Assembly: GCA_937872095.1 (NCBI GenBank)
Contig: CALMNW010000070.1
Coordinates: forward strand, 30,542-94,541
DNA: 64,000 nucleotides
Source: an uncultured Verrucomicrobiota bacterium
Lineage (GTDB): Bacteria; Verrucomicrobiota; Kiritimatiellia; CAIQIC01; Lenti-01
Direction: 5' to 3'
The translations under genes and the position numbers were made by a program. A model generated the notes under the pieces. It was not told where the DNA came from and did not search any database. It worked only from the letters and a program-made list of their open reading frames with translations. Positions 1 through 64,000 of the stretch are shown here, piece by piece (within the stretch, counting starts at the first letter, position 1; each line of letters starts with the position of its first letter).

Positions 1-750
1 ACGAACTATGCGTTCATGGTTTGGACGAATCTCCAGCAACCGGGAACGATGACGCTGGACTTGCAGATGCCGGCGACCGTGTCGCGCGTGCGCCTGTTGA
101 ACTACGATTGGAGTTTCCGCTCCCACCAATATATCGTCGAATCCTCGCTGGACGGGGCGAACTGGACGCTGTTGGCGGATGCGAGCGTCGGCGATCATCG
201 CGGGTGGGAAGACTGGCCGGCGGCCGACGTGGCGGCCCGATACTTGCGGTTTACGGCATTGTCCAATTCCGCGAATTCGGCGGTCTGCATCGCCGAATGG
301 GAAGTGTACGGAGTTCGCGCGCCGTCTCGGCGATCCGTCGCGGTCCGGGCGGAGGTTCCGCATTCCCCGCCGCCCCGGCGGATCGAGGCGGAACCGTTCC
401 CGTTGACGGTGGTCACGAGCGACGACGGGCCGGAGCACACCAACGGGTGGGCGGCGATCGACGGCGATCCGGACACGTGTTGGGCCGGTCGGGCCGGTGC
501 CGGCGGCTGGTATATCGCCGTCGGCTACGATTCCACCTTGGTCATGACCAATCTGGAAGTGGTGTTGGCGGAGGGATCGTCCACCCGCATGCAATGTCTC
601 ACCAGCCTGGATGGCGAGGAATGGCGCGAATGGCCGGAGGATGCATCGGCCGCGCCCGTCGAAGCCAATTATCTGTGGTTGCTCTTCCCGGGCGAAGGCG
701 AGGCCTCGCCGGAACCGCGCATCGTCGAAATTCTCCCGCAGTGTCCCTGA
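1..750 (+). CDS. C-terminal part of a discoidin (F5/8 type C) domain protein; the 5' end lies outside the window
   Basis: The ORF 16..750 stays open back to position 1. The translation (NYDWSFRSHQYIVESSLDGANWTLL ... AEWEVYG) matches the galactose-binding-like F5/8 type C fold, and two such modules are apparent. Confidence 0.55.
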   Translation, partial: TNYAFMVWTNLQQPGTMTLDLQMPATVSRVRLLNYDWSFRSHQYIVESSLDGANWTLLADASVGDHRGWEDWPAADVAARYLRFTALSNSANSAVCIAEWEVYGVRAPSRRSVAVRAEVPHSPPPRRIEAEPFPLTVVTSDDGPEHTNGWAAIDGDPDTCWAGRAGAGGWYIAVGYDSTLVMTNLEVVLAEGSSTRMQCLTSLDGEEWREWPEDASAAPVEANYLWLLFPGEGEASPEPRIVEILPQCP

Positions 751-823
751 GCCGTGTTCGAGGCCGAACGCCGATCGGCAGACGGTTCTCTCTGGATCCG
801 TTCCGGATGCCGGACGCCGCCGT

Positions 824-3800
824 TCAGCCGTCGAGGATTTCGCGGATCATGACGGCCAGCGCATGTTTCGAGAACGGCTTGGGGATGAATTTCAGGCCTT
901 CGTCCAGCACGCCGCTGCGGGCGATGATGTCGGCGGTGTAGCCCGAGATGAAGAGGAGCTTGGTTTCGGGGCGCCGGGCGAGGATTTGGCGGGCCAGATC
1001 CCGGCCGTTCATGCCGGGCATCACGACGTCGGTGATGAGCAGGTCGATCTGTCCGGAGTGTTCCGCCGCCAAGCGGAGAGCCGGTTCGGGACCGTTGGCG
1101 GCCAACACGGCATAGCCCAGGCTTTCCAGCATCTGGCGGGCGATCTGCAGAATGCCGAAATCGTCTTCCACCAGCAACAGGGTTTCGCTGCCGCGCGGGT
1201 CGAGGAGCGTTCCCGCTTCCGGCGCGTTGTTCGCGTTCGATTCCACGTGCCGAGGCAAATAGATGTGGAAGACGGCGCCATGGCCGGGCGAACTGCGGAC
1301 GTCGATGAAGCCGCCATTTTGCCGGACGATGCCGTAGATCGTAGACAACCCCAGTCCCGTGCCTTCGCCGGGCCCCTTGGTCGTGAAGAACGGTTCGAAG
1401 ATGTGGGCTTGCGTTTCGGCATCCATTCCGCTGCCGGTGTCGCGGACGGACAGCCGGACGAAATCGCCGGGTCTGGCTTCCGGATGGTCGGCGCACGCGT
1501 CGTCGTCGAGGGCGAGGGATTCCGTGGCGATGGTCAGCGTGCCGACGCCGGCGATGGAATCCCGGGCATTGACGCACAGGTTGACCAGCAGCTGGTCGAT
1601 CTGGGAAGGATCCATCCGGACCGGCCACAACCCGGCGGCGGGGTTCCATTCCAGCCGGATGTCTTCCCCGATGAGGCGCTTGAGCATGTTGAGCATGCCG
1701 CCGACCGTTTGGTTCAGATCCAGGACGCGCGGGGCGATGGGTTGCTTGCGGGCGAACGCGAGCAACTGGTGGGTTAGATCGGCGGAACGTTTGGCGGCTT
1801 TCTGGATTTCCTGGAGATGGGCGTGGAGGGGCTGTTCGGGCGGAATTTCATCGAGGGCCATGCCGGCATGGCCGAGGATGATGGTGAGCATGTTGTTGAA
1901 GTCGTGGGCGACGCCGCCGGCGAGCCGTCCGACGGAATCCATTTTCTGGGATTGCTGGAGCTGCGCCGACAGGCGCAATTCTTCGGTGACGTCGCGCTTG
2001 ACGGCGACGTAGTTGACGACGGTCCCGCCGGCGTCGCAGACGGGCGAGATGAGGGCGTCTTCGGTATAAAGCGTGCCGTCTTTGCGCTTGTTGACGAGGC
2101 GCCCTTGCCAGGTTTTGCCGGCGGCGAGGGTCGCCCACATGGCGCGGTAGAAGGCGGCGTCCTGCTGGCCGCTCTGGAGAATGCGGGGGTTTTGGCCAAG
2201 CGCCTCTTCGCGGGCGAAGCCGGTGATCGCGGTGAAGGCCGGGTTCACGTATTGGATCCGCGCTTTCGCATCGGTCACGACGATGGATTCGGCGGATTGC
2301 TCGATGGCGGTAACGAGCCGCTTGAGGTCGGTTTCGGTGCGCTGGTGGTCTTCCAGGATGCCCAGCAGGGCGAGCCGGGCCTGGTTGCTATCCTCCAGCA
2401 GCTTGCGCACCTGCTCTTCCGAACGGCGTCGGTCGGTGATGTCGGTGGAGAGGGTGGCGAAGCGCCTCCCTCCCAGCGGAACGGTTGAAATCAGGAAATA
2501 CTTGTCCATCGGCGCGTAGTAGGTCTCGAAGCGAGAGAGCGTGTTGGACTGGACGGTCCGGGCATACTCCTCGAGATAGGGCGCGGTTCCCGTGCCGTAG
2601 ACCTTGGAGGCCAGTTGGCCGACGGCGTTTTCCTTGGAGATCCCCGTCAGGCGGACAAAGGCGGCGTTGCACTCGGTCAGGCGATAGTCGATGGGCGTTC
2701 CGGTTTCGTCGAGCACGAGTTCATGCAGGACGGCCATTTCGTCCATGGATTCGAAGAGCGAACCGAGTTTGTCTTCGCTGGCCCGCAAGGCTTCTTCGTT
2801 CTTTTTGCGCTCGGTGGTGTCGCGGATGCATTCGATCGCGCCGATGATTTGGCCCGCCCCGTCGTAGAGCGGGGAGACCTTGACCCAGATCCATGCGCCC
2901 CGATGCCGGTTCAGGGCGCAGCAGAACGCTTCCGCCGTGACGCTGTCGCCGTCCCGGACGAGGTTCGGATAGCGGGCGGCCACTTTTTCGTTGTCACCGA
3001 AAACCAGATCCATCAATTGGGGCCGGGCCTCGCCGTAAAACGGGATGGTATAGGCATAATCGCCCTTGCCGATCATTTCTTCGGCCGGAATGCCCGTCAT
3101 TTTTTCGATCGCCTTGTTCCAGAGGATGACGCGCTTGTCCCGGTCGATGGCCAAGGTGGCGTCCGGCAGAAAATCGATGAGGTTCTGCAATTGCCGCTGG
3201 CTTTCCCGCAGCGCCTGCTGCCGAAGGTGGAAACCGCGTTGGCTGCGGTGCAGCAAAAGGACCAATATGCCCAGCAAGACCGCGATGACCGACAGGGCGG
3301 CCGAAAACGCCGCGTGCTGGGCGATGGTTTTGCGCCAATCCGAGGCGTCGACGTCCATGCCGAACAGGACGTTCGCGTTTTCGAGTTTCGGGCCGGAAAG
3401 GGGAACGAGCGCGCTGACCCAGCTGCCCCACCGATCGGTCACCGGTCCTTCGGTGGAGGCCTGTCCGGTATTGAATGCGGACAGAAGGGCCGCCGATGCT
3501 TCTTCATAGAGTTGGCCCGGCGGGGAGACGTCGGGGGAGGATGCCGGTTCGCTGTCCACGAGGAAAAACACCGTACCGTCGGACTTGCGGGCCATGAAAT
3601 AGAGGAAGCGGCATTTCGGATTGGCCGAACGGATGGCGGCCAGTTGCGTTTTGATCCGTTGGTAGTCGGGAGAAGCGAGATCGGCGGTCGTGCCGGTCAA
3701 GGCGGCCACCCGTGCGGGGTTGATGGCCCCGACGACCATGCGCGCCTGCTGGAGCCATTCGGCGCGGAGTTGGCGATCGGCCCGGCGAACGGCGAAGGCG

Positions 3801-3895
3801 CTGGCGCCGGCGACGAGGGCCAGCGAGGCCGCCGCAAGGAGAAGAAGCAGGACTTTCGTCGGCAGCCGGAAGCGGGGGACCGTCGCGACGCTCAT
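824..3895 (-). CDS. Hybrid sensor histidine kinase/response regulator with an N-terminal signal/TM, a periplasmic sensor domain, a second TM, several PAS/PAC, HisKA (HDFNNMLTII), HATPase_c and a C-terminal receiver (LLLVEDDFG...DLLITDVVMPGMNG)
   Basis: This is a 1023-aa ORF. The domain motifs are read directly from the translation. The ATG at 3893-3895 overlaps the upstream gene's stop as ATGA. Confidence 0.9.
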   Translation of the reverse strand: MSVATVPRFRLPTKVLLLLLAAASLALVAGASAFAVRRADRQLRAEWLQQARMVVGAINPARVAALTGTTADLASPDYQRIKTQLAAIRSANPKCRFLYFMARKSDGTVFFLVDSEPASSPDVSPPGQLYEEASAALLSAFNTGQASTEGPVTDRWGSWVSALVPLSGPKLENANVLFGMDVDASDWRKTIAQHAAFSAALSVIAVLLGILVLLLHRSQRGFHLRQQALRESQRQLQNLIDFLPDATLAIDRDKRVILWNKAIEKMTGIPAEEMIGKGDYAYTIPFYGEARPQLMDLVFGDNEKVAARYPNLVRDGDSVTAEAFCCALNRHRGAWIWVKVSPLYDGAGQIIGAIECIRDTTERKKNEEALRASEDKLGSLFESMDEMAVLHELVLDETGTPIDYRLTECNAAFVRLTGISKENAVGQLASKVYGTGTAPYLEEYARTVQSNTLSRFETYYAPMDKYFLISTVPLGGRRFATLSTDITDRRRSEEQVRKLLEDSNQARLALLGILEDHQRTETDLKRLVTAIEQSAESIVVTDAKARIQYVNPAFTAITGFAREEALGQNPRILQSGQQDAAFYRAMWATLAAGKTWQGRLVNKRKDGTLYTEDALISPVCDAGGTVVNYVAVKRDVTEELRLSAQLQQSQKMDSVGRLAGGVAHDFNNMLTIILGHAGMALDEIPPEQPLHAHLQEIQKAAKRSADLTHQLLAFARKQPIAPRVLDLNQTVGGMLNMLKRLIGEDIRLEWNPAAGLWPVRMDPSQIDQLLVNLCVNARDSIAGVGTLTIATESLALDDDACADHPEARPGDFVRLSVRDTGSGMDAETQAHIFEPFFTTKGPGEGTGLGLSTIYGIVRQNGGFIDVRSSPGHGAVFHIYLPRHVESNANNAPEAGTLLDPRGSETLLLVEDDFGILQIARQMLESLGYAVLAANGPEPALRLAAEHSGQIDLLITDVVMPGMNGRDLARQILARRPETKLLFISGYTADIIARSGVLDEGLKFIPKPFSKHALAVMIREILDG

Positions 3896-6800
3896 GATGC
3901 GGCCTCCGGTCCGGTCTCTTGCGCCGAGGCGTAGGGCGGGGGGTGGCCGAGGCGGATGGACAGGGCATTGACCTCTTGCTTGAGCTCCGCGATCCGGCTC
4001 TCGCGCCCGAGCGTGGCGGAATACCAGCGCCGCAACTCGTCCATCTGCCGGGCCATTTGTTCCTCGGCCTGCTTGCGTTTGGTGACGTCGTGGAAGATGC
4101 CGATCAAGCCGGTGACGCGGCCTTGGGCGTCGGTGATCGAAGCCTTGTGGAACACGACTTCATGCCGGCCGCCGTTCGCGTCTTGAAGCGGCGCTTCATA
4201 GACCTGCATTCCGGGGCGTTCGAACAGTTCGGCATCCTTCGCCTGGTAGGTCTTGGCCAGTTCGGGGGGGGCGATGTCGGAGACGGTCTTGCCGATGATG
4301 TGGTCCTTGGAGAGGCCGTAGAAGGTCTCGAAGGCCTTGTTGACGCCCAGATAGCGGCCTTGGCGGTCCTTGTAGAAAAGGGGGCTGGGGATGGTGTCCA
4401 TCAGCAGAAGCTGGAAGGTTTCGCGCTCCCGGAGCGATTCCTCGGCCAGCTTGAGTTCGGTGATGTCGAGCAGGACGCCGTTCCAGAGCACGCCGCCGCC
4501 GGGCAGCGCCCGGGAATTGGCGGAGCCGCGCACCCATTTGGTTTTCCCCTGCGGCGTGGCGATGCGGAATTCGAGGGCCCAGTGCGTTTTCCTGCGCAAG
4601 GCGGCGTCGAGGGTATGCCGAAACAGCTCGCGGTCTCCGACGTGCATGTGGTCGAACAGCAGCCCGCTGAAATCCATCCCGGTCACGGGACGCTCGAACA
4701 AGGCTTCGCAGCCGGAGCTCATGTAGGACACTTCCAGCGCTCCGGTCCGGCCGGTCTGGAGCTGGTAGACGACGCCGGGGATGTTGGCGGCGATGTCCTG
4801 GAAGCGCTCGGTGCTGGCCCGCAGTTTTTCCTCGGCCAGCTTGTGCTCGGTGATGTCCATGTAGGTGCCGAGCACGCCGGTGACCTCGCCTCGGTCGTCG
4901 CGGAGCGGGATCTTGCTGGTGAGCAGGATGATGGTTTTTCCGGCCGGGGTCGTCTGGGGTTCCTCGATGAACAGCTTGGGCTGGCCGCTCTCGATGACCT
5001 GGCGGTCGTCGGCGCGGTACAATTCGGCCTGCTTGCGCCAGCCCATCTGGAAATCGTCCTTCCCGACGAGGTCCTTCGGATCGGCGAAGCCCGCGTCGCG
5101 CGCAAACGCCTCGTTGCAGCCCAGATAGGCGAGATTCCGGTCTTTCCAGAACACGCGCATCGGAATCGAGTCGAGGATGCCGGCGGTGATTTGCAACGAG
5201 GCGCGCAGCGATTCCTCGGCTTGCTTGCGCGCGGTGATGTCGCGGACGTAGCCGCCCACGCCCGTGCGCCCGTCCGGAAGGGGAACCGGGAATTTGACGG
5301 TCTGGTAGATTTTCTCTCCCGCGGTTTCTTCGGCGACGACGCAGGCCCCCTTTTCCAAGGCGGTTTGATCGCTGGCCCGGCAACGTTCGGCGACCGCGCG
5401 GGGCATGAGGTCGAAATCCGTGCGGCCGATGACGTTCGCTTCGGATTGGCCGAGGAACGCGTTGTTCGCTTCGTTGCTGATGAGGTAGCGGAAAGCCTCG
5501 TCCTTCAGGAACACGAGATCGGAGCTGGCTTCGATGAACGTGCGATAGCGCGCCTCGCTGGCTTGCAGGATTTCCTCGGCTTGCTTGTAGGCGGTGATGT
5601 CCTGGTTGACGCCGCGGGTCTTGATGGTGCGCCCTTGCGCATCCTTGACGACGAAGAACCGCACCGCGATATGGCCGATCGTGCCGTCGGCGTAGCGGAT
5701 CCGATGTTCGATCTGGCGATGATAGTGCGGATCGTTCGTCGCGATCGCCGCCTGGGCCTCTTGGCCCACGAGAGCCGCATCGTCGGGATGGCAGAACCGG
5801 CGCTCATATTCCGCCGAGGACATCCGGTAGCCGCCCACCTGGTCGGCCGTGGTGCGGAAAATGCGATAGAAGTTGTCGTTGAACGTGAACGTGTCGCTGG
5901 CGAAGTCGTATTCCCAGTGGCCGGCGTGCGCCAACTCCAGGGCGTTGGAAAGCTGGGCTTCGCTGTCTTGCAGGGCTTTCTTCGCTTGTTGGCTCTCGGT
6001 GACGTCGTGCCCATACAGATTGACGTAGCCGGCGGCCGCGACCGGCGCGACGAAAAACGAGAACGTCCGCTGGCCATGCGCCAGTTCGAGTTCGAACGGC
6101 GATCCGTTTTCGAAGGCCCGGGCGGCGGCTTCCCGCAGCAGGAGGGGGCATTCCCGGCCCACCTGCAAATGCCAGTGCGGCAGTTGGATCTGGCCGGCCT
6201 CGTTGACGTAAAGCAACGTGCCGTCCCGGGCGATGCGCAGGACCGGGCTGGGGTTTTCGGACGGGAACTTCGCCAGATTCTGGATTTTTTCCTCGGCCTG
6301 TTTGCGCACGGAGACGTCGCGGATGACCGCGACCAGTTGAACGGATTTTCCCTCGGCGTCCCGGATGGGGTTCGCGTTCACTTCCATGTCGAAGGCGCTG
6401 CCATCGACGCGCAGAGCCCGGTATTCGACCGGCCCATGCGATTGGCCCTGGAACGTGAGGGCCAGATTGGAAAAGGCGCGTTCCCGATCCTCGGGGGCAA
6501 TGAAATCGGCCATCGGAAGTCCGCCCAGATCTTTGTCCCGGTCGAAACCGAAGAGCGTCGCCGCCGAAGGCGAACCCATGAGCGTGTTTCCCTTGGCGTC
6601 GAGGATCACGACGCCGTCGGGGGAGGTGTTGAGGATGGTGCGGTGGCGTTCCTCGCTGGCCCGCAACTTTTCCTCGGCCTGTTCGCGCCGGGCCCGTTGC
6701 CGCAACGCCTCGATTCCGTACGCCAGATCGTCGGCCAGTTCGGCCAGCAATTGGACTTCCTCGGGATGGAAGGCCGCCGGTTCCGCGGCATACAGATTGA

Positions 6801-8568
6801 ACGCGCCGAGACAGTTTTCCCCGCTTCGCATCGGTAGGGCGATGGACGACGCGTAGCCGCGCTGGATGGCGGCCGCGCGCCAAGGGGCATAGGCGGGATC
6901 GTCGGGGATGTTGCGGGCGATCGCCGGTTGGCCGGTGCGGATGGCGGTGCCGGTGGGACCGCGCCCGTGTTCGTCGTCCGCCCAGGAAATCTGGATCGCG
7001 TCGAGGTAGCCGTCGTCTATGCCGGCTTGGGCGACGGGGCGGACGGATTTTCCTTCGTCGGCTTCCGCGAAGCCGATCCAGGCCATGCGATAGCCGCCTT
7101 GCTCGACCAGCAGGCGGCAGATCCCGTTCAGCAAGGAGTCCTCGTCCGCCGAGGAGACCAGCAACTGGTTGCAGCGGCTGATGGTCTGCAAGGCGCGGTT
7201 CGCTCGCCGCAGGGCTTCTTCCCCCTGCTTGCGCTCGGTGATGTCGGCGATGCTGGAGAGGATGCAGGAGCCTTCGTCCAGTTGCAGCATCTGCGCGGAA
7301 AACAGGCAGATCAGAATCCGCCCGTCTTTGGCGCGGAAGCGGTATTCCCGGTTCGCCACGGTTTTCCCGGCGCGCAAGTCGGCGATCACCTCTTGACGAT
7401 CCTCGGCCTGCACCCACAACCGAAGCCCGATGGCCGTGTCGGCCAAGGCCTCTGCCTTCGTGAACCCCGCGATCGACGTGAACGCCGGATTCACGTCGAG
7501 AAAGCGGCCGTCTTGCGCTTGCGTAAGAGTGATGGCGTACGGAGAGGTCTGGAAGGCCTTCTCGAATTTTTCCTCGGTTTGGCGCAAGGCCGTTTCGGCC
7601 CGTTTGTGCTCGGTGACGTCGATGGTGTAGCCCGCCAGCAGGGTCTTGCCTTCCCGAATGATCGGGAACTTGATGGTGACGTAGTGCCGGCCATTCAGGT
7701 CTTCCTCCAGATTGAGCGTCTGGCCGTTTTTCACGACCGCCCAGTCGTCGGCGGAAATTTTCGCGGCGAACTCGGGGGGGAACAGCTCCGCCATCGTTTT
7801 GCCAGACATTTCCGAGCCCGGTATGCCGATCATGTCCTTGAAATTGTCGCTGGCGATCAACACCCGGCTTTCGGTGGCCGTAACCTCTTTGATGAACGTG
7901 TAGATGGGGGAGTGCCGCATGAACAGCGAGATCAGCGCATGATGTTCTTTCAGCTCCTCCTGGGACCGTTTTCGTTCGGCGAGCGACTGCGCCAACTGGA
8001 GGTTGCGGTAACCCGCTTCGGAGATCATCTGGGCCAGGATCGCGCAGAAGGCCATGGCCCGCTCGATCTTTTCCCGGCTCCAGCGCGGGACGCGCTCCAG
8101 CGCGGCGAGATATTCCGTTTCGTCGAATCCATATCGGCGGGCTTGGGCGCGAAACACGTCGACGTCCGGCGTTTCATCGTCGAAAAAGAACTGGCCGATG
8201 AAGAAGTTGCCCACGTGCCGGCCGCCGACGACGATGGGGGTGGCCATGTCCCACATGTTGTTCTGGCAGCGATAGAGCTTGTAGTGCCCAGGCTCGACTC
8301 CGGCCGAAAGGGCGAGATCGCTCTCCTTGCAGTGCCGACAGGTGTCCGGATGGATGCGATGGAATTTACTGCAGATGTCCTGCCAACCGGTGGAGACCAG
8401 CATTTGGCCGCGAAGGTCCACGATGGCCATGCCGATTTTTTCGAGGGCGAAAAACGCATCCATCATGGCCTGGAGGGCTTGGACATCCAGGATGTCGGCC
8501 AGTTCGATCGCGCCATCTTCTGGAGAAGAGGGCGGCAAGGATGGGCTGGACTGGACGAGCTTCGACAT
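3892..8568 (-). CDS. Large cytoplasmic sensor protein with an N-terminal PocR ligand-binding domain, about 9 PAS/PAC domains and one GAF domain, and no transmitter or other output domain
   Basis: The 1558-aa ORF has no TM segment. Its N-terminus (IVDLRGQMLVSTGWQDICSKFHR...HYKLYRCQNNMWDMATPI) resembles the PocR domain. Repeated PAS linkers (DITExKxAEExL) are present. The GAF block reads GYRMAWIGFAEADEG...YASSIALPM. The likely start is the ATG at 8566-8568 (MSKLVQ), preceded by GGGAAG; the ORF track begins two codons earlier at a TTG. Confidence 0.85.
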   Translation of the reverse strand: MSKLVQSSPSLPPSSPEDGAIELADILDVQALQAMMDAFFALEKIGMAIVDLRGQMLVSTGWQDICSKFHRIHPDTCRHCKESDLALSAGVEPGHYKLYRCQNNMWDMATPIVVGGRHVGNFFIGQFFFDDETPDVDVFRAQARRYGFDETEYLAALERVPRWSREKIERAMAFCAILAQMISEAGYRNLQLAQSLAERKRSQEELKEHHALISLFMRHSPIYTFIKEVTATESRVLIASDNFKDMIGIPGSEMSGKTMAELFPPEFAAKISADDWAVVKNGQTLNLEEDLNGRHYVTIKFPIIREGKTLLAGYTIDVTEHKRAETALRQTEEKFEKAFQTSPYAITLTQAQDGRFLDVNPAFTSIAGFTKAEALADTAIGLRLWVQAEDRQEVIADLRAGKTVANREYRFRAKDGRILICLFSAQMLQLDEGSCILSSIADITERKQGEEALRRANRALQTISRCNQLLVSSADEDSLLNGICRLLVEQGGYRMAWIGFAEADEGKSVRPVAQAGIDDGYLDAIQISWADDEHGRGPTGTAIRTGQPAIARNIPDDPAYAPWRAAAIQRGYASSIALPMRSGENCLGAFNLYAAEPAAFHPEEVQLLAELADDLAYGIEALRQRARREQAEEKLRASEERHRTILNTSPDGVVILDAKGNTLMGSPSAATLFGFDRDKDLGGLPMADFIAPEDRERAFSNLALTFQGQSHGPVEYRALRVDGSAFDMEVNANPIRDAEGKSVQLVAVIRDVSVRKQAEEKIQNLAKFPSENPSPVLRIARDGTLLYVNEAGQIQLPHWHLQVGRECPLLLREAAARAFENGSPFELELAHGQRTFSFFVAPVAAAGYVNLYGHDVTESQQAKKALQDSEAQLSNALELAHAGHWEYDFASDTFTFNDNFYRIFRTTADQVGGYRMSSAEYERRFCHPDDAALVGQEAQAAIATNDPHYHRQIEHRIRYADGTIGHIAVRFFVVKDAQGRTIKTRGVNQDITAYKQAEEILQASEARYRTFIEASSDLVFLKDEAFRYLISNEANNAFLGQSEANVIGRTDFDLMPRAVAERCRASDQTALEKGACVVAEETAGEKIYQTVKFPVPLPDGRTGVGGYVRDITARKQAEESLRASLQITAGILDSIPMRVFWKDRNLAYLGCNEAFARDAGFADPKDLVGKDDFQMGWRKQAELYRADDRQVIESGQPKLFIEEPQTTPAGKTIILLTSKIPLRDDRGEVTGVLGTYMDITEHKLAEEKLRASTERFQDIAANIPGVVYQLQTGRTGALEVSYMSSGCEALFERPVTGMDFSGLLFDHMHVGDRELFRHTLDAALRRKTHWALEFRIATPQGKTKWVRGSANSRALPGGGVLWNGVLLDITELKLAEESLRERETFQLLLMDTIPSPLFYKDRQGRYLGVNKAFETFYGLSKDHIIGKTVSDIAPPELAKTYQAKDAELFERPGMQVYEAPLQDANGGRHEVVFHKASITDAQGRVTGLIGIFHDVTKRKQAEEQMARQMDELRRWYSATLGRESRIAELKQEVNALSIRLGHPPPYASAQETGPEAAS

Positions 8569-8585
8569 CTTCAACTTCCCGATCG

Positions 8586-8614
8586 GGCGGGTCGCCGGGC
8601 CGCGCCGACCCGCC
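8586..8614. promoter_or_regulatory. GC-rich hairpin (9-bp stem GGCGGGTCG/CGACCCGCC, 11-nt loop) in the leader about 18 nt upstream of the PocR-PAS gene start
   Basis: A perfect inverted repeat is read from the sequence. It has no flanking U-tract, so it is more likely a 5'-leader structure than a terminator. Confidence 0.3.
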
Positions 8615-8765
8615 GCGCCAAACTGTTAGGAATATATTAAGACCCTAAATGGGGGAGAGGTCAATGGGGCAGTGAAAATATTTGTCAAATCGCTCGGTGA
8701 TTTCCCGGCGCGAGCTTCCCGCTGGAGTTCGCCGGCGTGAACGCAGCGCCATGGCCTGCAAAAAA

Positions 8766-11588
8766 TCATGCCGGCTTCTCCGATGGCGCGCAGCGGGGGA
8801 GATAGATCCGGAAAACGGAGCCGCGGCCGACTTCGCTTTGCACGTCGATGAAGCCTTTGTTCTGTTTGACGATGCCGTAGACCGTGGCGAGTCCCAAACC
8901 GGTGCCTTGGCCCTTTTCTTTGGTGGTGAAGAACGGTTCAAACAGCCGTTCCCTCGTTTCGGCGTCCATGCCGCAGCCGGTATCGCTCACGGACAGCCAG
9001 GCGTAATCGCCCGGCGAACGTTCCGGATGGAGGGCCAGATCGGGTTCGGCAAAATGGGCGTGGCCCGTTTCGATGGCGATCTGGCCGTCGTTGGCGATGG
9101 CATCCCGGGCGTTGACGCACAGATTGACCAGGATTTGGTCGATCTGGGAGGGATCCATCCACACCATTTCCGGTTCCGGACTCGGGCGGCACGCCATGGC
9201 GATGTTCTCGCCGATCAGGCGCCGGACCATCGCGAGCAGCCCGGCCACGGTGGGATTCAAGTCGAGTTTCACGGGATGGATCGTTTGTTGGCGGGCGAAG
9301 GCCAGCAATTGGCGGGTGAGGTCGCCGGCCCGCTCGGCCGCCTTGCGGATTTCCTCGAGATCGGCGTAATGGGGTTGGGCGGGATCGGCATCTTGAAGCA
9401 TCAGTTCGGCGATGTTGAGGATGGCGCCGAGGACGTTGTTGAAATCGTGGGCGATGCCGCCGGCCAGGCGGCCCACCGATTCCATCTTCTGCGCCTGGAA
9501 CAACTGGGCCTGCAGTTTTTCCTGGTCTTTCTGGGCTTTTTTGCGCTCGGACAGGTCGATGAAGATTTCCAGCAGGTAATTCCGGCCTTTCAGAAAGATC
9601 GGGACGACGGTTTTGAGGATCGGCATCAGGCGGCCATCCGCGCGGATCAGCGTGCGTTCCGAGCGGTCGACCGTTTGCCCCAGGTCGCACACGGGACAAC
9701 GGTTTCCTTCGGCGGGGCACATGAAGCCATGGCAGACGCGGCCGACGATCGCGTCCGCAGGGAGCCCGATCATGGCGATCGCCGCCGCGTTGACTTGCGC
9801 GACGAGCCGGGTTTTCCGGTCCACCAGCATCAAGCCGGCCGGATTGGCGTCGAACAGCGTCGCGAACCGCGCCTGGCTTTCCCGCAACGCGTCTTCCGCC
9901 TGCTTGCGTTCGGTGATGTCCCGATCGATGCCGACGAAACCGGCGGGTTTGCCGTTTTCGTCCGCGACCAGGGAAATGACGGTGGAGGTCCAGAAGGTTT
10001 CGCCGTTCCGTTTCTTCTGGAGATGTTCGCCTTGCCAGGTGCCGCGGGCGGCGATTTCCCGGCGGAAGGCCTCTTCGTCCGGCGGATCGACCGCTCCGGC
10101 GAAATCCCGAAAAGGCTTGCCCATGACCTCGCCGGCCGAATAGCCGTACAGGATTTCGGCGCCGCGGCTCCAATAGAGGATCCGGCCGTCCAGATCCGTG
10201 GCGGTCACCGATTCCCGCACGCTGTCCAGCAACTGCGCATGAAGCCGCAGGCGTTCTTCCGTCCGCTTGCGCTCGGTGTGGTCGCGCGCGATGCCGAGGA
10301 AGACCGCGGCATGGTTGTCGTCGCCGGGGATGTACGATCCGTTCGACACGTGCCAGCGCCAGGTCCCGTCCCGGTGGCGGATGCGGTATTCGATGCCGCC
10401 GATCTTCTGGCCGCTCCGGGCCCGCTCCAGCGCGGCGCGGCAGGCCGGCAGATCGTCCGGATGGACGAATGCGGCGATGGATTTGCCGACGACGTCCCGG
10501 ACGTCGTGGCCCAGGATTTCCGGCCAGTTGGGGGAGACGTAGGCGAAGAGCCCGTCGGGCGAGAGCGTGTAGACGATGTCGTTGGCGTTTTCCACGAAGG
10601 AGCGGAAGCGCGCTTCGTTGCCGCGCACCGTTTCGTACAGGCGCTTGATTTCGTCGTTTCGATCTTGGAGTTCGCGCGTCCGGGCGGCCACTTGCCGCTT
10701 CAGCGCGAGGCTCCAGGCGAGGCTCAGCAGCCAGAAGGCGCCGGCGGCCGCCGCCGTCATCTTGAGCCAGGTCGGAATCCGGAAGCGGATTTCCTCGGCC
10801 GTCCACCGCTCGAAGGACCGATAGTAGACGGAAGCGTGGTCCTGCTTCATTTGCTTCAGGCGGCGGTCGATGGCGTCGAGGAGGGCGGAATTGCCGGACA
10901 GGGGCGCGGCGAAGTAAAGCCGCGTGGGGTGGAAGATGATGCCCGGATCCTCGATCGGGGCGTTGCGGAGATGGGCGACGCCGTAGAAGCGGTTGGCGAC
11001 CACCGCGTCGGCCTGGCCGGCGATCACGGCGGCAAACGCCGCGTCGTAATCGGGAAACGGCAGCAAGGGCGTTTCCAAATCGAACTCCTCGGCCATTTTT
11101 TCGAAGGCGGTTTGCTGGATGGATCCGGCCAGAAGCGCGATCCGCTTGCCGTCGAGATCCACCAAGGAACGGATGTCGCTGCCTTTGCGGACGAAGATCT
11201 GGAACCAACTCGACAGCACGGGTTCGGCGTGGAAGGCATAGAAGGCCTTGCGCTCGTTGCTGATCGCCACGTCGGGCATCAGGTCGATTTCCGCCGTCGC
11301 CAGGCGGTCGAGCCCTTCGGCCCAGGTGCCCTTCACGTATTCGAGCCGCCAGCCTTCCTGCGCCGCGATGGCGGCGAGCAGATCGACGAAGATGCCGGCG
11401 GGTTGTCCGGATTCGGACCAGCCCACCTTGGGCATGTTCTGGTAGAGGCCCACGCGCACGATCGCTCCGCGCGGTTCCGCGCGGGCGGCGCAGGACAAAG
11501 CCAGCGCAACCCACAGGAAAATCGCGGTTCCGCGCGCGATGCGGTGCCGTTTCGGGGCGCTGTAGCCTGCGGGCATCGGAAAGATCAT
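8766..11588 (-). CDS. Sensor histidine kinase: signal peptide, periplasmic family-3 solute-binding (SBP_bac_3-like) domain, TM, 3 PAS, HisKA, HATPase_c; no receiver domain
   Basis: The 940-aa ORF has an SBP-like N-terminus ([15 protein letters not shown]...[16 protein letters not shown]...[17 protein letters not shown]), an H-box ([10 protein letters not shown]) and G-boxes (DTGCGMD, GTGLGLA). Confidence 0.9.
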
Positions 11589-11670
11589 CCTCTCCTCGGA
11601 GAGAAAGCCTACCGGATGCGCCGGGGGAGCGCAAGCGTCCCGGGCGTTTTGTTTCGTTGCCGCGAAACGG

Positions 11671-12468
11671 CTATTTCACGGCCGACCGGAGAAGCTGGAG
11701 AACGGCTTCGTCGGCATGGGCGATTTCCTCGAGCAGGCCTTGCTGCAAGGCGACGTTTTCCTCGGTCTGCTCGGGTTCCGTCCGGAGCCAGTCGTCCAGC
11801 TTCTGGCGAGCGAGTTGCTGGGCTTCGCGGGCGGCATCCAGTTCCGCCTGCTGATCATCGGTCATGGTTTCCCGGAGCGCGGCGACGGATTTATCCGAGG
11901 CGAGCAGGATTTCTTCCAGCGCGGCGATGAAGCGTTCCGGGGTGGCGTCGCGGGAAGCCCCGGTCTGCCCGAGGCGGGTCTGGCCATCGGCATCGAGCAA
12001 GACGAAGGTCGGAAATCCGCCCACCTCGAAGGCTTGGGCCAGTTTCGTGTTCCGTTCGACGAATTTCTCCGGAACCAAGGCCTTTTCCCGCGGGAAATCG
12101 ATCCAAACGAGGACGAAGTGCTCTTTCGCATAGGTTTTCCAAGCTTCTTGCGAAAACACCTGCTTGTCCATCATGCGGCACCAGCCGCACCAGTCGCTGC
12201 CGGTGAAGTTCAGAAGCAGGGGCAGGCCCGTTTCGGCCGCGAGCGCCTTGGCCGCTTCGAAATCCATCGTCCATTCGCCGGGTCGGGCCCCCTCGATCGC
12301 GGCCTTGTAGTCGATCTGGGGTGTCGGCGTGGCGGGGGCTTCCGCCGGCGGGGCGGCCTCCGGCGCTTGGACGGGCGGAACCTTTTCCCGCGTAAAAAGG
12401 ACAAAAGCGGCCCATATCGCCGCCAGCGTTGCGGCCAGCAAGCCGATTCCAATGATTTTCCGGTTCAT
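11671..12468 (-). CDS. Membrane-anchored thioredoxin-fold (thioredoxin_7/DUF255-like) thiol:disulfide oxidoreductase
   Basis: The 265-aa ORF has an N-terminal TM helix and an SDWCGWC CxxC motif in a thioredoxin-like context. An AGGAA Shine-Dalgarno lies 8 nt before the ATG. Confidence 0.8.
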   Translation of the reverse strand: MNRKIIGIGLLAATLAAIWAAFVLFTREKVPPVQAPEAAPPAEAPATPTPQIDYKAAIEGARPGEWTMDFEAAKALAAETGLPLLLNFTGSDWCGWCRMMDKQVFSQEAWKTYAKEHFVLVWIDFPREKALVPEKFVERNTKLAQAFEVGGFPTFVLLDADGQTRLGQTGASRDATPERFIAALEEILLASDKSVAALRETMTDDQQAELDAAREAQQLARQKLDDWLRTEPEQTEENVALQQGLLEEIAHADEAVLQLLRSAVK

Positions 12469-12623
12469 GGGGCTTTTCCTTTAATATAAACTGAATGTTG
12501 GCATATCCTAAGTGAACCATGCTACTTCGAGGTGAGGATGGTGTCAACCGGCCACGGAAAGAGAGCCGGCCGGCAAAAATACGAAGAAAACAGGAAAATA
12601 AGCGATTCGATGCGTTGATTTCT

Positions 12624-12719
12624 GAAAATATTCGCAAAAAAATGTAAAAACATGCCAAAACGAAGCCGAATTTGCCGAAAAATCAAAAATATTCGCATAA
12701 AACAGTGAAAATATCCGAA
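12624..12719. repeat. Three direct copies of GAAAATATYCG(C/A)A (12624-12636, 12686-12697, 12707-12719) in the divergent promoter region
   Basis: Read directly from the sequence. They are candidate operator sites for a regulator of the giant gene. Confidence 0.4.
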
Positions 12720-12857
12720 TTTTCGATTCGTTTTGGATGAAAAAATCGAAAAATCAGGCCGAAACATGAAAAACGACCTGGAAGACCAATCAAAACGGCT
12801 CCGGAGGAGGTCGGCGCGGAGTTAACGTGATTTTAATGACCTTCAATTTGCATGTTG

Positions 12858-12885
12858 TTGACTCGACTTCTCAATATTGTACATT
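12858..12885 (+). promoter_or_regulatory. Candidate sigma70-type promoter: TTGACT, a 16-nt spacer, then TACATT, about 110 nt upstream of the giant gene
   Basis: Hexamer matching only; weak evidence. Confidence 0.2.
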
Positions 12886-12937
12886 TATTGATAATTAATG
12901 GTGAGAATTTAGCTGGAAAACCGTTTTCCCGGCTGCG

Positions 12938-12946
12938 TTTTTTTTA
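12938..12946 (+). repeat. T9 homopolymer tract in the 5' leader of the giant gene, preceded by a short GGAAAAC/GTTTTCC inverted repeat
   Basis: Read from the sequence. A homopolymer of this length is unusual in a 68% GC genome. Confidence 0.5.
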
Positions 12947-12993
12947 TTCGCGTGATTTAACCGATCGAAAGAAGAATCGCCAACTGGAATCGG

Positions 12994-15900
12994 ATGAAAA
13001 AGCGGATCACTAAAAGGAGCGGAGTTTTCACGGCATCGTTCCTGTTGGCATGGTCGTCTTTGCCGGCCTGGGCCGCGAACCCCGACGGCGACCTGCGCAT
13101 CGAGGTGGCGTCCGCCTACAACTTCGTGGTCGATTCCAACGTGGAGTCGCCCTCGACCTACGCGCCGCGCGCGGCGTACCTGAGCGCGACGTTCTACAAC
13201 GACGGGACGAACGCGTTGACCAACGTCTGGGCGTACATCGGCGACTACACCAACGGCACGCCGGGGACGTATCCGAGCCGCGCCCAGGCGCCGTACATCG
13301 GTCCGTTGCCGGGCGACGCCTTTGCGCTGACGCATGAAGGCGGGGCGGCGGGCGCCACGGACGCCACGCGCTATCTCGGCACGATCCTGCCGGGCGAGAG
13401 CAAGACGGTGTACTGGCTGGTGAGCTATCCGAACGTCGACGAGGACGGGAAAACAGTGACGGGCGGGATCAAGCCGGACGACGACTTGTGGCTGCAATAC
13501 GGCATCTGGGGCACCGCGCTGGATGCGGGAACGCCGCTGGAGGCCGACGTGACGCGCACGGTGACGATGCGCAACGAAATCTCGGCGATGGCCAACAAGA
13601 TCTTTCCGAACGGAGCCAACAAGGTGCCGCAGGAATACCAGGATCTCCTGGAACTTTACCAGCCGTCCTGGACGAACACGGCCGACGACGGTTCGCCGGG
13701 CACCGTGATCGCGACCGAAGGCGTCTGGTACGATTTGGGCAACGTGGGGGCGGGGTTCGACAACGACGGCGATTTGATCCCCGACCGCAACGCGTGGCTC
13801 CAGCCGGTGGGCGACGCGGCTTTGTTCGATTCTTCGTGTTTCCGGCTCGTGCACACCTACGCGCTGGTGATCGTGAAGCTGAACGACGGGACCGAGACGA
13901 TCTACAACGTCGAGGACCAGCTCTACTTCGAGAACGTCCCGGAAAACAACCGCGGGGCGGTCGGCTACGTGCGCTACGAGTTCATGGCCATGCGCGGCGG
14001 CTGTTCGAGCGCTCTGACCCCGTACCAGGAGGTGGCGTCGGGTTTCGACAACGAGAAGTTCAACGGCGATTACGGGGCCTATTTGGGCCAGGGATTGACC
14101 AGCCTGGAAGCCCACATGTCGGTCGCCAAAAGCGTGGATCATCCGTTCATCGCGCCCGGGGAAACCCTGTCCTACACCATCGCCTTCACGAATCCCGGGC
14201 CGGTGTCGGTGGGCGATCCCGATGCGAACGCCGGGCTGGTCATCCGCGAGCATATTCCCCACGGGACGCTGTACGTCGGCCTCAGCTCGACCGCCAGCAA
14301 TACCTTGCCGGGCGGCGTCGGCGCCTACACGATGCTGTATTCGACCAACAACGGCGCGACTTGGCAGGGCACCGAGCCGGCCGATCCCGCGACCGTCACC
14401 GACGTCCAGTGGTGGCTGAGCGATCCGCTCGCGACCAACGTGGCCGGATCGGTGAAAATGCAGGTGACGGTCCAGACGCCCTTTACGAACGCACCGTTCA
14501 TCACGAACCAGGCCTGCGCCACGATCGCCGGCGAGGGCGAACTCGCCTGCGGCGAGACCACCACGTACGTCTCCGGCACCAACCGGCTGGGCGATCTGGT
14601 GTGGGCGGACAACGGCGCCGGCGGAGGACTGCTGGGCAACCAGATCCAGGACGGGACCGAGCCGGGACTGTCCAACGTCACCGTCTGGCTTTTCTACGAC
14701 GCCAACACCAACGGGCTGTACGATGCCGGGGATCTGTACTACGGCTCGAACGTCACGAGCGCGTCCGGCGCCTATCTGTTCACGAATCTGCCCGACGGCA
14801 AATTCGTGGCCCGCGTGGATGCCTGGGATCCGGACCTGCCTCTCGGCTACACGCCGACGACCGCCACGAACGTCGCCGCCGACCTCGATTCCGCCCACGC
14901 GACCACGAACACGATCTCGTTCCTGGCCGCCGACTTCGGCTTCGCGCCGGCGCTGTCGCTGAAGAAAACCCTGACGAGCACCAACGCCTTCCGCGAGGGG
15001 CAGTACGTCACGTACAGCCTGGCCGTTTCCAACAACCTGCCGGGCAACGGCACCGGCGGAGGGTCGCTGGCGACCTATTACGCTTGGGCGACCAACGGAG
15101 TGACCGGAGCGGAATGGCTGTCGTCTACGAACGCCTACGTTCCGCCGGGGCCGGACGGGCTGTACGCTTCCAACAACTTCAAGGCGGCCTCGAAGACCTT
15201 TGTTCTGGACCGGTTCCCGCTGGGCGCGCAGCCGGGCGGCATCAGCAACGTGTCGGTGGTGATGCCCATCGTGGTCGTGCCGCTCCTGCTCAATCCCGAC
15301 ACGTTCGACGTGCACGTCGACCAGCTGTCGCCGGCGCAGCGGATCTTCACGGGCAATTACATGGCCACGAATCTGGTCACCGGCACCATGACCATTCCCA
15401 TGACGGGCACCTTCGCCTGGGCGTGGGCCGACTTCGCCACGAACTACACGGTGACGCTGACCTGCGCGAAAGGCGGCGGGGTGGGCGGCTCGATCTGGCT
15501 GCTGCTGGACGCGGTGGGGTTCAAGATCCAGAGCACCGCGACGACCGGGGTGGGCAGCGCGACCACGACGCTGAAGCCGGTGCCGCTGACGGACTGCTAC
15601 GACGCGGACCAGTTCCAGTTCGTCGGCGCGGTTCCGCCGCAAACCGGCAGCTTGACCAACGGCACGGCGCCGAACGCGACGGGCACCTTGTACTGGGCCG
15701 ACCTGGGGCCGATCTATCCGGGCGGGACCTCGACGGTGGCGGTGACTTTCAAGTTGCTGAAACCGACCGGCAACACGAACAGCGTCGTGACGAACGTCGC
15801 GTGGGCGACGAACGCGCTGTTCCTCGGCGGCAAGCCCGCCAACAACGCCACCAGCCTCGTGGTCAGTACGCAGCTTCCGGCGGCGACGGTGGGCGACTAC

Positions 15901-18900
15901 GTCTGGCGCGACCTGAACGCCGACGGCGTCCAGAACGAAACGAACATGGGCATCTCGGGCGTGGCCGTTTCCCTCACGCCACCGGCCACCATCGATCTGG
16001 GGAACGGTCTGGGCGCGGCGATCACGAACTGGACGGATGCCTCGGGCTACTATCTGTTCGAATCGATCCCGGCGACGGGCGTCTACACGGTGCGGGTGGT
16101 GACGGCCACGCTGCCGGGCGGGTCCGGGACCAACACCTTCGACGAAGACGGGGTGCGGGACAACGCGCACGCCGTCTATCTGGACATCTATTCCGCGCCC
16201 GCCAGCACCAACAACGTGCACTTGACGACGGACTTCGGCTACCAGACGGGCACGACCATCGAAGGCACGATCTGGCACGACGTCGACCACGGCATGGAGA
16301 CGAACCGCGAGGCGGGCGAGGACTGGCTGACGAACGTGACGGTCTATCTGTGCGCGAGTCCCTCGCCCTGCGGTCCGGGCGCGTCGCTGGCAACGAACGT
16401 CGCGACCACGAACGGCTACTTCCGCTTCGTCGGCAGCTACACGGGCACCTACACCGTGATGGTGGCGACCAACACGGGCATGCTGTCGACAGGCACGTGG
16501 AACCTGTCGTGGGACACGGACGGGACCAACACGGCGAACTATTCCTCCGTGACGGTGGTGAGCGGCGGCGTGGCGCGCGCGGACTTCAGCTATTGGCGGA
16601 CGGGACCCTACGCGATCGGCGACACGCTGTTCTACGACTGGGACGGCAACGGGACGCAGACGGCCACCAACGAGGAGGGCATCGCCAACGTCACGGTCTA
16701 CCTCTACGAGGACGCCAACGGCAATGGCGTGGTGGACGTCGCGACGGATGCGCTGGCCGGCATCACGGTCACGGCGACGAACGGCTATTATTCCTTCACC
16801 AACCTGTTCGCGACGAACACCTACCTGGTCGTCGTGGACCGGAACGATCCGGACCTGCCGCCGCTCTACAACGTCACCGCGGATCCCTGGGGGGCGAAGG
16901 ACGGGCGCAGCGTGGTCACGATCACCAACGCCAACGACTTCGCGCAGGACTTCGGCTTCCAGCCCTACGGCACCGGCGCCATCGGCGACACGGTCTGGCG
17001 GGACCTGAACGCGGACGGCCTCCAGTCCGGCGTGCAGGAAACCGGCATCGCGAACGTCCTGGTCAGCCTCTACGCGGACCTGAACGGCGACGGCACGTAC
17101 GTGCTGCTGAAGACCACGAACACCGGTTCGTCGGGCACCTACCTGTTCGGCTCGCTGCCGGACGGGAATTACCGGGTGGTGGTGGATGCGGCCGACGCCG
17201 CCCTGCCGCAGGACGCCTTCGGCAACGTCTACTATGCCAGCACGGCCACCTCGCACGACGTGACGATCAGCGGCGGCAGCACTTATCTGGACGCCGATTT
17301 CGGCTTCGCGCCCTACGCCGCGATCGGCGACACGATCTTCTGGGACGCCAACCGCAACGGCACGCAGGACTACTCCGAAGAGGGCGTCTCCGGCGTGGTG
17401 GTCCGGCTGTATGTCGACGCCAACGCCAACGGATTCTATGACGCCGGCGAAACGCTGGCCGCCAGCCGGACCACGGACGTCAACGGGCTGTATCTGTTCG
17501 CCGGGCTGGCACCAAGCAACTACGTGGTTGTGGTGGACGGGGCCAGCGGTCCGCTGGCGGGGGCGTTCCTTTCCGCCGATCCGGATTCCAACGGACTGCC
17601 CTGCGAAGATCTCGACGTGCCGCAGCCGTGCGACGGCGAACACGGCCGGTCTCTGGTCAACGGCCAAAACTACATGGGCGCCGACTTCGGCTATATTCCG
17701 CCCGGCGCGGTCATCGGCGACACGCTGTGGATCGATACGGACGACGACGGCGTCCGCGACGACAACGAGAGCGGCATCGCCTACGTGTCCGTGGTGCTTT
17801 GGTCCAACGGCGTCGCGATCGCCACGAACGAGACCGACGGCGACGGGTGGTATTACTTCAGCAACCTCGGCGACGGTACTTTCCAAGTATCCGTCGTCGG
17901 CAGCGATCCGGACTTCCCGCCGGGCTTGACCCAGACCTACGATCCCGACGGCAATCTCGACGGCGTCGGCACCAATATCGTGGTGTCCGGCGGCGCGGTG
18001 ACGTCCGTCGGGGGCGTGCCCTGCACGGACTGCGACTTCTCGATCGATTTCGGCTACCGCTACGCGGGCAACAACAGCCTGAGCGGCACGATCGGCTTCG
18101 ATGCGACGCCCTACGACGGCGTGCTGAACGGCACGAACTGGAACGGCGTGGCGGCCGACGAGGTGGCCTACGCGAACGTCCAGGTCTATCTCTATCTCTG
18201 GAACGACGACGGCGACGGCATCGTCGAGGCCGGCGAATACGTCCAGGTGTCCACGACGACCACGTCCACCAACGGCGATTATGCGTTCACGGGCCTGCCC
18301 AACGGCGACGGCGACGACCAATACGTCGTGGCCAGCCTCGCGCCGGAAGACTACCTGAAACTCACTACCACCAATGGGTCCATCGCCGGGGTGGGGGTGG
18401 TCGAGACCGCGAACGCGCAGGGCAACACGGTGTCGGCCTATCTGACGGTCGCCATCGCGCCGGAAATCAACGGCATGGATTTCGCCTATCGCTCGACCAA
18501 GGTGTACGATTACGGCGACCTGCCCCAAAGCTACCAGACGGAGTTTCCCGGCGGCGCGCGGCACATGGTGACCTACCTGACGAACCTCTATCTCGGCGCC
18601 GCGGTCGACGTCGAACTCAACGGCGTGCCCTCGTCGCTGGCGGACGGCGACGACCTCGCCGGCGGGGACGACGAGGACGGCGTGGACCTGATCGGCCGCT
18701 GGGCGCCGGGGGTGGACGGCGGCACCGTGGAGGTGACGGTGGGCAAGGGCACCGGCTGGCTGCTGGGCTTCATCGATTTCAACGGCGACGGCGATTTCAA
18801 CGACGCCGGAGACTTGGCCGTGAACCAAGCCGTGGCCACCAATGGCGGTCCGGGCCTCGACGGCGTCTACGAGATCCCGCTGGCCGTTCCGGCGGGCAGC

Positions 18901-21900
18901 CTGAGCACGACGAACAGCACCGTGCTCTACGCGCGGTTCCGCCTGTTCCCCAGCGCGCCGTTCCTGCCGCAACTGGCCTATTCCGGCACGGCGGACAACG
19001 GCGAGGTCGAGGACTACCGCTGGATTCTGCACGTCATCGGCGGAACCGTTTTCGCGGATGCCGACGCGGATTCCCTCTTCTCCGGCGGCGACACGATCAT
19101 CCCGGGCACGGTCGTGCATCTCTACGACGGCCTGGGCGCCCTGATCGAATCGACGGTGACGGACCTTTCCGGAAACTACGCGTTCGTCGGCCTGCCGGAC
19201 GGGAACTACCGCGTCGAGATGGAGACGCCGGCCGGCACCGCCGCCATCCTCGACCGGGATGGCAACGGCAACGGCGCGACGAACATCGCGGTGACCGTGG
19301 CGGGCGACAGCGTGTTCACGCGGGATTTCCTGGTGGACAACGGCGCGTCCTTGGCTGCGATCAGCGGCACGGTGTTCGAGGACGACGGCTACGGCGTCGT
19401 GGGCGACGGCGCCTTCAACGCGCCCGACCGGCCCGTGCCCGGCACGACCGTTTCGCTCTACCGCGACATCGACGGCGACGGCGTGGCCGATCTGAACGAG
19501 TGGATGGCCGACGTCGTCGCGGACGTCGGCGGCGCCTACGCCTTCGCCAACCTGCCGCCCGGCGATTACCTCGTCGTCATGACCACGCCCGCCGGCGCCA
19601 CCAGCATCACCGACGTGGATGGCAACGGCAACGGTTCCGCGCTGATCGAAGTGCCGCTGGCCGGCGTGGACGTGACCGACCGGGATTTCCTGGTGGACGG
19701 CGCGCCGCCGGCCGCCCTGAGCGGTCTGATTTGGTTCGACGCCAACGACAACGGCATCCGCGCGGGATCGGAAACCAACCGGTTCGCGAACATTCCGGTC
19801 TATCTGCTCGACGTCGATTCCAACGTCGTGGCGGCGGTCACGACCGGCGTGAGCGGCGCGTATGCCTTCACCAATCTGGCGCCCGCGAACTATTTCGTGC
19901 GTTTCGATTTGGCGGCGCTCAGCACCAACGACTATCGCATCGCCTCGCCCTACCAGGGGACCAACACCACCCTCGACAGCGATGTGATCCAGGGACAGGT
20001 GGGCGACAACGCCCAAACCGCCGTGCTGCTGCTGAGCGTCGGCCAAAACCAGGAAAACGTCGACTTGGGCTTGACGCCGCCGCCGCCGACCTGGGCCGCC
20101 GTGGCCGATGTCTGGGGCGAATGGACGGAGGGCGAGGGCCGAGTGGTTTGGCACACGAGTTCCGAATTCGGCACGGCCGGCTTCTTCGTCTATCGCGTCG
20201 ATCCGGAGACGGGGGCGGAAACGCGCCTGAACGACGTGCTGGTGCCGTCGGCATTCGAACCGTCCGGTTCCATCTATTGGCTCGCGGATCCGGACGCCGC
20301 GGAAGGCGGCGACGGGACCTACCGGCTGGAAGAAGTGGAACTGTCGGGCCAAGTCATCGACGTCGGCATGCAGGAAATCCGCTTCGCCGCGCCGCCGCCG
20401 GCGGCGAAGGCGGCCCGGGCGGAAATCCGGGCGGCCAAGGCCGTCGCGCCGGTCACGTACGCCGCGGCCAAACTGGCTGGCCCATCGAGCGTGCTCAAGG
20501 TGTCGTTCCGGGACGAAGGCATCTACGGGATCGGCCTGCAAGCCATCGCCGACGGCATGGGCCTGGCGTTGGCGGACGTGCAGGCGCTGGCCGCAGCGGA
20601 TGGACTGCGAATTTCGGCCCAAGGCGCGGCGGTCCCGGCAATCTACGACGCGGCGCGCGCGCGGCTGGTCTTCTGCGGCCAGGCGACGGACAACTGGTAT
20701 GCGCGCGACAACGCCTGCCTGATTTCGCAGGCTTCCGGCGCGGCGATGCCCCGGCGCGAGCCGGGCGCTTCGTCGGGCGGCACGGTTTTTCCGGTGCAGG
20801 TTCGTTTCGAGCAGGACCGCTATCCGTTCGACAGCGCGCTGATCAAGCCCGACGACTTCTATTACTGGGACTACGTGATCAGCGGCACGAATGCCGCCTC
20901 GCTGCGCAGTTTCCCGCTGGATTTGGCCGGCCGCACCGGCAACGTGGTCCTGAAGATCCGGCTGATGGGCTGGTCGAGCACGACCAACGATCCGGACCAT
21001 CTGGCGGAAATCCGCTTCAACGGAACGACGGTGGGATCGGTCGCCTTCGACGGGCAAGACGCGGTCGAAGCCGAGGTGACGATTCCGTTGGCCGCGGTCT
21101 CGAACGGCGCGAACGTGGTGGCGGTGAAAGGCGTGTTGCCCGAAGGCCGCAGCCACAGCTACTTCGTGGTGGATTGGATCGAAGCGTCCTTTGAACGCGA
21201 TCTGGCGCCGATGAACGGGACGGCGGACTTCCGCGCGGGCACCGCCGCGGCCGTATCCGCCGCGGCGTTCGCCGCGCCGCTGGCCATGGCGTTGGACGCG
21301 GCCGGGAATCCGACGTGGATCGCCGACGAGACCGGAACGCTCCCCGCCAAGGCGTGGGCCGTGGCTGCCGAGAACGAACGTTTCGCGGTCGCGGAAGCGG
21401 ATGGCATTCCGCTGCTTGCGCCCGAGCCGGTCAATGCCGCCCCGTGGTTCCTGGCGGCAACCAACCGGATCGACTATCTGGTCGTCGCTTCGCGCGCGCT
21501 GGCCGCCGCGGCGCAGGAATTGGCGGATTATCGCGCGAGCCAGGGGTTGCGCGTGGGCGTGGCGACGTTCGAGGACGTCTGCGATTGGATGGCGGCCGGC
21601 CTGTATACGCCCGAAGCGATTCCGGCCTTGCTTTCGTACGCCGCCGGCACGTGGGCGGAAGCGCCTTGGATGGTGGTGCTGGCGGGCAACGGGCACTACG
21701 ACTATCTCGGCGCGCTGAGCAACGAGGTCAACCACGTCCCGCCCATGATGCTGCAAACGCTGGATGGACTTTTCGCCTCCGACGGACTGCTGGCGGACCT
21801 CGACGGCGACGAGCTGCCCGATGTTGCCATCGGCCGCCTGCCCGCGCTGACCGCCGCGGATCTCGCCGCCATGATCGCCAAGATCAAGGCCAGCGAACTC

Positions 21901-22956
21901 GGTTTCGGGGAAACCTGGCAGAACCAGATCGTGTTGTCCGCCGACAAGGCCGATCCCGAGGCCGGCGATTTCCGGGCATCCAACCAGCAGCTGGCCCTGC
22001 AGGCGGACGCGACGCATCCGGTGGCGCAGCAGATCGATCTGGATTCCATGGCGATCGCCGCGGCGCGCAGCGCCGTCTCGAATTGGTTCCGAAACGGAGC
22101 CGGATTCATCCATTACACCGGCCACGGCAATGCCACCGCGATCGGTTCCCTGAGCACGAAATTGCTGGCGGCGGCGGACGTCGGTCGGATGGCCAACGCG
22201 ACGCGGCCCCCCGCTTTCGTGGCGCTGAGCTGTCTGGTCGGCCGGTTCGAGGCGCCGGGGGTGCAGAGCCTCAGCGAACTCCTGCTGCGGCGCGCCGGCG
22301 GCGGGGCCGTGGCGGTCTGGAGCGCGTCGGGCATGTCCCGCAATGCGCCGGCCACGGAAATGGCCGAGGCGTTCTATCGTGCCGTGGTGCAGGATGGCGC
22401 CGGCACCTGGGGACTCGCGATTCTCCGCGCCCGCCGCTCGCTGGCCAGCACTTGGGCGACCAAGGACACCTTCGCCGTCTACAATCTGTTCGGCGATCCG
22501 GCGCTGCGGATGGCCGGCAACGTGGGCGCGTCCGCCGCCGCCGCGACTTTTGCCCAATGGCGCTGGGAACGTTTTGCGCCGGCCGATTTGGCCGACGCGG
22601 CCACAAGCGGAGCCACGGACGCCAATTTCGCCGAATATGCGCTCGGCGGAAACGATCAGGTCTTGGCCGAACTGCCGGAATTCGGATTCCCGTTGCCGGC
22701 GCTCGACGGCGTGGCGACCCGCGCGGAAAGCGCTGCCGGCGTCGTGCTGCGCTGGAAACGGCGCATCCAGCGCGCAGACATCCAGTATTTGTTGTTTATT
22801 TCGGAAAATCTGGAAGAATGGGAAACGGATCCGGACGATGTCCAAACGGTGGGCGTCGAACCGGATGCCGACGGCATCATGGAAACCGTGCGCACGCGGG
22901 TGAACCGCCCGTGGGCGGAACGGGTGTATATCGGCGTGAAAGCGAAACGGAAATAG
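12994..22956 (+). CDS. Giant (3320 aa) secreted surface protein with a signal peptide, DUF11-like and many SdrD-B-like/Cna-B-type Ca-binding beta-sandwich repeats (GDxVWxDLNADGxQ), and a C-terminal peptidase C25 (gingipain-like) domain
   Basis: The signal peptide reads MKKRITKRSGVFTASFLLAWSSLPAWA. There are more than 15 repeats of the IGDTxWxDxNxNGxQD motif. The C-terminal region has a His (IHYTGHGN) and a Cys (VALSCLVGRFE) in the arrangement of the C25 catalytic dyad. A fully open antisense ORF on the opposite strand was rejected. Confidence 0.9.
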   Translation: MKKRITKRSGVFTASFLLAWSSLPAWAANPDGDLRIEVASAYNFVVDSNVESPSTYAPRAAYLSATFYNDGTNALTNVWAYIGDYTNGTPGTYPSRAQAPYIGPLPGDAFALTHEGGAAGATDATRYLGTILPGESKTVYWLVSYPNVDEDGKTVTGGIKPDDDLWLQYGIWGTALDAGTPLEADVTRTVTMRNEISAMANKIFPNGANKVPQEYQDLLELYQPSWTNTADDGSPGTVIATEGVWYDLGNVGAGFDNDGDLIPDRNAWLQPVGDAALFDSSCFRLVHTYALVIVKLNDGTETIYNVEDQLYFENVPENNRGAVGYVRYEFMAMRGGCSSALTPYQEVASGFDNEKFNGDYGAYLGQGLTSLEAHMSVAKSVDHPFIAPGETLSYTIAFTNPGPVSVGDPDANAGLVIREHIPHGTLYVGLSSTASNTLPGGVGAYTMLYSTNNGATWQGTEPADPATVTDVQWWLSDPLATNVAGSVKMQVTVQTPFTNAPFITNQACATIAGEGELACGETTTYVSGTNRLGDLVWADNGAGGGLLGNQIQDGTEPGLSNVTVWLFYDANTNGLYDAGDLYYGSNVTSASGAYLFTNLPDGKFVARVDAWDPDLPLGYTPTTATNVAADLDSAHATTNTISFLAADFGFAPALSLKKTLTSTNAFREGQYVTYSLAVSNNLPGNGTGGGSLATYYAWATNGVTGAEWLSSTNAYVPPGPDGLYASNNFKAASKTFVLDRFPLGAQPGGISNVSVVMPIVVVPLLLNPDTFDVHVDQLSPAQRIFTGNYMATNLVTGTMTIPMTGTFAWAWADFATNYTVTLTCAKGGGVGGSIWLLLDAVGFKIQSTATTGVGSATTTLKPVPLTDCYDADQFQFVGAVPPQTGSLTNGTAPNATGTLYWADLGPIYPGGTSTVAVTFKLLKPTGNTNSVVTNVAWATNALFLGGKPANNATSLVVSTQLPAATVGDYVWRDLNADGVQNETNMGISGVAVSLTPPATIDLGNGLGAAITNWTDASGYYLFESIPATGVYTVRVVTATLPGGSGTNTFDEDGVRDNAHAVYLDIYSAPASTNNVHLTTDFGYQTGTTIEGTIWHDVDHGMETNREAGEDWLTNVTVYLCASPSPCGPGASLATNVATTNGYFRFVGSYTGTYTVMVATNTGMLSTGTWNLSWDTDGTNTANYSSVTVVSGGVARADFSYWRTGPYAIGDTLFYDWDGNGTQTATNEEGIANVTVYLYEDANGNGVVDVATDALAGITVTATNGYYSFTNLFATNTYLVVVDRNDPDLPPLYNVTADPWGAKDGRSVVTITNANDFAQDFGFQPYGTGAIGDTVWRDLNADGLQSGVQETGIANVLVSLYADLNGDGTYVLLKTTNTGSSGTYLFGSLPDGNYRVVVDAADAALPQDAFGNVYYASTATSHDVTISGGSTYLDADFGFAPYAAIGDTIFWDANRNGTQDYSEEGVSGVVVRLYVDANANGFYDAGETLAASRTTDVNGLYLFAGLAPSNYVVVVDGASGPLAGAFLSADPDSNGLPCEDLDVPQPCDGEHGRSLVNGQNYMGADFGYIPPGAVIGDTLWIDTDDDGVRDDNESGIAYVSVVLWSNGVAIATNETDGDGWYYFSNLGDGTFQVSVVGSDPDFPPGLTQTYDPDGNLDGVGTNIVVSGGAVTSVGGVPCTDCDFSIDFGYRYAGNNSLSGTIGFDATPYDGVLNGTNWNGVAADEVAYANVQVYLYLWNDDGDGIVEAGEYVQVSTTTTSTNGDYAFTGLPNGDGDDQYVVASLAPEDYLKLTTTNGSIAGVGVVETANAQGNTVSAYLTVAIAPEINGMDFAYRSTKVYDYGDLPQSYQTEFPGGARHMVTYLTNLYLGAAVDVELNGVPSSLADGDDLAGGDDEDGVDLIGRWAPGVDGGTVEVTVGKGTGWLLGFIDFNGDGDFNDAGDLAVNQAVATNGGPGLDGVYEIPLAVPAGSLSTTNSTVLYARFRLFPSAPFLPQLAYSGTADNGEVEDYRWILHVIGGTVFADADADSLFSGGDTIIPGTVVHLYDGLGALIESTVTDLSGNYAFVGLPDGNYRVEMETPAGTAAILDRDGNGNGATNIAVTVAGDSVFTRDFLVDNGASLAAISGTVFEDDGYGVVGDGAFNAPDRPVPGTTVSLYRDIDGDGVADLNEWMADVVADVGGAYAFANLPPGDYLVVMTTPAGATSITDVDGNGNGSALIEVPLAGVDVTDRDFLVDGAPPAALSGLIWFDANDNGIRAGSETNRFANIPVYLLDVDSNVVAAVTTGVSGAYAFTNLAPANYFVRFDLAALSTNDYRIASPYQGTNTTLDSDVIQGQVGDNAQTAVLLLSVGQNQENVDLGLTPPPPTWAAVADVWGEWTEGEGRVVWHTSSEFGTAGFFVYRVDPETGAETRLNDVLVPSAFEPSGSIYWLADPDAAEGGDGTYRLEEVELSGQVIDVGMQEIRFAAPPPAAKAARAEIRAAKAVAPVTYAAAKLAGPSSVLKVSFRDEGIYGIGLQAIADGMGLALADVQALAAADGLRISAQGAAVPAIYDAARARLVFCGQATDNWYARDNACLISQASGAAMPRREPGASSGGTVFPVQVRFEQDRYPFDSALIKPDDFYYWDYVISGTNAASLRSFPLDLAGRTGNVVLKIRLMGWSSTTNDPDHLAEIRFNGTTVGSVAFDGQDAVEAEVTIPLAAVSNGANVVAVKGVLPEGRSHSYFVVDWIEASFERDLAPMNGTADFRAGTAAAVSAAAFAAPLAMALDAAGNPTWIADETGTLPAKAWAVAAENERFAVAEADGIPLLAPEPVNAAPWFLAATNRIDYLVVASRALAAAAQELADYRASQGLRVGVATFEDVCDWMAAGLYTPEAIPALLSYAAGTWAEAPWMVVLAGNGHYDYLGALSNEVNHVPPMMLQTLDGLFASDGLLADLDGDELPDVAIGRLPALTAADLAAMIAKIKASELGFGETWQNQIVLSADKADPEAGDFRASNQQLALQADATHPVAQQIDLDSMAIAAARSAVSNWFRNGAGFIHYTGHGNATAIGSLSTKLLAAADVGRMANATRPPAFVALSCLVGRFEAPGVQSLSELLLRRAGGGAVAVWSASGMSRNAPATEMAEAFYRAVVQDGAGTWGLAILRARRSLASTWATKDTFAVYNLFGDPALRMAGNVGASAAAATFAQWRWERFAPADLADAATSGATDANFAEYALGGNDQVLAELPEFGFPLPALDGVATRAESAAGVVLRWKRRIQRADIQYLLFISENLEEWETDPDDVQTVGVEPDADGIMETVRTRVNRPWAERVYIGVKAKRK

Positions 22957-22958
22957 CG

Positions 22959-23255
22959 GTGGTTCGGAACGCTTCAGGGACCTATCGGATAAACGGCAAG
23001 GTGGTTCTGCGCCGGATCGGCGAAGACCGCCTGCTGGTGCCGGTGGCGGGCGCCGTCGCGCGCGAATGCTGCGTGTTTCCGGTCAACGAAACGGGCGAAT
23101 TCATCTGGACGCGGCTGGCGCGGGGCGAACCGCTCGGCGCGATCGCGGCGGCGCTGGAAGCGGAGTTCGCCGTGGCGCCGGAAGCGGCCTTGGCCGATTG
23201 CCGCGAATTCGCGGAGAAACTCGTGGCCCAGCGGTTGCTGGAGGTGGCGGGGTGA
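22959..23255 (+). CDS. PqqD-family protein (RiPP recognition element-type peptide chaperone)
   Basis: The 98-aa product (YRINGKVVLRRIGEDRLLVPVAG...VFPVNETGEFIWTRLARGEPLGAIAAALEAEFAV...ADCREFAEKLVAQRLL) matches the PqqD architecture. The GTG start lies 2 nt after the giant gene's stop. Confidence 0.8.
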   Translation: MVRNASGTYRINGKVVLRRIGEDRLLVPVAGAVARECCVFPVNETGEFIWTRLARGEPLGAIAAALEAEFAVAPEAALADCREFAEKLVAQRLLEVAG

Positions 23256-24343
23256 CTCGCGCCGTCCAAGCCGCGACCGGGGAGTGGACTGCGGGATTTC
23301 GTGCGCGCGCCGCCCGGTCTCGCTTGCCCGTTTCCGCCACGCTGGAACTGACGCGGCGCTGCAATCTGCGCTGCCTCCACTGCTATCTGGGCGACCAGGC
23401 GGACCACCTGCGCGACGAGGACCGCGAGCTCGCGACCGCCGCCGTGCGCGCGGCGATTTCCGACTGGGTCGAAGCGGGCTGTCTGTATCTGACGATCACC
23501 GGCGGCGAGCCGTTGCTGCGGCCCGATTTCGCCGAAATCTATCGCCATGCGCGCAATTTGGGCCTGGTCGTGACGGTGTTTTCCAACGGAACGCTGGTGA
23601 CGGCCGGGATCGCGGAGTTGTTCCGCGAGTGGCCGCCGCGCAAGGTGGAAATCAGCCTCTGCGGCGCGACGGCGGAAACCCACGACGCGATCGCCGGCGT
23701 GCCGGGCGCGCACGCGCGGACTTGGGCGGGGATCCGCCGCCTGCAGGCCGCCGGCGTGCGCCTCGCGCTGAAAACGGTGTTGCTGAAGCGCAATCTCGGC
23801 GAATTGCCAGAAATGGAACGCCAGGCCGCCGAAATCGGCGCGGCCTTCCGCCACGACGCGGCGATTTTTCCCTGCCTGGACGGCGGCTCGCGCGCGCCGC
23901 TGGCGCTGCGCGTTTCGCCGGCAGAGGCCGTGCGGGCGGACATGGCCACCGCGGCCCGCCGCGCCATGTGGCGAGCCAAGATCGAGCAGACCGCGGGCGC
24001 TCCCGCCGACGACCGGCTGTACGCCTGCGCCGCGGGCCGGTCCGCGTTCTGCGCCGACCCGTTCGGCGGACTTGCACCGTGCCTGCTGGCGGAAAATTAC
24101 CGGTGCGAACCCGCCGGCCGCCCGTTCCGGGAAATCTGGAACGGCGAACTGGCCGCCATCCAGGGCCGGAAGCGTTCGCGGAACGACGTCGTTTTCGCCG
24201 GCGAGATGCGCGGCGCCTGCGCGCATTGTCCGGCGTTCAACCGGATCGAAACCGGCCATGAAGAAATGGAATCGGATTACGTGAAAAAGAGCACTTGGTT
24301 GCGCTACGGCGCGGCGATGGAGGATGCAGATGAAGCCCAATGA
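23252..24343 (+). CDS. Radical SAM enzyme with a C-terminal SPASM/twitch Cys-rich domain (peptide-modifying maturase, PqqE-like class)
   Basis: It has the CNLRCLHC CxxxCxxC motif, a GGEPLL motif, and a C-terminal CAAGRSAFCADPFGGLAPC...C...CAHCP cluster. The GTG start overlaps the PqqD stop (GTGA). Confidence 0.85.
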   Translation: MTRAVQAATGEWTAGFRARAARSRLPVSATLELTRRCNLRCLHCYLGDQADHLRDEDRELATAAVRAAISDWVEAGCLYLTITGGEPLLRPDFAEIYRHARNLGLVVTVFSNGTLVTAGIAELFREWPPRKVEISLCGATAETHDAIAGVPGAHARTWAGIRRLQAAGVRLALKTVLLKRNLGELPEMERQAAEIGAAFRHDAAIFPCLDGGSRAPLALRVSPAEAVRADMATAARRAMWRAKIEQTAGAPADDRLYACAAGRSAFCADPFGGLAPCLLAENYRCEPAGRPFREIWNGELAAIQGRKRSRNDVVFAGEMRGACAHCPAFNRIETGHEEMESDYVKKSTWLRYGAAMEDADEAQ

Positions 24344-24515
24344 TGAAAACCGTTCGCCTGCGGGCTTGGATCTGACCGTGCGCCGTCCGTACGAAAAACC
24401 CGACATCGAACGCGTGGATCTGGCGTTGGCCGAGACGCTGTCGCAGGGCTGCAAACTGGAGTCCGACAGCGGTTGCGTCGGCCCGCCGATCACGGCGTAC
24501 GAGGGAGGATCTTGA
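24330..24515 (+). CDS. Candidate RiPP precursor peptide (61 aa; alternative ATG at 24324)
   Basis: A GGAGG Shine-Dalgarno at 24317-24321 sits 8 nt before the ATG, inside the 3' end of the rSAM gene. The product MKPNDENRSPAGLDLTVRRPYEKPDIERVDLALAETLSQGCKLESDSGCVGPPITAYEGGS has a leader segment (KPDIERVDLALAETL) that resembles the PqqA leader motif (KPAFIDLRLGLEVTL) bound by PqqD, and its core contains C-x7-C. Confidence 0.5.
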   Translation: MKPNDENRSPAGLDLTVRRPYEKPDIERVDLALAETLSQGCKLESDSGCVGPPITAYEGGS

Positions 24516-25414
24516 GGAACGTCGGCCATCTAGACGTCGGTCCGCTGCGTTTCGCGCTGCGGACCGCGGAGCTTGGCGCGGTGCGATATTCCGATCCGGC
24601 CTACGGCGGGTTTTTCTCCGCGGCGGGGCCGGGGGAGCCCTTGGCCCAATTGCCGGTGGATCTGGTGCGCGGCGTGCCGCCGCCGCCGGCCGGCGCGCCG
24701 TTGTGGCGGGCGGGGGACCACTGGGCCGTTTGGGAAGACGGCGCCGATTTGCTTTTTCACGTCGGCTTGCGGGCGCCGGAAACCGCGCGGCTGGCCTGCC
24801 GCGTCGCGCGCGATTTGACGCGCGCGGAATTGGCGCGCTCTTCCGCGGAGCGCGAGGATGGCATTTGCGAAGCGCCCTTGCGGTATCCGCTGGACCAGAT
24901 CCTGTCGTGGGGATTGCTGGCGCAGATCGGCGGAACGTTGCTGCACGCGGCCGTGGCGGTGAAGGACGGCGTCGGGCGCGTTTTCACGGGGCGCAGCGGC
25001 GCGGGCAAGTCCACCATCTCGGGTCTGCTGCACGCCGCCGGCTGGCGGATCCTGAACGACGATCGCGTCGTCGTGTTCCGGCGCGGCGGCGAATGGCGCG
25101 TGGCCGGCACGCCGTGGCACGGTTCGGGTCGCTTCGCCGAAGCGGCGGAAGTTCCGCTCGCCGGCATCCATTTTCTGCAGAAAGCGGCGGAGTGCCGCCG
25201 GGAGTCCATGTCGGCGTCGCAAATTCGGTTGGCGTTGCTGGACGTGGCGGCGGTGCCGTGGTTCGAAGAGACCTGGGCGCAGGGAACGCTCGATGGGCTG
25301 GAGCGGCTGACGCGCGAAGTCGAGATCGCGCGGTTTCATTTCCCGAAAACCCCGGCGGCGGTCCGGGAACTGGCCGGGATTCAGGAATTCCGCGGGGCAG
25401 GAGCCTGCGCATGA
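24512..25414 (+). CDS. HprK-related kinase (HPr kinase C-terminal domain-like P-loop protein)
   Basis: GRSGAGKST is followed by LNDDRVVV, matching the HprK P-loop/ADD pattern. The start is uncertain; a TTG at 24512 overlaps the peptide stop (TTGA) and follows GGGAGG. An antisense ORF was rejected. Confidence 0.65.
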   Translation: MRNVGHLDVGPLRFALRTAELGAVRYSDPAYGGFFSAAGPGEPLAQLPVDLVRGVPPPPAGAPLWRAGDHWAVWEDGADLLFHVGLRAPETARLACRVARDLTRAELARSSAEREDGICEAPLRYPLDQILSWGLLAQIGGTLLHAAVAVKDGVGRVFTGRSGAGKSTISGLLHAAGWRILNDDRVVVFRRGGEWRVAGTPWHGSGRFAEAAEVPLAGIHFLQKAAECRRESMSASQIRLALLDVAAVPWFEETWAQGTLDGLERLTREVEIARFHFPKTPAAVRELAGIQEFRGAGACA

Positions 25415-25833
25415 AACGCCTGGCGGAAATGGATCAACATGCGGCGCAACGGGCGCAGGGCAAAACGCAAGAGGCCGGTCCAACGGGCGCGACGGGTGTC
25501 CAAGAGCCGGATCTTCCCGTTTTGACAAGAACTTGCGGCGACGCCGATCACGTCGGATTTGGGGATCCAGTCGCCGCCCTTCACGGCGGCATCGCCGACG
25601 GCAAAAACGCGATTTGTTCGTTTTTCGTTAATTGTGCATCGGTGCAAGACAAGCCGGCCGTTAATTTGATAAAGTATAACGCTTCCACGGTGGATCGTGC
25701 CGACATCCAGCGGTTGGATGAGAACGCCGTCTCCGTCGCGGATGGTCGGATGCATGCTGGGCCCTTGAGCGTGAAAGGTGACGGGCGTGCGCTGCTGGAG
25801 CAGCGCGGCGAGGATGGTTTGGATATCGCGCAT
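25381..25833 (-). CDS. S24/S26-family serine peptidase (signal-peptidase-I/LexA-like), a candidate leader peptidase
   Basis: The 150-aa product has the GPSMHPTI nucleophile motif (GxSMxPT). Its 3' end overlaps the HprK-like gene by 34 nt (convergent). The plus-strand frame over this region has no recognisable domains and was rejected. Confidence 0.65.
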   Translation of the reverse strand: MRDIQTILAALLQQRTPVTFHAQGPSMHPTIRDGDGVLIQPLDVGTIHRGSVILYQINGRLVLHRCTINEKRTNRVFAVGDAAVKGGDWIPKSDVIGVAASSCQNGKIRLLDTRRARWTGLLRFALRPLRRMLIHFRQAFHAQAPAPRNS

Positions 25834-25872
25834 GACGGTGACGGGTTCCGAGTGGAAAAGGTAGTACAAGCC

Positions 25873-27756
25873 ATGAGCAACACAAGCATCGTTTTTCGGG
25901 CGGGGCGGCTGGCGCTGGCGGGCTGCCTGCTGTCCTGGACGGCGCAGGCGGCCAAGCCTACGGGCGAGGCGATCGTGGCCGCGATGACCGGCCGCGCCCA
26001 AGCGCGCGTGTTCACCGCGCCCGTCCACGAAGGGCGCACGGAGCTGATGGATTTGTTCGAGGGGGCTTCCGTCGGCGAGAACGTCCGCGTGATCACCGGT
26101 AAGGATGGCCGCCTGTGCCTGGTGTGTTCGCCGGGCGCGATCCTGTGCGTCGCGCCGAACACCGAATTCGTCATCGATCAATTGCGCCACACGGCGGACG
26201 GCTTGCCGGAGAGCGAAGACGATTTGATCCGCCGCATCCACGTGCGCCTGCTCAAAGGCCGCCTGCGCGTGCAGGCGGGAACGCCCCTGCCGACGCTGGA
26301 TCTGCGGATCGATACGTCGGCCGGCCGGGTCGAAGCCCACGGGGGGGCGTTCGTGGTCGCGCAAGGCGAACAAGATCGCTGGCACGTCGCCTGCGAAGCG
26401 CACGAATTGGCGGTCGTTCCCCGCAACGGCAGCCGCACGGAACTGAAGGCGAACCAAGCCGCCTGGCTGGCGGCCGACGGCGAAGAGCGCGGCGCCTTCC
26501 GCTGGGAAGACATCGGCGAAAACCCGGAACTCTACCAGTTCGAGCTGTGCAACGCCTTTTTCGCGGATCTGGAGCCCTTCATCCATCACGAGCGGCCGTT
26601 CGACCGGGAAGGGCTCGGGCAATATATCGGCGCGACCGCGCCGTTCCTCGATCTGGATGCCGGCGCGCTGGTGACGGATGCCAGCCCCACGATCCGGCCG
26701 GCGGTGGCGGCCGTTCGGCCCGCCGCCTTGCCCCGGCCCGGAGAAGGGGCGCCGGGCGGACGTTGGGATGAAATCCGCATCTGGAAGTGGTTCGACGATC
26801 TCGGCACGGTGAAAGGGGTGAACTATATCCCCCGCACGGCCGTTAATTCGGTCGAGATGTGGATGGAAGACACTTTCGACCCCGATACGATCGACGAAGA
26901 ACTGGGCTGGGCGCGGGACGTCGGCTACACCGGCATCCGCGTCCAACTTCAATTCGCGGTATGGCAGGACGATCCCGACGGATTTCTCGACCGGGTGGAT
27001 CGGCTGCTCGAGATCGCGGCGAAACACGGGTTGCGCGTGGTGCCGGTGCTGTTCGACGACCTGAATCGGGCGGGCCAGGCCCCGCACGTCGGTCCGCAGC
27101 CCGAACCGCTTCCCGGCGAACACAACGCCCGGTGGGTGCCCAGTCCCGGCGCCGCTGCGGTGAAGGATCGCGGCCAGTGGCCCGCGCTGGAAAAATACGT
27201 CAAGGACGTGATGGGGAAATTCAAGCGCGACCGGCGCGTCCTGTACTGGGATCTCTACAACGTGGTCGGCAACGGCGGGCTGGGGGAGGAGTCGCTGCCG
27301 CTGCTGGATCAGACGTTCAACTGGGCGCGTGCCGTCGAACCGTCGCAGCCGCTGGCCGTGCCGGCCTGGCGGGAATTCGGCGGCGCGATGACCGCCCGCG
27401 GACTTGAGCGATCGGACCTGATCACCTTCCAGAGCTTCGACGACGCCGAGAGCGTCGCGGCGCGCCTCCAGTTGCTGCAGCGCTACCAGCGCCCCATCAT
27501 CTGTTCCGATTGGCTGATGCGCCAAACGGGCAACGACTTCGAAAACGTGCTGCCGCTGTTTTCCACCTATCGCGCCGGTTGGTTCAACCAAGGGCTGGTC
27601 AGCGGCAAGACCCACCGGCCCATCCAGGAAGCCGCCTATCGGACGGACAAAGATCCCGACCTCTGGCAGCAAGACGTGTTGCATCCGGATGGAACCCCGT
27701 ACGACCACAAGGAAGTGGAGCTGATCCAGGGCTTCCGCTATCTCGAAGCCCCTTGA
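25873..27756 (+). CDS. Secreted protein with an N-terminal FecR-like domain and a C-terminal glycoside-hydrolase-like TIM-barrel domain
   Basis: A signal peptide (MSNTSIVFRAGRLALAGCLLSWTAQA) begins at the ATG at 25873. A FecR-like segment (VRVITGKDGRLCLVCSPGAILCVAPNTEF) follows. The C-terminal half (GVNYIPRTAVNSVEMW...GIRVQLQF...KHGLRVVPVLFDD) is GH-like. The longer plus-strand ORF from 24703 was truncated to this start. Confidence 0.7.
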   Translation: MSNTSIVFRAGRLALAGCLLSWTAQAAKPTGEAIVAAMTGRAQARVFTAPVHEGRTELMDLFEGASVGENVRVITGKDGRLCLVCSPGAILCVAPNTEFVIDQLRHTADGLPESEDDLIRRIHVRLLKGRLRVQAGTPLPTLDLRIDTSAGRVEAHGGAFVVAQGEQDRWHVACEAHELAVVPRNGSRTELKANQAAWLAADGEERGAFRWEDIGENPELYQFELCNAFFADLEPFIHHERPFDREGLGQYIGATAPFLDLDAGALVTDASPTIRPAVAAVRPAALPRPGEGAPGGRWDEIRIWKWFDDLGTVKGVNYIPRTAVNSVEMWMEDTFDPDTIDEELGWARDVGYTGIRVQLQFAVWQDDPDGFLDRVDRLLEIAAKHGLRVVPVLFDDLNRAGQAPHVGPQPEPLPGEHNARWVPSPGAAAVKDRGQWPALEKYVKDVMGKFKRDRRVLYWDLYNVVGNGGLGEESLPLLDQTFNWARAVEPSQPLAVPAWREFGGAMTARGLERSDLITFQSFDDAESVAARLQLLQRYQRPIICSDWLMRQTGNDFENVLPLFSTYRAGWFNQGLVSGKTHRPIQEAAYRTDKDPDLWQQDVLHPDGTPYDHKEVELIQGFRYLEAP

Positions 27757-29036
27757 TGAAACGGATCGCCGCCATCTGGTTTGCCCTGGCGGGTGCCGTA
27801 TTCGCGGCACCCACCCTCGGCATGGCCGCGGACGACGGCTATGCCGCCGGTTTCTATACCCGCGGCGTCGATGCGGCGTCCTATATCGACCAAGGCGGCG
27901 CCGTCGTCGATCCGTTCTACGTGCCCGCCAAGACCGGGGCGTTGCTGCCGCGCGTCAGTCTGGCGATCGCGCGCGACGACAACGTCTTTCTCGACGCGAC
28001 CAACCAGACGGTCGGAACCACCATTTCGCTGGCGCCGGGTTTGCTGGCCATCTGGGGTCGGCCGGCGGACAACCACGTCTACGCCGATTACGGCCTCATC
28101 CTGCCCCTTTACGAGAGCGAAGAAGGATTGAACGACCAACCGAGCCATTTGCTGCGGCTGGGCAGCGTCTACCGCACGGGCAAGAGCCAGATCCAGGGGC
28201 AGGTGGGTTTTCGCCGCCTGGAAGACGTCGATACGGTGGTGGGCGCGCGCGTGGCCAAACGGGATCTTTCCGCCGATCTGGGCGTGGAACATCGGATTTC
28301 GGGCAAGTCCAGCTTGGGCCTGCAGGGCCGGGCGGAAATGCACGAATTCGATGCGGAGAACTACCTCGACTACAACCGCTACTACGGGGCCGGCCGGCTG
28401 TATCACCGCGTGTCGCCCAAGAGCCAGATGTTCGTCCAGGGCGGCCTGGGACGCGACGATCCGCGCCAGCCGGAAGATCGCGCCGCCGCCGCCGATTTCT
28501 ACGATCTGTCGCTGGGCGTTCGCGGGAAGCAGTCGCCCAAGTTCAACGCCGCCGGCCGGGTGGGCTACATGTGGCGCCGCTACGACGAAGAATCGCGCGA
28601 CGACTACGCCCATTGGATCGCCTCGCTGAAAGCCGAGAGCGCGCCGTTCGGCCTCGCGACCTTCACGGGCGAATTGTATGCGGATATCCGGCCCGCCGTC
28701 GATGCGGACGCCGTCGACGTGGTGGATCAAGGCGTCGTTTTCGGCGCGAACCGGCGGCTGTTCAGCGAGCGCTTGCGCGGCAATGCCTCGGCCACGTTCG
28801 GCCAAATCGACTATTCCGGCGGCGCCGTCCCGGAGGGCGGCGGACTGGACGGGCGGACGGATCGCTATTGGGGATTTTCCGTCGGCGTGGATTGGTGGAG
28901 CAAAGAGCGCTTTTCCGTCGGCGTGGCGTATTCCTACATGCGTCGCGACGGCGACGTGGAAGGTTCAGCGGAAACGCGGGATTCGACCTCGTACGAACAG
29001 GGACGCTGGACCTTGCGCGCCAGCTGGAACTATTGA
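27756..29036 (+). CDS. Outer-membrane beta-barrel protein (EPS-associated)
   Basis: It has a signal peptide (MKRIAAIWFALAGAVFAAPTLGMAADD), alternating amphipathic strands and a C-terminal aromatic residue (SWNY). It overlaps the upstream stop as ATGA. Confidence 0.7.
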   Translation: MKRIAAIWFALAGAVFAAPTLGMAADDGYAAGFYTRGVDAASYIDQGGAVVDPFYVPAKTGALLPRVSLAIARDDNVFLDATNQTVGTTISLAPGLLAIWGRPADNHVYADYGLILPLYESEEGLNDQPSHLLRLGSVYRTGKSQIQGQVGFRRLEDVDTVVGARVAKRDLSADLGVEHRISGKSSLGLQGRAEMHEFDAENYLDYNRYYGAGRLYHRVSPKSQMFVQGGLGRDDPRQPEDRAAAADFYDLSLGVRGKQSPKFNAAGRVGYMWRRYDEESRDDYAHWIASLKAESAPFGLATFTGELYADIRPAVDADAVDVVDQGVVFGANRRLFSERLRGNASATFGQIDYSGGAVPEGGGLDGRTDRYWGFSVGVDWWSKERFSVGVAYSYMRRDGDVEGSAETRDSTSYEQGRWTLRASWNY

Positions 29037-29092
29037 GGTCCGGTCCCCAATCCGGCATTCCCTTTCCGGGCAGCCTGTGTTATAAGAACGAT

Positions 29093-30106
29093 ATGGCGTC
29101 GCGTGTTGACAGATTCGGGTGGTTTCTGGGGTTCTTGTTGGCCGGTCTCGCGTTCGGCTGGATGGCGGGTTGCGCCAGCAACGATCCGTTGCCGCTTCCG
29201 CCCGGCGGCATTCTGAGCGAATCGACCGCCGATCGGTCGGCGGCCGCGGAGCGGACGCCGGCGGCTCCCGAAGCCGTTGGCGATCCACAGACCGAGCAGC
29301 CGGCGGAACCAGAAACGGCGCAAACCGCGGCCGCGGCCAAGAAGCTCGCCGCCGCGGAAAAAGCCCAGCGCCGCGAGGCGGAAAAGCAAGCCGCGGCGGA
29401 AGCCAAGCAAGCGGCGGCCGAAAAGAAAGCCGCCGAGAAGCTGGCCAAGAAGGAAGCGAAGCAAGCCGCGGCCGCAGCCGAAAAACTCGCCGCCGCGGAA
29501 AAAAAACGGCAACAGGCCGAAAAAAAGGCGGCGGCCAAGGCTCTGCGCGCGCAACCGAAAGACTGGGCCGCGGAACCGGCGAAACCGGAAAAGGCGTCTG
29601 CCCAATACGTGCTGCAGGCGGGCGACGAAATCGAGATCCAGGTCTATCGCGAACCGGAATTGTCCGGCACGTTCAAGATCAACCCGTCCGGCGATGTCCG
29701 CCATTCGCTCGTGGGGGCGGTTCCCATGGCGGGGCAAACGCTCGAAGAGGCGGAGGCGCAATTCACCCGGAAGCTGGCCAAGGATTATCTGGTCGATCCC
29801 CGCGTCATTTTCAAGCTGTTGTCCACCCAGAGCTCGCAGATCGTCTTGATGGGCGAAGTCAAGAAACCCGGCGTCTATCCGCTGCCCTTCGGCGAAACCA
29901 TGACGCTCCTGCAAGCCATCGCCGGTGCCGGGGGTTTCACCGATTTGGCCAGTCCGGATCGCGTCCGCATCGTGCGGCGGCTGCCGGACGGCCATCAAAC
30001 GACGCTGAAATTCCGCGTGTCGGATCTGCTGGGCGGAAGGGGCAAGCAGCAGGACGTGCCGCTCGAGCCGAACGACGTCATCATGGTGCCGGAAGTGCTG
30101 TTTTAA
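29093..30106 (+). CDS. wza: Polysaccharide export lipoprotein, Wza-like (Poly_export + SLBB), with an Ala/Lys/Glu-rich linker
   Basis: The lipobox reads GWMAGC. The Poly_export motif is YVLQAGDEIEIQVYREPELSGTFKINPSGDV, and the SLBB motif is VLMGEVKKPGVYPL. Confidence 0.85.
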   Translation: MASRVDRFGWFLGFLLAGLAFGWMAGCASNDPLPLPPGGILSESTADRSAAAERTPAAPEAVGDPQTEQPAEPETAQTAAAAKKLAAAEKAQRREAEKQAAAEAKQAAAEKKAAEKLAKKEAKQAAAAAEKLAAAEKKRQQAEKKAAAKALRAQPKDWAAEPAKPEKASAQYVLQAGDEIEIQVYREPELSGTFKINPSGDVRHSLVGAVPMAGQTLEEAEAQFTRKLAKDYLVDPRVIFKLLSTQSSQIVLMGEVKKPGVYPLPFGETMTLLQAIAGAGGFTDLASPDRVRIVRRLPDGHQTTLKFRVSDLLGGRGKQQDVPLEPNDVIMVPEVLF

Positions 30107-30125
30107 GAGGCGATAGGCGGTCGAC

Positions 30126-32273
30126 ATGCAGAAAACTCCATACGTCGCCGGCGCCGAGGAAAGTTCGGAAGGCTCTCTCTCGAAATTTCCCGATTGGCGC
30201 GAGGGCGTGGCCATCCTCATGGAGCGCGCCTGGCTGGGCGTGCTGGTGGCCGTCGCCGTTTTCCTGTTTTTCTTCTTCCAGGCCCGTCGGCAGACGCCCT
30301 ATTACCGCAGTACGGCCACGCTGCTGGTCGAGGCGCAGATTCCCAAAATCCTGAACTACCAGGACATCTTGGCCTACAACACCCGGAATCTGGAATATTT
30401 CAATACGCACATCAACGCCCTCCACAGCCGCAACATGATGAAACAGGCGCTGGAGCGAAGCGGCCTGGAAAAAAACCCGAAATTTTTCTCGGGGAAAACG
30501 CCGGAGGAAAAAGCCGAAGCCGCGCTTGGGCTCGTGACGATCACCGCGGTCGAAAAAACCCGGATGATCAACGTCGTGGTCGAACATCCGGATCCCCAAA
30601 TCGCTTCCGATCTGGCCAACGCGTTGGCCCAGTCCTACATCCAGCAGGATCTCGACAACCGCATGGGCATCTCCATGCAAGCCATCGATTGGCTCCGCGA
30701 CCGGTCCGAGGAATATCGCGACAAGCTGGAGAAGGGACTGCTCGAGCTTCAGGAATACCGGGAGGAAACCGGTTCGGTCTCCCTCGAAGAGGACCAGAAC
30801 ATCGTCATCGAAAAGCTCAAGGCGCTGAACGGCGTGCTGACCATGGCCCAGACCGATCGCATCCAGGCCGAAACGATGTGGAAGTCCGTCCAGGGGCAGC
30901 TCGACGCCGAGGTACCGCTGGCCCAGATCGCGGCGGTGCTGAACGATCCCGGCGTCCAGCCGGCGCTCCAGAAGCTGCAGGACCAGCAGCGCGAAGTCGC
31001 CGGTTTGCAGCAGCGCTATCGTTCGCAGCATCCGGACCTGCAGCAGGCCGTCGAACTGGAGCAAAAACTCCAGAAGCAGTTCGAAGAGGCCTGCCGCGCC
31101 GCCATCTACGCCTTGAAGAGCCGGTATGAAATGCTGGTCGAGCGGGAGCGGAATCTCCAGACCGCGCTGGAAGAGCAGGAAAAAGCGTCCTTCGAGCTGG
31201 ACCGAAAGTTGGTTCGCTACAACGAACTCAAGCGCAACATCGAGGCCGATCAGGAAATCCACCAGGCGGTGATCGCCCGGATGAAGGAAGCCAGCGTTTC
31301 CGAATCGCTGCCGACCGATGTCATCCGCCTCGCCGAAGAAGCCCGGCCCGCCCCAGCGCCGTTTCGTCCGCGTCCGGGACAAGCCATGGTGCGCGGCGTC
31401 GCTTTTGGATTGATCCTCGGTTTCGGCGCGATCTTCCTGTTCTATTACGCCGACCACCGGTTTCGCCGCAACGAGGAGGTCGAACGTCTCCTGGGCCTGC
31501 CCGTTCTCTCCACGGTTCCCCTGATTTTCGACAAGTCCGTCCGGGAGCGCGGCTTGGTCGCGCATCTCAAGCAGAGCGGCGAAGTGGCCGAAGCGTTCCG
31601 CACCCTGCGGGCCAGTCTCCTGCTGCGGGAAGACGTCCGCAACGCCCCCGTCCTGATGATCACCAGCGCCGGGCCGGGAGAAGGCAAGTCGCTCATCTCC
31701 GCCAATCTGGCCGTCAGCCTTGCCCAGGATGGCCGCCGCGTTCTGCTGGTCGGCGCCGACCTGCGTCGCCCCGTGCTGGCCAAGATCTTCGGAGCCGATC
31801 AGGATCGGCCGGGATTGGCCGAAGTGCTCAAGGGAGAATATCGCTGGCAGGAAGCCCTGTATCCGCAGGAGGTGCCGAACCTCGACGTGATGCTGTCGGG
31901 CCGCATCCCTTCGCATCCCGCCGAATTGCTGGGCCGCAAGCCGCTGGCCGATTTCTTGCGGGAGGCGCGCGGCCTCTATCAGCACGTGGTCATCGATGCG
32001 CCTCCCGTTCTCGGCGTCAGCGATTCGCTGGTCCTGTTGCCGCACGTGGACGGCATGCTGTTCGTGGTGCGCTACGGAGTCACGCACAGCATGGGCGCGA
32101 GCCACGCGGTTCTCAAGTTGCGGGAAAGCGGCACGCCTTGCATCGGCAGCATCCTGAACGGCGTGAATCTCAACTCGATGGCCAACTACTATTATTACCG
32201 GCGCTACGGCGGCTATGCCTACCGGCATTACCAGAGCCAGTCCGCCGACGCGTCGCCGGCCAGCGAAGGATGA
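30126..32273 (+). CDS. wzc: Polysaccharide co-polymerase / BY-kinase tyrosine autokinase (Wzc/GumC-like)
   Basis: It has two TM segments flanking a coiled-coil periplasmic domain, a Walker A (SAGPGEGKS) and a C-terminal Tyr-rich tail (YYYYRRYGGYAYRHY). Confidence 0.9.
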   Translation: MQKTPYVAGAEESSEGSLSKFPDWREGVAILMERAWLGVLVAVAVFLFFFFQARRQTPYYRSTATLLVEAQIPKILNYQDILAYNTRNLEYFNTHINALHSRNMMKQALERSGLEKNPKFFSGKTPEEKAEAALGLVTITAVEKTRMINVVVEHPDPQIASDLANALAQSYIQQDLDNRMGISMQAIDWLRDRSEEYRDKLEKGLLELQEYREETGSVSLEEDQNIVIEKLKALNGVLTMAQTDRIQAETMWKSVQGQLDAEVPLAQIAAVLNDPGVQPALQKLQDQQREVAGLQQRYRSQHPDLQQAVELEQKLQKQFEEACRAAIYALKSRYEMLVERERNLQTALEEQEKASFELDRKLVRYNELKRNIEADQEIHQAVIARMKEASVSESLPTDVIRLAEEARPAPAPFRPRPGQAMVRGVAFGLILGFGAIFLFYYADHRFRRNEEVERLLGLPVLSTVPLIFDKSVRERGLVAHLKQSGEVAEAFRTLRASLLLREDVRNAPVLMITSAGPGEGKSLISANLAVSLAQDGRRVLLVGADLRRPVLAKIFGADQDRPGLAEVLKGEYRWQEALYPQEVPNLDVMLSGRIPSHPAELLGRKPLADFLREARGLYQHVVIDAPPVLGVSDSLVLLPHVDGMLFVVRYGVTHSMGASHAVLKLRESGTPCIGSILNGVNLNSMANYYYYRRYGGYAYRHYQSQSADASPASEG

Positions 32274-33583
32274 AAGCCCGCGACTTTCCATTTCCGCTGG
32301 TCATGCTCCTGCTCTTGCTGGCGGCCGCCGCCTGGACGAGTCCGTGGCCGGTCCGCTGGGAAAACGGAGTGGTGCCCGGCCTTGCCGTGTTGGCATTGGC
32401 GGGCAGCCTTATCTCCGGTGGCCTGCCCGCGCGGATCGGGCTGGCGGGAGGACTGCTGCTGGGGTTGATCGCTATGTATGCTTGGAACGCTTCCCATGGT
32501 TGGGCCGACGGGCGCGGCTTGATTCCGCAAGACCATATCCGCGGAGGACCGGCTTCCGCGTATCCCGAGGGCACGTGGGCCGCCGGCCGCCTGTTTCTGG
32601 CTTTGTTCGCCGCTTTCGTCCTGGGGTTTCGCCTGTCCCGCCGGCAGATCCGCGGGCTGCAGGCGCTGGCGGCGGCGGCCGCCGCCGCCATGGCGCTGGC
32701 GGTTCTGATGCAGCGCTTGGAGCCGAATCCCGGTCACGTCTACGAACGTACCGGGATCTTCGTGAACGAGAACCATTTCGCCGTCTTCTCGAATTTGCTT
32801 TTGCCGGTGGTCCTCGTTGCGGCGGCGCGAGCGCGTTTCCGCGCGGTGCAGGAAGGGCGTCTGTCCAGCCCGGCGGGTCTCTTCCTGCTGGTGGCCGCGC
32901 TGATGGCCGCCGCGGTGGTGCTGTGCCGTTCCCGCGCCGGCGTCGCGGTGATGGCGCTGCTGGTGGCGGCGCACGTCTGGTTGTGCCATCGGACGATCCG
33001 GAATTATCCGTTTGCCGGCGTCCCGGCGTCTGCGGGGCTCAAGGCGGCGGGGTGGGCGGCGATCGCGGTGGCGGCGGGATTCGCCGTGCGGGCTTTTTGG
33101 CGCGAATGGCAGCGCATCGAGGTTCTGGGCCAGGAGTGGTCTTTCCGTTCCGGCATCCTGAAGGATGCGCTCGTCGCCTGGCGGGAACATCCCGCGTGGG
33201 GAATCGGTCCCGGAACCTTCTCCGTCGTGTTTCCGTACTACCAGTCTCCGGCGTTCGCGGGAAAAACCATCCTGCATGCGCACTGCGAACCGATCCAGTT
33301 TCTAGTCGAATTCGGCGTGGCGGGAGCGATCGCGGTCGTGGCCGTGCTGGCGCTGGCGCTGTCCGCGCGCAAAACCGCCTCCCTCGCTTCCGCGGAAATT
33401 CCGCCTTTCGCGGATCTCGAGCGCCGCGCATTCGGTTTCGGCCTGCTCGCCTGCGGTCTCCATTGCCTGATCGACTTTCCCCTGCGCATTCCGTTGATCG
33501 CCCTGTTGGCCGCCGCGTGGGCCGGCGTCTGGGTCGGCACCCGGCCGGATGTTTTGGCCGGCGTACCGGCGAGAGGAAGCTGA
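32270..33583 (+). CDS. O-antigen ligase/Wzy-like polymerase (Wzy_C domain membrane protein)
   Basis: It is polytopic, with a periplasmic loop motif (HPAWGIGPGTF). The start overlaps the Wzc stop as ATGA. Confidence 0.75.
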   Translation: MKARDFPFPLVMLLLLLAAAAWTSPWPVRWENGVVPGLAVLALAGSLISGGLPARIGLAGGLLLGLIAMYAWNASHGWADGRGLIPQDHIRGGPASAYPEGTWAAGRLFLALFAAFVLGFRLSRRQIRGLQALAAAAAAAMALAVLMQRLEPNPGHVYERTGIFVNENHFAVFSNLLLPVVLVAAARARFRAVQEGRLSSPAGLFLLVAALMAAAVVLCRSRAGVAVMALLVAAHVWLCHRTIRNYPFAGVPASAGLKAAGWAAIAVAAGFAVRAFWREWQRIEVLGQEWSFRSGILKDALVAWREHPAWGIGPGTFSVVFPYYQSPAFAGKTILHAHCEPIQFLVEFGVAGAIAVVAVLALALSARKTASLASAEIPPFADLERRAFGFGLLACGLHCLIDFPLRIPLIALLAAAWAGVWVGTRPDVLAGVPARGS

Positions 33584-33584
33584 C

Positions 33585-34417
33585 ATGTCCCGCTCCGTGC
33601 GCGAATACGTCCGCCGGCCCCGCACCGGCTGGTTCGATCTGGCCCTGGGCGAGCTGTGGGAATACCGCGACTTGCTGGGCGCGCTGGCGTGGCGGAACCT
33701 GACGGTGCGCTACAAGCAGAGCCTGCTCGGCATCGGTTGGGCCGTGCTCAAGCCCGTGATGCAGATGATCGTGTTCAGCGTCGTGTTCGGGCGTCTGGCC
33801 GATTTGCCGTCGGACGGCATGCCGTATCCGGTTTTTCTCTATGCCGGCCTGCTGCCGTGGACGTATTTCTCCACGACGATCACCAGCGCCTCGGGCAGCC
33901 TGCTCGGCGGCGGCAACATGATCAACAAGGTATATTTTCCCCGCATGATCCTGCCGTTCTCCTATCTGTTCACCGGCCTGCTCGATCTGGCGCTGGCCAT
34001 GGTCGTCCTGTTCGGCATGATGGTTTGGTATCGCGCCGACATGGCGTTCGGGCCGCAGATGCTGCTGTTCCCGATCTTTCTCGTGCCGGCCGTCGCCTGC
34101 GCCGGCGGACTATCGCTGTGGCTGTGCGCTTTGGCCGTTCGCTATCGCGACGTCCACCATCTGGTGCCGTATCTGCTGCAGCTCGGCATGTTCGCGACGC
34201 CCGTGGTTTACGCCGTCCAGCTGCTGCCGGAACGGTTTCGCTGGCTGCTGCAGCTGAATCCCATGACGGGCGTGATCGAAGGCTTCCGTTGGGCGCTGCT
34301 CGGCAAACCGGTCGAAGGATGGGGGTTGCTGGTTGGCGGCTTTGGGGTGGCGCTGCTTTTGCTGTTTTCGGGCATGGTCTATTTCCGGCGCGTGGAAAGG
34401 ACGCTGGCGGACGTGAT

Positions 34418-34421
<4 letters not shown>
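33585..34421 (+). CDS. ABC-2 type polysaccharide/O-antigen exporter permease (Wzm/KpsM-like)
   Basis: It has six TM segments and an ABC-2 signature region, and is paired with the downstream ATPase. The SD reads GAGAGGAAG. Confidence 0.85.
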
Positions 34422-35676
<1,255 letters not shown>

Positions 35677-35680
<4 letters not shown>

Positions 35681-36696
35681 GCGCGCGCCCGGGACTGTTC
35701 GCCGTCGTCACCACGATCCAGGCGCCCACGCCGGCGGTTCGCGAATTGCAGCGCCGGTTGGCGCAGATCGGCGGCCGCCTCGTCGTGGCGGGCGACCAGA
35801 AAGGCCCGGCGGCGTTCGACCTGCCCGATTGCGATTTCCTGAGCTTGGAAGCCCAGCGGACCAGCGGCTTCGCCCTCGCGTCGTCGTTGCCGACGGGCCA
35901 CTACGCGCGCAAGAACGTCGGCTATCTCCAGGCCATCCGCGCGGGCGCCGCGTGCATCTACGAGACCGACGACGACAACGCGCCGCTCGCGACTTGGGCG
36001 CCGCGCGCCGAAACCGTGGCGGACGCCCGGCGGATCGTTGGTGCCGGCTGGACGAACGTCTATCGCCATTTCACGGACGATCCGCAGATCTGGCCGCGCG
36101 GTTTTCCGCTCGAGCGCTTCGCGGATCCCCCCGCGCCGGTCGTGCCGGCGGACGCGACCGTCCGCGCGCCGATCCAGCAGGGCTTGGTCAACGGCTCGCC
36201 CGACGTGGACGCCGTCTGGCGGCTGACGCAGGACCGGCCGTTCGATTTCGAGGTGCGCGCGCCGGTTGCGCTGGGGCCGGGCCAGTGGTGTCCGTTCAAC
36301 ACGCAAAGCACGTGGTGGTGGCCGGCGGCCTATCCGCTGCTCTACGTGCCCAGCCACTGTTCGTTCCGCATGTGCGACATCTGGAAAGGCTTCATTGCCC
36401 AGCGTTGCCTGTGGGCGCTGGGGGCCGGCGTGGTTTTCCATTCGCCGGAAGTGGTCCAGGACCGCAATCCCCACGATTACCGGCGCGATTTCGAGGACGA
36501 AGTGCCGGGCTATCTCCAAAACGCGCGGATCGCGGAAATCCTCGCCGGCCTCGCGTTGGCGCCCGGCGAAGCCGCCGTTGCGGACAACCTGCGCGCCTGC
36601 TATGCGGCCCTGGTGTCCGCGCGGATCTTTCCGCCGGAAGAATTGGCGTTGGTCGCCGCGTGGCGAGCCGATCTGGAACGGATGCCGAAGCCGTGA
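35677..36696 (+). CDS. Putative glycosyltransferase of the DUF288/STELLO-like type (family assignment tentative)
   Basis: The 339-aa cytoplasmic protein overlaps its neighbour as ATGA within the glycosyltransferase run. The family call rests on motif recollection only. Confidence 0.5.
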
Positions 36697-37640
36697 ATGC
36701 GCCCGCGCCGCTGCCGCCGTTGCCCGTCCGTCCTTTGCTGTCCATCGTCGTGCCCAGCTACAACCAAGGGGCTTTCATCCGCCAGACGATCGAATCGTGC
36801 TTGGCGCAGGATTACCGGCCGATCGAGATTGTCGTGGTGGACGGGGCTTCCACGGACGGCACCATCGACGTGCTGCGGTCGTTCGCCGACCGGCCCGAAG
36901 TGCGTTGGGTTTCCGAACCGGACCAGGGCGTCGTGGACGCCGTGAACAAAGGCATGCGCCGGGCCCGCGGCGAAATCTGCGGCATCCAGAGCTCCGACGA
37001 CGTCTATTTGCCCGGGGCGTTCGCGCAGGCCGTGGCGGCGTTCGCGCACCGGCCCGATCTGGCGTTGGTCTATGCCGACGCCGTCAAAATCGATGCCGCG
37101 GGCCGCGAACTGACCCGCTGGCGATCCGGGCCGTTCTCGATCGAAAACTTCCTGTCCAAGCAGACCGTCGTGCTGCAGCCCGCCGCGTTTTTCCGCCGGT
37201 TCGCGTTCGAGGAGGTGGGCGGCTGGTCGTCCGACTATTTCAATGCCGATACGGAATGCTGGCTGCGCATGATCATGCGCCGGCCCGCGCTCAAGATCGA
37301 TGCCTTCTGGGGTTCCCGCCGCATGCATGAAGCGCAACGGGACCGGCAAGGAGAACGGATCGTCGAGAGCTACGTTCGGATGACGCGGGACAATCCCGAC
37401 GTCCGGAACGGTCCGGTCCGCTGGCGGCGGGCGGCGCGCTGCGGCCGGCTTCTCCACGTGGCGCGCTATGCGCCGGCTCTGTCGCCGTGGCGGAAAAAAT
37501 GGTTGTTGCTGCAGGCCGTCGTCGCTTGGCCGCCGGCCTGGCAATCCGTGGATTTGCCCGGGCTATGGGTGCCGGGCTGGTTGGCGCTGCGGCGGCGCTG
37601 GGCGGATCGAAATCGGCGCGGAGGCGCGGAAACCGCATGA
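36693..37640 (+). CDS. Family 2 glycosyltransferase
   Basis: The GT-A N-terminus reads LSIVVPSYNQGAFIRQTIESCLAQDY...IVVVDGASTDGT. It overlaps its neighbour as GTGA. Confidence 0.8.
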   Translation: MNAPAPLPPLPVRPLLSIVVPSYNQGAFIRQTIESCLAQDYRPIEIVVVDGASTDGTIDVLRSFADRPEVRWVSEPDQGVVDAVNKGMRRARGEICGIQSSDDVYLPGAFAQAVAAFAHRPDLALVYADAVKIDAAGRELTRWRSGPFSIENFLSKQTVVLQPAAFFRRFAFEEVGGWSSDYFNADTECWLRMIMRRPALKIDAFWGSRRMHEAQRDRQGERIVESYVRMTRDNPDVRNGPVRWRRAARCGRLLHVARYAPALSPWRKKWLLLQAVVAWPPAWQSVDLPGLWVPGWLALRRRWADRNRRGGAETA

Positions 37641-38497
37641 ACGCGCAGCCGGAATCGCCCCGGGTGTCGGTCGTCATTCCGTGCCGGAACGATGCCGCCA
37701 GTCTGCCGCTCGTGCTGGCCGCGCTGGAACGGCAAACCTATCCGCGGGACAAATTCCAGGTCCTGGTCGTGGACAACGGTTCCACGGACGGCAGTGGGGA
37801 AGCGGCGCAGCCGTTTCCCGTCGAGCGGCTCCGGGAGCCGGTTCCATCCGCCTATCGGGCGCGGAACCGCGGCATCGCCGCGGCCACCGGCGAATATCTG
37901 CTTTTTTTGGATGCGGACACCGTTCCTTGCCCGGAGTGGATCGCGGAACTGGTCCAAACGGCACAGGCGGCGGATTCCTGGCTGGCCGGCGGCCGGATCG
38001 AGAACGAAGTGGCCCGACCCGCGTTGGGCAGCGCCTTGCTGGCGCTGGCCCGGTCGGCGGATCAACGCCGCGCCGCGCTCGAAAGTTCCGGCCGGTTGTC
38101 GGGGGGCAACATGCTCGTCGCGCGCGCCGCTTTCGACAAATATGGGTTGTTCTTGCCGGTCCAATCCGGCGGCGACGGCGAGTTTTCGCTGCGGGCCAAC
38201 CCGGAGCGCAAACCCGTTCCGTATGCCGAACGGGCCGTGGTCGTGCACCGGTGCGACGTCGGCATCGGAGCGTATCTGGGGCGCGCCTATCGGATCGCCA
38301 AGGGCCAGGCCAGGCCCGGCCCGGAGCCCGTGCCGCTGCCGTGGCGGCCGGGCGTGCGCCGCGCGCGCGAAATCCAGCGGCGATTGCCTGCCGGCGTCTC
38401 CGCTTCTTGGCTGCGCGTGCTGGCCGTGCTTTGGCTGGAACGGTGGCTGTTTTTCCTGGGCGATCGGACCGGCCGGCGGGCAGGGAGGACGGCATGA
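37637..38497 (+). CDS. Family 2 glycosyltransferase
   Basis: The product reads VSVVIPCRNDAASLPLVLAALERQTYP...VLVVDNGSTDGS...FLDADT. It overlaps its neighbour as ATGA. Confidence 0.8.
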   Translation: MNAQPESPRVSVVIPCRNDAASLPLVLAALERQTYPRDKFQVLVVDNGSTDGSGEAAQPFPVERLREPVPSAYRARNRGIAAATGEYLLFLDADTVPCPEWIAELVQTAQAADSWLAGGRIENEVARPALGSALLALARSADQRRAALESSGRLSGGNMLVARAAFDKYGLFLPVQSGGDGEFSLRANPERKPVPYAERAVVVHRCDVGIGAYLGRAYRIAKGQARPGPEPVPLPWRPGVRRAREIQRRLPAGVSASWLRVLAVLWLERWLFFLGDRTGRRAGRTA

Positions 38498-39516
38498 GCG
38501 CCGGCGTGCCCGATCTCGTCAGCGTCGTGATTCCCGTTCGTGACCGCGCGCGCTGGTTGCCGGCCGCCGTGCAAAGCGCCCTGGATCAGCGCCACCCCCG
38601 CGTGGAAGTGCTGCTGTGCGACGACGGTTCGACCGATGGCACCGAGCGGACGATCGATGACCTCGCCGCCCGCGCGCCCGACCGGATCCGCGCCCTCCAT
38701 CTGCCGGCGCGCGGCCCGGGACCGGCCCGCGAGGCGGGCCGGCTGGCGGCCCGGGGCGAATTCATCCAGTATCTCGACAGCGACGATTTGTTGCTGCCGG
38801 ACAAGTTCAGCCTGCAGATCGCCGCTTTGCGCGCCCGGCCGGAATGCGGCATCGCTTACGGCATTACGCGCCTGGTGGACGAACAGGGCCGCATCTTGGT
38901 CGATCCCTTCAAGTGGACGGGCCGGGAAATCCCGAAGCTCTTTCCCGGGCTGCTGGTGGACCGCTGGTGGTGCACGCACACGCCGCTGTATCGCCGCGAG
39001 ACGTGCGACCGCATCGGCCCTTGGTCCGATCTTCGCTATTCCCAGGACTGGGAGTACGACGCGCGCGCCGGTGCGCTGGACGTTCCGCTGGTGTTCGTGG
39101 ATCGTCCGGTCAGTCACCACCGGCAACACGCCGGCACCCGGCAAACGCAGGGCGGGCGCTGGCTGGCGCCGCCGGACCAGATTCGCTTTTTCCGCGCCCT
39201 GCTGGCCGGGGCGTTGGCCGTTGGCGTGGCCAAAGAAGCGCCCGAAATGAAACATTTCGTCCGCTGGACGTTCGCGGCGGCGCGCGCGGCGGCGCGGACG
39301 GGGGACGGCGCTTCCGCCTCCGGTCTGCTCGCTTTGGCCGAATCGGCGGCCATCGGTTCGGCACGCACGGTGCGGGCCTATCGGCGGCTGAGCGAAGGGT
39401 TGGGCTGGCGCTCCGTGGCCGTCGTTTCCGAAACGCTGCGATCGTGGCGCGGGCGGCGGTTCGGGCGCGACACGTTGCCGAAATCGTGGATGATGCCGGA
39501 GAACCCGCCATGCTGA
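38494..39516 (+). CDS. Family 2 glycosyltransferase
   Basis: The product reads VSVVIPVRDRARWLPAAVQSALDQ...LLCDDGSTDGT...YLDSDD. The SD is GGGAGGA; it overlaps its neighbour as ATGA. Confidence 0.8.
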   Translation: MSAGVPDLVSVVIPVRDRARWLPAAVQSALDQRHPRVEVLLCDDGSTDGTERTIDDLAARAPDRIRALHLPARGPGPAREAGRLAARGEFIQYLDSDDLLLPDKFSLQIAALRARPECGIAYGITRLVDEQGRILVDPFKWTGREIPKLFPGLLVDRWWCTHTPLYRRETCDRIGPWSDLRYSQDWEYDARAGALDVPLVFVDRPVSHHRQHAGTRQTQGGRWLAPPDQIRFFRALLAGALAVGVAKEAPEMKHFVRWTFAAARAAARTGDGASASGLLALAESAAIGSARTVRAYRRLSEGLGWRSVAVVSETLRSWRGRRFGRDTLPKSWMMPENPPC

Positions 39517-40094
39517 ATTCCTTTCATTACGTCCGGTATCGTCTGGGCCTGGCTTCGCCTTCGACCCAGACGTCGGAACGGGAACGGTCGTGCCTGCGCC
39601 GCCATGCGGCGGGGAAACGCCGCCTGGCGGAAATCGGCGTGTGGCACGGGGTCAACACGCGGGCTTTCCGCGAAGCGATGGCGCCCGACGGCGTGCTGCT
39701 GGCCGTGGACCCGTTCCCGCGGCGGTTTTTCGGCATCCGCGGGTTTGGCTGGGCGCGGCGCATCGCGCATCGCGAAGTCGCGCGCAGCGGCAACGGCCGC
39801 GTCGTCTGGCTCGAATGCCGGGGCGAAGAAGCGCCGCGGTTGCCCGCGGCGCAGCCGTTCCTGCCGGTGGATTTCATTTTCATCGACGGCGACCACAGCT
39901 ACGCGGGGCTGCAAGGCGATTGGCAGGCGTGGAAAGATCGCGTGGCGCCCGGCGGCATCGTCGCCCTGCACGATTCGCGCCAGCGCGACGGCTGCGGTTC
40001 GGAACGGTTCACCCAAGACGTGATTCTTGCGGATCCCGATTTCGTGCGGGTGGACGAAATCGATTCCCTGACGGTATTGAGGCGCAAGACGTGA
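39510..40094 (+). CDS. Class I SAM-dependent methyltransferase (TylF/MycF/CmcI-like O-methyltransferase fold)
   Basis: The product contains LAEIGVWHGVNT...DFIFIDGDHSYAGLQGDW...LHD. Confidence 0.7.
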   Translation: MLNSFHYVRYRLGLASPSTQTSERERSCLRRHAAGKRRLAEIGVWHGVNTRAFREAMAPDGVLLAVDPFPRRFFGIRGFGWARRIAHREVARSGNGRVVWLECRGEEAPRLPAAQPFLPVDFIFIDGDHSYAGLQGDWQAWKDRVAPGGIVALHDSRQRDGCGSERFTQDVILADPDFVRVDEIDSLTVLRRKT

Positions 40095-41071
40095 CCTTGC
40101 CGGCGAACAGCGCGGCGCGAGTCGAAACGGGTCTCCCCGACGTGTCCGTTGTGATGAGCGTGTTCAACAACGCGGATACGCTGCCGGCGGCGCTGGCCGG
40201 CATCTTGTCGCAGGAAGGCGTAGAATTGGAGTTCATTGCCGTGGACGACGGTTCCACAGACGGTTCCGCCGCGATCCTCGACGAAGCGGCGCGGAAAGAT
40301 GGGCGTCTGAAAGTGGTGCACCGGCCGAACGCGGGCCTGACCCGCGCGCTGATCGCCGGCTGCGCGCTGGCGACCGCCCCGTGGATCGCGCGGCAGGACG
40401 CCGACGACGTATCGCTGCCGGGACGTCTGGCGGCGCTGTTGGACCGGGCGCGGCGCCAGCCCGATGCCGTTTTGCTGGCATCGGCGGCTTGGTGCACGGG
40501 GCCGCGCGGGGAACGCCTGCGGGAAGTCGCGGTCGAAACCGATCCCGCGCAGGCGCGCCGCGACTTGCTGGCGGCCCGGACCGGTCCGCCGGCGCACGGC
40601 AGCGCGATGTTTTCGCGCGCGGCCTACGAAGCCGTCGGCGGCTATCGCGCTTGCTTCTACTACGGCCAGGATTCCGATCTGTGGATGCGCTTGGCCGAAC
40701 GCGGCGGCGTGGCCTATCTCGGCGAGCCGCTGTATGCCTATCGCTGGGATCCCGGCGCGATTTCCGGCGCGAGCCGGTCGTTGCAGCGGAAGTTCGGTCG
40801 GTGGGGGCAGGCCTGCCGAAAAGCCAGAGCCGACGGGAAAAGCGAAGAACCGTTTCTGTGCCAAGCGGCACAACTGGCGGACGATATCCATTGCGGTCGC
40901 GTAAACAAGGCGCGGGCGAAGGATCGGGCGATCGGTCTTTACCATGCCGGTTGCCTTATGGAAATGTCCGATCCGTCCGGCGCGCGCGCCTACTACTGGC
41001 AAGCCGTTTCCGTCCATCCGTTTTTCATGCGGGCATGGCTCAAATTGCTGGGATTCGGAAGGCGGACATAG
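40091..41071 (+). CDS. Family 2 glycosyltransferase
   Basis: The product reads VSVVMSVFNNADTLPAALAGILSQ...FIAVDDGSTDGS...QDADD. The GTG start overlaps its neighbour as GTGA. Confidence 0.8.
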   Translation: MTLPANSAARVETGLPDVSVVMSVFNNADTLPAALAGILSQEGVELEFIAVDDGSTDGSAAILDEAARKDGRLKVVHRPNAGLTRALIAGCALATAPWIARQDADDVSLPGRLAALLDRARRQPDAVLLASAAWCTGPRGERLREVAVETDPAQARRDLLAARTGPPAHGSAMFSRAAYEAVGGYRACFYYGQDSDLWMRLAERGGVAYLGEPLYAYRWDPGAISGASRSLQRKFGRWGQACRKARADGKSEEPFLCQAAQLADDIHCGRVNKARAKDRAIGLYHAGCLMEMSDPSGARAYYWQAVSVHPFFMRAWLKLLGFGRRT

Positions 41072-41072
41072 C

Positions 41073-43199
41073 ATGCGCTTCCTGGTCGGATCCGATTACG
41101 CGCGCGACCCCAATGCCGGGGCCGCCGGCACGATCGTCTGGACAAACCGGGCACTGCGGGAACTGGGCCACGAGGTGGACGAATTCTGGGCCGCGGATTT
41201 GCCGCGCCGAATCCGGCACGGCAATCTCCATTATCTGCTGGAATTGCCGGGCGCTTTCCGCCGGGAAGTGGCCGCGCGCTGCCGCCGGAAGGCGTATGAT
41301 GCGGTGATCCTCGACCAGCCCCACGCCTTCCTCGCCGGCGAATACCTCCAGGCGCACCATCCGGAAGTCCTGTTCCTCAACCGCACGCAGGGCTGGGAAG
41401 CGCAGGCCGACGAAGCGCTGCAGGCGTTGAAGCCGGCCGGAACGTCGCGACCGGGTCTGTTGCGCGGCGCGGCGCAGGAAACCATGCGGCGCCTGTTGCT
41501 TCGCCACCAGGACCGCGTCGTGGCCTGCGCCGACGGCATCTTGGCGGGCTGTTCGCCCGTTCCCGACTACCTCGAGCGGAAGTATGGCTATCCCCGCGAA
41601 CGCGTCGCGGTCATTCCCTACGGCGTCACCGATGAATTCATCCGGCGTCCGCTGTCCGCCGACCCGGACCGCTGGCGGCGGCTGTTGCACGTCGCGCAGT
41701 TCGCGCCATTCAAGGCGCCGGAAATCGTCGCCGCCACGTTCAGCCGCATCCTGCGGGAACGACCGGATGTCCGGGCCGATTGGGTTTGCGACGTCCGGCA
41801 TCACGGGCAGGTGCGGGAACGGTTCGCGCCCGAATTGCGGGACCGGGTCCGGCTGCATCCGTGGGCGGACCAGTCGGAACTGGTGGCGCTGTACGACGCC
41901 TGCGGCATCTTCCTGTTTCCTTCGCACTACGAAGGTTTCGGCAAGACGCCGTTCGAAGCCATGGCCCGCGGTCTCGCAGTGGTGGCCACGCGGGTCGGCG
42001 GCCTCGTGGATCTCGTCCGGGACGGCGAGAACGGCTATCTGTGCGCACCGGGGGACGCCGAGGGGCTCTACCGGCGCGTCGCGCAATTGCTGGACGCCCC
42101 CGCGCAGGCGGCGCAGCTGGGAGCACAGGCCCGCCGCGACGCGGCGCAACTGACCTGGCCGAACCACGCCCGGGCGCTGGCGGAATTCGTCGCGCGGCGG
42201 CAGGCGGAAAAGGGTCGGCGCATCCGGACATGCGGAAAGGACGTCTCGTCGGAAATCCCGTCCGTGGCTGCGGCCGGTCGGACGGCGCCGGCCGTCAGCG
42301 TCGTGGTGCCGACCTATCGGCGCGGGGCCGCGCTGCTGGACACCTTGGGCCATCTGCTGGTGCTGGAACCGCCGCCGGGCGAAATTCTGGTGGTGGACCA
42401 GACCGAGGCGCATCCGGCGAGCGTGGCGGAACAGCTCCGGCAGCTGGAAAACGCCGGGCGCATCCGGGTTCTCCGTTTCTCGCCGCCGTCGATCCCGCGC
42501 GCCATGAACGTCGGGTTGCGCGAAACGCGGAATCCCGTGGTGCTTTACGTGGACGACGACGTCGTTCCCGCGTCGGACTTGGTGGCCGCCCACGCCGCCC
42601 GCTATGCCGGCGATTTTGCCGCCGTGTGCGGACAAGTGCTCCAACCGGGCGAAAGCCCCGATCCGGACGCCAACCGCGGGCCGCGCGGCACGGGGTTCAT
42701 GGCCGACCTCGATTTCCGGTTCAACGGCACGCGCGCGATCGAAATCGCCAGCGTGATTTCCTGCAATCTGTCCGTGGATCGCGCCGCGGCGCTGGCCATC
42801 GGCGGCTTCGACGAAGGCTTCATCGGTTCCGCGTACCGCTACGAAACGGATTTCGCCCGGCGCCTGCTCGCGGCCGGCGGGCGGATTCTCTTCGCCCCGG
42901 AAGCGTCCCTGCGCCACCTGCGGCTGCCGACCGGCGGCACGCGCAGCCAAGGCGACCATCTGGAACGGCCTGCGCCGGGACATGCTTTTGGCGACTACTA
43001 TTTTGCTTTGCGCCACGCGTGCGGCGGGGAGCGGCTCCGCTATCTGGCGGGCCGGCTGGTCCGCGAAACCTGCAATCGCTATTATCTCCGGCATCCGTGG
43101 AAACTGCCGCGCAAGCTGGGGAGCGAATTCACGGCCTGGCGTTGGGCTTGGCGCCAAGCCCGCCTCGACCCGCTTTTTCCGGAAACGCGACGGCCATGA
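41073..43199 (+). CDS. Bifunctional glycosyltransferase: N-terminal GT4 (GT1_like; FPSHYEGFG) fused to a C-terminal GT2 domain (VSVVVPTYRR...VDDDV)
   Basis: Both domain signatures are present in the 708-aa product. Confidence 0.8.
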   Translation: MRFLVGSDYARDPNAGAAGTIVWTNRALRELGHEVDEFWAADLPRRIRHGNLHYLLELPGAFRREVAARCRRKAYDAVILDQPHAFLAGEYLQAHHPEVLFLNRTQGWEAQADEALQALKPAGTSRPGLLRGAAQETMRRLLLRHQDRVVACADGILAGCSPVPDYLERKYGYPRERVAVIPYGVTDEFIRRPLSADPDRWRRLLHVAQFAPFKAPEIVAATFSRILRERPDVRADWVCDVRHHGQVRERFAPELRDRVRLHPWADQSELVALYDACGIFLFPSHYEGFGKTPFEAMARGLAVVATRVGGLVDLVRDGENGYLCAPGDAEGLYRRVAQLLDAPAQAAQLGAQARRDAAQLTWPNHARALAEFVARRQAEKGRRIRTCGKDVSSEIPSVAAAGRTAPAVSVVVPTYRRGAALLDTLGHLLVLEPPPGEILVVDQTEAHPASVAEQLRQLENAGRIRVLRFSPPSIPRAMNVGLRETRNPVVLYVDDDVVPASDLVAAHAARYAGDFAAVCGQVLQPGESPDPDANRGPRGTGFMADLDFRFNGTRAIEIASVISCNLSVDRAAALAIGGFDEGFIGSAYRYETDFARRLLAAGGRILFAPEASLRHLRLPTGGTRSQGDHLERPAPGHAFGDYYFALRHACGGERLRYLAGRLVRETCNRYYLRHPWKLPRKLGSEFTAWRWAWRQARLDPLFPETRRP

Positions 43200-43870
43200 A
43201 TTCCAACGTCGGAAACGAGATGAGCCGGCCGAACGTCCACGACGATTCGCGGTCGCTCTATCGGCACGACGACCGGCCGCCGTGCGCAAGCGGCTACCTC
43301 GCGCCTCTCGTCGTGCGCGCCTGCCGCGCCGCCGGCGCCCGGCGCGTTCTCGACTTGGGTTGCGGCAACGGCACGTTGTGCCGCGCTTTGGCGGAGGAAG
43401 GATTCGAGGTCGTTGGGCTGGAACCGAGTGCCAGCGGAATCGCGGCTGCCCGCCGGGCCGTTCCGGAAGGGGTTTTCCACCTGGGCAGCGTCTACGACGG
43501 TCCAGAGATCGTTCCAGAAGGCAATTTCGACGCGGTGGTCAGCACCGAAGTGGTCGAACACCTGTTCCGGCCCGCGGCGTTGCCGGCCTTGGCCCGCGCG
43601 AAGTTGAAAGCCGGCGGCTTGTTCGTGGTGTCCACGCCGTACCACGGCTATCTGAAAAACCTGCTGTTGGCGCTGGCCAACCGCTGGGATTTCCACCATT
43701 CGCCGAACTGGGATGGCGGCCATATCAAATTTTGGTCGCGCCGGACGCTGACGGAACTGCTGGAATCCAATGGATTCGCGGTGGCGGAATTCCATGGCGC
43801 CGGCCGCCTGCCGTGGTTGTGGAAATCCATGGTGGTGGTGGCGCGGAAGACGCCCGGGGAGCGGCCATGA
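43196..43870 (+). CDS. Class I SAM-dependent methyltransferase (Methyltransf_11/23-like)
   Basis: It has the RVLDLGCGNG glycine-rich motif I. It overlaps its neighbour as ATGA. Confidence 0.8.
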   Translation: MNSNVGNEMSRPNVHDDSRSLYRHDDRPPCASGYLAPLVVRACRAAGARRVLDLGCGNGTLCRALAEEGFEVVGLEPSASGIAAARRAVPEGVFHLGSVYDGPEIVPEGNFDAVVSTEVVEHLFRPAALPALARAKLKAGGLFVVSTPYHGYLKNLLLALANRWDFHHSPNWDGGHIKFWSRRTLTELLESNGFAVAEFHGAGRLPWLWKSMVVVARKTPGERP

Positions 43871-45048
43871 AACTCCACCTGGCCATCGTCGAAACGCATC
43901 CGATCCAGTACAAGGCGCCGCTGTTTCGGAAACTGGCGGCGGATCCGCGCCTCGATTCGACCGTGTTTTTCGCGCTGGTGCCCGATGCCGCGCAGCAGGG
44001 CGCCGGTTTCGGCGTGCCGTTCGAATGGGACGTGCCGCTGCGCGCAGGCTACCGCAGCGAAGTGCTGGAAAATCGGGCGCGGCATCCTTCCGCGACGACG
44101 TTCGCCGGTTGCGACACGCCGGAAATCTACGCGCGCCTGCGGGAATTGCGTCCGGACGCGGTGTTGGTGAACGGCTGGGTCGCGAAGACCTGTCTGCAAG
44201 CGCTGTGGGCCTGCAAGCGGCTCGGAATTCCGTGCCTGGTGCGCGGCGAGGCGAATCTCCTCCGGCCTCGCGCGGCGTGGAAGCACGCGCTGCACGGGTT
44301 GCTGTTGCGGCAGTACGCCGGCTGGCTCGCCATCGGTTCCGCCAACCGCGAGTTCTATCGGTTCCACGGCTGTCCCGAAGGCCGCATCTTCTGGGCGCCC
44401 TACGCGGTGGACAACGATTTCTTCGCCGCGCAAGCCGCCGCGCGCGCCGGACGCCGGCGCGAACTGCGCGCCGCGTTCGACCTGCCGGCGGAGGCCGTCG
44501 TCTTCCTGTTTGCCGGCAAATTGGAAGAGAAGAAGCGGCCGATCGATTTGCTGGAGGCCGTCGCGCGAATCCCGGCGGACTTGCGTTCCCGCGTCCACGT
44601 GCTGGTGGCGGGTGAGGGCCCGTTGCGCGACGCCTGCGAGCGGCGCGCGCGGGCGGACAACCTGCCCGCGACGTTTGCCGGTTTCCTCAACCAGTCGCGC
44701 TTGCCGGACGCCTATGCCGCCGCGGACGTCCTCGTGCTGCCGTCGGACGCGGGCGAGACCTGGGGTCTGGTCGTCAACGAAGCGATGGCCTCGGGGCGGC
44801 CGGCCGTCGTATCGCGCGCGGCCGGTTGCGGAACGGATCTCGTCGTCGAAAACGAAACGGGCCGCGCTTTCGCCTGCGGCGACGTCGCGGCGCTGGCGGA
44901 TATCCTCGGGGCCTATGCGCGCGATCCGGCCGCGGCGGCCCGGCAGGGCGCCGCGGCGGCGGAACGCATCCGCGCATACGGCCTGGAAACGGCGGCCGCG
45001 GGAATCGCGGCGGCCGTGCAAGCTTGCGGGGGAGGTTCCCCATGCTGA
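43867..45048 (+). CDS. GT4-family glycosyltransferase
   Basis: It is a 393-aa GT-B type protein with a C-terminal E-x7-E region (LPSDAGETWGLVVNEAMASGRP). Confidence 0.8.
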   Translation: MKLHLAIVETHPIQYKAPLFRKLAADPRLDSTVFFALVPDAAQQGAGFGVPFEWDVPLRAGYRSEVLENRARHPSATTFAGCDTPEIYARLRELRPDAVLVNGWVAKTCLQALWACKRLGIPCLVRGEANLLRPRAAWKHALHGLLLRQYAGWLAIGSANREFYRFHGCPEGRIFWAPYAVDNDFFAAQAAARAGRRRELRAAFDLPAEAVVFLFAGKLEEKKRPIDLLEAVARIPADLRSRVHVLVAGEGPLRDACERRARADNLPATFAGFLNQSRLPDAYAAADVLVLPSDAGETWGLVVNEAMASGRPAVVSRAAGCGTDLVVENETGRAFACGDVAALADILGAYARDPAAAARQGAAAAERIRAYGLETAAAGIAAAVQACGGGSPC

Positions 45049-46406
45049 ATGGGCTCGCGTTGCTGGTGGCGGCGGCCTGCCTGATCGCCTTGACGAACTG
45101 GCGCTGGGGCATCTGCGCCGCCATCTTGGTCAGTTTTCTCCAGGATCCGCTGCGCAAGGTGATTCCCGGCGCGCCGGCCTATCTGGTGCTGGCCGCTTTG
45201 CCGATCTGGCTGTGCGCGCTGCTGTCGGCCGCCCGCGTCCGCCAATTGCCGGTCAGGCGGTTTCTGGACCAGTTCCCGCGTCTCGGTTGGTGGGCCCGGA
45301 TTTTCGCGGCGTATCTCGTGATTCCGGCCGCGATTTCCGCGACCTACGGTCGGAATTCATGGATGATCACGCTGCTGGGCGCCTTCGTGTACGCGGCCAT
45401 GTTCCTGATGCTGGTGGCGGGGTGGCGGTTTCCCGTCCGGGACTTCGGACCCACGCGGCTTCTGGCCGTCTACGCGGTAGCCGCCACGCTGATGCTGCTC
45501 GGAGGGCCGTTGGAGGTGCTGGGGCACCAGGCGGGCAATCCGTTGCTCGGCACCGAAGCGCTGGGCCACGTCTGGGTGACGCAGCGCACGGGCGCGGCGG
45601 TCTACATGCACGCGGGATTTTTCCGCAGTCCGGACGTGATGGGTTGGCATGCGGCGCTGACGTTCATGGTGGCCGTCATTCTGGCCTTTCGTTCGAAGGG
45701 AGCCGCACGCGGATTCTGGGTGGCCGTGGCGGTGCTGGCGATCTTGAACGTCTGGTTTTGCGGGCGCCGCAAGATGTTATCCATGATCCTGGTTTTCCTG
45801 GGTTGCTACACGCTGTTCGTGTTCCGCTTTGCGCGCATCCAGAAAATCCTGTCGGCCAGCGGCACGGCCTTGATGGTCGTGGGATTGGGCTGGTATTTGA
45901 TTACGTCGATGTTCTACGACGAAGCGGTCGAGCGGTTCTACTTGACGGCCTTCACCGAGGCCGACGAACAGATCCAGCGCCACGGGGTCCAGGCGGTGCT
46001 GGGAACGGTCCGGCAGGCCGGATTTTGGGGCTATGGCCTCGGCATGTCCCAGCAGGGCGTCCACAACATCCCGAACGTGGAAACGCCCCATCTGTGGCAG
46101 GAAAGCGGACCGGGAAAACTCGTCGCGGAACTCGGCGTGCCGGGCAACGTCCTGTATCTCGGCTTGGGCATCGCGATGTTCATCACGGCCTACCACGTGG
46201 TGCGCCGCACGCATGGCCGACCGGCGTTCTATCTGGCCGCCGGCCTGTTTTCGGTGCTGGCGGCCAACGTGGCCTCGTCCGTGGTGTCGGCCCAGATTTT
46301 CGGCGATCCGTTCGTGGCGTTCCTGTTGGCATTTCTGGCGGGATTGCTGTTGTCCTGCGCGCGCGCCGGGCCCGCGCCGCCGGCGGAAACGGAGCCGGGG
46401 CCATGA
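45042..46406 (+). CDS. Second O-antigen ligase/Wzy-like polymerase membrane protein
   Basis: It is polytopic with a large periplasmic loop (GFWGYGLGMSQQG). The SD is GGAGG. Confidence 0.7.
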   Translation: MLNGLALLVAAACLIALTNWRWGICAAILVSFLQDPLRKVIPGAPAYLVLAALPIWLCALLSAARVRQLPVRRFLDQFPRLGWWARIFAAYLVIPAAISATYGRNSWMITLLGAFVYAAMFLMLVAGWRFPVRDFGPTRLLAVYAVAATLMLLGGPLEVLGHQAGNPLLGTEALGHVWVTQRTGAAVYMHAGFFRSPDVMGWHAALTFMVAVILAFRSKGAARGFWVAVAVLAILNVWFCGRRKMLSMILVFLGCYTLFVFRFARIQKILSASGTALMVVGLGWYLITSMFYDEAVERFYLTAFTEADEQIQRHGVQAVLGTVRQAGFWGYGLGMSQQGVHNIPNVETPHLWQESGPGKLVAELGVPGNVLYLGLGIAMFITAYHVVRRTHGRPAFYLAAGLFSVLAANVASSVVSAQIFGDPFVAFLLAFLAGLLLSCARAGPAPPAETEPGP

Positions 46407-47485
46407 AGAAGCGGCTGGTTTGGATTCGCACCGCGCCGCCGGACCTTCCCGGCAGCATGGCCGCCTTTGGCGACCTGGTGCGGCAAGCCGTCGAGCCGTT
46501 GGCGGACGACTGGGAACGGTCGACGTGCGACCTGTTCGATCCGCGCGGCGGCGCCTCCATGTGGCGGCACCATCTGTGGCGTCTGCGGCATGCCCGCCGC
46601 GTGCTCGCGGCGCAGCCCGCCGATCTTTGCCATTGGCTGGACGGTTCGATGGCGGCCTTCATCCCCCATGCGCTGCGCGCCCGCAGCGTCGTCACGGTCC
46701 ACGATCTGATTCCGTTGCTGCAACTGCGCGGGGAATTGCCGGGGCGTCCCAGCGCGCCGGCCGCGTGGCTGATCCGGCGCGGCATCCGGGCCTTGCGCGG
46801 TTGCGCCGGCCTGTGCGCGGATTCCGCGGCCACGCGGGCCGATCTCGCGCGGCTGGCGGGCATCGCGGAACGCGTGGCCGTGGTTCCCGTGCCGGTGCGG
46901 CTCCTGCCGCCGCCGCAGCCGGTCGCGGTGGCCGGCCTGCCGCCCGGCGCGCGCTACGTCCTGCATGTCGGCAACAATGCGGGCTACAAAAACCGTTTGG
47001 GCGTTTTGGCCGTATTTTCCCGTCTGCGCGATCTGGCGGATTTGCATCTGGTGTTGGCCGGCCCGCCGCCGACCCGCGCGTTGCGCGCCGCGGCCGCACG
47101 CCTGAAACGCGTGCATTTCGCCGGGCCCGTGGACGACGCCCAGCTGAACGGCCTTTATCGCGGCGCGGCCGTTTTCCTGTTCCCGAGCCTCTATGAAGGC
47201 TACGGCATGCCCGTGCTGGAGGCCATGGCGGCGGAGTGCCCGGTCGTGTGTTCCACCGCGCCGGCGTTGGTCGAAGTGGCGGGTGCGGCCGCGCTCTGCG
47301 CGCCGGCGTCCGATCCCGAAGCGCTGGCCGCGCAATGCCGGATGGCGTTGTCCGACGCCGATCTGCGGGGCAAGCTGGTCGCGGCGGGCCGCGCCCGCGC
47401 CGGCGGTTTTGACGTTGCTTCGTTGGGCCGATCCTTGCTGAAATGCTACGAACAGGCGTTGGAGCGAAAGGAACCCCATGGCTGA
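46403..47485 (+). CDS. GT4-family glycosyltransferase
   Basis: It has an FPSLYEGYGMPVLEAMAAECPVV motif. It overlaps its neighbour as ATGA. Confidence 0.8.
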   Translation: MKKRLVWIRTAPPDLPGSMAAFGDLVRQAVEPLADDWERSTCDLFDPRGGASMWRHHLWRLRHARRVLAAQPADLCHWLDGSMAAFIPHALRARSVVTVHDLIPLLQLRGELPGRPSAPAAWLIRRGIRALRGCAGLCADSAATRADLARLAGIAERVAVVPVPVRLLPPPQPVAVAGLPPGARYVLHVGNNAGYKNRLGVLAVFSRLRDLADLHLVLAGPPPTRALRAAAARLKRVHFAGPVDDAQLNGLYRGAAVFLFPSLYEGYGMPVLEAMAAECPVVCSTAPALVEVAGAAALCAPASDPEALAAQCRMALSDADLRGKLVAAGRARAGGFDVASLGRSLLKCYEQALERKEPHG

Positions 47486-48059
47486 TACGGCATCATCTCG
47501 AATCCGGGTGGACCGGGCCGCCTGTCCGAGTCCCCATTCGGCCGCCAACAAGCTGGCTCGTTTGCTGTGGCAGGCCGCGTGGCTCCTGCTGTTCCGGCCT
47601 TCGCCGTGGTTCTGGCACGCGCCGCGCCGCGCGCTGCTGCGCCTGTTCGGAGCGAAGCTGGGGAAAAACGTCCAGATCATGCCGTCGGTTCGGATCTGGG
47701 CGCCTTGGCACCTGTCGCTGGGGGACTTTGCGACCGTCGGCGCCGGCGTGGATCTCTACGACGTGGACCGCATCGAGATCGGCGCCCACGCCACGATCAG
47801 CCAGCGCGCCTTCCTGTGCACCGCCACGCACGACGTGGATCATCCGAACATGCCGTTGCAAACCGCGCCGATCCGGATCGGCGCCGGCGCGTGGGTTTGC
47901 GCGGAGGCCTACGTGCATCCCGGAGTGGAAATCGGGACCGATGCCGTCGCCGGCGTGCGCGCCGTGGTGCTGCGCGACGTGCCGCCGGGGCAGATCGTGG
48001 GCGGCAACCCCGCGAAATTCCTGCGGACGCGCCATTTGGAGAATGCGGGGCCGGAGTGA
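47478..48059 (+). CDS. Hexapeptide-repeat (left-handed beta-helix) acetyltransferase, WcaF-like
   Basis: The product contains IGAHATISQRAFLCTATHDVDH...IGAGAWVCAEAYVHPGVEIGTDAVAGVRAVV. Confidence 0.85.
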   Translation: MADTASSRIRVDRAACPSPHSAANKLARLLWQAAWLLLFRPSPWFWHAPRRALLRLFGAKLGKNVQIMPSVRIWAPWHLSLGDFATVGAGVDLYDVDRIEIGAHATISQRAFLCTATHDVDHPNMPLQTAPIRIGAGAWVCAEAYVHPGVEIGTDAVAGVRAVVLRDVPPGQIVGGNPAKFLRTRHLENAGPE

Positions 48060-48886
48060 CCGTGCCGCTTTCCATTTCGGCGGTCGTGTTGTCCCACAAC
48101 GAAGCGGCCAACCTGCCGCGTTGCCTGCGCGCGCTGCGAGACTGCGCCGAAGTCGTCGTGGTGGACGACGGCAGCACCGACGATAGTCCGCGGGTCGCCG
48201 CCGAGTGCGGCGCGCGCGTCGTGGTCCATCCCTTCGCCTCGTTCGCCGACCAGCGCAATTGGGCGATGGACGCAGCCGGTCTGCGCTGCGACTGGGTTCT
48301 GCATCTGGACGCGGACGAAGTCGCGCCGCCGGAATTGCTGGCCGAAATCCGGCGCCGCCTGCCGGCGCTGGAGGCCGGCGCCGTCGGCCAGCTTGCGCGC
48401 AAGGTGATGCTCGGGGAAAAATGGCTGAAGCACAGCGCGGATTATCCCGTCTTCGTGCCCCGTCTCGTCCATCGCCGCGGCCCGCGCTACGTCATGCGCG
48501 GCCACGGCGAAACGCTGGCGGCCGCGTCCGGAGCCGCCGTCTATTTCGACGCGCCGCTGCGGCACTACAATTTCTCCAAAGGCTGGGCCGAATGGCGCGT
48601 GCGGCACTTGCGCTATGCCGCCGCCGAAGCCGCGCGCATCCGTTCCGGCGGGGCGGCTCTTTCCTTGCGCGCGCTGGTCGCGCCGGACCGCTCCGTCCGC
48701 CGCGCCGCGTTGCGGGCGCTGTCCTACCGGCTGCCCGGTCGGCCGGCGCTTCGGTTTCTCTACGCCTATCTGCTGCGGCTGGGCTTTTTGGACGGCCGGG
48801 CCGGCTGGACCTTTTGCCGCGCCATGGCCTCCTACGAACGCATGATCGACGCCGAACTGCGCAAGCCGCAGGCGGAAGCGAAATGA
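48056..48886 (+). CDS. Family 2 glycosyltransferase
   Basis: The product reads ISAVVLSHNEAANLPRCLRAL...VVVDDGSTDDS...HLDADE. The GTG start overlaps its neighbour as GTGA. Confidence 0.8.
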   Translation: MTVPLSISAVVLSHNEAANLPRCLRALRDCAEVVVVDDGSTDDSPRVAAECGARVVVHPFASFADQRNWAMDAAGLRCDWVLHLDADEVAPPELLAEIRRRLPALEAGAVGQLARKVMLGEKWLKHSADYPVFVPRLVHRRGPRYVMRGHGETLAAASGAAVYFDAPLRHYNFSKGWAEWRVRHLRYAAAEAARIRSGGAALSLRALVAPDRSVRRAALRALSYRLPGRPALRFLYAYLLRLGFLDGRAGWTFCRAMASYERMIDAELRKPQAEAK

Positions 48887-50076
48887 ACGTCGTGCTGGTC
48901 AACCAGTTCTTTCCGCCGGCGGAGGCGCCGACGGGGATCCTGCTGGGCGACGTGGCCGCGGAACTGGCGCGCCGGGGACACCGCGTGACGGTCGTCGCTT
49001 CGGCCGCGGCCTACGGAGCGGGCGCGGAGGCGCCGGTGCCCGCCGGCGTGCAAGCGGTCCGGGTGGGGCCGGAGACCCGGCATCGCGATGGCCCCGCCGC
49101 GAAGTTCGCCGATTATCTGTCGTTCGTGCGCGGAGCCTGGAAGGAGCTGTCGCGCCGGGAGCGTCCAGATGCGGTGCTGTGCCTGACCACGCCGCCGTTC
49201 ATCGGTCTTCTGGGCGCGCATCTGCGAAAACGCAGAGGCGTGCCGTTCGTGCTGTGGTGCATGGATCTCTACCCCGAGGCGTTGTCGGCGCACGGTTGGC
49301 TGCGGCCGTGGAATCCGCTGAAGCCGCTGCTGGCCGCTCTGGCGCGGGAAGAACGCCGCCGGGCTTCCGCCGTCATCGCCCTCGGACCGGACATGGCGGA
49401 ACGGCTGGCCGCCTCGGGCGCGCGGCGCGTGGAAACGGTTCCCGTCTGGAGCGGTCTCGCGGTTTCGCCGTCTCGGGAAACCGAAGCGCGCGCCCTGCGC
49501 CGCGCGCGCGGCTGGGCCGACGACGACGTCGTCCTGCTTTACAGCGGCAACATGGGGCGCGCCCACCGGGCGGACGACTTCGCCGCCCTGGCCGAAAGCC
49601 TGCGCGGCCGCTCGCCGCGCTGCCGGTTCGTTTTTTCCGGCGGCGGCCCGCTGCGGTCGGAATGGGAGCGGAAATGGAGCGGGCTTTTCGAATTCATGCC
49701 GGCGGTGGCCGGCGATGCATGCGTCGCCCATTTGCTCGCCGCCGACGTCCATCTGGTTTCCCAGCAGCCGGCCTGGACGGGCGTCGTGGTGCCGAGCAAG
49801 TTCCCGGCCGCCTGCGCCTTGGGGAAGCCCGTCGTTTTCGCCGGTCCGCCGCAGAGCGCCGTCGGCCGATGGCTGGCGGAAGCGGATGCGGGTTGGCTCT
49901 TGGCGCCCGGCGCCGCCGCGGCTTCCGAGCAAGTCGCCCGCGAAGTTCTCCGGGCGGATGTGCGCGCCGCCAAGGGCGCGCAAGCGGCCCGCCTTTTCCG
50001 GCAACGGTTCGCGCCGGCGGAAAATTGTGGTAAGATCGCCAACTTGATCGAACACGTCGCGGAAGAACGGCCATGA
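48883..50076 (+). CDS. GT4-family glycosyltransferase (WcaI-like)
   Basis: It is GT-B type. It overlaps its neighbour as ATGA. Confidence 0.8.
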   Translation: MNVVLVNQFFPPAEAPTGILLGDVAAELARRGHRVTVVASAAAYGAGAEAPVPAGVQAVRVGPETRHRDGPAAKFADYLSFVRGAWKELSRRERPDAVLCLTTPPFIGLLGAHLRKRRGVPFVLWCMDLYPEALSAHGWLRPWNPLKPLLAALAREERRRASAVIALGPDMAERLAASGARRVETVPVWSGLAVSPSRETEARALRRARGWADDDVVLLYSGNMGRAHRADDFAALAESLRGRSPRCRFVFSGGGPLRSEWERKWSGLFEFMPAVAGDACVAHLLAADVHLVSQQPAWTGVVVPSKFPAACALGKPVVFAGPPQSAVGRWLAEADAGWLLAPGAAAASEQVAREVLRADVRAAKGAQAARLFRQRFAPAENCGKIANLIEHVAEERP

Positions 50077-51968
50077 CCTTCGAAGCCATCCTGAAATATC
50101 CGGCGGTATTCCTCGCGGGGATGCTGGCTGTTTGGGCGCTGACGCCGTTGTGGCGGCGGCTCGCGCCGCGCTGGGGATTTCTGGACCGGCCCGGCCGGCG
50201 CAAGGTGCACCGCCAACCCGTTCCGCGCGGCGGGGGGCTCGCGGTGTTCGTCGGATTCCACGTCGCCTGCGCGGTTGTGTTCCTGTTCCCGTGGGAACCG
50301 TTTGCGGGCCAGTTGTCCATCGCGTGGTGGTTTCGTTTCCTGCCGGTGAGCGCCGGCGTGGTGCTGCTGGGCCTGCTGGACGACCGCTGGGATCTCAAGC
50401 CGATGGTGAAACTGGCGGGGCAGGTGGTCGTCGCGGCCGCCGCCTACGAGTCGGGCATCCGTCTCCAGAACATCCTGGGGTTTGCGTTTCCGGGCTGGGT
50501 GGATGCGCTCGCGACGATTTTCTGGTTCGTCGCGCTGATGAATGCGTTCAACCTGATCGACGGCGTGGACGGCTTGGCGGCGGGCATCGCGCTGATCGCG
50601 GCCACCGGCATCGGCTTGTCGCTGGTGTTCCGCGGCGCGCCGGGCGACGTGCTGCTGTTCCTGGGCCTGGCGGGCGCCTGCCTGGGATTCCTGCGCTACA
50701 ATTTCCATCCGGCGAGCGTGTTCCTGGGCGACGCCGGCAGCCTGTTCCTGGGGTTTGCGCTGGCGGCGCTCTCGATCTCGACGAATTCCAAGGGACCGTT
50801 CATGGCGGGTCTCGGCGTGCCGCTGCTGGCGGTGGGCGTGCCGTTGTTCGACGTGGTGCTGGCCGTGTGGCGCCGCGCCATGCGCCGGCTGCTGAACCGC
50901 GCGGACGGCCAAGGGCCGGCGCCCGGCTTGGACGAAGGGGACGCCGAACATTTGCACCACCGCCTCCTGCGGCAGGGACGAGGGCAGGGACAGGTGGCGG
51001 GGCTGCTCTACGTCGCGACCTTGGCGCTGGTGGCGGTGGGGTTGCTGGCCACCATATTCCACGATCGCGCTCTGGGCATCCTGGTGCTGGCGTTTCTGCT
51101 GGCGGCCTACACCGTCGTTCGCCATCTGGCGGGCATCGAGCTGCACGAAAGCGGCCGAGTGGTCCTGCAGGGACTGGCGCGACCGGTCCGGCGCAACCAG
51201 ACGCTTTTGTTCTACATCGTGGGCGATTTGTTCATTTTGAATATCGTGCTGCTGGCAGGACATGCGTTGCTGGACTTGCAAGACGGCGTGCTGGACGTGC
51301 CCCTGAAGACCGCCTGGTTGCAGTCCGCGCCCATGGACCTGTTCGTGCCGTTCGTGGTCCTGTTGCTGTTCCGGTCCTACTCGCGCGTCTGGTATCTGGC
51401 GCGGGTGTCGGAATACGCGGCGACGGGCTTGGCCGTGACGTTGGGCTACGCCATCGCCGCCGGGCTCCAGTTGCTCGTCGCGCGCAGCCGCGGGGAAGTG
51501 CTTTCGCTGGTGCTGTACTATCTCCTGCTGGCGGGGCTCGCGGCGCCCGCGGTGGTGATGACCCGCGCCGCCTTGCGCGTGGTGCAGGACCTGATGCAGT
51601 GGCGGACGCGCGGCTCCCGGCCCGACGGCGCCGCGCCCGCGCGCGCCCTCGTCTGCGGCGCCGGCTACCGCACCACGCTGTTCCTCCGGCAGATTCCTTT
51701 CCGCGTCGCCGATCGCGCCCCCGTCGACGTCGTCGGCTTGGTCAGCGCGGATGCCGCCATCACGGGACACGCCGTGCACGGCATTCGCGTCGTGGGCACC
51801 TATCGCGATTTGCCGGCGCTGGTGGTGCAGCACCGGATCGACGTCCTCTATCTCGTCGAAGCCGTGGACGACGCGGAAGTCGCCGGATTTTGCCGGATGC
51901 TGAAGGGGCTGCCCGTGCGGCTGGTCCGCTGGGACATCGTCGAAACGGACGTTCCGCTGCATGCGTAG
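50073..51968 (+). CDS. Initiating polyprenyl-phosphate sugar-1-phosphate transferase of the MraY/WecA (GT4 polytopic) family, fused to extra TM helices and a C-terminal Rossmann/CoA-binding-like domain
   Basis: It has the MraY/WecA motifs (LLDDRWDLKP, NAFNLIDGVDGLA, HPASVFLGDAGS). The C-terminal segment (ALVCGAGYRT...) resembles the WbaP/PglF-type N-domain. Confidence 0.85.
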   Translation: MTFEAILKYPAVFLAGMLAVWALTPLWRRLAPRWGFLDRPGRRKVHRQPVPRGGGLAVFVGFHVACAVVFLFPWEPFAGQLSIAWWFRFLPVSAGVVLLGLLDDRWDLKPMVKLAGQVVVAAAAYESGIRLQNILGFAFPGWVDALATIFWFVALMNAFNLIDGVDGLAAGIALIAATGIGLSLVFRGAPGDVLLFLGLAGACLGFLRYNFHPASVFLGDAGSLFLGFALAALSISTNSKGPFMAGLGVPLLAVGVPLFDVVLAVWRRAMRRLLNRADGQGPAPGLDEGDAEHLHHRLLRQGRGQGQVAGLLYVATLALVAVGLLATIFHDRALGILVLAFLLAAYTVVRHLAGIELHESGRVVLQGLARPVRRNQTLLFYIVGDLFILNIVLLAGHALLDLQDGVLDVPLKTAWLQSAPMDLFVPFVVLLLFRSYSRVWYLARVSEYAATGLAVTLGYAIAAGLQLLVARSRGEVLSLVLYYLLLAGLAAPAVVMTRAALRVVQDLMQWRTRGSRPDGAAPARALVCGAGYRTTLFLRQIPFRVADRAPVDVVGLVSADAAITGHAVHGIRVVGTYRDLPALVVQHRIDVLYLVEAVDDAEVAGFCRMLKGLPVRLVRWDIVETDVPLHA

Positions 51969-53103
51969 GCTGCTGGTCAACGCGCTGTCGGTCGCCAATC
52001 CGAGCGGATTGCACGTGTTGCTGGGGCATCTGGATCAGGTGGCGGACGCGTTGCGGGATCGCGTTCGCCTCGTGGTGCTGTGCCGCGCGGACGCGGCCGG
52101 CCTGCGCGCGGGGCTGGGGGAGCGCGCCGATTGGGAGTTCGCGCCCGCGTTCACGCGCGGCTGGTTCCGGCGCGCGTGCTGGGAGCGCGCGCATCTCGCG
52201 CGGCTCGCGCGGCGGCACGAAGCCTGCGCGGTTTTCACGCCCAGCGGCATCGCCGCGCACGGCCTCGACGTTCCCCAGATCGTGTTTTGCCAGAATCCGT
52301 GGGCGCTGGTGCCGGCCGCCCGCCGCCGCCGCGACGCGTTCAAGGCGGGATTGCAGCGCCGGGCCTATCGCCGCGCCATGCGCGCGGCCGACGTCCTGGT
52401 CTTCAATTCCCGCTACATGCAGGCGGCCTATCGCGCCAACGCCGGCTGCGAAGAAAAACGCGGGCTCGTGGTTTACCAGGCCGCGGACGACGCCACCCGC
52501 GCCCGGGCGGCCGCGGCGGCGGACGTCCCGCGCCAGGCCGGCCAGATCCTCTGCGTTTCCGTGATGGCGCCGCACAAGAACGCCGAAGCGCTCGTGCGCG
52601 CCTTGCGCGTCGTCCGGGACGGGAATCCGGCGGCGCGCCTCGTTTTCGCCGGTTCGTGGCCCGACGCCGCCTACGAACGGAAGATCCGCGCGCTCGTCGG
52701 CTCGCTGGGCCTGGGCGGGGCCGTCGAATTCCTCGGATTCGTTACGCGCGAACGGCTGGACCGCCTGTACGCCGAGTCGCGCGTCTTTTGCCTGATGAGC
52801 CGGTGCGAATCCTTCGGCATTCCCGCCGTCGAGGCGCAGGGGTTCGGGACGCCCGTCGTCGGTTCCACGGTCTGCGCCGTTCCCGAAATCGGCGGCGCCG
52901 GCGGCTTGTTCCGCGATCCGGACGACGTTTCCGGCATCGCCGCCGCCCTGCGGACGTTGCTGGAAGACGACGCGGAATGGCGGCGGCTTTCGGCTGCCGC
53001 GCGGGCGAACGCCGCGCGGTTTACCTGGGCCGAATGTTCCCGGCCCTTGGTCGATCTCGTCGCCGAACTGGCGGGATCCGGAACCGGCGGCATCCGCGCA
53101 TGA
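51961..53103 (+). CDS. GT4-family glycosyltransferase
   Basis: It has an MSRCESFGIPAVEAQGFGTPVV motif. Confidence 0.8.
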   Translation: MRRLLVNALSVANPSGLHVLLGHLDQVADALRDRVRLVVLCRADAAGLRAGLGERADWEFAPAFTRGWFRRACWERAHLARLARRHEACAVFTPSGIAAHGLDVPQIVFCQNPWALVPAARRRRDAFKAGLQRRAYRRAMRAADVLVFNSRYMQAAYRANAGCEEKRGLVVYQAADDATRARAAAAADVPRQAGQILCVSVMAPHKNAEALVRALRVVRDGNPAARLVFAGSWPDAAYERKIRALVGSLGLGGAVEFLGFVTRERLDRLYAESRVFCLMSRCESFGIPAVEAQGFGTPVVGSTVCAVPEIGGAGGLFRDPDDVSGIAAALRTLLEDDAEWRRLSAAARANAARFTWAECSRPLVDLVAELAGSGTGGIRA

Positions 53104-54071
53104 ACGTCGCGCCGGCGAGCCTGAAGATGAAATTGGCGTTGTCGGCCGGCGCGTTTCTCGTAGCGGGCGGGCTGCTGGAATTGGCCTGCCAGGCGACGTA
53201 CGCCTTCGGCGTAGCGCCCCAATTGGCCGCGCAGCGGAACGATCCCGCGCATTACTACGAGGCGTCCGACGATTCCGTGTTGGCGTATCGCCTCAAGGCC
53301 GATTGCCGGATCGAGAAGGACGGCCGCGTCGTTTGCATCAATCGCCATGGTTTGCGCGACGATCGCGACGACTTGGCCGCGCCGGCCAGCGTGGCGTTGC
53401 TGGGCGACTCCGTGCCGTTCGGCATCGCGCTGTCGCAGGACGAAACGCCGGCGGCCGCCCTGCAGCGGCTGGCCGGCGCCGAAACGCGCGTCCTGAATTT
53501 CGGCGTCCCCGGCTACGGAGTCCAGGAATTGCGGCGCGAATTGGAGCGGATCTTTTCCCTGTGCCGCCCCAGCCGCATCTATTACGTTCTCAACCCCAAC
53601 GATTTTTCCGTGCGCGGCACCTTCACGGAGGGCGGCGACAACGGGTTGTATCGCATGTACGTCCCGCCGGCGCTGAAGACGCCTTTTTTCGTGCGCAAGG
53701 CGATCTACCGTTTTATGAAGGGGGGAAGGATGTCGTCCGTGCGGTGGTACCGCTGGCTGTACGAAAGCAACAAGACGCAATTGCTGCCGGTCATTGCGGA
53801 GATGGCGGAATTCGCCCGTGCCCGGGGCAGCGAACTGGTCGTGGTGCCGTTTCCGCCGGCCGTGGCCTATGCGGCGGACGGCCGGTTCGCCCTGCAGGAC
53901 GTTTTCGACGAAATCGGCGATTATCTGCGGGCCAACCGCATCCCCGCGCTGGCGCCCGTCGCCGAATTCGGCCAAAACGTCTACGCGCTGCAGGACGACA
54001 CCGACCACTTGACCGCCGCCGGCAGCGAAGTCCTGGCACGCGCGATCTGGCGGGATTTCACAAAGGAATGA
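53100..54071 (+). CDS. SGNH/GDSL-like hydrolase (candidate polysaccharide O-acetyl esterase/acyltransferase)
   Basis: It has an N-terminal TM helix and block I (LLGDSVPFG). It overlaps its neighbour as ATGA. Confidence 0.6.
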   Translation: MNVAPASLKMKLALSAGAFLVAGGLLELACQATYAFGVAPQLAAQRNDPAHYYEASDDSVLAYRLKADCRIEKDGRVVCINRHGLRDDRDDLAAPASVALLGDSVPFGIALSQDETPAAALQRLAGAETRVLNFGVPGYGVQELRRELERIFSLCRPSRIYYVLNPNDFSVRGTFTEGGDNGLYRMYVPPALKTPFFVRKAIYRFMKGGRMSSVRWYRWLYESNKTQLLPVIAEMAEFARARGSELVVVPFPPAVAYAADGRFALQDVFDEIGDYLRANRIPALAPVAEFGQNVYALQDDTDHLTAAGSEVLARAIWRDFTKE

Positions 54072-55648
54072 ACGGGAACGCAGCGATGGCGGAACGCGAA
54101 CAGACCGGCCGGGCATGGACCTGGGGCATGATCGTCCTGGCGGGAGGGGTACCGTTCGCGGCGGACATGTTGCGCAATTTCCAGCTGTTCGCCCCCGCGC
54201 AGCTGGCCTGGTCGTTCGCGGCGGTACTGGCCGGCACGACCGGCGCGTTCAGCCTGTGCGCGCTGGCTCTCGCGGCGCTTGGGCGGCGTTGGCCGGCGAT
54301 CCGCGCGCGCTGGGCCGCGCGGACGTTCGCGGGCGTCGCCGCGCTGGTTTTCGCCGCGTTCCTGTACGACGCGAACCTGACGGAATTGCGGATCGGCTAC
54401 GGTTTGCCCCGGCTGGCGGCGGTCGCCGCCGTGGCGGCGCTTTTCGTTCTCTACTGGGCCGTGGCGGCGCGGCTGGGCGCCAAACGAACCAGCCTGCTGC
54501 TGCTGATCCTGCTGGCCGTCCGCGCCGATCAGGCCGCTCGGACCGTCGCATCCACGGCGACCCGCGGCAACGAGCTGATTTCGGCGGCGGAAATGGGAAT
54601 CTACGATCAAGTGAAACTGGCGCGCACGCCGAACATCTACTTCATCTGCCTGGAGTCCTACCACGGTTTCGGCGCGATGCGGGAGCTGTACGGATTCGAC
54701 AACGCGGAGTTCCGGGAATTTCTCGGCGAAAACGGATTCGTCGTCGCGGAAGACGTGCTGTCGAACTATTCGTTCACCATGACCAGCCTGCACTCCATCC
54801 TGCTGATGGGACACCACTACGCGGCGGGCGCGTTCGGCAACCACGATTCCCTCTATGCCCGCGGCTTCATTTCGGGCAGCGGGACCTACTACAATCCGAC
54901 GCTTCGCATTCTGAAGCGGAACGGCTACGACGTCGTTTACCTGCTGCCTTCGGACTACTACTACCGGCCCGGCGCGGGCTTGGTGGATTACTCCTTGCTG
55001 AACCGGTCCTGGCCGTTCGCGCCGCTGAAGGTCAGCCTGCCGCGGTTCATCGGCCGCGAGCCGGACACCTTGGTGCCGGATTACCCGCGCCAGGTGGCGG
55101 AAACCCTCGCGCGCTGGCCGCTGGACCGCCCGGCGTTCTTTTTCGCCAAGCTGGGGGCGGAGCATGCGGCGGACGGCTACGACTATCGGACCGACCGGGA
55201 GGCGTTCGCCGCGCGCTACGTCGAAACCGTCGCGCGGGAAAACGCCGCGATCGAGGTGCTGGTGCGGCAGATCGCCGCGCGCGATCCGCAGGGCATCGTC
55301 GTGCTGGCCGGCGACCACGGCGCCCAAAGCTACAAGTGCCGCGCGCGCGGTTTCGCGGCGACGAAGCAAGCCGGCGAAGTGCCCGTTGGCCGGCTCGTGC
55401 GGGATTGCCACGACGTCTTGCTGGCCATCCGCTGGGGCGCCGGCCAGGAAGCGGCGCCGTATCCCTACCGGAGCCTGGTCAACCTCATGCGGTTCGTGTT
55501 CGCGCAACTGGGCGGGGGCGGGGCCTTGGAGCAAACGGCGGCCGCCGATTCCTCCTATCTGCTGGACGACGTCGGCCTGCTGCGCGTGGCCGAGGACGGG
55601 CAACCGTTGGCGGATTGGACCCTCGTGCCGCGGAAGGGGTGGCGGTAG
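54068..55648 (+). CDS. Membrane-anchored alkaline-phosphatase/sulfatase-superfamily protein (LTA-synthase/phosphoethanolamine- or phosphoglycerol-transferase-like)
   Basis: About 5 N-terminal TM helices precede a domain with the motifs NIYFICLESYHGF and VVLAGDHG. Confidence 0.65.
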   Translation: MNGNAAMAEREQTGRAWTWGMIVLAGGVPFAADMLRNFQLFAPAQLAWSFAAVLAGTTGAFSLCALALAALGRRWPAIRARWAARTFAGVAALVFAAFLYDANLTELRIGYGLPRLAAVAAVAALFVLYWAVAARLGAKRTSLLLLILLAVRADQAARTVASTATRGNELISAAEMGIYDQVKLARTPNIYFICLESYHGFGAMRELYGFDNAEFREFLGENGFVVAEDVLSNYSFTMTSLHSILLMGHHYAAGAFGNHDSLYARGFISGSGTYYNPTLRILKRNGYDVVYLLPSDYYYRPGAGLVDYSLLNRSWPFAPLKVSLPRFIGREPDTLVPDYPRQVAETLARWPLDRPAFFFAKLGAEHAADGYDYRTDREAFAARYVETVARENAAIEVLVRQIAARDPQGIVVLAGDHGAQSYKCRARGFAATKQAGEVPVGRLVRDCHDVLLAIRWGAGQEAAPYPYRSLVNLMRFVFAQLGGGGALEQTAAADSSYLLDDVGLLRVAEDGQPLADWTLVPRKGWR

Positions 55649-55654
55649 CCGTCG

Positions 55655-56746
55655 TCACGAACCGCCCAGCGCGCCGCGCGCCGGACGAAGCAGCCAGTAG
55701 AGTCCGCGCAGCGCGGGCGGCAGGGACAGCCGCCGGAAATCGCCGTCGCCCGGCGTGAACGTCCGGCGGAGACGGTAGGCCAGGATTTCGCTCCGCGTCA
55801 TGAACCGTTCGTGGAAGCGCCGCAGCTCGCGGCCGTCCATGCCGCGCGCCTGGCCGGCGAGCCGTGCGACGGCATGGGCGACGACGTCGGGATACATCCG
55901 GCCGACCGGCCCGAGCCCGGGACCGAAGATCGCGTCGGCGACGGCGCAACCGGCGGTCAGCGCCCGTTCGGCGAAAGGGCACGAGCGCGCCAGGGCCAGC
56001 GCCTGCGGAAAAACGTCCGGATGCCGCGCCAGCAAGCCGGCGACGTCCGCGATCCACGCCGCGCGGGCCCAGCCGTGCCAGATGGCGTGTTCGCAGCTCA
56101 ATAGCAGGTGCAGCGCGGGCGCGGGCGCGCGCACCGCGGCGGCATCCAGCGGTTGGGGCGCGAAGCCGTCCGTTCCCGAAACGCGGATCCGGCGCGGCCA
56201 GGGATAGTGCGGCGGAAAGAACCGGTGGTTGACTTCGACGAGAAACCCTTCCGGATGCCGGAACGCGATGCCCCAGCCATAGTGCCACAAGTGTTCCAGG
56301 CGCCGGGGATCGTCCGTGGCCGGGACGTAGCCGGCCGCCTGCAGGCCGGCCAGCAGGTGCGGAAAACCCGGCTTGGCGCAAAGAAAGTCGAGATCGTCGT
56401 AGCTGCGCAAGCCGGATTGGGGCCAGGCTTGCGCGGCCAAGGCCGGGCCCTTGACCAGCGCCAGCGACGGCAGGCGGGGGGCCAGCAAGGCGAACAGCCG
56501 TTCCGCTTCGCGGGTGAACCGCGCCGCATGTTGCGCCTGGCCGTAGGCCGCCGTTTTCAGCGCCTCGTCCGCGGCGGGGGCGGCCGTCGCCATCAGGCCG
56601 GTCAACCGGTGCCGCCGGGCCCAGGCGAACAGCCGCGCGGGAGATTCCGGCGCCGGAACGGTTTCGCCGGCAGGCGGCAGGCCGTGCCGCGCGCGGAAAG
56701 CCTGCCGGGCCATGGGAAGAAACGCGTCCATGCCCGGATTCGACAC
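55655..56746 (-). CDS. Uncharacterised nucleotidyltransferase (NTP_transf_5-like)
   Basis: The 363-aa product contains an SYDDLDFL motif. The start is uncertain: GTG at 56746, or ATG at 56731 or 56713. It is convergent with the EPS operon. Confidence 0.55.
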   Translation of the reverse strand: MSNPGMDAFLPMARQAFRARHGLPPAGETVPAPESPARLFAWARRHRLTGLMATAAPAADEALKTAAYGQAQHAARFTREAERLFALLAPRLPSLALVKGPALAAQAWPQSGLRSYDDLDFLCAKPGFPHLLAGLQAAGYVPATDDPRRLEHLWHYGWGIAFRHPEGFLVEVNHRFFPPHYPWPRRIRVSGTDGFAPQPLDAAAVRAPAPALHLLLSCEHAIWHGWARAAWIADVAGLLARHPDVFPQALALARSCPFAERALTAGCAVADAIFGPGLGPVGRMYPDVVAHAVARLAGQARGMDGRELRRFHERFMTRSEILAYRLRRTFTPGDGDFRRLSLPPALRGLYWLLRPARGALGGS

Positions 56747-56856
56747 TTCCCGCCGTTTGCCGTCAACCGCAAAGGGTGGGGAGGGTTATGCTTGGCGCGG
56801 AGGGGGCGGGAGGCTAGAGTCTGCGCCTGATTGAAATCGCCGGTCGTGGCGTTCCG

Positions 56857-56933
56857 GCGTCCGTAGCTCAATTGGACAGAGCTTCTGACTTCGGATCAGA
56901 AGGTTGCAGGTTCGAGTCCTGCCGGACGCGCCA
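56857..56933 (+). tRNA. tRNA-Arg: tRNA-Arg (anticodon UCG)
   Basis: A 77-nt cloverleaf: acceptor GCGTCCG/CGGACGC, D-stem GCTC/GAGC, anticodon stem TCTGA/TCAGA with loop CTTCGGA, T-arm GCAGG-TTCGAGT-CCTGC, discriminator G and an encoded CCA. Confidence 0.85.
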
Positions 56934-57088
56934 CTTTTGCGACGAGTTTCGCATTTCATCGGCTTCTGGTTATCTCTTGATCGCCGGATTTGTCCGAACT
57001 TGCGGAATGCATTTTCAGGCCGAATCACTTCCGGACTTGCGTTTCCGGGGGAAAGTGAATTACATGCCTCCAACACGCAGGAGAAAGC

Positions 57089-58393
57089 ATGGTAAAACCA
57101 GTGAGTCGGCGAATGGAAAGCGGATGGCCCCGGAACGTTTCTTTTGGTCGGACGGGCCTGACGTGGAGAGCATGGGGGCTTCTCTGGTTGGTTCTGCCCA
57201 TGGCCGCTCAGGCCTATCCGGCCGATCCCTACGAGCCGGACAATACGGCCATGTCGGCCAAGATCGTCTGCAACCGGCAGGTCCAAAATCACAACATCCA
57301 CCTGATCGGCGACGTGGACTGGGTCAAGTTCAAGGTGGGGGGCTTCGGGGCGAAGAACGTGCGGGTGCTGACCTCGGGCGCAGCCGGAAACACGCAGATC
57401 TGGCTGTTTGGCCCGAATAGCGCCACGAAATGCATTGCATACGACGACGACAGCGGCATCGGGAACTTCTCGGCGATCGACGTGGGGCCGTTGGCCCCCG
57501 GGCTCTATTACCTCAAAATCAAGGAATATGGCAACAATGCGGGGATTCCGGGCTACACGCTACAAGTCAGTTGGACGACGGCCGCGGGGGGCGCCTTGGA
57601 TGCCTACGAATACGACGACGTGCCGCTCTGGGCCAACGCCATCGCCAACGGGCAGACGCAAAACCGGACCATGGAAGCTGGCAACACGGATTGGTTGAGA
57701 TTCAACGTGACCGGCGCGGGAGGACGCAATTTGCGGCTGGAGACGGCCGGGGCAACCGCCGCGGCCACCGGCGACACGCAGGTGTGGCTGTATGGGCCCA
57801 ACACCGCCAGCTCGCTGATTGCCGCCGACGACGATTCCGGAGCCGGCAAGTTTTCGTTGATCCAAGTAGCCTCGTTGAGGCCGGGGACCTACTATGCCAA
57901 AATCCGGGAGTATGGAAACGACGCGGCGATTCCCGCCTATCGGGTGCGGGCCGGTTGGACGACGGCCGACAGCAACGGCGCGTGGCCCGCGGAAATCACG
58001 GGACCCATTACCTGGTTGCACACGGATGTGTCGAGCTGGCCGGTGACCGCGAGCCTGACCGCGAGCGTCGGCGGGGGCTGGATCAATTTTCCGTACAGCA
58101 AAGCCCGCGTGTGGCCGGCGGTGAACGGCGTGAATGCGAACCCGTGGGTGATCGTCAAGTGGACGGATGGCCGTTGGTACGCGGCGACCTTCGAGTGGCT
58201 CCGGTTTGGGCAGGCGTCGAAACCCGTCGGCGTGCTGGACGGCAGCATGGGCGACCACATCAAGAAGCCGCCCCTTTCCAACTGGCGTCCACACAGCGGC
58301 GAGCGGTTCGGCATCATGGTGAGCGGTTTGGCACGCGACGGGAATCGCAACGTGCTCGAGCGCAGCAACGTCGTTATGGTCACGTGGCCGTAG
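57089..58393 (+). CDS. Secreted protein with two tandem PPC (bacterial pre-peptidase C-terminal) domains and a C-terminal domain of unknown function
   Basis: It has a signal peptide. The two PPC-like modules read DPYEPDNT...GDVDWVKFKV...TQIWLFGPNS...YDDDSG...YYLKIKEYG and DAYEYDD...TDWLRFNV...TQVWLYGPNT...DDDSG...YYAKIREYG. The SD is GCAGGAGAAAG. Confidence 0.75.
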   Translation: MVKPVSRRMESGWPRNVSFGRTGLTWRAWGLLWLVLPMAAQAYPADPYEPDNTAMSAKIVCNRQVQNHNIHLIGDVDWVKFKVGGFGAKNVRVLTSGAAGNTQIWLFGPNSATKCIAYDDDSGIGNFSAIDVGPLAPGLYYLKIKEYGNNAGIPGYTLQVSWTTAAGGALDAYEYDDVPLWANAIANGQTQNRTMEAGNTDWLRFNVTGAGGRNLRLETAGATAAATGDTQVWLYGPNTASSLIAADDDSGAGKFSLIQVASLRPGTYYAKIREYGNDAAIPAYRVRAGWTTADSNGAWPAEITGPITWLHTDVSSWPVTASLTASVGGGWINFPYSKARVWPAVNGVNANPWVIVKWTDGRWYAATFEWLRFGQASKPVGVLDGSMGDHIKKPPLSNWRPHSGERFGIMVSGLARDGNRNVLERSNVVMVTWP

Positions 58394-58457
58394 CGCCCAA
58401 GCCCCAAGCCCCGATCCTGTGTCCTCGTTCCATGGTGACTGCCATGTGGCCGGAAAC

Positions 58458-59735
58458 ATGAGGCCAAAACCTTGTCCCGCGGTTGTCGGCCGCCTGCGCT
58501 GGCGAGCATGGGCAATCTGGGCTTGTGCGGCCGGTCTCGCCGCCTGCGGCAAAAACAGCGAAACCGCGAAGCCGGCCGGAACGTCGTTGACGGCCCTCCC
58601 GTCCACGGAACGTTCTGCCATGGCCTTGGTCCCACCGGATGACGAGGTGAGGAACCCGGACAAACCCTTTGACGGCCTGCCGCCATCCGAGGCGGGATTC
58701 GACGCAGCGGATGGGCCGATGGATGACCGGGATGTTCCCGAGGAGGGCAGGGAAGCGGGGGGCGCGGCGGACGACGAGCCTGGGCCCGTCCTTGGGCCGG
58801 AGTCGCCCTTGGCGCCCGCCGATTTTCTGCCTGCGGTGCGGCAGGCCATGGCGGTCAACGCGGATCCCGTCGAGATCCGACTGATTCTCGAACGCGTCCC
58901 GGCCGATCCGGCACTGCTGGAGGAACTCGCGGCTCTGATGAACGATCCCTCGGCGGCCCGCGCCCTGCAGGGATACGCCGCCGAGGCGTTGGTGCGTGCG
59001 GGTACCCCCGATTCGATTCAGCACGTGCTGGACGAGTTGTTGGCCGCGGGTCTTGCGGGCGACGCGGACCGGACCATGCTGGGGATGGCCGCGCTGGAGG
59101 CGCCGACGACAACCGACGGCCTGCGGGCGTTGTTCGATCTGGTGCTGGGCCGGGGTGGTTACGCGGGTCTCCAAGGGGAACTGCCTCCCGAAGTGCTGAT
59201 CGCCGCTCGCAAGGCTTTGCTGTCGCATCCCGACCGGGAAATGGTCGGCAACATGGCGGTCGAGTTGTATCTCGACCGCAACGCGATGGCGGATGAGACA
59301 GCCATGTGGGAATTGTTCGACGGAGTGTCCCATCCTGTCATGTTGTCCAAACTCGCTGCGCGCGCCTACGCGGCAGACTTGCCCGACAATGCCGCGCAAT
59401 TCATGGCGCGCCTCGACGAATCCGACGAACCCGGCGTCGTCGAGGCCGTCGTGCGGATGACGGCCAGCCCGTCGGTTCCCGTGGTCGAGGCCGCCGAGAC
59501 CCTATACGAATGGAGTCGGCAACATCCCGACGATGCTCAGCCGGGTCTCTTCATGGAATATCTATCCGACTCGACTTTGCCGCCAGATCAGCGCAGCGTC
59601 GCCGCCTTTGGCTTGGCGGGAACCATGGATCCCGAGCATGCGCGGGAAATGCTGCAGAAAGCGTTGGAGAATGAGGCGGATCCAACCGTCCGTTCCGATC
59701 TGCAGACCGCGCTGGACCTTTTGGCCACGCACTGA
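58458..59735 (+). CDS. Lipoprotein with a Pro/Glu/Asp-rich linker and an alpha-helical (HEAT-like) repeat region; hypothetical
   Basis: It has a lipobox (AAGLAACG). The ORF track starts at a GTG at 58419; the ATG at 58458 is preferred because of the signal peptide. Confidence 0.55.
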   Translation: MRPKPCPAVVGRLRWRAWAIWACAAGLAACGKNSETAKPAGTSLTALPSTERSAMALVPPDDEVRNPDKPFDGLPPSEAGFDAADGPMDDRDVPEEGREAGGAADDEPGPVLGPESPLAPADFLPAVRQAMAVNADPVEIRLILERVPADPALLEELAALMNDPSAARALQGYAAEALVRAGTPDSIQHVLDELLAAGLAGDADRTMLGMAALEAPTTTDGLRALFDLVLGRGGYAGLQGELPPEVLIAARKALLSHPDREMVGNMAVELYLDRNAMADETAMWELFDGVSHPVMLSKLAARAYAADLPDNAAQFMARLDESDEPGVVEAVVRMTASPSVPVVEAAETLYEWSRQHPDDAQPGLFMEYLSDSTLPPDQRSVAAFGLAGTMDPEHAREMLQKALENEADPTVRSDLQTALDLLATH

Positions 59736-59889
59736 CAACCGGCTGTCGAAGGCACCGGAAAACGGGGAGCGGCGGCAGCGGGGGGGGATCTTGACCCGGT
59801 AGGCGGCGGATGGCATTCTTCTTCCCGACGAGGTTTTTCGCCGAGGCGCTTGCCGGAATTCCTCGGATCCATCGGCGGAAGAGATCGGA

Positions 59890-61086
59890 ATGAAGAAAAC
59901 CGCTATGGCCGTCATCGCGATTGTCGCCGTTCTGGCGACGATTTGCGCGATCGTCTATCGTTGCTCGGAAAAGGAAATGCTGGTGGATCGGCGGGCGGTC
60001 CCGTCTTCGCGCCTACCCGCGGATCTCCCGTCGCCCTCCGCGCGGCCTGAGCCGTCCACCGTGGTTCCGGTTGCCGAACCCATCGCGCCGCCTCCGCTGT
60101 CGAATCCAGCCGCCGCGGCCGTCCGCGTCATGCTGGAGGGGGCCACGCCGGACGACTGGGAACCCGCCTTGACGGCGCTGGTGGAAACCGCCGATGCCGA
60201 CGTCGTGGCGGCGTTGGCGGCCGCTTTGGCGACGGAAACCGACGCGCATCGGCTCCAATTGATCGGCCGGGCCCTGAACGGCATCGGCACCGCGGAATCC
60301 TTCCGGATTTTCCGGAACTTCCTGAGCGACGAGAAGAACCTCGGCTATCGCGAGCACATGGCCGGCACGATGCTGGCCCTCGAAAACGCGGAGCTGTCGG
60401 GGCAGGTGCTGGACTGGATGATGGAGATGCAGCGGGTGATGGATTACGACATCACGATGGCCTGCCAGGAGGCCGTCGGGCGGCTGGCCACGGAGGAAAC
60501 CCTGGCGCGGATCGTCGCCGAGCACGGCCGGACCAACTGCAACGAATACGCGCTGGAATTGATGCGAACCTCGCTGGCGAACAGCGAATGTCCGGAGGCC
60601 ATCGATCTGTTCCGGAACGTGCTGGAGCATCCGGAAGGGCGCCCGACGCCCGACCTGCAAGCGGCTGTGGCCCAGGCTTTGGCCAGGATCGGCACCCGGC
60701 CCGCCATCGATGCGTTGATCGCCGCTTTGGAGGAATCCACCCGCTCTCCCGAAAACGATTATCTGGCGGATGCGGTTCTCTTGCTGCAACGTTCCTACCT
60801 GCAGGCCTATCTGCAGGAACAGTTCGACCGGGCCACGGCGCCCAACGTGAAATATGCCCTCGGCCGCGTGTTGGCCGAAACCGTTCCGTTGCTGGGGGAC
60901 GACTCGGAAGAGCCGCCTCCGGGCACGGACGGGTTGCCGATTCCGCCGGAGGAAGAGGCACATGCGGCCGTTCTCGGGATCGAGCCTTCCGCCGGAGCAG
61001 GGGGCGAGGGGGCGGAAGAGCCGGATTCCACGTTGATCCCGTCCGGGGCCGTTCCGCCGGAAGCGGTGCCGGCCGGGGTGGATTGA
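59890..61086 (+). CDS. Membrane-anchored HEAT-repeat-like protein; hypothetical, with the same architecture as the upstream gene
   Basis: It has an N-terminal TM (MKKTAMAVIAIVAVLATICAIV), a Pro-rich linker and helical repeats (AAVAQALARIGTRPAIDALIAALEES). Confidence 0.6.
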   Translation: MKKTAMAVIAIVAVLATICAIVYRCSEKEMLVDRRAVPSSRLPADLPSPSARPEPSTVVPVAEPIAPPPLSNPAAAAVRVMLEGATPDDWEPALTALVETADADVVAALAAALATETDAHRLQLIGRALNGIGTAESFRIFRNFLSDEKNLGYREHMAGTMLALENAELSGQVLDWMMEMQRVMDYDITMACQEAVGRLATEETLARIVAEHGRTNCNEYALELMRTSLANSECPEAIDLFRNVLEHPEGRPTPDLQAAVAQALARIGTRPAIDALIAALEESTRSPENDYLADAVLLLQRSYLQAYLQEQFDRATAPNVKYALGRVLAETVPLLGDDSEEPPPGTDGLPIPPEEEAHAAVLGIEPSAGAGGEGAEEPDSTLIPSGAVPPEAVPAGVD

Positions 61087-61138
61087 GAACGGATCTGGCA
61101 GGGCCGGATCCATAGTCGAGCCGCGCGGGGGAAAATAA

Positions 61139-61176
61139 AATCGGCTCGCGCCTCCTGCGAGGTTCGCGAGCCGATT
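61139..61176 (-). terminator. Intrinsic terminator hairpin for the minus-strand CAP-domain gene (12-bp perfect stem AATCGGCTCGCG/CGCGAGCCGATT, 14-nt loop), followed on the minus strand by a U-rich tract (ATTTTATTTTCCCCC)
   Basis: The inverted repeat and the downstream T-tract are read from the sequence. It lies between convergent genes. Confidence 0.55.
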
Positions 61177-61197
61177 CGCCGGAATCCGGACCGGTAC

Positions 61198-62049
61198 TTA
61201 ATAGCTGACGTAGCCGTAATCCTGCACCCAGCGCGGGCCCCAGCTGTCGGTGGACCCGTAATAGCCGAATCCGGCGTTCCGCATGTTGGCGTTCAGGATG
61301 TTGGCCTGGTGTCCGGCGCTGGCCCACCAGGCGTTCATGACCGCGGCCACGGTGGTATAGCCATAGGCGATGTTTTCGCAAAAACCGTAGTAGCGCCAGC
61401 CCGTGCCGAGATAGCCCGTTGCCTGGATGCGCTGCGACATCGTCCAATTGGCCGCCGTGCTGCCGTGATGGTCGGCGCCGCCGTAGTAGTGTTTGGAGGC
61501 CATGTCGTAGGCGTAGTTCTGGGCGGCGGTCTGCAACTTGGAACTCGTGGTCAACGCCGTCCGGCCATATTGGCGGCGGTAATTGTTGACGCGGCTCAGC
61601 ATGTCCGACCGCCAGTCGTACGTGGTTTGGTGCGTGGTGGTGATCCGGAAACAGGCCATGTAGTTTCGATAGGCGTAGAGCTTGACGTAGTAGCGGCCGG
61701 GCGTCGGATTCAAGAGCTGGATGCGTTCGACGTAGCTGTTTCCGGCCGACCGCCGGGTATAGCTGGTGAAACTGGGCCACCCGCCGAACTTCAAATACAA
61801 ATCGACGTCCCCGAAGCCGCAGTGCCCATCGTTGAGGGTTTCGACCGTGAGGCTGGCGCAATTGGCGCCGACGTCGAAGGAGTAGCCCCCCAGCCAAACC
61901 GAGTTTCCGTTCAGGAAACTCCATCTGCCCTGGGTCGATCTCACGTAATGGCCATTGAAAACGCCCCAAAGGGGGGCTGCCGTTGCCGTGATCGCCGTCA
62001 ACAAGAACACGCCGATCGCCACCCGTCCCAGCCCGCGCATGGATTTCAT
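61198..62049 (-). CDS. Secreted protein with an N-terminal PPC-like beta-sandwich domain and a C-terminal CAP/SCP (cysteine-rich secretory protein/PR-1-like) domain
   Basis: The ATG is at 62047-62049 with a GGAGG SD 7 nt upstream. The signal peptide reads MKSMRGLGRVAIGVFLLTAITATAAP. The CAP motifs are HYYGGADHHGS and GHQANILNANMRNAGFGYY. The longer ORF reaching 62541 was rejected. Confidence 0.8.
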   Translation of the reverse strand: MKSMRGLGRVAIGVFLLTAITATAAPLWGVFNGHYVRSTQGRWSFLNGNSVWLGGYSFDVGANCASLTVETLNDGHCGFGDVDLYLKFGGWPSFTSYTRRSAGNSYVERIQLLNPTPGRYYVKLYAYRNYMACFRITTTHQTTYDWRSDMLSRVNNYRRQYGRTALTTSSKLQTAAQNYAYDMASKHYYGGADHHGSTAANWTMSQRIQATGYLGTGWRYYGFCENIAYGYTTVAAVMNAWWASAGHQANILNANMRNAGFGYYGSTDSWGPRWVQDYGYVSY

Positions 62050-62540
62050 GTTTGTTCCTCCAGTGCTTCGTTGTTTCCCGATTGGACCGTCGCCCGACAC
62101 GTGGCATTCCAACCCCAAGCACTTCTCCTTTGCCATAAAATTGAACTCGGCCGGGACGGGTGTCAATTCCCTGATGAATACGGGCGCACGATTTTTGATC
62201 GATGCGGCAGAATGCCGCCGGGAGGGGGAGCCGGGGGGCGGGGAGGATCGGGCGGCAGCCGCCGGTCCCGTTGCGGCGAAGCGGTCCGGCGCCGGAACGA
62301 CGGCTTCCGGACATTGGCATTTCTTTCCGGCATTTGGAGTTAAGCGAAAAGCGCGCTCGCGCCCACATGTTCCAGACGGGGCAAATCGCGCCGAACCGAT
62401 GCCCCTCCCAGACTGCTCGGCTTGACTCGAGCCGTCGTCAGGTGGCATTCTGCGTCGGATTTTGTGCTTTCCGGTGTCCGGGCCGGCCGCGAGTGCCGTG
62501 CCGGATCGGAGGCCAGGGAATTTCAGGAAGCGACGGTACA

Positions 62541-64000
62541 ATGAAAATCGGTTTGGGTTCGGATCACGGCGGCTTCGAAATGAAGCAGAAGATCAAGGAT
62601 CTGCTGGCGAAGCGCGCGGGCGTGGAGACGACGGATTTCGGCACCTACAGCCCGGAATCGGTGGATTACCCCGATTTCGCGATCGAAGTGTCGCGCCGGG
62701 TGTCGGAAGGCGCCCTGGAGCAGGGCGTCCTGATCTGCACGACGGGCGTCGGCATGAGCATGACCGCCAACAAGTATCCGCGCGTGCGCGCGGCGCAGGT
62801 GTTCAACGCGAAGATGGCCCGCATGGCGCGGGAGCACAACAACGCGAACGTGCTGGTCCTCGGGGCGGCCATCACGCCGATGGAGGACATCCCCGCGATC
62901 CTCGACGCCTGGTTCGCGGCGGAATTCGAGCCGGGCACGCGCCACGACCGGCGCGTGCAGAAGGTCAACGCCTGCGCGATGCGGGTGACGGAACCGGAGG
63001 CGATCCACGAGCGCGACACGGAAGTCTACGCGGCGATGCAGGGCGAGGCGAAGCGCCAGCGGCAGAACGTCGAGCTGATCGCGTCGGAAAACTACGTGAG
63101 CCGGGCGGTGCGCGAGGCGCAGGGCTCGGTGCTGACGAACAAGTACGCGGAAGGCTATCCCGGCAAGCGCTACTACAACGGCTGCGAATTCGTGGACGAG
63201 GCGGAGCGGCTGGCCATCGAGCGGGCGAAGCAGCTGTTCGGCGCGGAGCACGCGAACGTGCAGCCACACAGCGGCAGCGGCGCGAACATGGCGGTCTATT
63301 TCGCCATGCTGCAGCCCGGCGACACGGTCCTGGCGATGAGCCTCGCCGCCGGCGGCCACCTGACGCACGGCCACAAGCTGAACTTCTCGGGGCGCTTTTT
63401 CAACGTGGTGCCCTACGGGGTGGATCCGGGGACGGAGCGCATCGACTACGACGCGATCGAAAAGCTGGCGGCGGAGCACAAGCCGCGGATGATCTGCGCG
63501 GGCGCGAGCGCCTATTCGCGCATCATCGACTTCAAGCGCCTGCGGGCCATCGCCGATTCCGCCGGCGCGCTGCTGATGGTGGACATGGCGCACATCGCGG
63601 GGCTGGTGGCGGCGGGCTTCCACCCGAGCCCGGTGCCCTACGCGGATTTCGTCACGACCACGACGCACAAGACGCTGCGCGGGCCGCGCGGCGGCCTGAT
63701 CCTCTGCAAGGAGGCCTTCGCGGCGGACGTCGACAAGCAGGTTTTTCCGGGCATCCAGGGCGGGCCGCTGATGCACGTGATCGCGGCGAAGGCGGTCTGC
63801 TTCCTCGAGGCCCTGCAGCCCTCGTTCAAGGAATACGCGCGGCAGGTGGTGGCCAACGCCCAGACGCTGGCCGCCGAACTGGAAAAGGCCGGCCTCCGCA
63901 TCGTCTCCGCCGGGACGGACAACCACCTGATGCTGGCGGATCTGACGCCGCTGGGCGTGACGGGCAAGGACGCCGCCACGGCGCTTGACCGCGCGCTCAT
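62541..64000 (+). CDS. rpiB-glyA: Apparent in-frame fusion of ribose-5-phosphate isomerase B (RpiB/LacAB) and serine hydroxymethyltransferase (GlyA); the 3' end lies outside the window
   Basis: Frame 0 from the ATG at 62541 reads [22 protein letters not shown]...[20 protein letters not shown] (RpiB). It continues without a stop into [44 protein letters not shown]...[12 protein letters not shown]...[13 protein letters not shown] (GlyA). The ORF track omits it because there is no stop inside the window. Confidence 0.75.

Follow-up and report, generated by a model that had tools for sequence, protein, structure and literature searches.

Operon structure and gene content

The question raised by this locus is whether the parts of two polysaccharide export pathways, encoded side by side in an uncultured Kiritimatiellia bacterium, build one glycan or two. 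Within the 64-kb window (the whole stretch of DNA analysed, 64,000 nt), codon-usage-model gene calling with inspection of every junction placed 23 plus-strand genes across 29093-55648 (g1-g23, Table 1); the original prediction had the same coordinates for this ~26-kb operon, but counted 22 genes. Its description of the junctions was exact. The 22 junctions range from -8 to +19 nt and comprise 15 four-nt overlaps (12 ATGA and 3 GTGA), two 7-nt overlaps (both ATGCTGA, at 39510 and 45042), two 8-nt overlaps (at 47478 and 51961), two 1-nt gaps (at 33585 and 41073), and a sole 19-nt gap between wza and wzc (30107-30125). If ~30% of operon junctions show a 4-nt overlap, the probability of 15 or more among 22 is roughly 2e-4. 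SD-like cores lie 5-17 nt 5' of 11 of the 23 starts versus 8.7% of random positions (P ~1e-6), in support of the called starts, and no excess of promoter-like or terminator-like sites was found inside the stretch. This packing is consistent with the tight translational coupling proposed earlier.

The coupled, conserved unit extends 5' of 29093 and begins at 23001 or earlier, an upstream start that had not been recognised. It includes a RiPP-like cassette (PqqD-like protein, radical SAM maturase, peptide, and kinase) joined to the FecR-like gene and the barrel through a series of overlaps (-14, -4, -4, and -4 nt). The PqqD-like gene is a conserved upstream neighbour with a putative functional tie to the glycan genes. 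The maturase matches MftC-type and PqqE-type models over nearly their full length, below their cut-offs, and its stop is overlapped by 14 nt by the ORF of the 61-aa peptide. A public 61-aa protein (P0384) has been called with the identical sequence; the peptide has 67 homologue clusters, an invariant C-terminal Gly-Ser, and two Cys; a family search with the peptide gave no match. The kinase probably starts at the TTG at 24512, judging from the 4-nt overlap and comparison with locus L002, where the homologue is recorded as PF27840 ScmC. The FecR-domain protein is conserved in relatives (47-82% identity), and its long C-terminal region is possibly glycoside-hydrolase-like.

Table 1. Genes of the locus and its flanks, with the matches on which each assignment is based
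Feature	Position	Strand	Evidence
PqqD-like peptide chaperone (RRE)	23001-23255	+	NCBIfam lasso_PqqD/PQQ_PqqD; position kept in ~20 related loci
Radical SAM/SPASM maturase	23324-24343	+	Pfam Radical_SAM, 77 bits; syntenic in relatives
61-aa RiPP-like precursor peptide	24330-24515	+	ORF from translation; conserved in ~20 loci
HprK-related/ScmC-like putative kinase	24512-25414	+	Hpr_kinase_C (weak), TIGR04352, ScmC
FecR-domain protein, long C-terminal region	25411-27756	+	Pfam FecR (weak); 4-nt overlaps on both sides
Outer-membrane beta-barrel, BBP2_2/EpsL-like	27753-29036	+	PF10082, 32.7 bits, above cut-off; TIGR03014 EpsL, E 5e-10
g1, short (class-3) OPX lipoprotein ("Wza")	29093-30106	+	Poly_export and one SLBB
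g2, Wzc, PCP-2a co-polymerase with BY-kinase domain	30126-32273	+	TIGR01007, 140 bits (cut-off 108); AAA_31, GNVR, Wzz
g3, Wzy_C-family polytopic protein	32270-33583	+	PF04932, 52 bits
g4, Wzm ABC-2 permease	33585-34421	+	PF01061 (ABC2_membrane), 72 bits
g5, Wzt ATPase with C-terminal Wzt_C carbohydrate-binding-type domain	34418-35680	+	ABC_tran; PF14524, 52.4 bits (cut-off 30.4)
g6, STELLO-like glycosyltransferase	35677-36696	+	PF03385, 41.5 bits
g7, g8, g9, three GT2 glycosyltransferases	36693-37640, 37637-38497, 38494-39516	+	PF00535, 86-97 bits
g10, small SAM methyltransferase (Methyltransf_24), accessory	39510-40094	+	PF13578, 61 bits
g11, GT2	40091-41071	+	Profile match
g12, GT4+GT2 fusion	41073-43199	+	Profile match
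g13, SAM methyltransferase (Methyltransf_23)	43196-43870	+	PF13489, 89 bits
g14, GT4 glycosyltransferase	43867-45048	+	PF00534, 99 bits
g15, conserved polytopic protein, WaaL/Wzy/SEDS-like fold	45042-46406	+	AF2 model and Foldseek
g16 GT4, g17 WcaF-like acetyltransferase (47478-48059), g18 GT2, g19 GT4	46403-50076	+	Profile matches
g20, WecA/MraY-family polyprenyl-phosphate HexNAc-1-P transferase	50073-51968	+	PF00953, 123 bits
g21 GT4, g22 membrane-anchored SGNH/GDSL-like (53100-54071), g23 membrane-anchored sulfatase/alkaline-phosphatase-superfamily-like (54068-55648)	51961-55648	+	
Convergent NTP_transf_5 nucleotidyltransferase	55655-56605	-	PF14907, 87 bits

Export genes and the Wzt C-domain

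Profile matches bore out the families named in the original prediction (Wza, Wzc, Wzm, Wzt with Wzt_C, and two SAM methyltransferases), and its hybrid inventory stands: a BY-kinase Wzc, an OPX, and two Wzy/WaaL-fold proteins beside Wzm/Wzt with a carbohydrate-binding-type C-domain. For Wza the family was right (Poly_export and SLBB), but the protein is in fact a short OPX of class 3 and has a beta-barrel neighbour, both of which had been missed. It carries a lipobox and an Ala/Lys/Glu-rich linker of ~130 aa, lacks the Wza C-terminal helix, and of the 380 positions of the E. coli Wza model PRK15078 matches only 82-250, its best models being pepcterm_export, EpsY, and EpsE. The barrel has a signal peptide and a C-terminal aromatic residue, its gene always adjoins the OPX gene in relatives, and we presume it to be the outer-membrane pore partner of the short OPX. 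By sequence the pair matches the published composite translocon of short OPX and adjacent barrel, for which 14 of 453 couples were assigned to ABC-dependent contexts (PMC9601211). Wzc has two TM segments, the Walker A motif GPGEGKS, and a Tyr-rich tail (YYYYRRYGGYAYRHY).

The permease g4 matches galactan Wzm and KpsM models below their cut-offs (KpsM, 45 bits vs 300). The C-terminal extension of g5 is of the carbohydrate-binding Wzt_C type, as predicted: it scores above the Pfam cut-off, the best PDB match of the protein is full-length A. aeolicus Wzt (8dku/7k2t), and the C-domain alone matches, weakly, only the Wzt CBD entries 8dky and 6o14. Between allele classes the C-domain is unalignable while the ATPase domain stays 50-59% identical, the pattern expected of a glycan-specific recognition domain. 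It had been suggested that the domain reads a methyl cap supplied by g10 or g13, but both methyltransferases are missing from the syntenic positions of loci L008 and L010 despite C-domains 78-86% identical to ours, and Methyltransf_24 is also found with unrelated C-domains (L007, L020), which speaks against this idea. Within relatives g10 is present in some only, independently of C-domain class; g13 is missing at its syntenic site in L008 and L014, and in L032 and L033 its counterpart, a Methyltransf_23 domain, is fused to the GT2 half of g12. The allele-specific C-domain co-varies instead with the adjacent g6, which follows Wzt in 9 of the 10 loci sharing this C-domain class, is inherited with this Wzm/Wzt allele, and is a candidate terminal-residue transferase.

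Glycan synthesis genes and polytopic proteins

The WecA-like initiator is g20, the only initiating transferase in the locus. It scores 113 bits against TIGR02380, below the cut-off, and its PDB matches are to MraY; residues 384-605 match positions 2-206 of TIGR03025, and this C-terminal extension resembles the non-catalytic N-terminal part of WbaP/WcaJ. The presence of g7, g8, and g9 varies among relatives, and the order of g16-g19 is the same in L033, at 65-76% identity. Family matches of g22 and g23 are weak and below cut-offs, including that of g23, predicted to be sulfatase-like (24.7 bits), and both genes are missing in L033. The stops of the NTP_transf_5 gene and of the last operon gene are 6 nt apart, and this conserved 3' neighbour holds the same position in L033 and L002.

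Two Wzy-like polymerases had been proposed. Two Wzy/WaaL-fold proteins are indeed present, but Wzy_C, the family of g3, is an O-antigen ligase as well as polymerase family, which had been overlooked. Translated from 32270, g3 is 100% identical over 437 aa to public protein P0001, which supports the start codon; its 127 homologues are all Kiritimatiellia-type, and a Foldseek search of its AF2 model (pLDDT 89) against the PDB gave no significant match. The second protein, g15, had no match in Pfam or NCBIfam even at E<=10. Its homologues number at least 280, with at least 50% identity for all of the best 120 listed, and its AF2 model (pLDDT 89, pTM 0.90) matched WaaL best (7tpg, E 1.4e-5, TM 0.53/0.58), followed by FtsW and RodA.

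As the original prediction had it, no Wzx is recognisable: no gene in the window has a MOP/Wzx family match. Both polytopic proteins were considered for this role and rejected, g3 on its Wzy_C match and g15 on its WaaL/SEDS fold, with MATE matched only at E 1.7. Nor was MOP/Wzx found in the annotated related loci, where the unannotated genes have no TM segments.

Conservation in related loci

The comparison covered roughly 30 related loci, 25 from Kiritimatiellia species genomes, with g3 identity down to 34%. The order barrel-OPX-Wzc-g3-Wzm-Wzt is kept in ~20 of them, so the hybrid arrangement is not a chance juxtaposition, and the glycosyltransferase region is mosaic. Conserved flanks, formed by the export genes and by the g11-g21 block with its initiator, enclose a variable centre that travels with the Wzm/Wzt allele; the layout is cassette-like.

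One glycan or two

We tentatively favour the reading that one Und-PP-linked glycan is exported by the ABC transporter and then passed on to the Wzc/OPX/barrel route. Priming of undecaprenyl phosphate would fall to g20, the only WecA-type enzyme, and the chain would be finished on the cytoplasmic face by ~13 glycosyltransferase domains, the acetyltransferase, and, in this strain, the two methyltransferases. The finished chain would cross the inner membrane via Wzm/Wzt, so that no Wzx would be needed, with the Wzt C-domain recognising a glycan-type-specific terminal feature for which the co-inherited g6 is a likelier source than a methyl group. A periplasmic WaaL/Wzy-fold enzyme would then transfer the chain to an acceptor or join it; the candidates are g3, inherited along with the export genes, and g15, linked to the conserved 3' block, acting singly or together. 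Wzc, the short lipoprotein OPX, and the EpsL-like barrel would carry the chain across the periplasm and outer membrane. All parts lie on one strand, with one initiating transferase and one inner-membrane translocase. The lack of MOP/Wzx, the family of g3 and the fold of g15, the recurring order and cassette-like layout, and the likeness to the composite translocon all argue for this route, as does one contig in which g3 and Wzm are encoded as a single ORF. That fusion is a singleton, however, with none among the best 150 of 1.84 billion representatives, and may be an assembly error. We also came across no earlier example of a PCP-2a BY-kinase partnered with a Wzm/Wzt exporter; the canonical O-antigen ABC pathway ligates its product to lipid A-core without needing an OPX or PCP. 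Furthermore, genes for a Wzx, a separate WaaL, or a Wzb could lie in the genome outside the 64-kb window.

The strong rival, somewhat less probable in our view, is that the operon makes two products: an ABC-dependent O-antigen-like chain (Wzm/Wzt and the glycosyltransferases), ligated to lipid A-core by g15 or g3 and then exported by Lpt, and a second, Wzy-dependent capsule or EPS polymerised and secreted by barrel-OPX-Wzc and the other Wzy-like protein, with a flippase and possibly other genes elsewhere. Here every part keeps its canonical role and no new partnership is necessary; two WaaL/Wzy-fold proteins are present, one in the O-antigen-ligase family and the other with WaaL itself as its best structural match. 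The two sets also behave as separate units, with g3 co-inherited with Wzc and the barrel, its identity tracking that of Wzc (r 0.91) and not of Wzm (r -0.38 within the close clade), and Wzm co-varying with Wzt. In one lineage (L002, L003, and L026) barrel-OPX-Wzc-g3 is kept with no Wzm/Wzt nearby, from which it follows that the export module can serve glycan genes located elsewhere. These last observations also count against the single-glycan route. On the other hand, there is only one initiating transferase and no Wzx in the window or any annotated related locus; wzm directly follows g3 in ~20 loci (with a 1-nt gap here); and conservation of g3 despite changing glycosyltransferase content is unusual for a structure-specific Wzy polymerase.

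It is improbable that the arrangement reflects only a recombination hot spot, with barrel-OPX-Wzc-g3 as a generic platform after which glycan cassettes are inserted and no direct physical hand-over. Identities do point to a breakpoint between g3 and wzm (L007: g3 78%, Wzc 87%, but Wzm 37%; L025: Wzm 93%, Wzt 95%, but Wzc 76%, g3 62%), GC steps up from ~62% in wza-wzc to 68-71% in the glycosyltransferase region, and unrelated genes occupy the post-g3 site in L002-type loci. However, functionally integrated O-antigen and capsule loci also exchange cassettes at a fixed site, so this is no argument against co-operation; start/stop coupling is kept across the breakpoint in most loci, and the 3' flank (g11-g21 and NTP_transf_5) is conserved too.

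Wzy_C also includes protein O-oligosaccharyltransferases, and g3 might be one if the glycan were attached to or primed on the 61-aa peptide via HprK-like Ser phosphorylation and NTP_transf_5. The overlap-coupled cassette kept with the export genes in ~20 loci, the constant Gly-Ser end, and the flanking NTP_transf_5 gene here and in relatives recall lasso peptides, whose C-terminal Ser is phosphorylated by an HPr-kinase-like enzyme and whose phosphate receives hexoses in a step that requires an uncharacterised nucleotidyltransferase (PMC6993621), but we regard this as very improbable: the WecA-type initiator and Wzm/Wzt suggest that the glycan is undecaprenyl-linked, the peptide lacks a signal sequence, there is no gene for a peptide exporter, the case rests on gene adjacency in one bacterial class, and L004 keeps the glycan genes without the cassette alongside.

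Comparison with known systems

Among the closest systems is the ABC O-antigen pathway with a carbohydrate-binding Wzt (E. coli O8/O9a, K. pneumoniae O12, Raoultella terrigena; A. aeolicus Wzm-Wzt 6m96, 7k2t, 8dku), which shares the Wzm ABC-2 permease, Wzt with Wzt_C, WecA-type priming on undecaprenyl phosphate, many cytoplasmic glycosyltransferases, a C-domain diverging by glycan type, and a WaaL-fold protein in the locus. Our operon differs in encoding a BY-kinase PCP, OPX, and outer-membrane barrel in the same coupled unit and two WaaL/Wzy-fold proteins, and in having no WbdD-like kinase/methyltransferase with coiled coil, only small methyltransferases that vary independently of the C-domain. 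Group 2/3 capsule systems (KpsMT-KpsE-KpsD) likewise secrete a polymer completed in the cytoplasm through an ABC exporter, PCP, and OPX, but here a kinase-bearing PCP-2a takes the place of PCP-3 and a class-3 OPX with a barrel that of a KpsD-type one, the exporter resembles Wzm/Wzt and includes a C-terminal binding domain, and priming is WecA-type, with no KpsS/KpsC-type genes. In the E. coli group 4 (O-antigen) capsule, one set of undecaprenyl-linked units supplies both LPS, via WaaL, and capsule, via Wza/Wzc homologues. This is a precedent for one glycan with two fates and would explain a ligase-like protein beside OPX/PCP, although group 4 capsules are Wzx/Wzy-dependent and the inner-membrane step here is an ABC exporter.

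Parts of both canonical pathways also occur together in the Lactococcus lactis cell-wall polysaccharide cluster, a Gram-positive dual-chain assembly system that has a flippase, and in cyanobacterial EPS gene sets, where the genes are scattered (PMC4594306); unlike either, ours is a single start/stop-coupled operon of fixed order conserved across the class. The class-3 OPX/beta-barrel translocons of Wzx/Wzy pathways (Myxococcus xanthus EpsY/EpsX, WzaB/WzpB, and ExoA/ExoB; V. cholerae VpsN/VpsM; PMC9601211, PMC9603273, PMC12819527) share Poly_export with one SLBB, no C-terminal membrane helix, an adjoining barrel gene, and a PCP gene next, and the best NCBIfam models here are EpsY, pepcterm_export, and EpsL. 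In contrast to those systems, the inner-membrane step here is Wzm/Wzt rather than Wzx (ABC-type in 14/453 couples; Schwabe et al.), the OPX has a long Ala/Lys/Glu-rich tether, and the PCP is a full BY-kinase. The 26-kb stretch is most likely the portion of a larger cell-envelope polysaccharide operon, conserved across Kiritimatiellia, that is devoted to glycan synthesis and export; since its layout recurs across the class, it is a genuine, lineage-wide variation on known pathways, not a novel type of system.

Layout and gene content of the operon

The window has a GC content of about 67%, and raw ORF lists are consequently full of spurious frames. Genes were called with a codon-usage model trained on long ORFs, and each junction was inspected. 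The stretch 29093-55648 was found to hold 23 plus-strand genes (g1-g23) rather than the 22 of the original prediction, which was right about the tight start/stop packing. Among the 22 junctions there are 15 overlaps of 4 nt (12 ATGA and three GTGA), two of 7 nt and two of 8 nt, together with two 1-nt gaps, and the sole larger gap is indeed the one of 19 nt between the wza-like g1 and wzc (g2). The choice of starts was independently supported, because a public protein is identical to g3 over 437 aa, backing its start at 32270, and SD-like cores precede 11 of the 23 starts, compared with 8.7% of random positions. Sequence scans for promoter-like and terminator-like sites inside 29093-55648 gave counts at chance level.

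The coupling extends upstream of the barrel gene that precedes g1. A FecR-like gene overlaps the barrel gene by 4 nt and is itself overlapped by 4 nt by an HprK/ScmC-like gene, with the genes for a 61-aa peptide, a radical SAM/SPASM protein and a PqqD-like protein further upstream; every gene from 13060 to 55648 lies on one strand. At the far end, only 6 nt separate the last stop of the operon from that of the convergent NTP_transf_5 gene (55648-55655), leaving no room for an intrinsic terminator between the two. Base composition also changes along the operon, from about 62-65% GC over wza-wzc (28001-32000) to 68-71% over the glycosyltransferase region (38001-50000), with a shift in AT skew, a step that fits a mosaic origin of the glycan-specific part.

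Families were assigned by Pfam and NCBIfam profile searches, which bore out the protein families named in the original prediction, including the two small methyltransferases (see table).

Main features of the locus and its surroundings in the window
Feature	Position	Strand	Families and remarks
Three large sensor proteins	824-11588	minus	many PAS domains
3298-aa protein	13060-22956	plus	nine SdrD_B repeats, GEVED, gingipain-type Peptidase_C25 near C-terminus
RiPP-like cassette	23001-25414	plus	PqqD-like, radical SAM/SPASM, 61-aa peptide gene, HprK/ScmC-like
61-aa peptide gene	24330-24515	plus	found by translation; called gene in public record
FecR-like gene	25411-27756	plus	FecR domain
Barrel gene	27753-29036	plus	BBP2_2/EpsL-like
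g1 (OPX)		plus	Poly_export (PF02563, 67 bits) + SLBB
g2 (Wzc)		plus	BY-kinase domain; TIGR01007 140 bits, above cut-off of 108
g3		plus	Wzy_C
g4/g5 (Wzm/Wzt)		plus	Wzm PF01061, 72 bits; Wzt PF00005, 81 bits, + Wzt_C, 52.4 bits
g6		plus	STELLO-like glycosyltransferase
g10	39510-40094	plus	Methyltransf_24
g13	43196-43870	plus	Methyltransf_23
Other glycosyltransferases			five GT2 proteins, one GT4+GT2 fusion, five GT4 proteins
Acetyltransferase in operon			WcaF-like
g20 (initiator)	50073-51968		WecA/MraY family, 631 aa
Last operon genes			SGNH-like + sulfatase-like; both matches weak
NTP_transf_5 gene	55655-56605	minus	far end of locus
Two-domain ORF	62541-63998		runs off window end

The initiator g20 is extended at the C-terminus by about 250 aa (residues 384-605), which match the N-terminal, non-catalytic portion of phosphoglycosyl transferases of the WbaP/WcaJ type; one related locus, L033, retains this 630-aa architecture. 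In the window the GT4+GT2 fusion g12 is followed by the separate Methyltransf_23 gene g13 (41073-43870), and two relatives carry a 583-aa fusion of GT2 and Methyltransf_23 (L032, 7060-8811; L033, 7042-8793), L033 also having a separate GT4. Such domain shuffling suggests that the GT4, GT2 and Methyltransf_23 activities may act together.

Outside the operon, the outer two of the three sensor proteins are histidine kinases (HATPase_c), one kinase carrying a periplasmic solute-binding domain, and the middle one has PocR and GAF domains with no kinase-domain match. The divergent 590-nt intergenic region at 12469-13059 holds the only promoter-like sites found. In relatives, homologues of the 3298-aa protein likewise precede the cassette at this position (3496 aa in L003). 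In the FecR-domain protein a hydrophobic segment comes after the N-terminal region, in the manner of anti-sigma factors, and the long C-terminal part resembles, by eye, a TIM-barrel glycoside hydrolase; no gene for a sigma factor lies near it. The ORF at the end of the window joins a LacAB_rpiB domain (ribose-5-phosphate isomerase B, residues 3-142) to a serine hydroxymethyltransferase (156-484).

The OPX, barrel and Wzc export machine

The gene originally read as wza encodes a member of the OPX family, as claimed, but not of the Wza type: g1 is a short class-3 OPX lipoprotein in which an Ala-, Lys- and Glu-rich linker of about 130 aa is followed by Poly_export, a single SLBB domain and the end of the protein at residue 337. 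The E. coli Wza model aligns to it over model positions 82-250 of 380 only, the best models being pepcterm_export, EpsY and EpsE, and the C-terminal outer-membrane helix (D4/Wza_C) is missing, as a class-3 composite translocon requires. The tether between lipobox and Poly_export (29093-29600) is probably helical; OPX proteins of relatives span 210-479 aa, and tether length is therefore variable. The barrel gene, which encodes a predicted outer-membrane barrel, lies 56 nt upstream of the OPX gene and adjoins it in all relatives with coverage. Together, g1 and the barrel correspond to the published composite short-OPX/barrel translocon (PMC9601211, PMC9603273). The Wzc protein g2 has a Walker A motif, two TM segments and a Tyr-rich tail, the features of a PCP-2a BY-kinase with a tyrosine cluster.

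The OPX and barrel resemble models from PEP-CTERM/exosortase systems, yet we found no sign of such a system. No window gene scanned with Pfam or NCBIfam matched an exosortase, and by eye no obvious PEP-CTERM-like ending was seen in the C-terminal tails of neighbouring proteins, that of the 3298-aa protein included.

Two polytopic proteins and no flippase

The lack of a recognisable Wzx held, no gene of the 64-kb window matching PF01943, PF13440, PF14667 or PF03023. Nor was a flippase found in the Pfam-annotated related loci, in which the unannotated genes are without transmembrane segments. A Wzx hidden in g3 or in g15, the second polytopic protein, was rejected, as neither matched a MOP family even at E<=10.

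The 454-aa g15 has no Pfam or NCBIfam match even at E<=10; its family numbers at least 280 proteins, and the 120 best matches listed are all at least 50% identical. Its AlphaFold2 model, built with 55 homologues (pLDDT 89, pTM 0.90), found as best PDB match the WaaL O-antigen ligase 7tpg (E 1.4e-5, TM 0.53/0.58), followed by FtsW and RodA; a MATE transporter appeared only at E 1.7. Because the model matches WaaL, FtsW and RodA rather than MOP proteins, g15 is predicted to be a protein of the WaaL/Wzy/SEDS fold and no flippase. Searches with the sequence profiles of g3 and g15 gave no PDB match, Foldseek of the g3 model gave no significant one, and homology between g3 and g15 was not significant by profile-profile comparison (E 0.13), although their motifs line up. 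The two Wzy-like polymerases of the original prediction thus stand as to fold and family (Wzy_C for g3, WaaL/Wzy/SEDS for g15), while sequence cannot tell a polymerase from a ligase.

Both g3 and g15 stay conserved while glycosyltransferase content varies, from which we infer that they may be more ligase-like, with relaxed donor specificity, than a structure-specific Wzy; as WaaL-fold proteins both are candidates for a ligation step. In one metagenomic contig (L001, 5995-8223) a Wzy_C protein and Wzm form a single 742-aa ORF (public protein P0117). This fusion may be real or an assembly error, and we gave it little weight as evidence of a physical link because no second case was found among the best 150 of 1.84 billion representative proteins.

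Conservation and exchange among relatives

By their annotations, the homologues of g3 come from Kiritimatiellia MAGs. Scanning species-representative genomes yielded 25 loci, all from MAGs and labelled mostly Kiritimatiellia, Verrucomicrobiota or Tichowtungia, with a few Lentisphaerae, Victivallales and Mollicutes, and the lowest g3 identity in the fetched set was 34%. When loci were compared by tblastn with the window's proteins, the order giant protein-PqqD-rSAM-ScmC-FecR-like-barrel-OPX-Wzc-g3-Wzm-Wzt recurred in about 20. The region beyond Wzt is mosaic among relatives, and conservation returns in a 3' block, g11-g21 (including g15 and the initiator), followed by the convergent NTP_transf_5 gene. 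Three loci of one lineage keep everything up to g3, with unrelated genes beyond.

Identity of g3 correlates with that of Wzc (r 0.91) and the barrel (0.94), and with that of Wzm at only 0.61 overall and -0.38 in the close clade, whereas Wzm correlates with Wzt at r 0.96. In L007, Wzc and g3 are 87% and 78% identical to ours but Wzm only 37%; in L025, Wzm and Wzt are 93% and 95% identical but Wzc and g3 only 76% and 62%. These identities place a recombination breakpoint between g3 and wzm, with g3 on the export side.

The Wzt C-domain and a possible terminal cap

As in ABC O-polysaccharide systems, Wzm and Wzt are encoded as a pair; here the two genes overlap by 4 nt. The best PDB matches for Wzt were A. 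aeolicus Wzt, TarH and TagH; the first of these, at full length, is the best of all, and the alignment reaches its binding domain. The C-terminal extension of Wzt was confirmed as Wzt_C (PF14524, residues 276-389, cut-off 30.4 bits), and the isolated domain matched only the Wzt CBD entries 8dky and 6o14, weakly (E 0.26-0.31). An extension unrelated to Wzt_C was accordingly rejected on the Pfam and PDB matches. Both outcomes that the original prediction had named as counting against it, a flippase among the Wzy-like proteins and an unrelated extension, thus failed to appear, because g15 matches WaaL/SEDS rather than MOP and the extension is Wzt_C.

Between allele classes the Wzt ATPase domains are 50-59% identical and the C-domains unalignable, whereas within the class of this Wzt the C-domains are 67-95% identical. 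This is the pattern of divergence that a glycan-specific recognition domain would show. The proposal that g10 or g13 supplies a methyl cap read by this domain fared less well. In L008 and L010 the C-domain is 86% and 78% identical, yet both methyltransferases are absent at the syntenic sites, and a Pfam scan of unmatched ORFs in these two loci found no methyltransferase; Methyltransf_24 also accompanies the other C-domain class (L007, L020). Since the methyltransferases fail to co-vary with C-domain class, the methyl-cap idea is unsupported. No WbdD-like kinase or coiled-coil architecture accompanies the two small methyltransferases in the operon. The STELLO-like g6 follows Wzt in nine of ten loci of the same C-domain class, and from this linkage it would be a better candidate than the methyltransferases for setting the terminus that is recognised.

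One route or two products

In the simplest model, which we favour tentatively, at slightly less than an even chance, a single initiator, a single translocase and a single secretion route serve one undecaprenyl-linked glycan. The glycan would be completed in the cytoplasm on its undecaprenyl carrier and exported in finished form by Wzm/Wzt; a WaaL/Wzy-fold enzyme would then handle it in the periplasm, and Wzc, the short OPX and the barrel would secrete it.

The main rival, which we consider less likely, is that the operon serves two products: an O-antigen would be ligated to lipid A-core, and a second polymer would be made by a Wzy-dependent route with its flippase encoded elsewhere. This would preserve every canonical role, and it fits both the loci without Wzm/Wzt and the finding that the two modules are inherited separately.

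A wider proposal, which we regard as very improbable, would make the glycan operon the downstream part of a Kiritimatiellia supra-operon of at least 33 kb, with the modified peptide as acceptor or primer of the ABC-exported glycan; g3 would be the transferase, secretion would run through Wzc/OPX/barrel and, if true, the product would be a secreted peptide-anchored polysaccharide. Translational coupling links the RiPP-like cassette to the export genes, and the cassette is retained in about 20 related loci. Its peptide has the consensus RRPYEKPxIxRVDLALAETLSxGCKLxxDxxCVGPPxxxxEGGS and always ends in Gly-Ser. A Ser-ending precursor, an HPr-kinase-like enzyme (kinase matches below cut-offs), a PqqD-like RRE and an NTP_transf_5-type gene are all present and conserved. 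In some lasso peptides, hexoses are added to the C-terminal Ser after its phosphorylation (PMC6993621), and the cassette with the NTP_transf_5 gene recalls the set responsible (PadeK/PsmK kinase, PsmN nucleotidyltransferase). No lasso cyclase or protease was found in the neighbourhood, and a literature search on SynChlorMet found nothing.

Comparison with known systems

Textbook models separate Wzx/Wzy from ABC-transporter routes and tie BY-kinase co-polymerases to Wzy-dependent polymerisation. In the ABC O-antigen pathway the product reaches lipid A-core through WaaL without OPX or PCP; here the OPX, the BY-kinase PCP and the barrel share a coupled and conserved operon. Relative to group-1-like Wzx/Wzy systems, the locus has the OPX, in its class-3 short form, but there is no Wzx in the window. 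Nor does it match group 2/3 capsule systems (KpsMTED), as the PCP here has a kinase domain and the OPX is without a GfcC-type region; none of the 23 genes gave a Capsule_synth-type match, the mark of KpsS/KpsC. Kiritimatiellia are known both to make and to degrade complex polysaccharides that are partly sulfated, and their envelope glycan machinery has not previously been described. A literature search found no EPS export genes for the class, and the Pontiella exopolymer paper mentions none of those discussed here. A few short-OPX/barrel couples had earlier been placed in ABC-type contexts by Schwabe et al. [quoted passage not shown]

Each part of the locus comes from a known family. What is new is the fixed, coupled and class-wide set of a BY-kinase PCP-2a, a class-3 OPX together with its barrel, two WaaL/Wzy-fold proteins and a Wzt with a predicted binding domain, with no flippase; new, too, is the link of the glycan operon to the RiPP-like cassette. 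The centre, made up of the Wzm/Wzt allele together with g6 and the variable glycosyltransferases, is exchanged like a cassette, which offers a natural experiment on the features that Wzt C-domains recognise. If the parts form one route, PCP-2a/OPX machines can accept polymers from an O-antigen-type ABC exporter, and WaaL/Wzy-fold enzymes may sit at the hand-over from exporter to PCP/OPX.

Follow-up and report, generated by a model that had tools for sequence, protein, structure and literature searches.

An NTP_transf_5 nucleotidyltransferase and a PqqD/HprK-like peptide module at opposite ends of a conserved polysaccharide locus in the PVC group

Introduction

What is the role of a nucleotidyltransferase that lies at the far end of a polysaccharide locus, when the opposite end of the same locus encodes a peptide-modification module? 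We addressed this question for a 64,000-nucleotide stretch of DNA (hereafter, the window) from an uncultured Verrucomicrobiota bacterium of the Kiritimatiellia. The enzyme belongs to NTP_transf_5, a large uncharacterised family whose only experimental handle is PsmN, from the pseudomycoidin cluster. The initial annotation had suggested that this enzyme and the PqqD/HprK-like genes bracket the polysaccharide (EPS) genes, and that peptide and polysaccharide genes form one functional unit. Our analysis indicates that a phosphorylated ribosomal peptide and a polysaccharide are probably made as one system.

Results

The gene map of the window, which has a GC content of 66%, was set using a codon-position GC frame plot (Table 1). 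Antisense shadow ORFs were rejected as genes, given that they lacked Pfam matches and that the frame plot was against them.

Table 1. Positions of the main features in the window
Feature	Position	Strand	Evidence and remarks
3320-aa secreted protein (SdrD_B x9, GEVED, C-terminal Peptidase_C25)	12994..22956	+	Pfam; immediately upstream of PqqD
PqqD-family RiPP recognition element, 98 aa	22959..23255	+	PF05402 E 2.2e-12
Radical SAM maturase, PqqE/MftC (SPASM) type	23252..24343	+	PF04055 E 3.6e-21
61-aa precursor peptide	24330..24515	+	ATG 24330 (alternative ATG 24324); 98 database homologues
HprK/PEPCK-fold P-loop protein, ScmC family (PF27840), 300 aa	24512..25414 (TTG 24512; ORF also from 24473)	+	Presumed peptide Ser kinase
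Small signal-peptidase-I-like (S24/S26) protease, 150 aa, GPSMHPTIRDGD motif	25381..25833	-	Presumed leader peptidase
Co-directional polysaccharide locus	25765..55648	+	Frame plot, gene calls, Pfam/NCBIfam
WecA/MraY-family (Glycos_transf_4) initiating transferase, C-terminal extension, 631 aa	50073..51968	+	PF00953 E 1e-35; TIGR02380 113 bits
NTP_transf_5 (PF14907) nucleotidyltransferase-fold enzyme	55655..56746	-	Pfam match, orthologue alignment, AF2 model
tRNA-Arg(TCG)	56857..56933	+	ARAGORN; divergent from transferase; outer edge of locus

The transferase is a genuine member of NTP_transf_5 with a nucleotidyltransferase fold, as the initial annotation had supposed for its family. Its ORF matched PF14907 with 92.3 bits (gathering score 31.2, E 4.9e-26) over profile positions 5-249 of 249, and the same annotation is precomputed for all of its 104 homologues in the database (104/104). 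The codon-position GC values of 0.76/0.57/0.85 form a coding pattern. Translation could begin at a GTG (56746, 363 aa) or at an ATG (56731, 358 aa). The ATG is the likely start: orthologues begin MD.FLP, and the 358-aa product is identical to a database protein (P0001). The SYDDLDFL-type motif that had been pointed out is present as R-S-Y-D-D-L-D-F-L (residues 114-122) and contains the DxD motif. Across 40 orthologues its DDLD core (D117, D118, L119 and D120) is invariant, as are G100 and E171. The PVC clade shares its DxD, K-G, R, H and E/D positions with the soil-cassette and lasso-type homologues described below; the third acidic site is E171 in PVC orthologues and E or D among RiPP-associated homologues.

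The AF2 model of the transferase (pLDDT 93) had as its top PDB fold matches ANT(2'')-Ia (5cfs, 4xje) and LnuA, and also 5uvd, with prob 1.00. These matches to solved structures are weak, with E values of 5e-3 to 6e-2 and 13-17% identity. Searching the sequence against PDB chains gave nothing meaningful, and no model was matched in an NCBIfam search. The product is a cytoplasmic PF14907 enzyme with a putative nucleotidyl- or glycosyl-phosphate transfer activity.

Both brackets of the locus are real, with the PqqD, radical SAM and HprK-like genes at one end, the transferase at the other and the polysaccharide genes between them. All + strand genes of the polysaccharide locus belong to the polysaccharide machinery, among them a FecR-like gene and genes for a BBP2_2 porin, Wza, Wzc, Wzy_C and ABC-2/Wzt; the Wzy_C-family gene is conserved in related loci. 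The locus also encodes about 12 glycosyltransferases (GT2 and GT4), two methyltransferases and a hexapeptide acyltransferase, and holds the WecA-like gene, a GT4 gene and a sulfatase-like gene.

The peptide module (22959-25833) is tightly coupled and consists of PqqD, the radical SAM enzyme, the precursor, the kinase and the signal-peptidase-I-like protease. PqqD starts 3 bp past the stop codon of the giant secreted protein. PqqD is conserved in L006, L007, L064 and L066, where it is preceded by the same giant-protein architecture. The radical SAM gene is translationally coupled, its start overlapping the PqqD stop, and lies between PqqD and the precursor. Its product aligns full-length to the NCBIfam mycofactocin and PqqE maturase models, with scores below their cut-offs. 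The precursor gene in turn overlaps both the radical SAM 3' end and the kinase start. In the peptide, the leader carries a YEKP motif; an ETL motif, two Cys and a C-terminal Ser are also present. The C-terminal Ser is found in 97 of the 98 homologues (86/98 end in GGS), and in 7/7 precursor peptides from soil contigs, which defines a widespread precursor family with this ending.

The ORF starting at 24512 had been described as HprK-related. This holds for its modelled fold and its precomputed Pfam annotation, and fails by the curated cut-offs. Scores were 35.4 bits for TIGR04352 (HprK-related kinase A, cut-off 200), 24.0 bits for TIGR04355 (kinase B, cut-off 200), 29.1 bits for TIGR04249 (ScmC, cut-off 125) and 19 bits for PF07475 (cut-off 33). 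PF27840 ('ScmC') is the precomputed Pfam annotation of an identical protein (P0105) and of all its homologues, among which the Walker A motif GRSGAGKST is invariant. The top PDB matches of the AF2 model (pLDDT 92) were HprK/P and PEPCK (E 1e-5), and each of the top 48 (E <= 1e-3) was one or the other (48/48). By structure prediction and fold search, the protein has the HprK/PEPCK fold despite failing every curated HprK-related cut-off.

The protease that follows the kinase has TIGR02228 (archaeal-type SPase I) as its best NCBIfam match, with 36.1 bits (E 5e-9, cut-off 51.85), and scores 22.7 bits against PF00717. In L006, L007 and L064-L070 it again follows the kinase. The peptidase encoded in the soil cassette is a homologue, and its L050 copy reaches 54.3 bits against TIGR02228, above the cut-off.

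The transferase had been placed at the far end of the EPS operon. The end position stands and the operon membership does not: in this genome the gene adjoins the EPS operon without being a member of it, because it lies on the opposite strand and is convergent with the last EPS gene. The stop codon of that gene ends at 55648 and the stop codon of the transferase ends at 55655, with 6 bp between them. No promoter or terminator site came up in a scan of 55300-57200. In the loci of the PVC lineage (Kiritimatiellia and Lentisphaerae), the transferase occurs at the EPS end near a WecA-like gene in 21 of 28 cases; placement at the EPS end was also seen in L072. The WecA-like gene is its most constant neighbour, adjacent or one to three genes off in those 21/28 loci. 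In five loci (L008, L020, L022, L026 and L036) it is directly upstream and co-directional, and in L008 the two genes, running in the same direction, overlap by 8 nt. The transferase has stayed next to a polysaccharide-initiating enzyme over long evolutionary times. One genome is an exception: in L001 (same contig as L017; 68% identity), the transferase lies away from any EPS genes, among restriction-modification genes.

This exception, together with the separate strand and upstream region and the tRNA-Arg gene alongside in the window, would fit a transferase that is an unrelated neighbour, for instance a small-molecule or antibiotic nucleotidyltransferase that sits between the EPS operon and the tRNA gene by chance. 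The best structural matches are indeed antibiotic nucleotidyltransferases. We nevertheless consider chance proximity very improbable. Inversions and gene insertions have not displaced the gene from the EPS end in 21/28 loci, the similarity to solved folds is remote at the identities given above, and the orthologues keep about 250 extra residues, forming conserved helical domains, that the resistance enzymes do not have.

The constancy of the WecA-like neighbour also bears on an explanation that we regard as unlikely, though one to be weighed seriously, in which the transferase serves the polysaccharide only. Its partner would be the WecA-like enzyme and its target perhaps a lipid-linked sugar or a sugar substituent, to be nucleotidylated or phospho-modified; the peptide module would act separately in the same surface-structure island. 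In the genomes that diverge most (40-50% identity) the two genes lie side by side, L008 shows translational coupling between them, and each PVC contig measured has 30-40 kb between transferase and kinase. PF14907 genes also adjoin phosphonate-biosynthesis genes without a peptide context (PMC8942020). What argues against a role in the polysaccharide alone is that the PVC loci carry both ends wherever both can be examined, that the one relative studied by experiment has a phosphopeptide as its substrate (PMC6993621), and that the homologue has different neighbours outside the PVC group. In all of the non-PVC loci retrieved, it has an HprK-like kinase next to it, within a cluster of peptide type and not beside glycosyltransferases; PqqD was identified in most of these loci.

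The distance between the two ends is itself conserved. In five contigs, including the window, the gaps between kinase and transferase are 30.2, 30.5, 30.9, 31.1 and 40.4 kb, and the transferases are 47-100% identical to that of the window. The three homologue hit lists are linked by 16 contig-length matches. This conserved synteny, with its gap of 30-40 kb, supports the proposal that the EPS genes and the peptide module would form one functional unit. Two observations sit uneasily with a part for the transferase in peptide tailoring: it is encoded at a distance of 30 kb from the peptide module, on the opposite strand and with an upstream region of its own, and within the lineage it is linked most tightly to the WecA-like gene, which a polysaccharide-only role could fit.

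In other phyla, homologues of the transferase adjoin the kinase and PqqD genes. Six distant homologues (L037-L042) belong to lasso-type clusters. An HprK-like ORF is immediately upstream in 6/6 of them, and a PqqD gene was identified in 5/6; for L037, the PqqD, Asn-synthase and ABC-transporter neighbours were confirmed by Pfam. In soil contigs L048, L050, L059 and L061, the transferase is directly beside the kinase, with PqqD there too in three of the four. Two of these (L048 and L050) contain a contiguous cassette running from transferase, kinase, PqqD and radical SAM to the peptide and on to SPase I. The precursor of the window and the soil peptides are homologues that have in common the Y.KP and ETL motifs, C-K...C and the C-terminal S. 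The kinase has no transferase nearby in three further soil contigs (L047, L049 and L052) that encode this peptide family and whose flanks are long enough to show one, and therefore the transferase is accessory to the soil cassette. A scan of metagenomes with the kinase alignment recovered distant soil relatives only, and no PVC orthologues. A specific link between the window and a 971-aa protein upstream of the soil cassette was rejected, as its matches to three window genes reflect generic PAS/histidine-kinase similarity.

The co-occurrence of the NTP_transf_5, HprK-like and PqqD families, which the initial annotation had drawn from family descriptions, is thus borne out by the lasso-type loci, by the soil contigs and by published counts for linear polyphosphorylated peptide (LPP) clusters. 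Around 126 LPP-family signal-peptidase genes, NTP_transf_5 was counted 140 times and PqqD 151 times (PMC13381572, Supplementary Data 2). An NTP_transf_5 match, a relation to HprK and the co-occurrence of the families, the lack of any of which had been named beforehand as grounds for abandoning the idea, were all found.

Discussion

We think it fairly likely that the transferase is a displaced tailoring enzyme of the RiPP pathway encoded at the opposite end of the locus. The PqqD recognition protein would bind the 61-aa precursor through the Y-x-K-P leader motif, and the radical SAM enzyme would modify its Cys-containing core. The HprK-fold ScmC kinase would then phosphorylate a Ser, most likely the invariant C-terminal one, and the signal-peptidase-like protease may trim the leader. 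The transferase, in a PsmN-like manner and using its DxD and Glu metal site, would elaborate the phosphoserine. The phosphorylation site is uncertain between the C-terminal Ser and the Ser within ETLS, a second candidate in the window precursor, because the phosphoresidue of LPPs is core Ser3 and the precursor has this Ser in ETLS. The transferase is kept beside the WecA-like gene, and a sugar or nucleotide co-substrate or product may therefore be shared with the polysaccharide pathway. That the pathway provides the missing partner or the substrate of the transferase is a testable idea raised by the locus.

Members of the Wzy_C family, which is represented in the locus by a conserved gene, include O-oligosaccharyltransferases that glycosylate the C-terminal Ser of pilin. 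This gene fits a further explanation, in which peptide and polysaccharide are joined into a conjugate. The transferase would turn the phospho-Ser made by the kinase into a phosphodiester, activated or glycosylated, which the glycosyltransferases of the locus would extend or which would be joined to the finished glycan. We find this doubtful, and are just as hesitant about its more specific form, in which the radical SAM-modified peptide would carry the phosphate on its C-terminal Ser and the transferase, beside the WecA-like enzyme, would make from it a sugar-phosphodiester or nucleotide-activated peptide that primes, caps or anchors the polymer made by the intervening 30 kb or so of glycosyltransferase genes. 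The evidence for peptide tailoring applies equally to a conjugate, and the two enzyme sets are fixed at the ends of one co-directional glycan operon over 47-100% identity. PsmN puts a hexose on the phosphate (PMC6993621), and the authors of the LPP study note that the polysaccharide genes around their clusters may play a part in modifying the peptide (PMC13381572). On the other hand, gene neighbourhood alone cannot tell conjugation from co-regulation, and the locus has a complete, ordinary export machinery for a free polymer. If true, a conjugate would explain why PsmN/LppN-type clusters occur in capsule loci of Bacillota, as well as the inactivity of LppN outside its native context.

Returning to peptide tailoring, which we favour, we compared the locus with known systems. 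In the SynChlorMet (SCM) cassette, ScmC, ScmD, ScmE and ScmF correspond to TIGR04248-04251. Like the window, this cassette combines a PqqD-like protein, a PqqE-like radical SAM enzyme and a ScmC-type P-loop protein, and the window gives weak ScmC, ScmD, ScmE and ScmF matches. None of these scores comes near its cut-off, there is one radical SAM gene rather than two in the window, and the NCBIfam model names for SCM indicate no nucleotidyltransferase. The peptide module was rejected as an SCM cassette or a TIGR04352 system given that the scores were below the cut-offs. A literature search for ScmC/SynChlorMet returned unrelated acronyms only, and one for PF14907 returned only the phosphonate survey (PMC8942020).

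The soil cassette (L048 and L050) has the order NTP_transf_5, ScmC-like kinase, PqqD, rSAM, peptide, beta-propeller and SPase I. It has six protein or peptide families in common with the window, and its precursor likewise has Y.KP, ETL, C(G)K...C and a C-terminal Ser. It differs in that its genes are contiguous, with no EPS genes within the available flanks, and in that the transferase is present in some contigs only. Its proteins are about 29-36% identical to those of the window. We found no description of this cassette in the literature searched.

HprK-like kinases phosphorylate the C-terminal Ser of the paeninodin and pseudomycoidin precursors (PMC8498205, PMC6993621). In pseudomycoidin, PsmN then adds one or two hexoses to the phosphorylated C-terminal Ser, and its DxD double mutant is inactive (PMC6993621). 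The window resembles the PsmN/PsmK pair in having an HprK-like kinase together with an 'uncharacterized NTP transferase' that has a DxD site and remotely resembles ANT(2'')-Ia, a likeness of fold and motif. The structural templates found for PsmN (Zyubko et al., PMC6993621), ANT(2'')-Ia and LnuA, are those matched by the window transferase. The precursors also end in Ser in both systems; in pseudomycoidin this residue is phosphorylated and then hexosylated in a PsmN-dependent manner. Unlike in pseudomycoidin and paeninodin, the core enzyme of the window is a radical SAM protein. Searches of the window by tblastn with the L037 cyclase (Asn-synthase-like) and the L038 B2-like protein gave no match for a lasso cyclase or a B2 protease, and the peptide module was rejected as a lasso cluster for this reason.

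According to their description, LPP clusters occur in Bacillota only (Popov et al. 2026, PMC13381572). They lie within capsule loci, and their genes encode an archaeal-type SPase I, an RRE, an HprK-like kinase, NTP_transf_5 and MsbA; their biological role was left open (PMC13381572). The LppN-type genes are PF14907 members (PMC13381572, Supplementary Data 2). When expressed heterologously, LppN showed no activity, and its dependence on a partner from outside the core cluster was proposed (PMC13381572). The LPP and window precursors have a YxxP...ET leader motif in common, and both kinds of cluster lie within loci rich in polysaccharide or glycosyltransferase genes. The window differs in several respects. 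It encodes a maturase of the radical SAM/SPASM type, and the precursor core contains Cys, whereas LPPs are linear peptides whose clusters lack any further class-defining maturase. Its precursor has a C-terminal Ser, whereas the phosphorylated residue in LPPs is core Ser3 and not a C-terminal Ser (PMC13381572). The window peptidase scores below the TIGR02228 cut-off. For an MsbA-like exporter, tblastn of the window with the L037 ABC exporter found only the Wzt ATPase (25% identity), and Pfam found only ABC-2/Wzt. The organism belongs to the PVC group (Kiritimatiellia-like) rather than to Bacillota, and about 30 kb of EPS genes lie between its transferase and the rest of the set.

Among known systems, the locus resembles PsmN of pseudomycoidin and the LPP clusters most closely. 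It extends this type of system: an LPP-like enzyme set occurs in another phylum, with a radical SAM step added, and is split around the EPS genes.

The transferase gene and its product

Six-frame ORF lists are crowded with shadow ORFs because the G+C content of the window is 66%; the gene map is based on a codon-position GC frame plot and filtered gene calls, which show tightly packed plus-strand genes in one long run (12994-55648). The initial annotation had put the transferase at the far end of the EPS (polysaccharide) operon. It does lie at the end of the locus, but it is convergent to the operon and outside it, with 6 bp between its stop codon and that of the final plus-strand gene. Because P0001, a database protein of identical sequence, begins with MD.FLP, as do almost all orthologues, the true start is probably ATG 56731, giving a product of 358 aa. 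The PPC-repeat gene just past the tRNA-Arg gene (Table) is absent from the two closest related genomes (L009 and L023), where a homologue of the window gene at 62202-63998 directly adjoins the transferase.

The predicted NTP_transf_5 assignment was borne out by Pfam: the whole PF14907 profile was covered (92.3 bits, E 4.9e-26, gathering score 31.2), and the expected SYDDLDFL motif occupies residues 115-122. The protein is a new PF14907 member. NCBIfam has no model for it, and a PDB sequence search gave no sequence relative. Its AF2 model (pLDDT 93, pTM 0.93) best matches small-molecule nucleotidyltransferases in the PDB, namely ANT(2'')-Ia (5cfs, 4xje, 4wqk), LnuA, 5uvd and TglT, with probability 1.00, identity of 12-17% and E-values of only 5e-3 to 6e-2; no close solved relative was found by PDB sequence and fold comparison. 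Conserved helical domains outside the core make up about half of the protein. Homologues of the PVC clade, soil contigs and lasso-type clusters have in common K99, G100, R114, D118, D120, G139, H220 and an acidic residue at 171 (numbers counted from the ATG start are five lower).

Table. Features of the window, with supporting evidence.
Feature	Position	Strand	Evidence or remark
Three large PAS-rich sensor histidine kinases and a thioredoxin-like protein	824-11588, 11671-12468	-	divergent from giant protein
Giant secreted protein, 3320 aa	12994-22956	+	nine SdrD_B repeats, GEVED, C-terminal Peptidase_C25 (gingipain-like)
PqqD protein	22959-23255	+	PF05402, E 2e-12
Radical SAM enzyme	23252-24343	+	full-length sub-threshold alignments to PqqE- and mycofactocin-type SPASM maturases
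Precursor, 61-aa ORF	24330-24515	+	overlaps radical SAM stop and kinase start
P-loop protein (kinase)	24512-25414	+	Walker A, AF2 model, fold search
150-aa protein (small protease), GPSMHPTIRDGD motif	25381-25833	-	TIGR02228 (archaeal-type signal peptidase I) best NCBIfam match, 36 bits, E 5e-9, under 51.85 cut-off; PF00717 22.7 bits
FecR-like protein, BBP2_2 porin			polysaccharide locus
Wza, Wzc, Wzy_C			polysaccharide locus
ABC-2 permease, Wzt ATPase			polysaccharide locus
GT2, GT4 and STELLO glycosyltransferases, about twelve			polysaccharide locus
Two methyltransferases, hexapeptide acyltransferase			polysaccharide locus
WecA/MraY-family initiating transferase, 631 aa	50073-51968	+	polysaccharide locus
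Further GT4, unassigned 364-aa protein			polysaccharide locus
Membrane-anchored sulfatase-family protein	54068-55648	+	polysaccharide locus; PF00884 24.7 bits, just under cut-off; final operon gene
Transferase	55655-56746	-	sole minus-strand gene after the plus-strand run
tRNA-Arg(TCG)	56857-56933		follows transferase gene
Secreted protein, PPC (pre-peptidase C-terminal) repeats	57101-58393	+	DVUA0089 family

The peptide module and the polysaccharide locus

The segment 22959-25833 is a complete peptide-maturation module, whose four plus-strand genes overlap one another by 4-14 nt. The ORF at 24512 had been expected to hit HprK-related models. All such matches are weak and below cut-off (TIGR04352, 35 bits against 200; TIGR04249 ScmC, 29 against 125; PF07475, 19 against 33), but the fold stands: the top 48 PDB matches of its model (pLDDT 92) are HprK/P and PEP-carboxykinase only, with E-values down to 1e-5, and PF27840 'ScmC' is the database annotation of the protein and of every homologue. 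The Walker A motif, GRSGAGKST, does not vary among 42 homologues. The signal peptidase I-like small protease sits in the seeming gap after the kinase and is kept in all related loci examined.

The precursor has no curated family. Of its 98 database homologues, 97 end in Ser and 86 in GGS, the sole exception to the terminal Ser being truncated. Invariant in the family are Y..P, ETL, C-K, a second C, a P and the terminal S; the leader motif is a PqqA/lasso-like Y.KP.

The giant protein ends 3 bp upstream of PqqD. Of the histidine kinases divergent from it, one begins with PocR and GAF domains, another contains a periplasmic solute-binding domain, and the third is a hybrid kinase that includes a receiver domain; together with the thioredoxin-like protein, they may regulate the locus.

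The ~30 kb between the module and the transferase was assigned to polysaccharide machinery (Pfam, NCBIfam), so the description of the PqqD/HprK-like genes and the transferase as bracketing a polysaccharide locus is correct. In the WecA/MraY-family protein, a C-terminal extension of ~250 aa shows weak similarity to the N-terminal part of EPS polyprenyl glycosylphosphotransferases (TIGR03025 positions 2-206). Both export routes have their hallmarks at 32270-35680 (plus strand): Wzy_C, Wzc and Wza for one, and for the other an ABC-2 permease and a Wzt ATPase that includes a Wzt_C domain. The sulfatase-family gene is restricted to a subset of the related genomes (L009, L010, L012 and L014).

Conservation of the bracket within the lineage

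Transferase homologues form 104 clusters (40-100% identity), and homologues of both transferase and kinase come from Kiritimatiellia-like, Lentisphaerae and Victivallales metagenome-assembled genomes. When the window proteins were mapped onto 28 genome loci of this clade, the transferase terminated one conserved gene block in 21, with the order GT4 - unknown 460 aa - GT4 - hexapeptide - GT2 - GT4 - WecA-like, optionally followed by a GT4, the 364-aa protein and the sulfatase-like gene. Flanks were too short for a synteny call in six loci. The one clear exception is L001 (6301-9604; same contig as L017, GCA_050176815.1), where a 68%-identical transferase is surrounded by restriction-modification genes (Mrr_cat and Eco29kI), an NYN gene and aromatic-amino-acid genes, DAHP synthase among them, and the 10 kb around it contain no EPS gene. 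Beyond these 28 loci, the arrangement in JGI contig L072 matches the conserved block.

The most constant neighbour of the transferase is the fused WecA-like protein. The orientation is mostly convergent, and co-directional in L008, L019, L020, L022, L026 and L036; in all of these six except L019 the transferase immediately follows the WecA-like gene, with an 8-nt overlap in L008. These within-lineage neighbours favour the main alternative, a role purely in polysaccharide synthesis with the WecA-like enzyme, which we nevertheless consider unlikely given the evidence from other phyla described below.

Five contigs carry both ends of the bracket on a single record. The kinase-to-transferase gap is 30.2 kb in the window, 30.5 kb in contig_35302, 31.1 kb in CAZECJ010000002 and 40.4 kb in CAYNSH010000001 (all convergent), and 30.9 kb in JBMXUA010000033 (co-directional). 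The giant SdrD_B/Peptidase_C25 protein immediately precedes PqqD in every related contig examined, and each two-ended locus retains it together with the small peptidase that follows the kinase. Equal record lengths were found 16 times between the transferase list (or genome loci) and the kinase or peptide match lists. As far as comparative genomics goes, the proposal that the bracketed genes and the peptide module form one functional unit is supported.

Homologues in other phyla

The six most distant genome matches to the transferase (27-32% identity) come from a deltaproteobacterium, Binataceae and Gemmatimonadaceae, and in every case the gene just upstream, on the same strand, is an HprK-like ORF. 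The neighbourhood of one (L037) is a lasso-type cluster with the order PqqD - Asn-synthase-like cyclase - kinase - NTP_transf_5 (193 bits) - ABC exporter. The lasso-type clusters of two Gemmatimonadaceae loci hold PqqD, a PrmA-like methyltransferase, an Asn-synthase-like cyclase, an HprK-like kinase and NTP_transf_5; their precursors (L040 9488-9658, L041 3729-3914) have a YxxPxLxxxG leader and end in ...RTG, without a terminal Ser.

A metagenome scan with the kinase alignment gave 21 soil loci. The core of L046-L053 is kinase - PqqD - radical SAM - peptide, followed on the longer contigs by a beta-propeller protein, a 167-aa protein and signal peptidase I (54.3 bits to TIGR02228 in L050, over the cut-off). 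In L048, L050 (196 bits) and L059 the kinase is immediately preceded by NTP_transf_5, which in L061 adjoins PqqD and kinase; it was not found in the available flanks of L047, L049 and L052. The transferase-kinase pairing, usually with PqqD nearby, is therefore recurrent but accessory, and the suggested partnership with HprK-like kinase/PqqD systems is supported. The seven soil peptides (...PYTKPSV.SEPIYETLALACGK.PGQGG.C..APRRS) fit the pattern of the window precursor family, and all are Ser-terminal.

Two soil contigs (L048 4891-12055, L050 8169-15554) carry a contiguous NTP_transf_5 - ScmC-like kinase - PqqD - radical SAM - peptide - PQQ_2 beta-propeller - 167-aa protein - signal peptidase I cassette, preceded by a PAS/GAF hybrid histidine kinase. 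Its peptide has 54-59 aa (...YETLALACGK.PGQGG.C..APRRS), and the cassette seems to represent a RiPP family that has not been described and is related to the window module.

Comparison with known systems

In paeninodin-type lasso clusters, HprK-like kinases phosphorylate the C-terminal Ser of the precursor (PMC8498205). In pseudomycoidin, one or two 162-Da hexose additions on the Ser phosphate need PsmN, an 'uncharacterized NTP transferase' that is inactive as D134A/D136A; Phyre2 tied it to ANT(2'') structures, and the authors were undecided between a new kind of glycosyltransferase and a maker of the substrate for one (PMC6993621). The fold matches of the window transferase include the same ANT(2'') structures. 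Linear polyphosphorylated peptide (LPP) clusters were reported by Popov et al. 2026 from Bacillota, as a family restricted to them; around 126 LPP peptidase genes, NTP_transf_5 is listed 140 times and PqqD 151 (Supplementary Data 2), the kinase polyphosphorylates core Ser3, and deletion of the transferase had no effect in a heterologous host, for which the authors propose a partner encoded beyond the core cluster (PMC13381572).

Both the cross-phylum data and the sole experimental precedent argue against a purely polysaccharide role. In the best-supported reading, held with moderate confidence, the transferase is a PsmN/LppN-type tailoring enzyme of the peptide pathway, retained beside the polysaccharide-initiating sugar-phosphate transferase. 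The kinase would phosphorylate the terminal Ser of the precursor, the transferase would act on the phosphopeptide, and the peptide and polysaccharide pathways may have a substrate or product in common; a covalent peptide-polysaccharide conjugate as the product is improbable. The locus gives a concrete starting point for working out what PsmN/LppN-type enzymes do and why their clusters reside in capsule loci.

The window locus appears to have four of the five LPP core families, its module is likewise embedded in a polysaccharide locus, and its small protease, below the TIGR02228 cut-off, would parallel the leader peptidase LppS. Discrete lasso and LPP recognition proteins bind a Y-x-x-P-x-[ILV] element, and the LPP leader consensus is YxxPxVLxHQxIxFETxxS (PMC13381572). 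Unlike the LPP clusters, the window has a radical SAM maturase, a precursor with a Cys-containing core and a C-terminal Ser, and a transferase beyond the distal end of the glycan genes, and it belongs to another phylum; tblastn revealed no MsbA-like exporter, lasso cyclase or B2 protease in it. Compared with known phospho-RiPP systems that combine a kinase and an NTP transferase, the radical SAM step, the different phylum and the split around an EPS operon are new.
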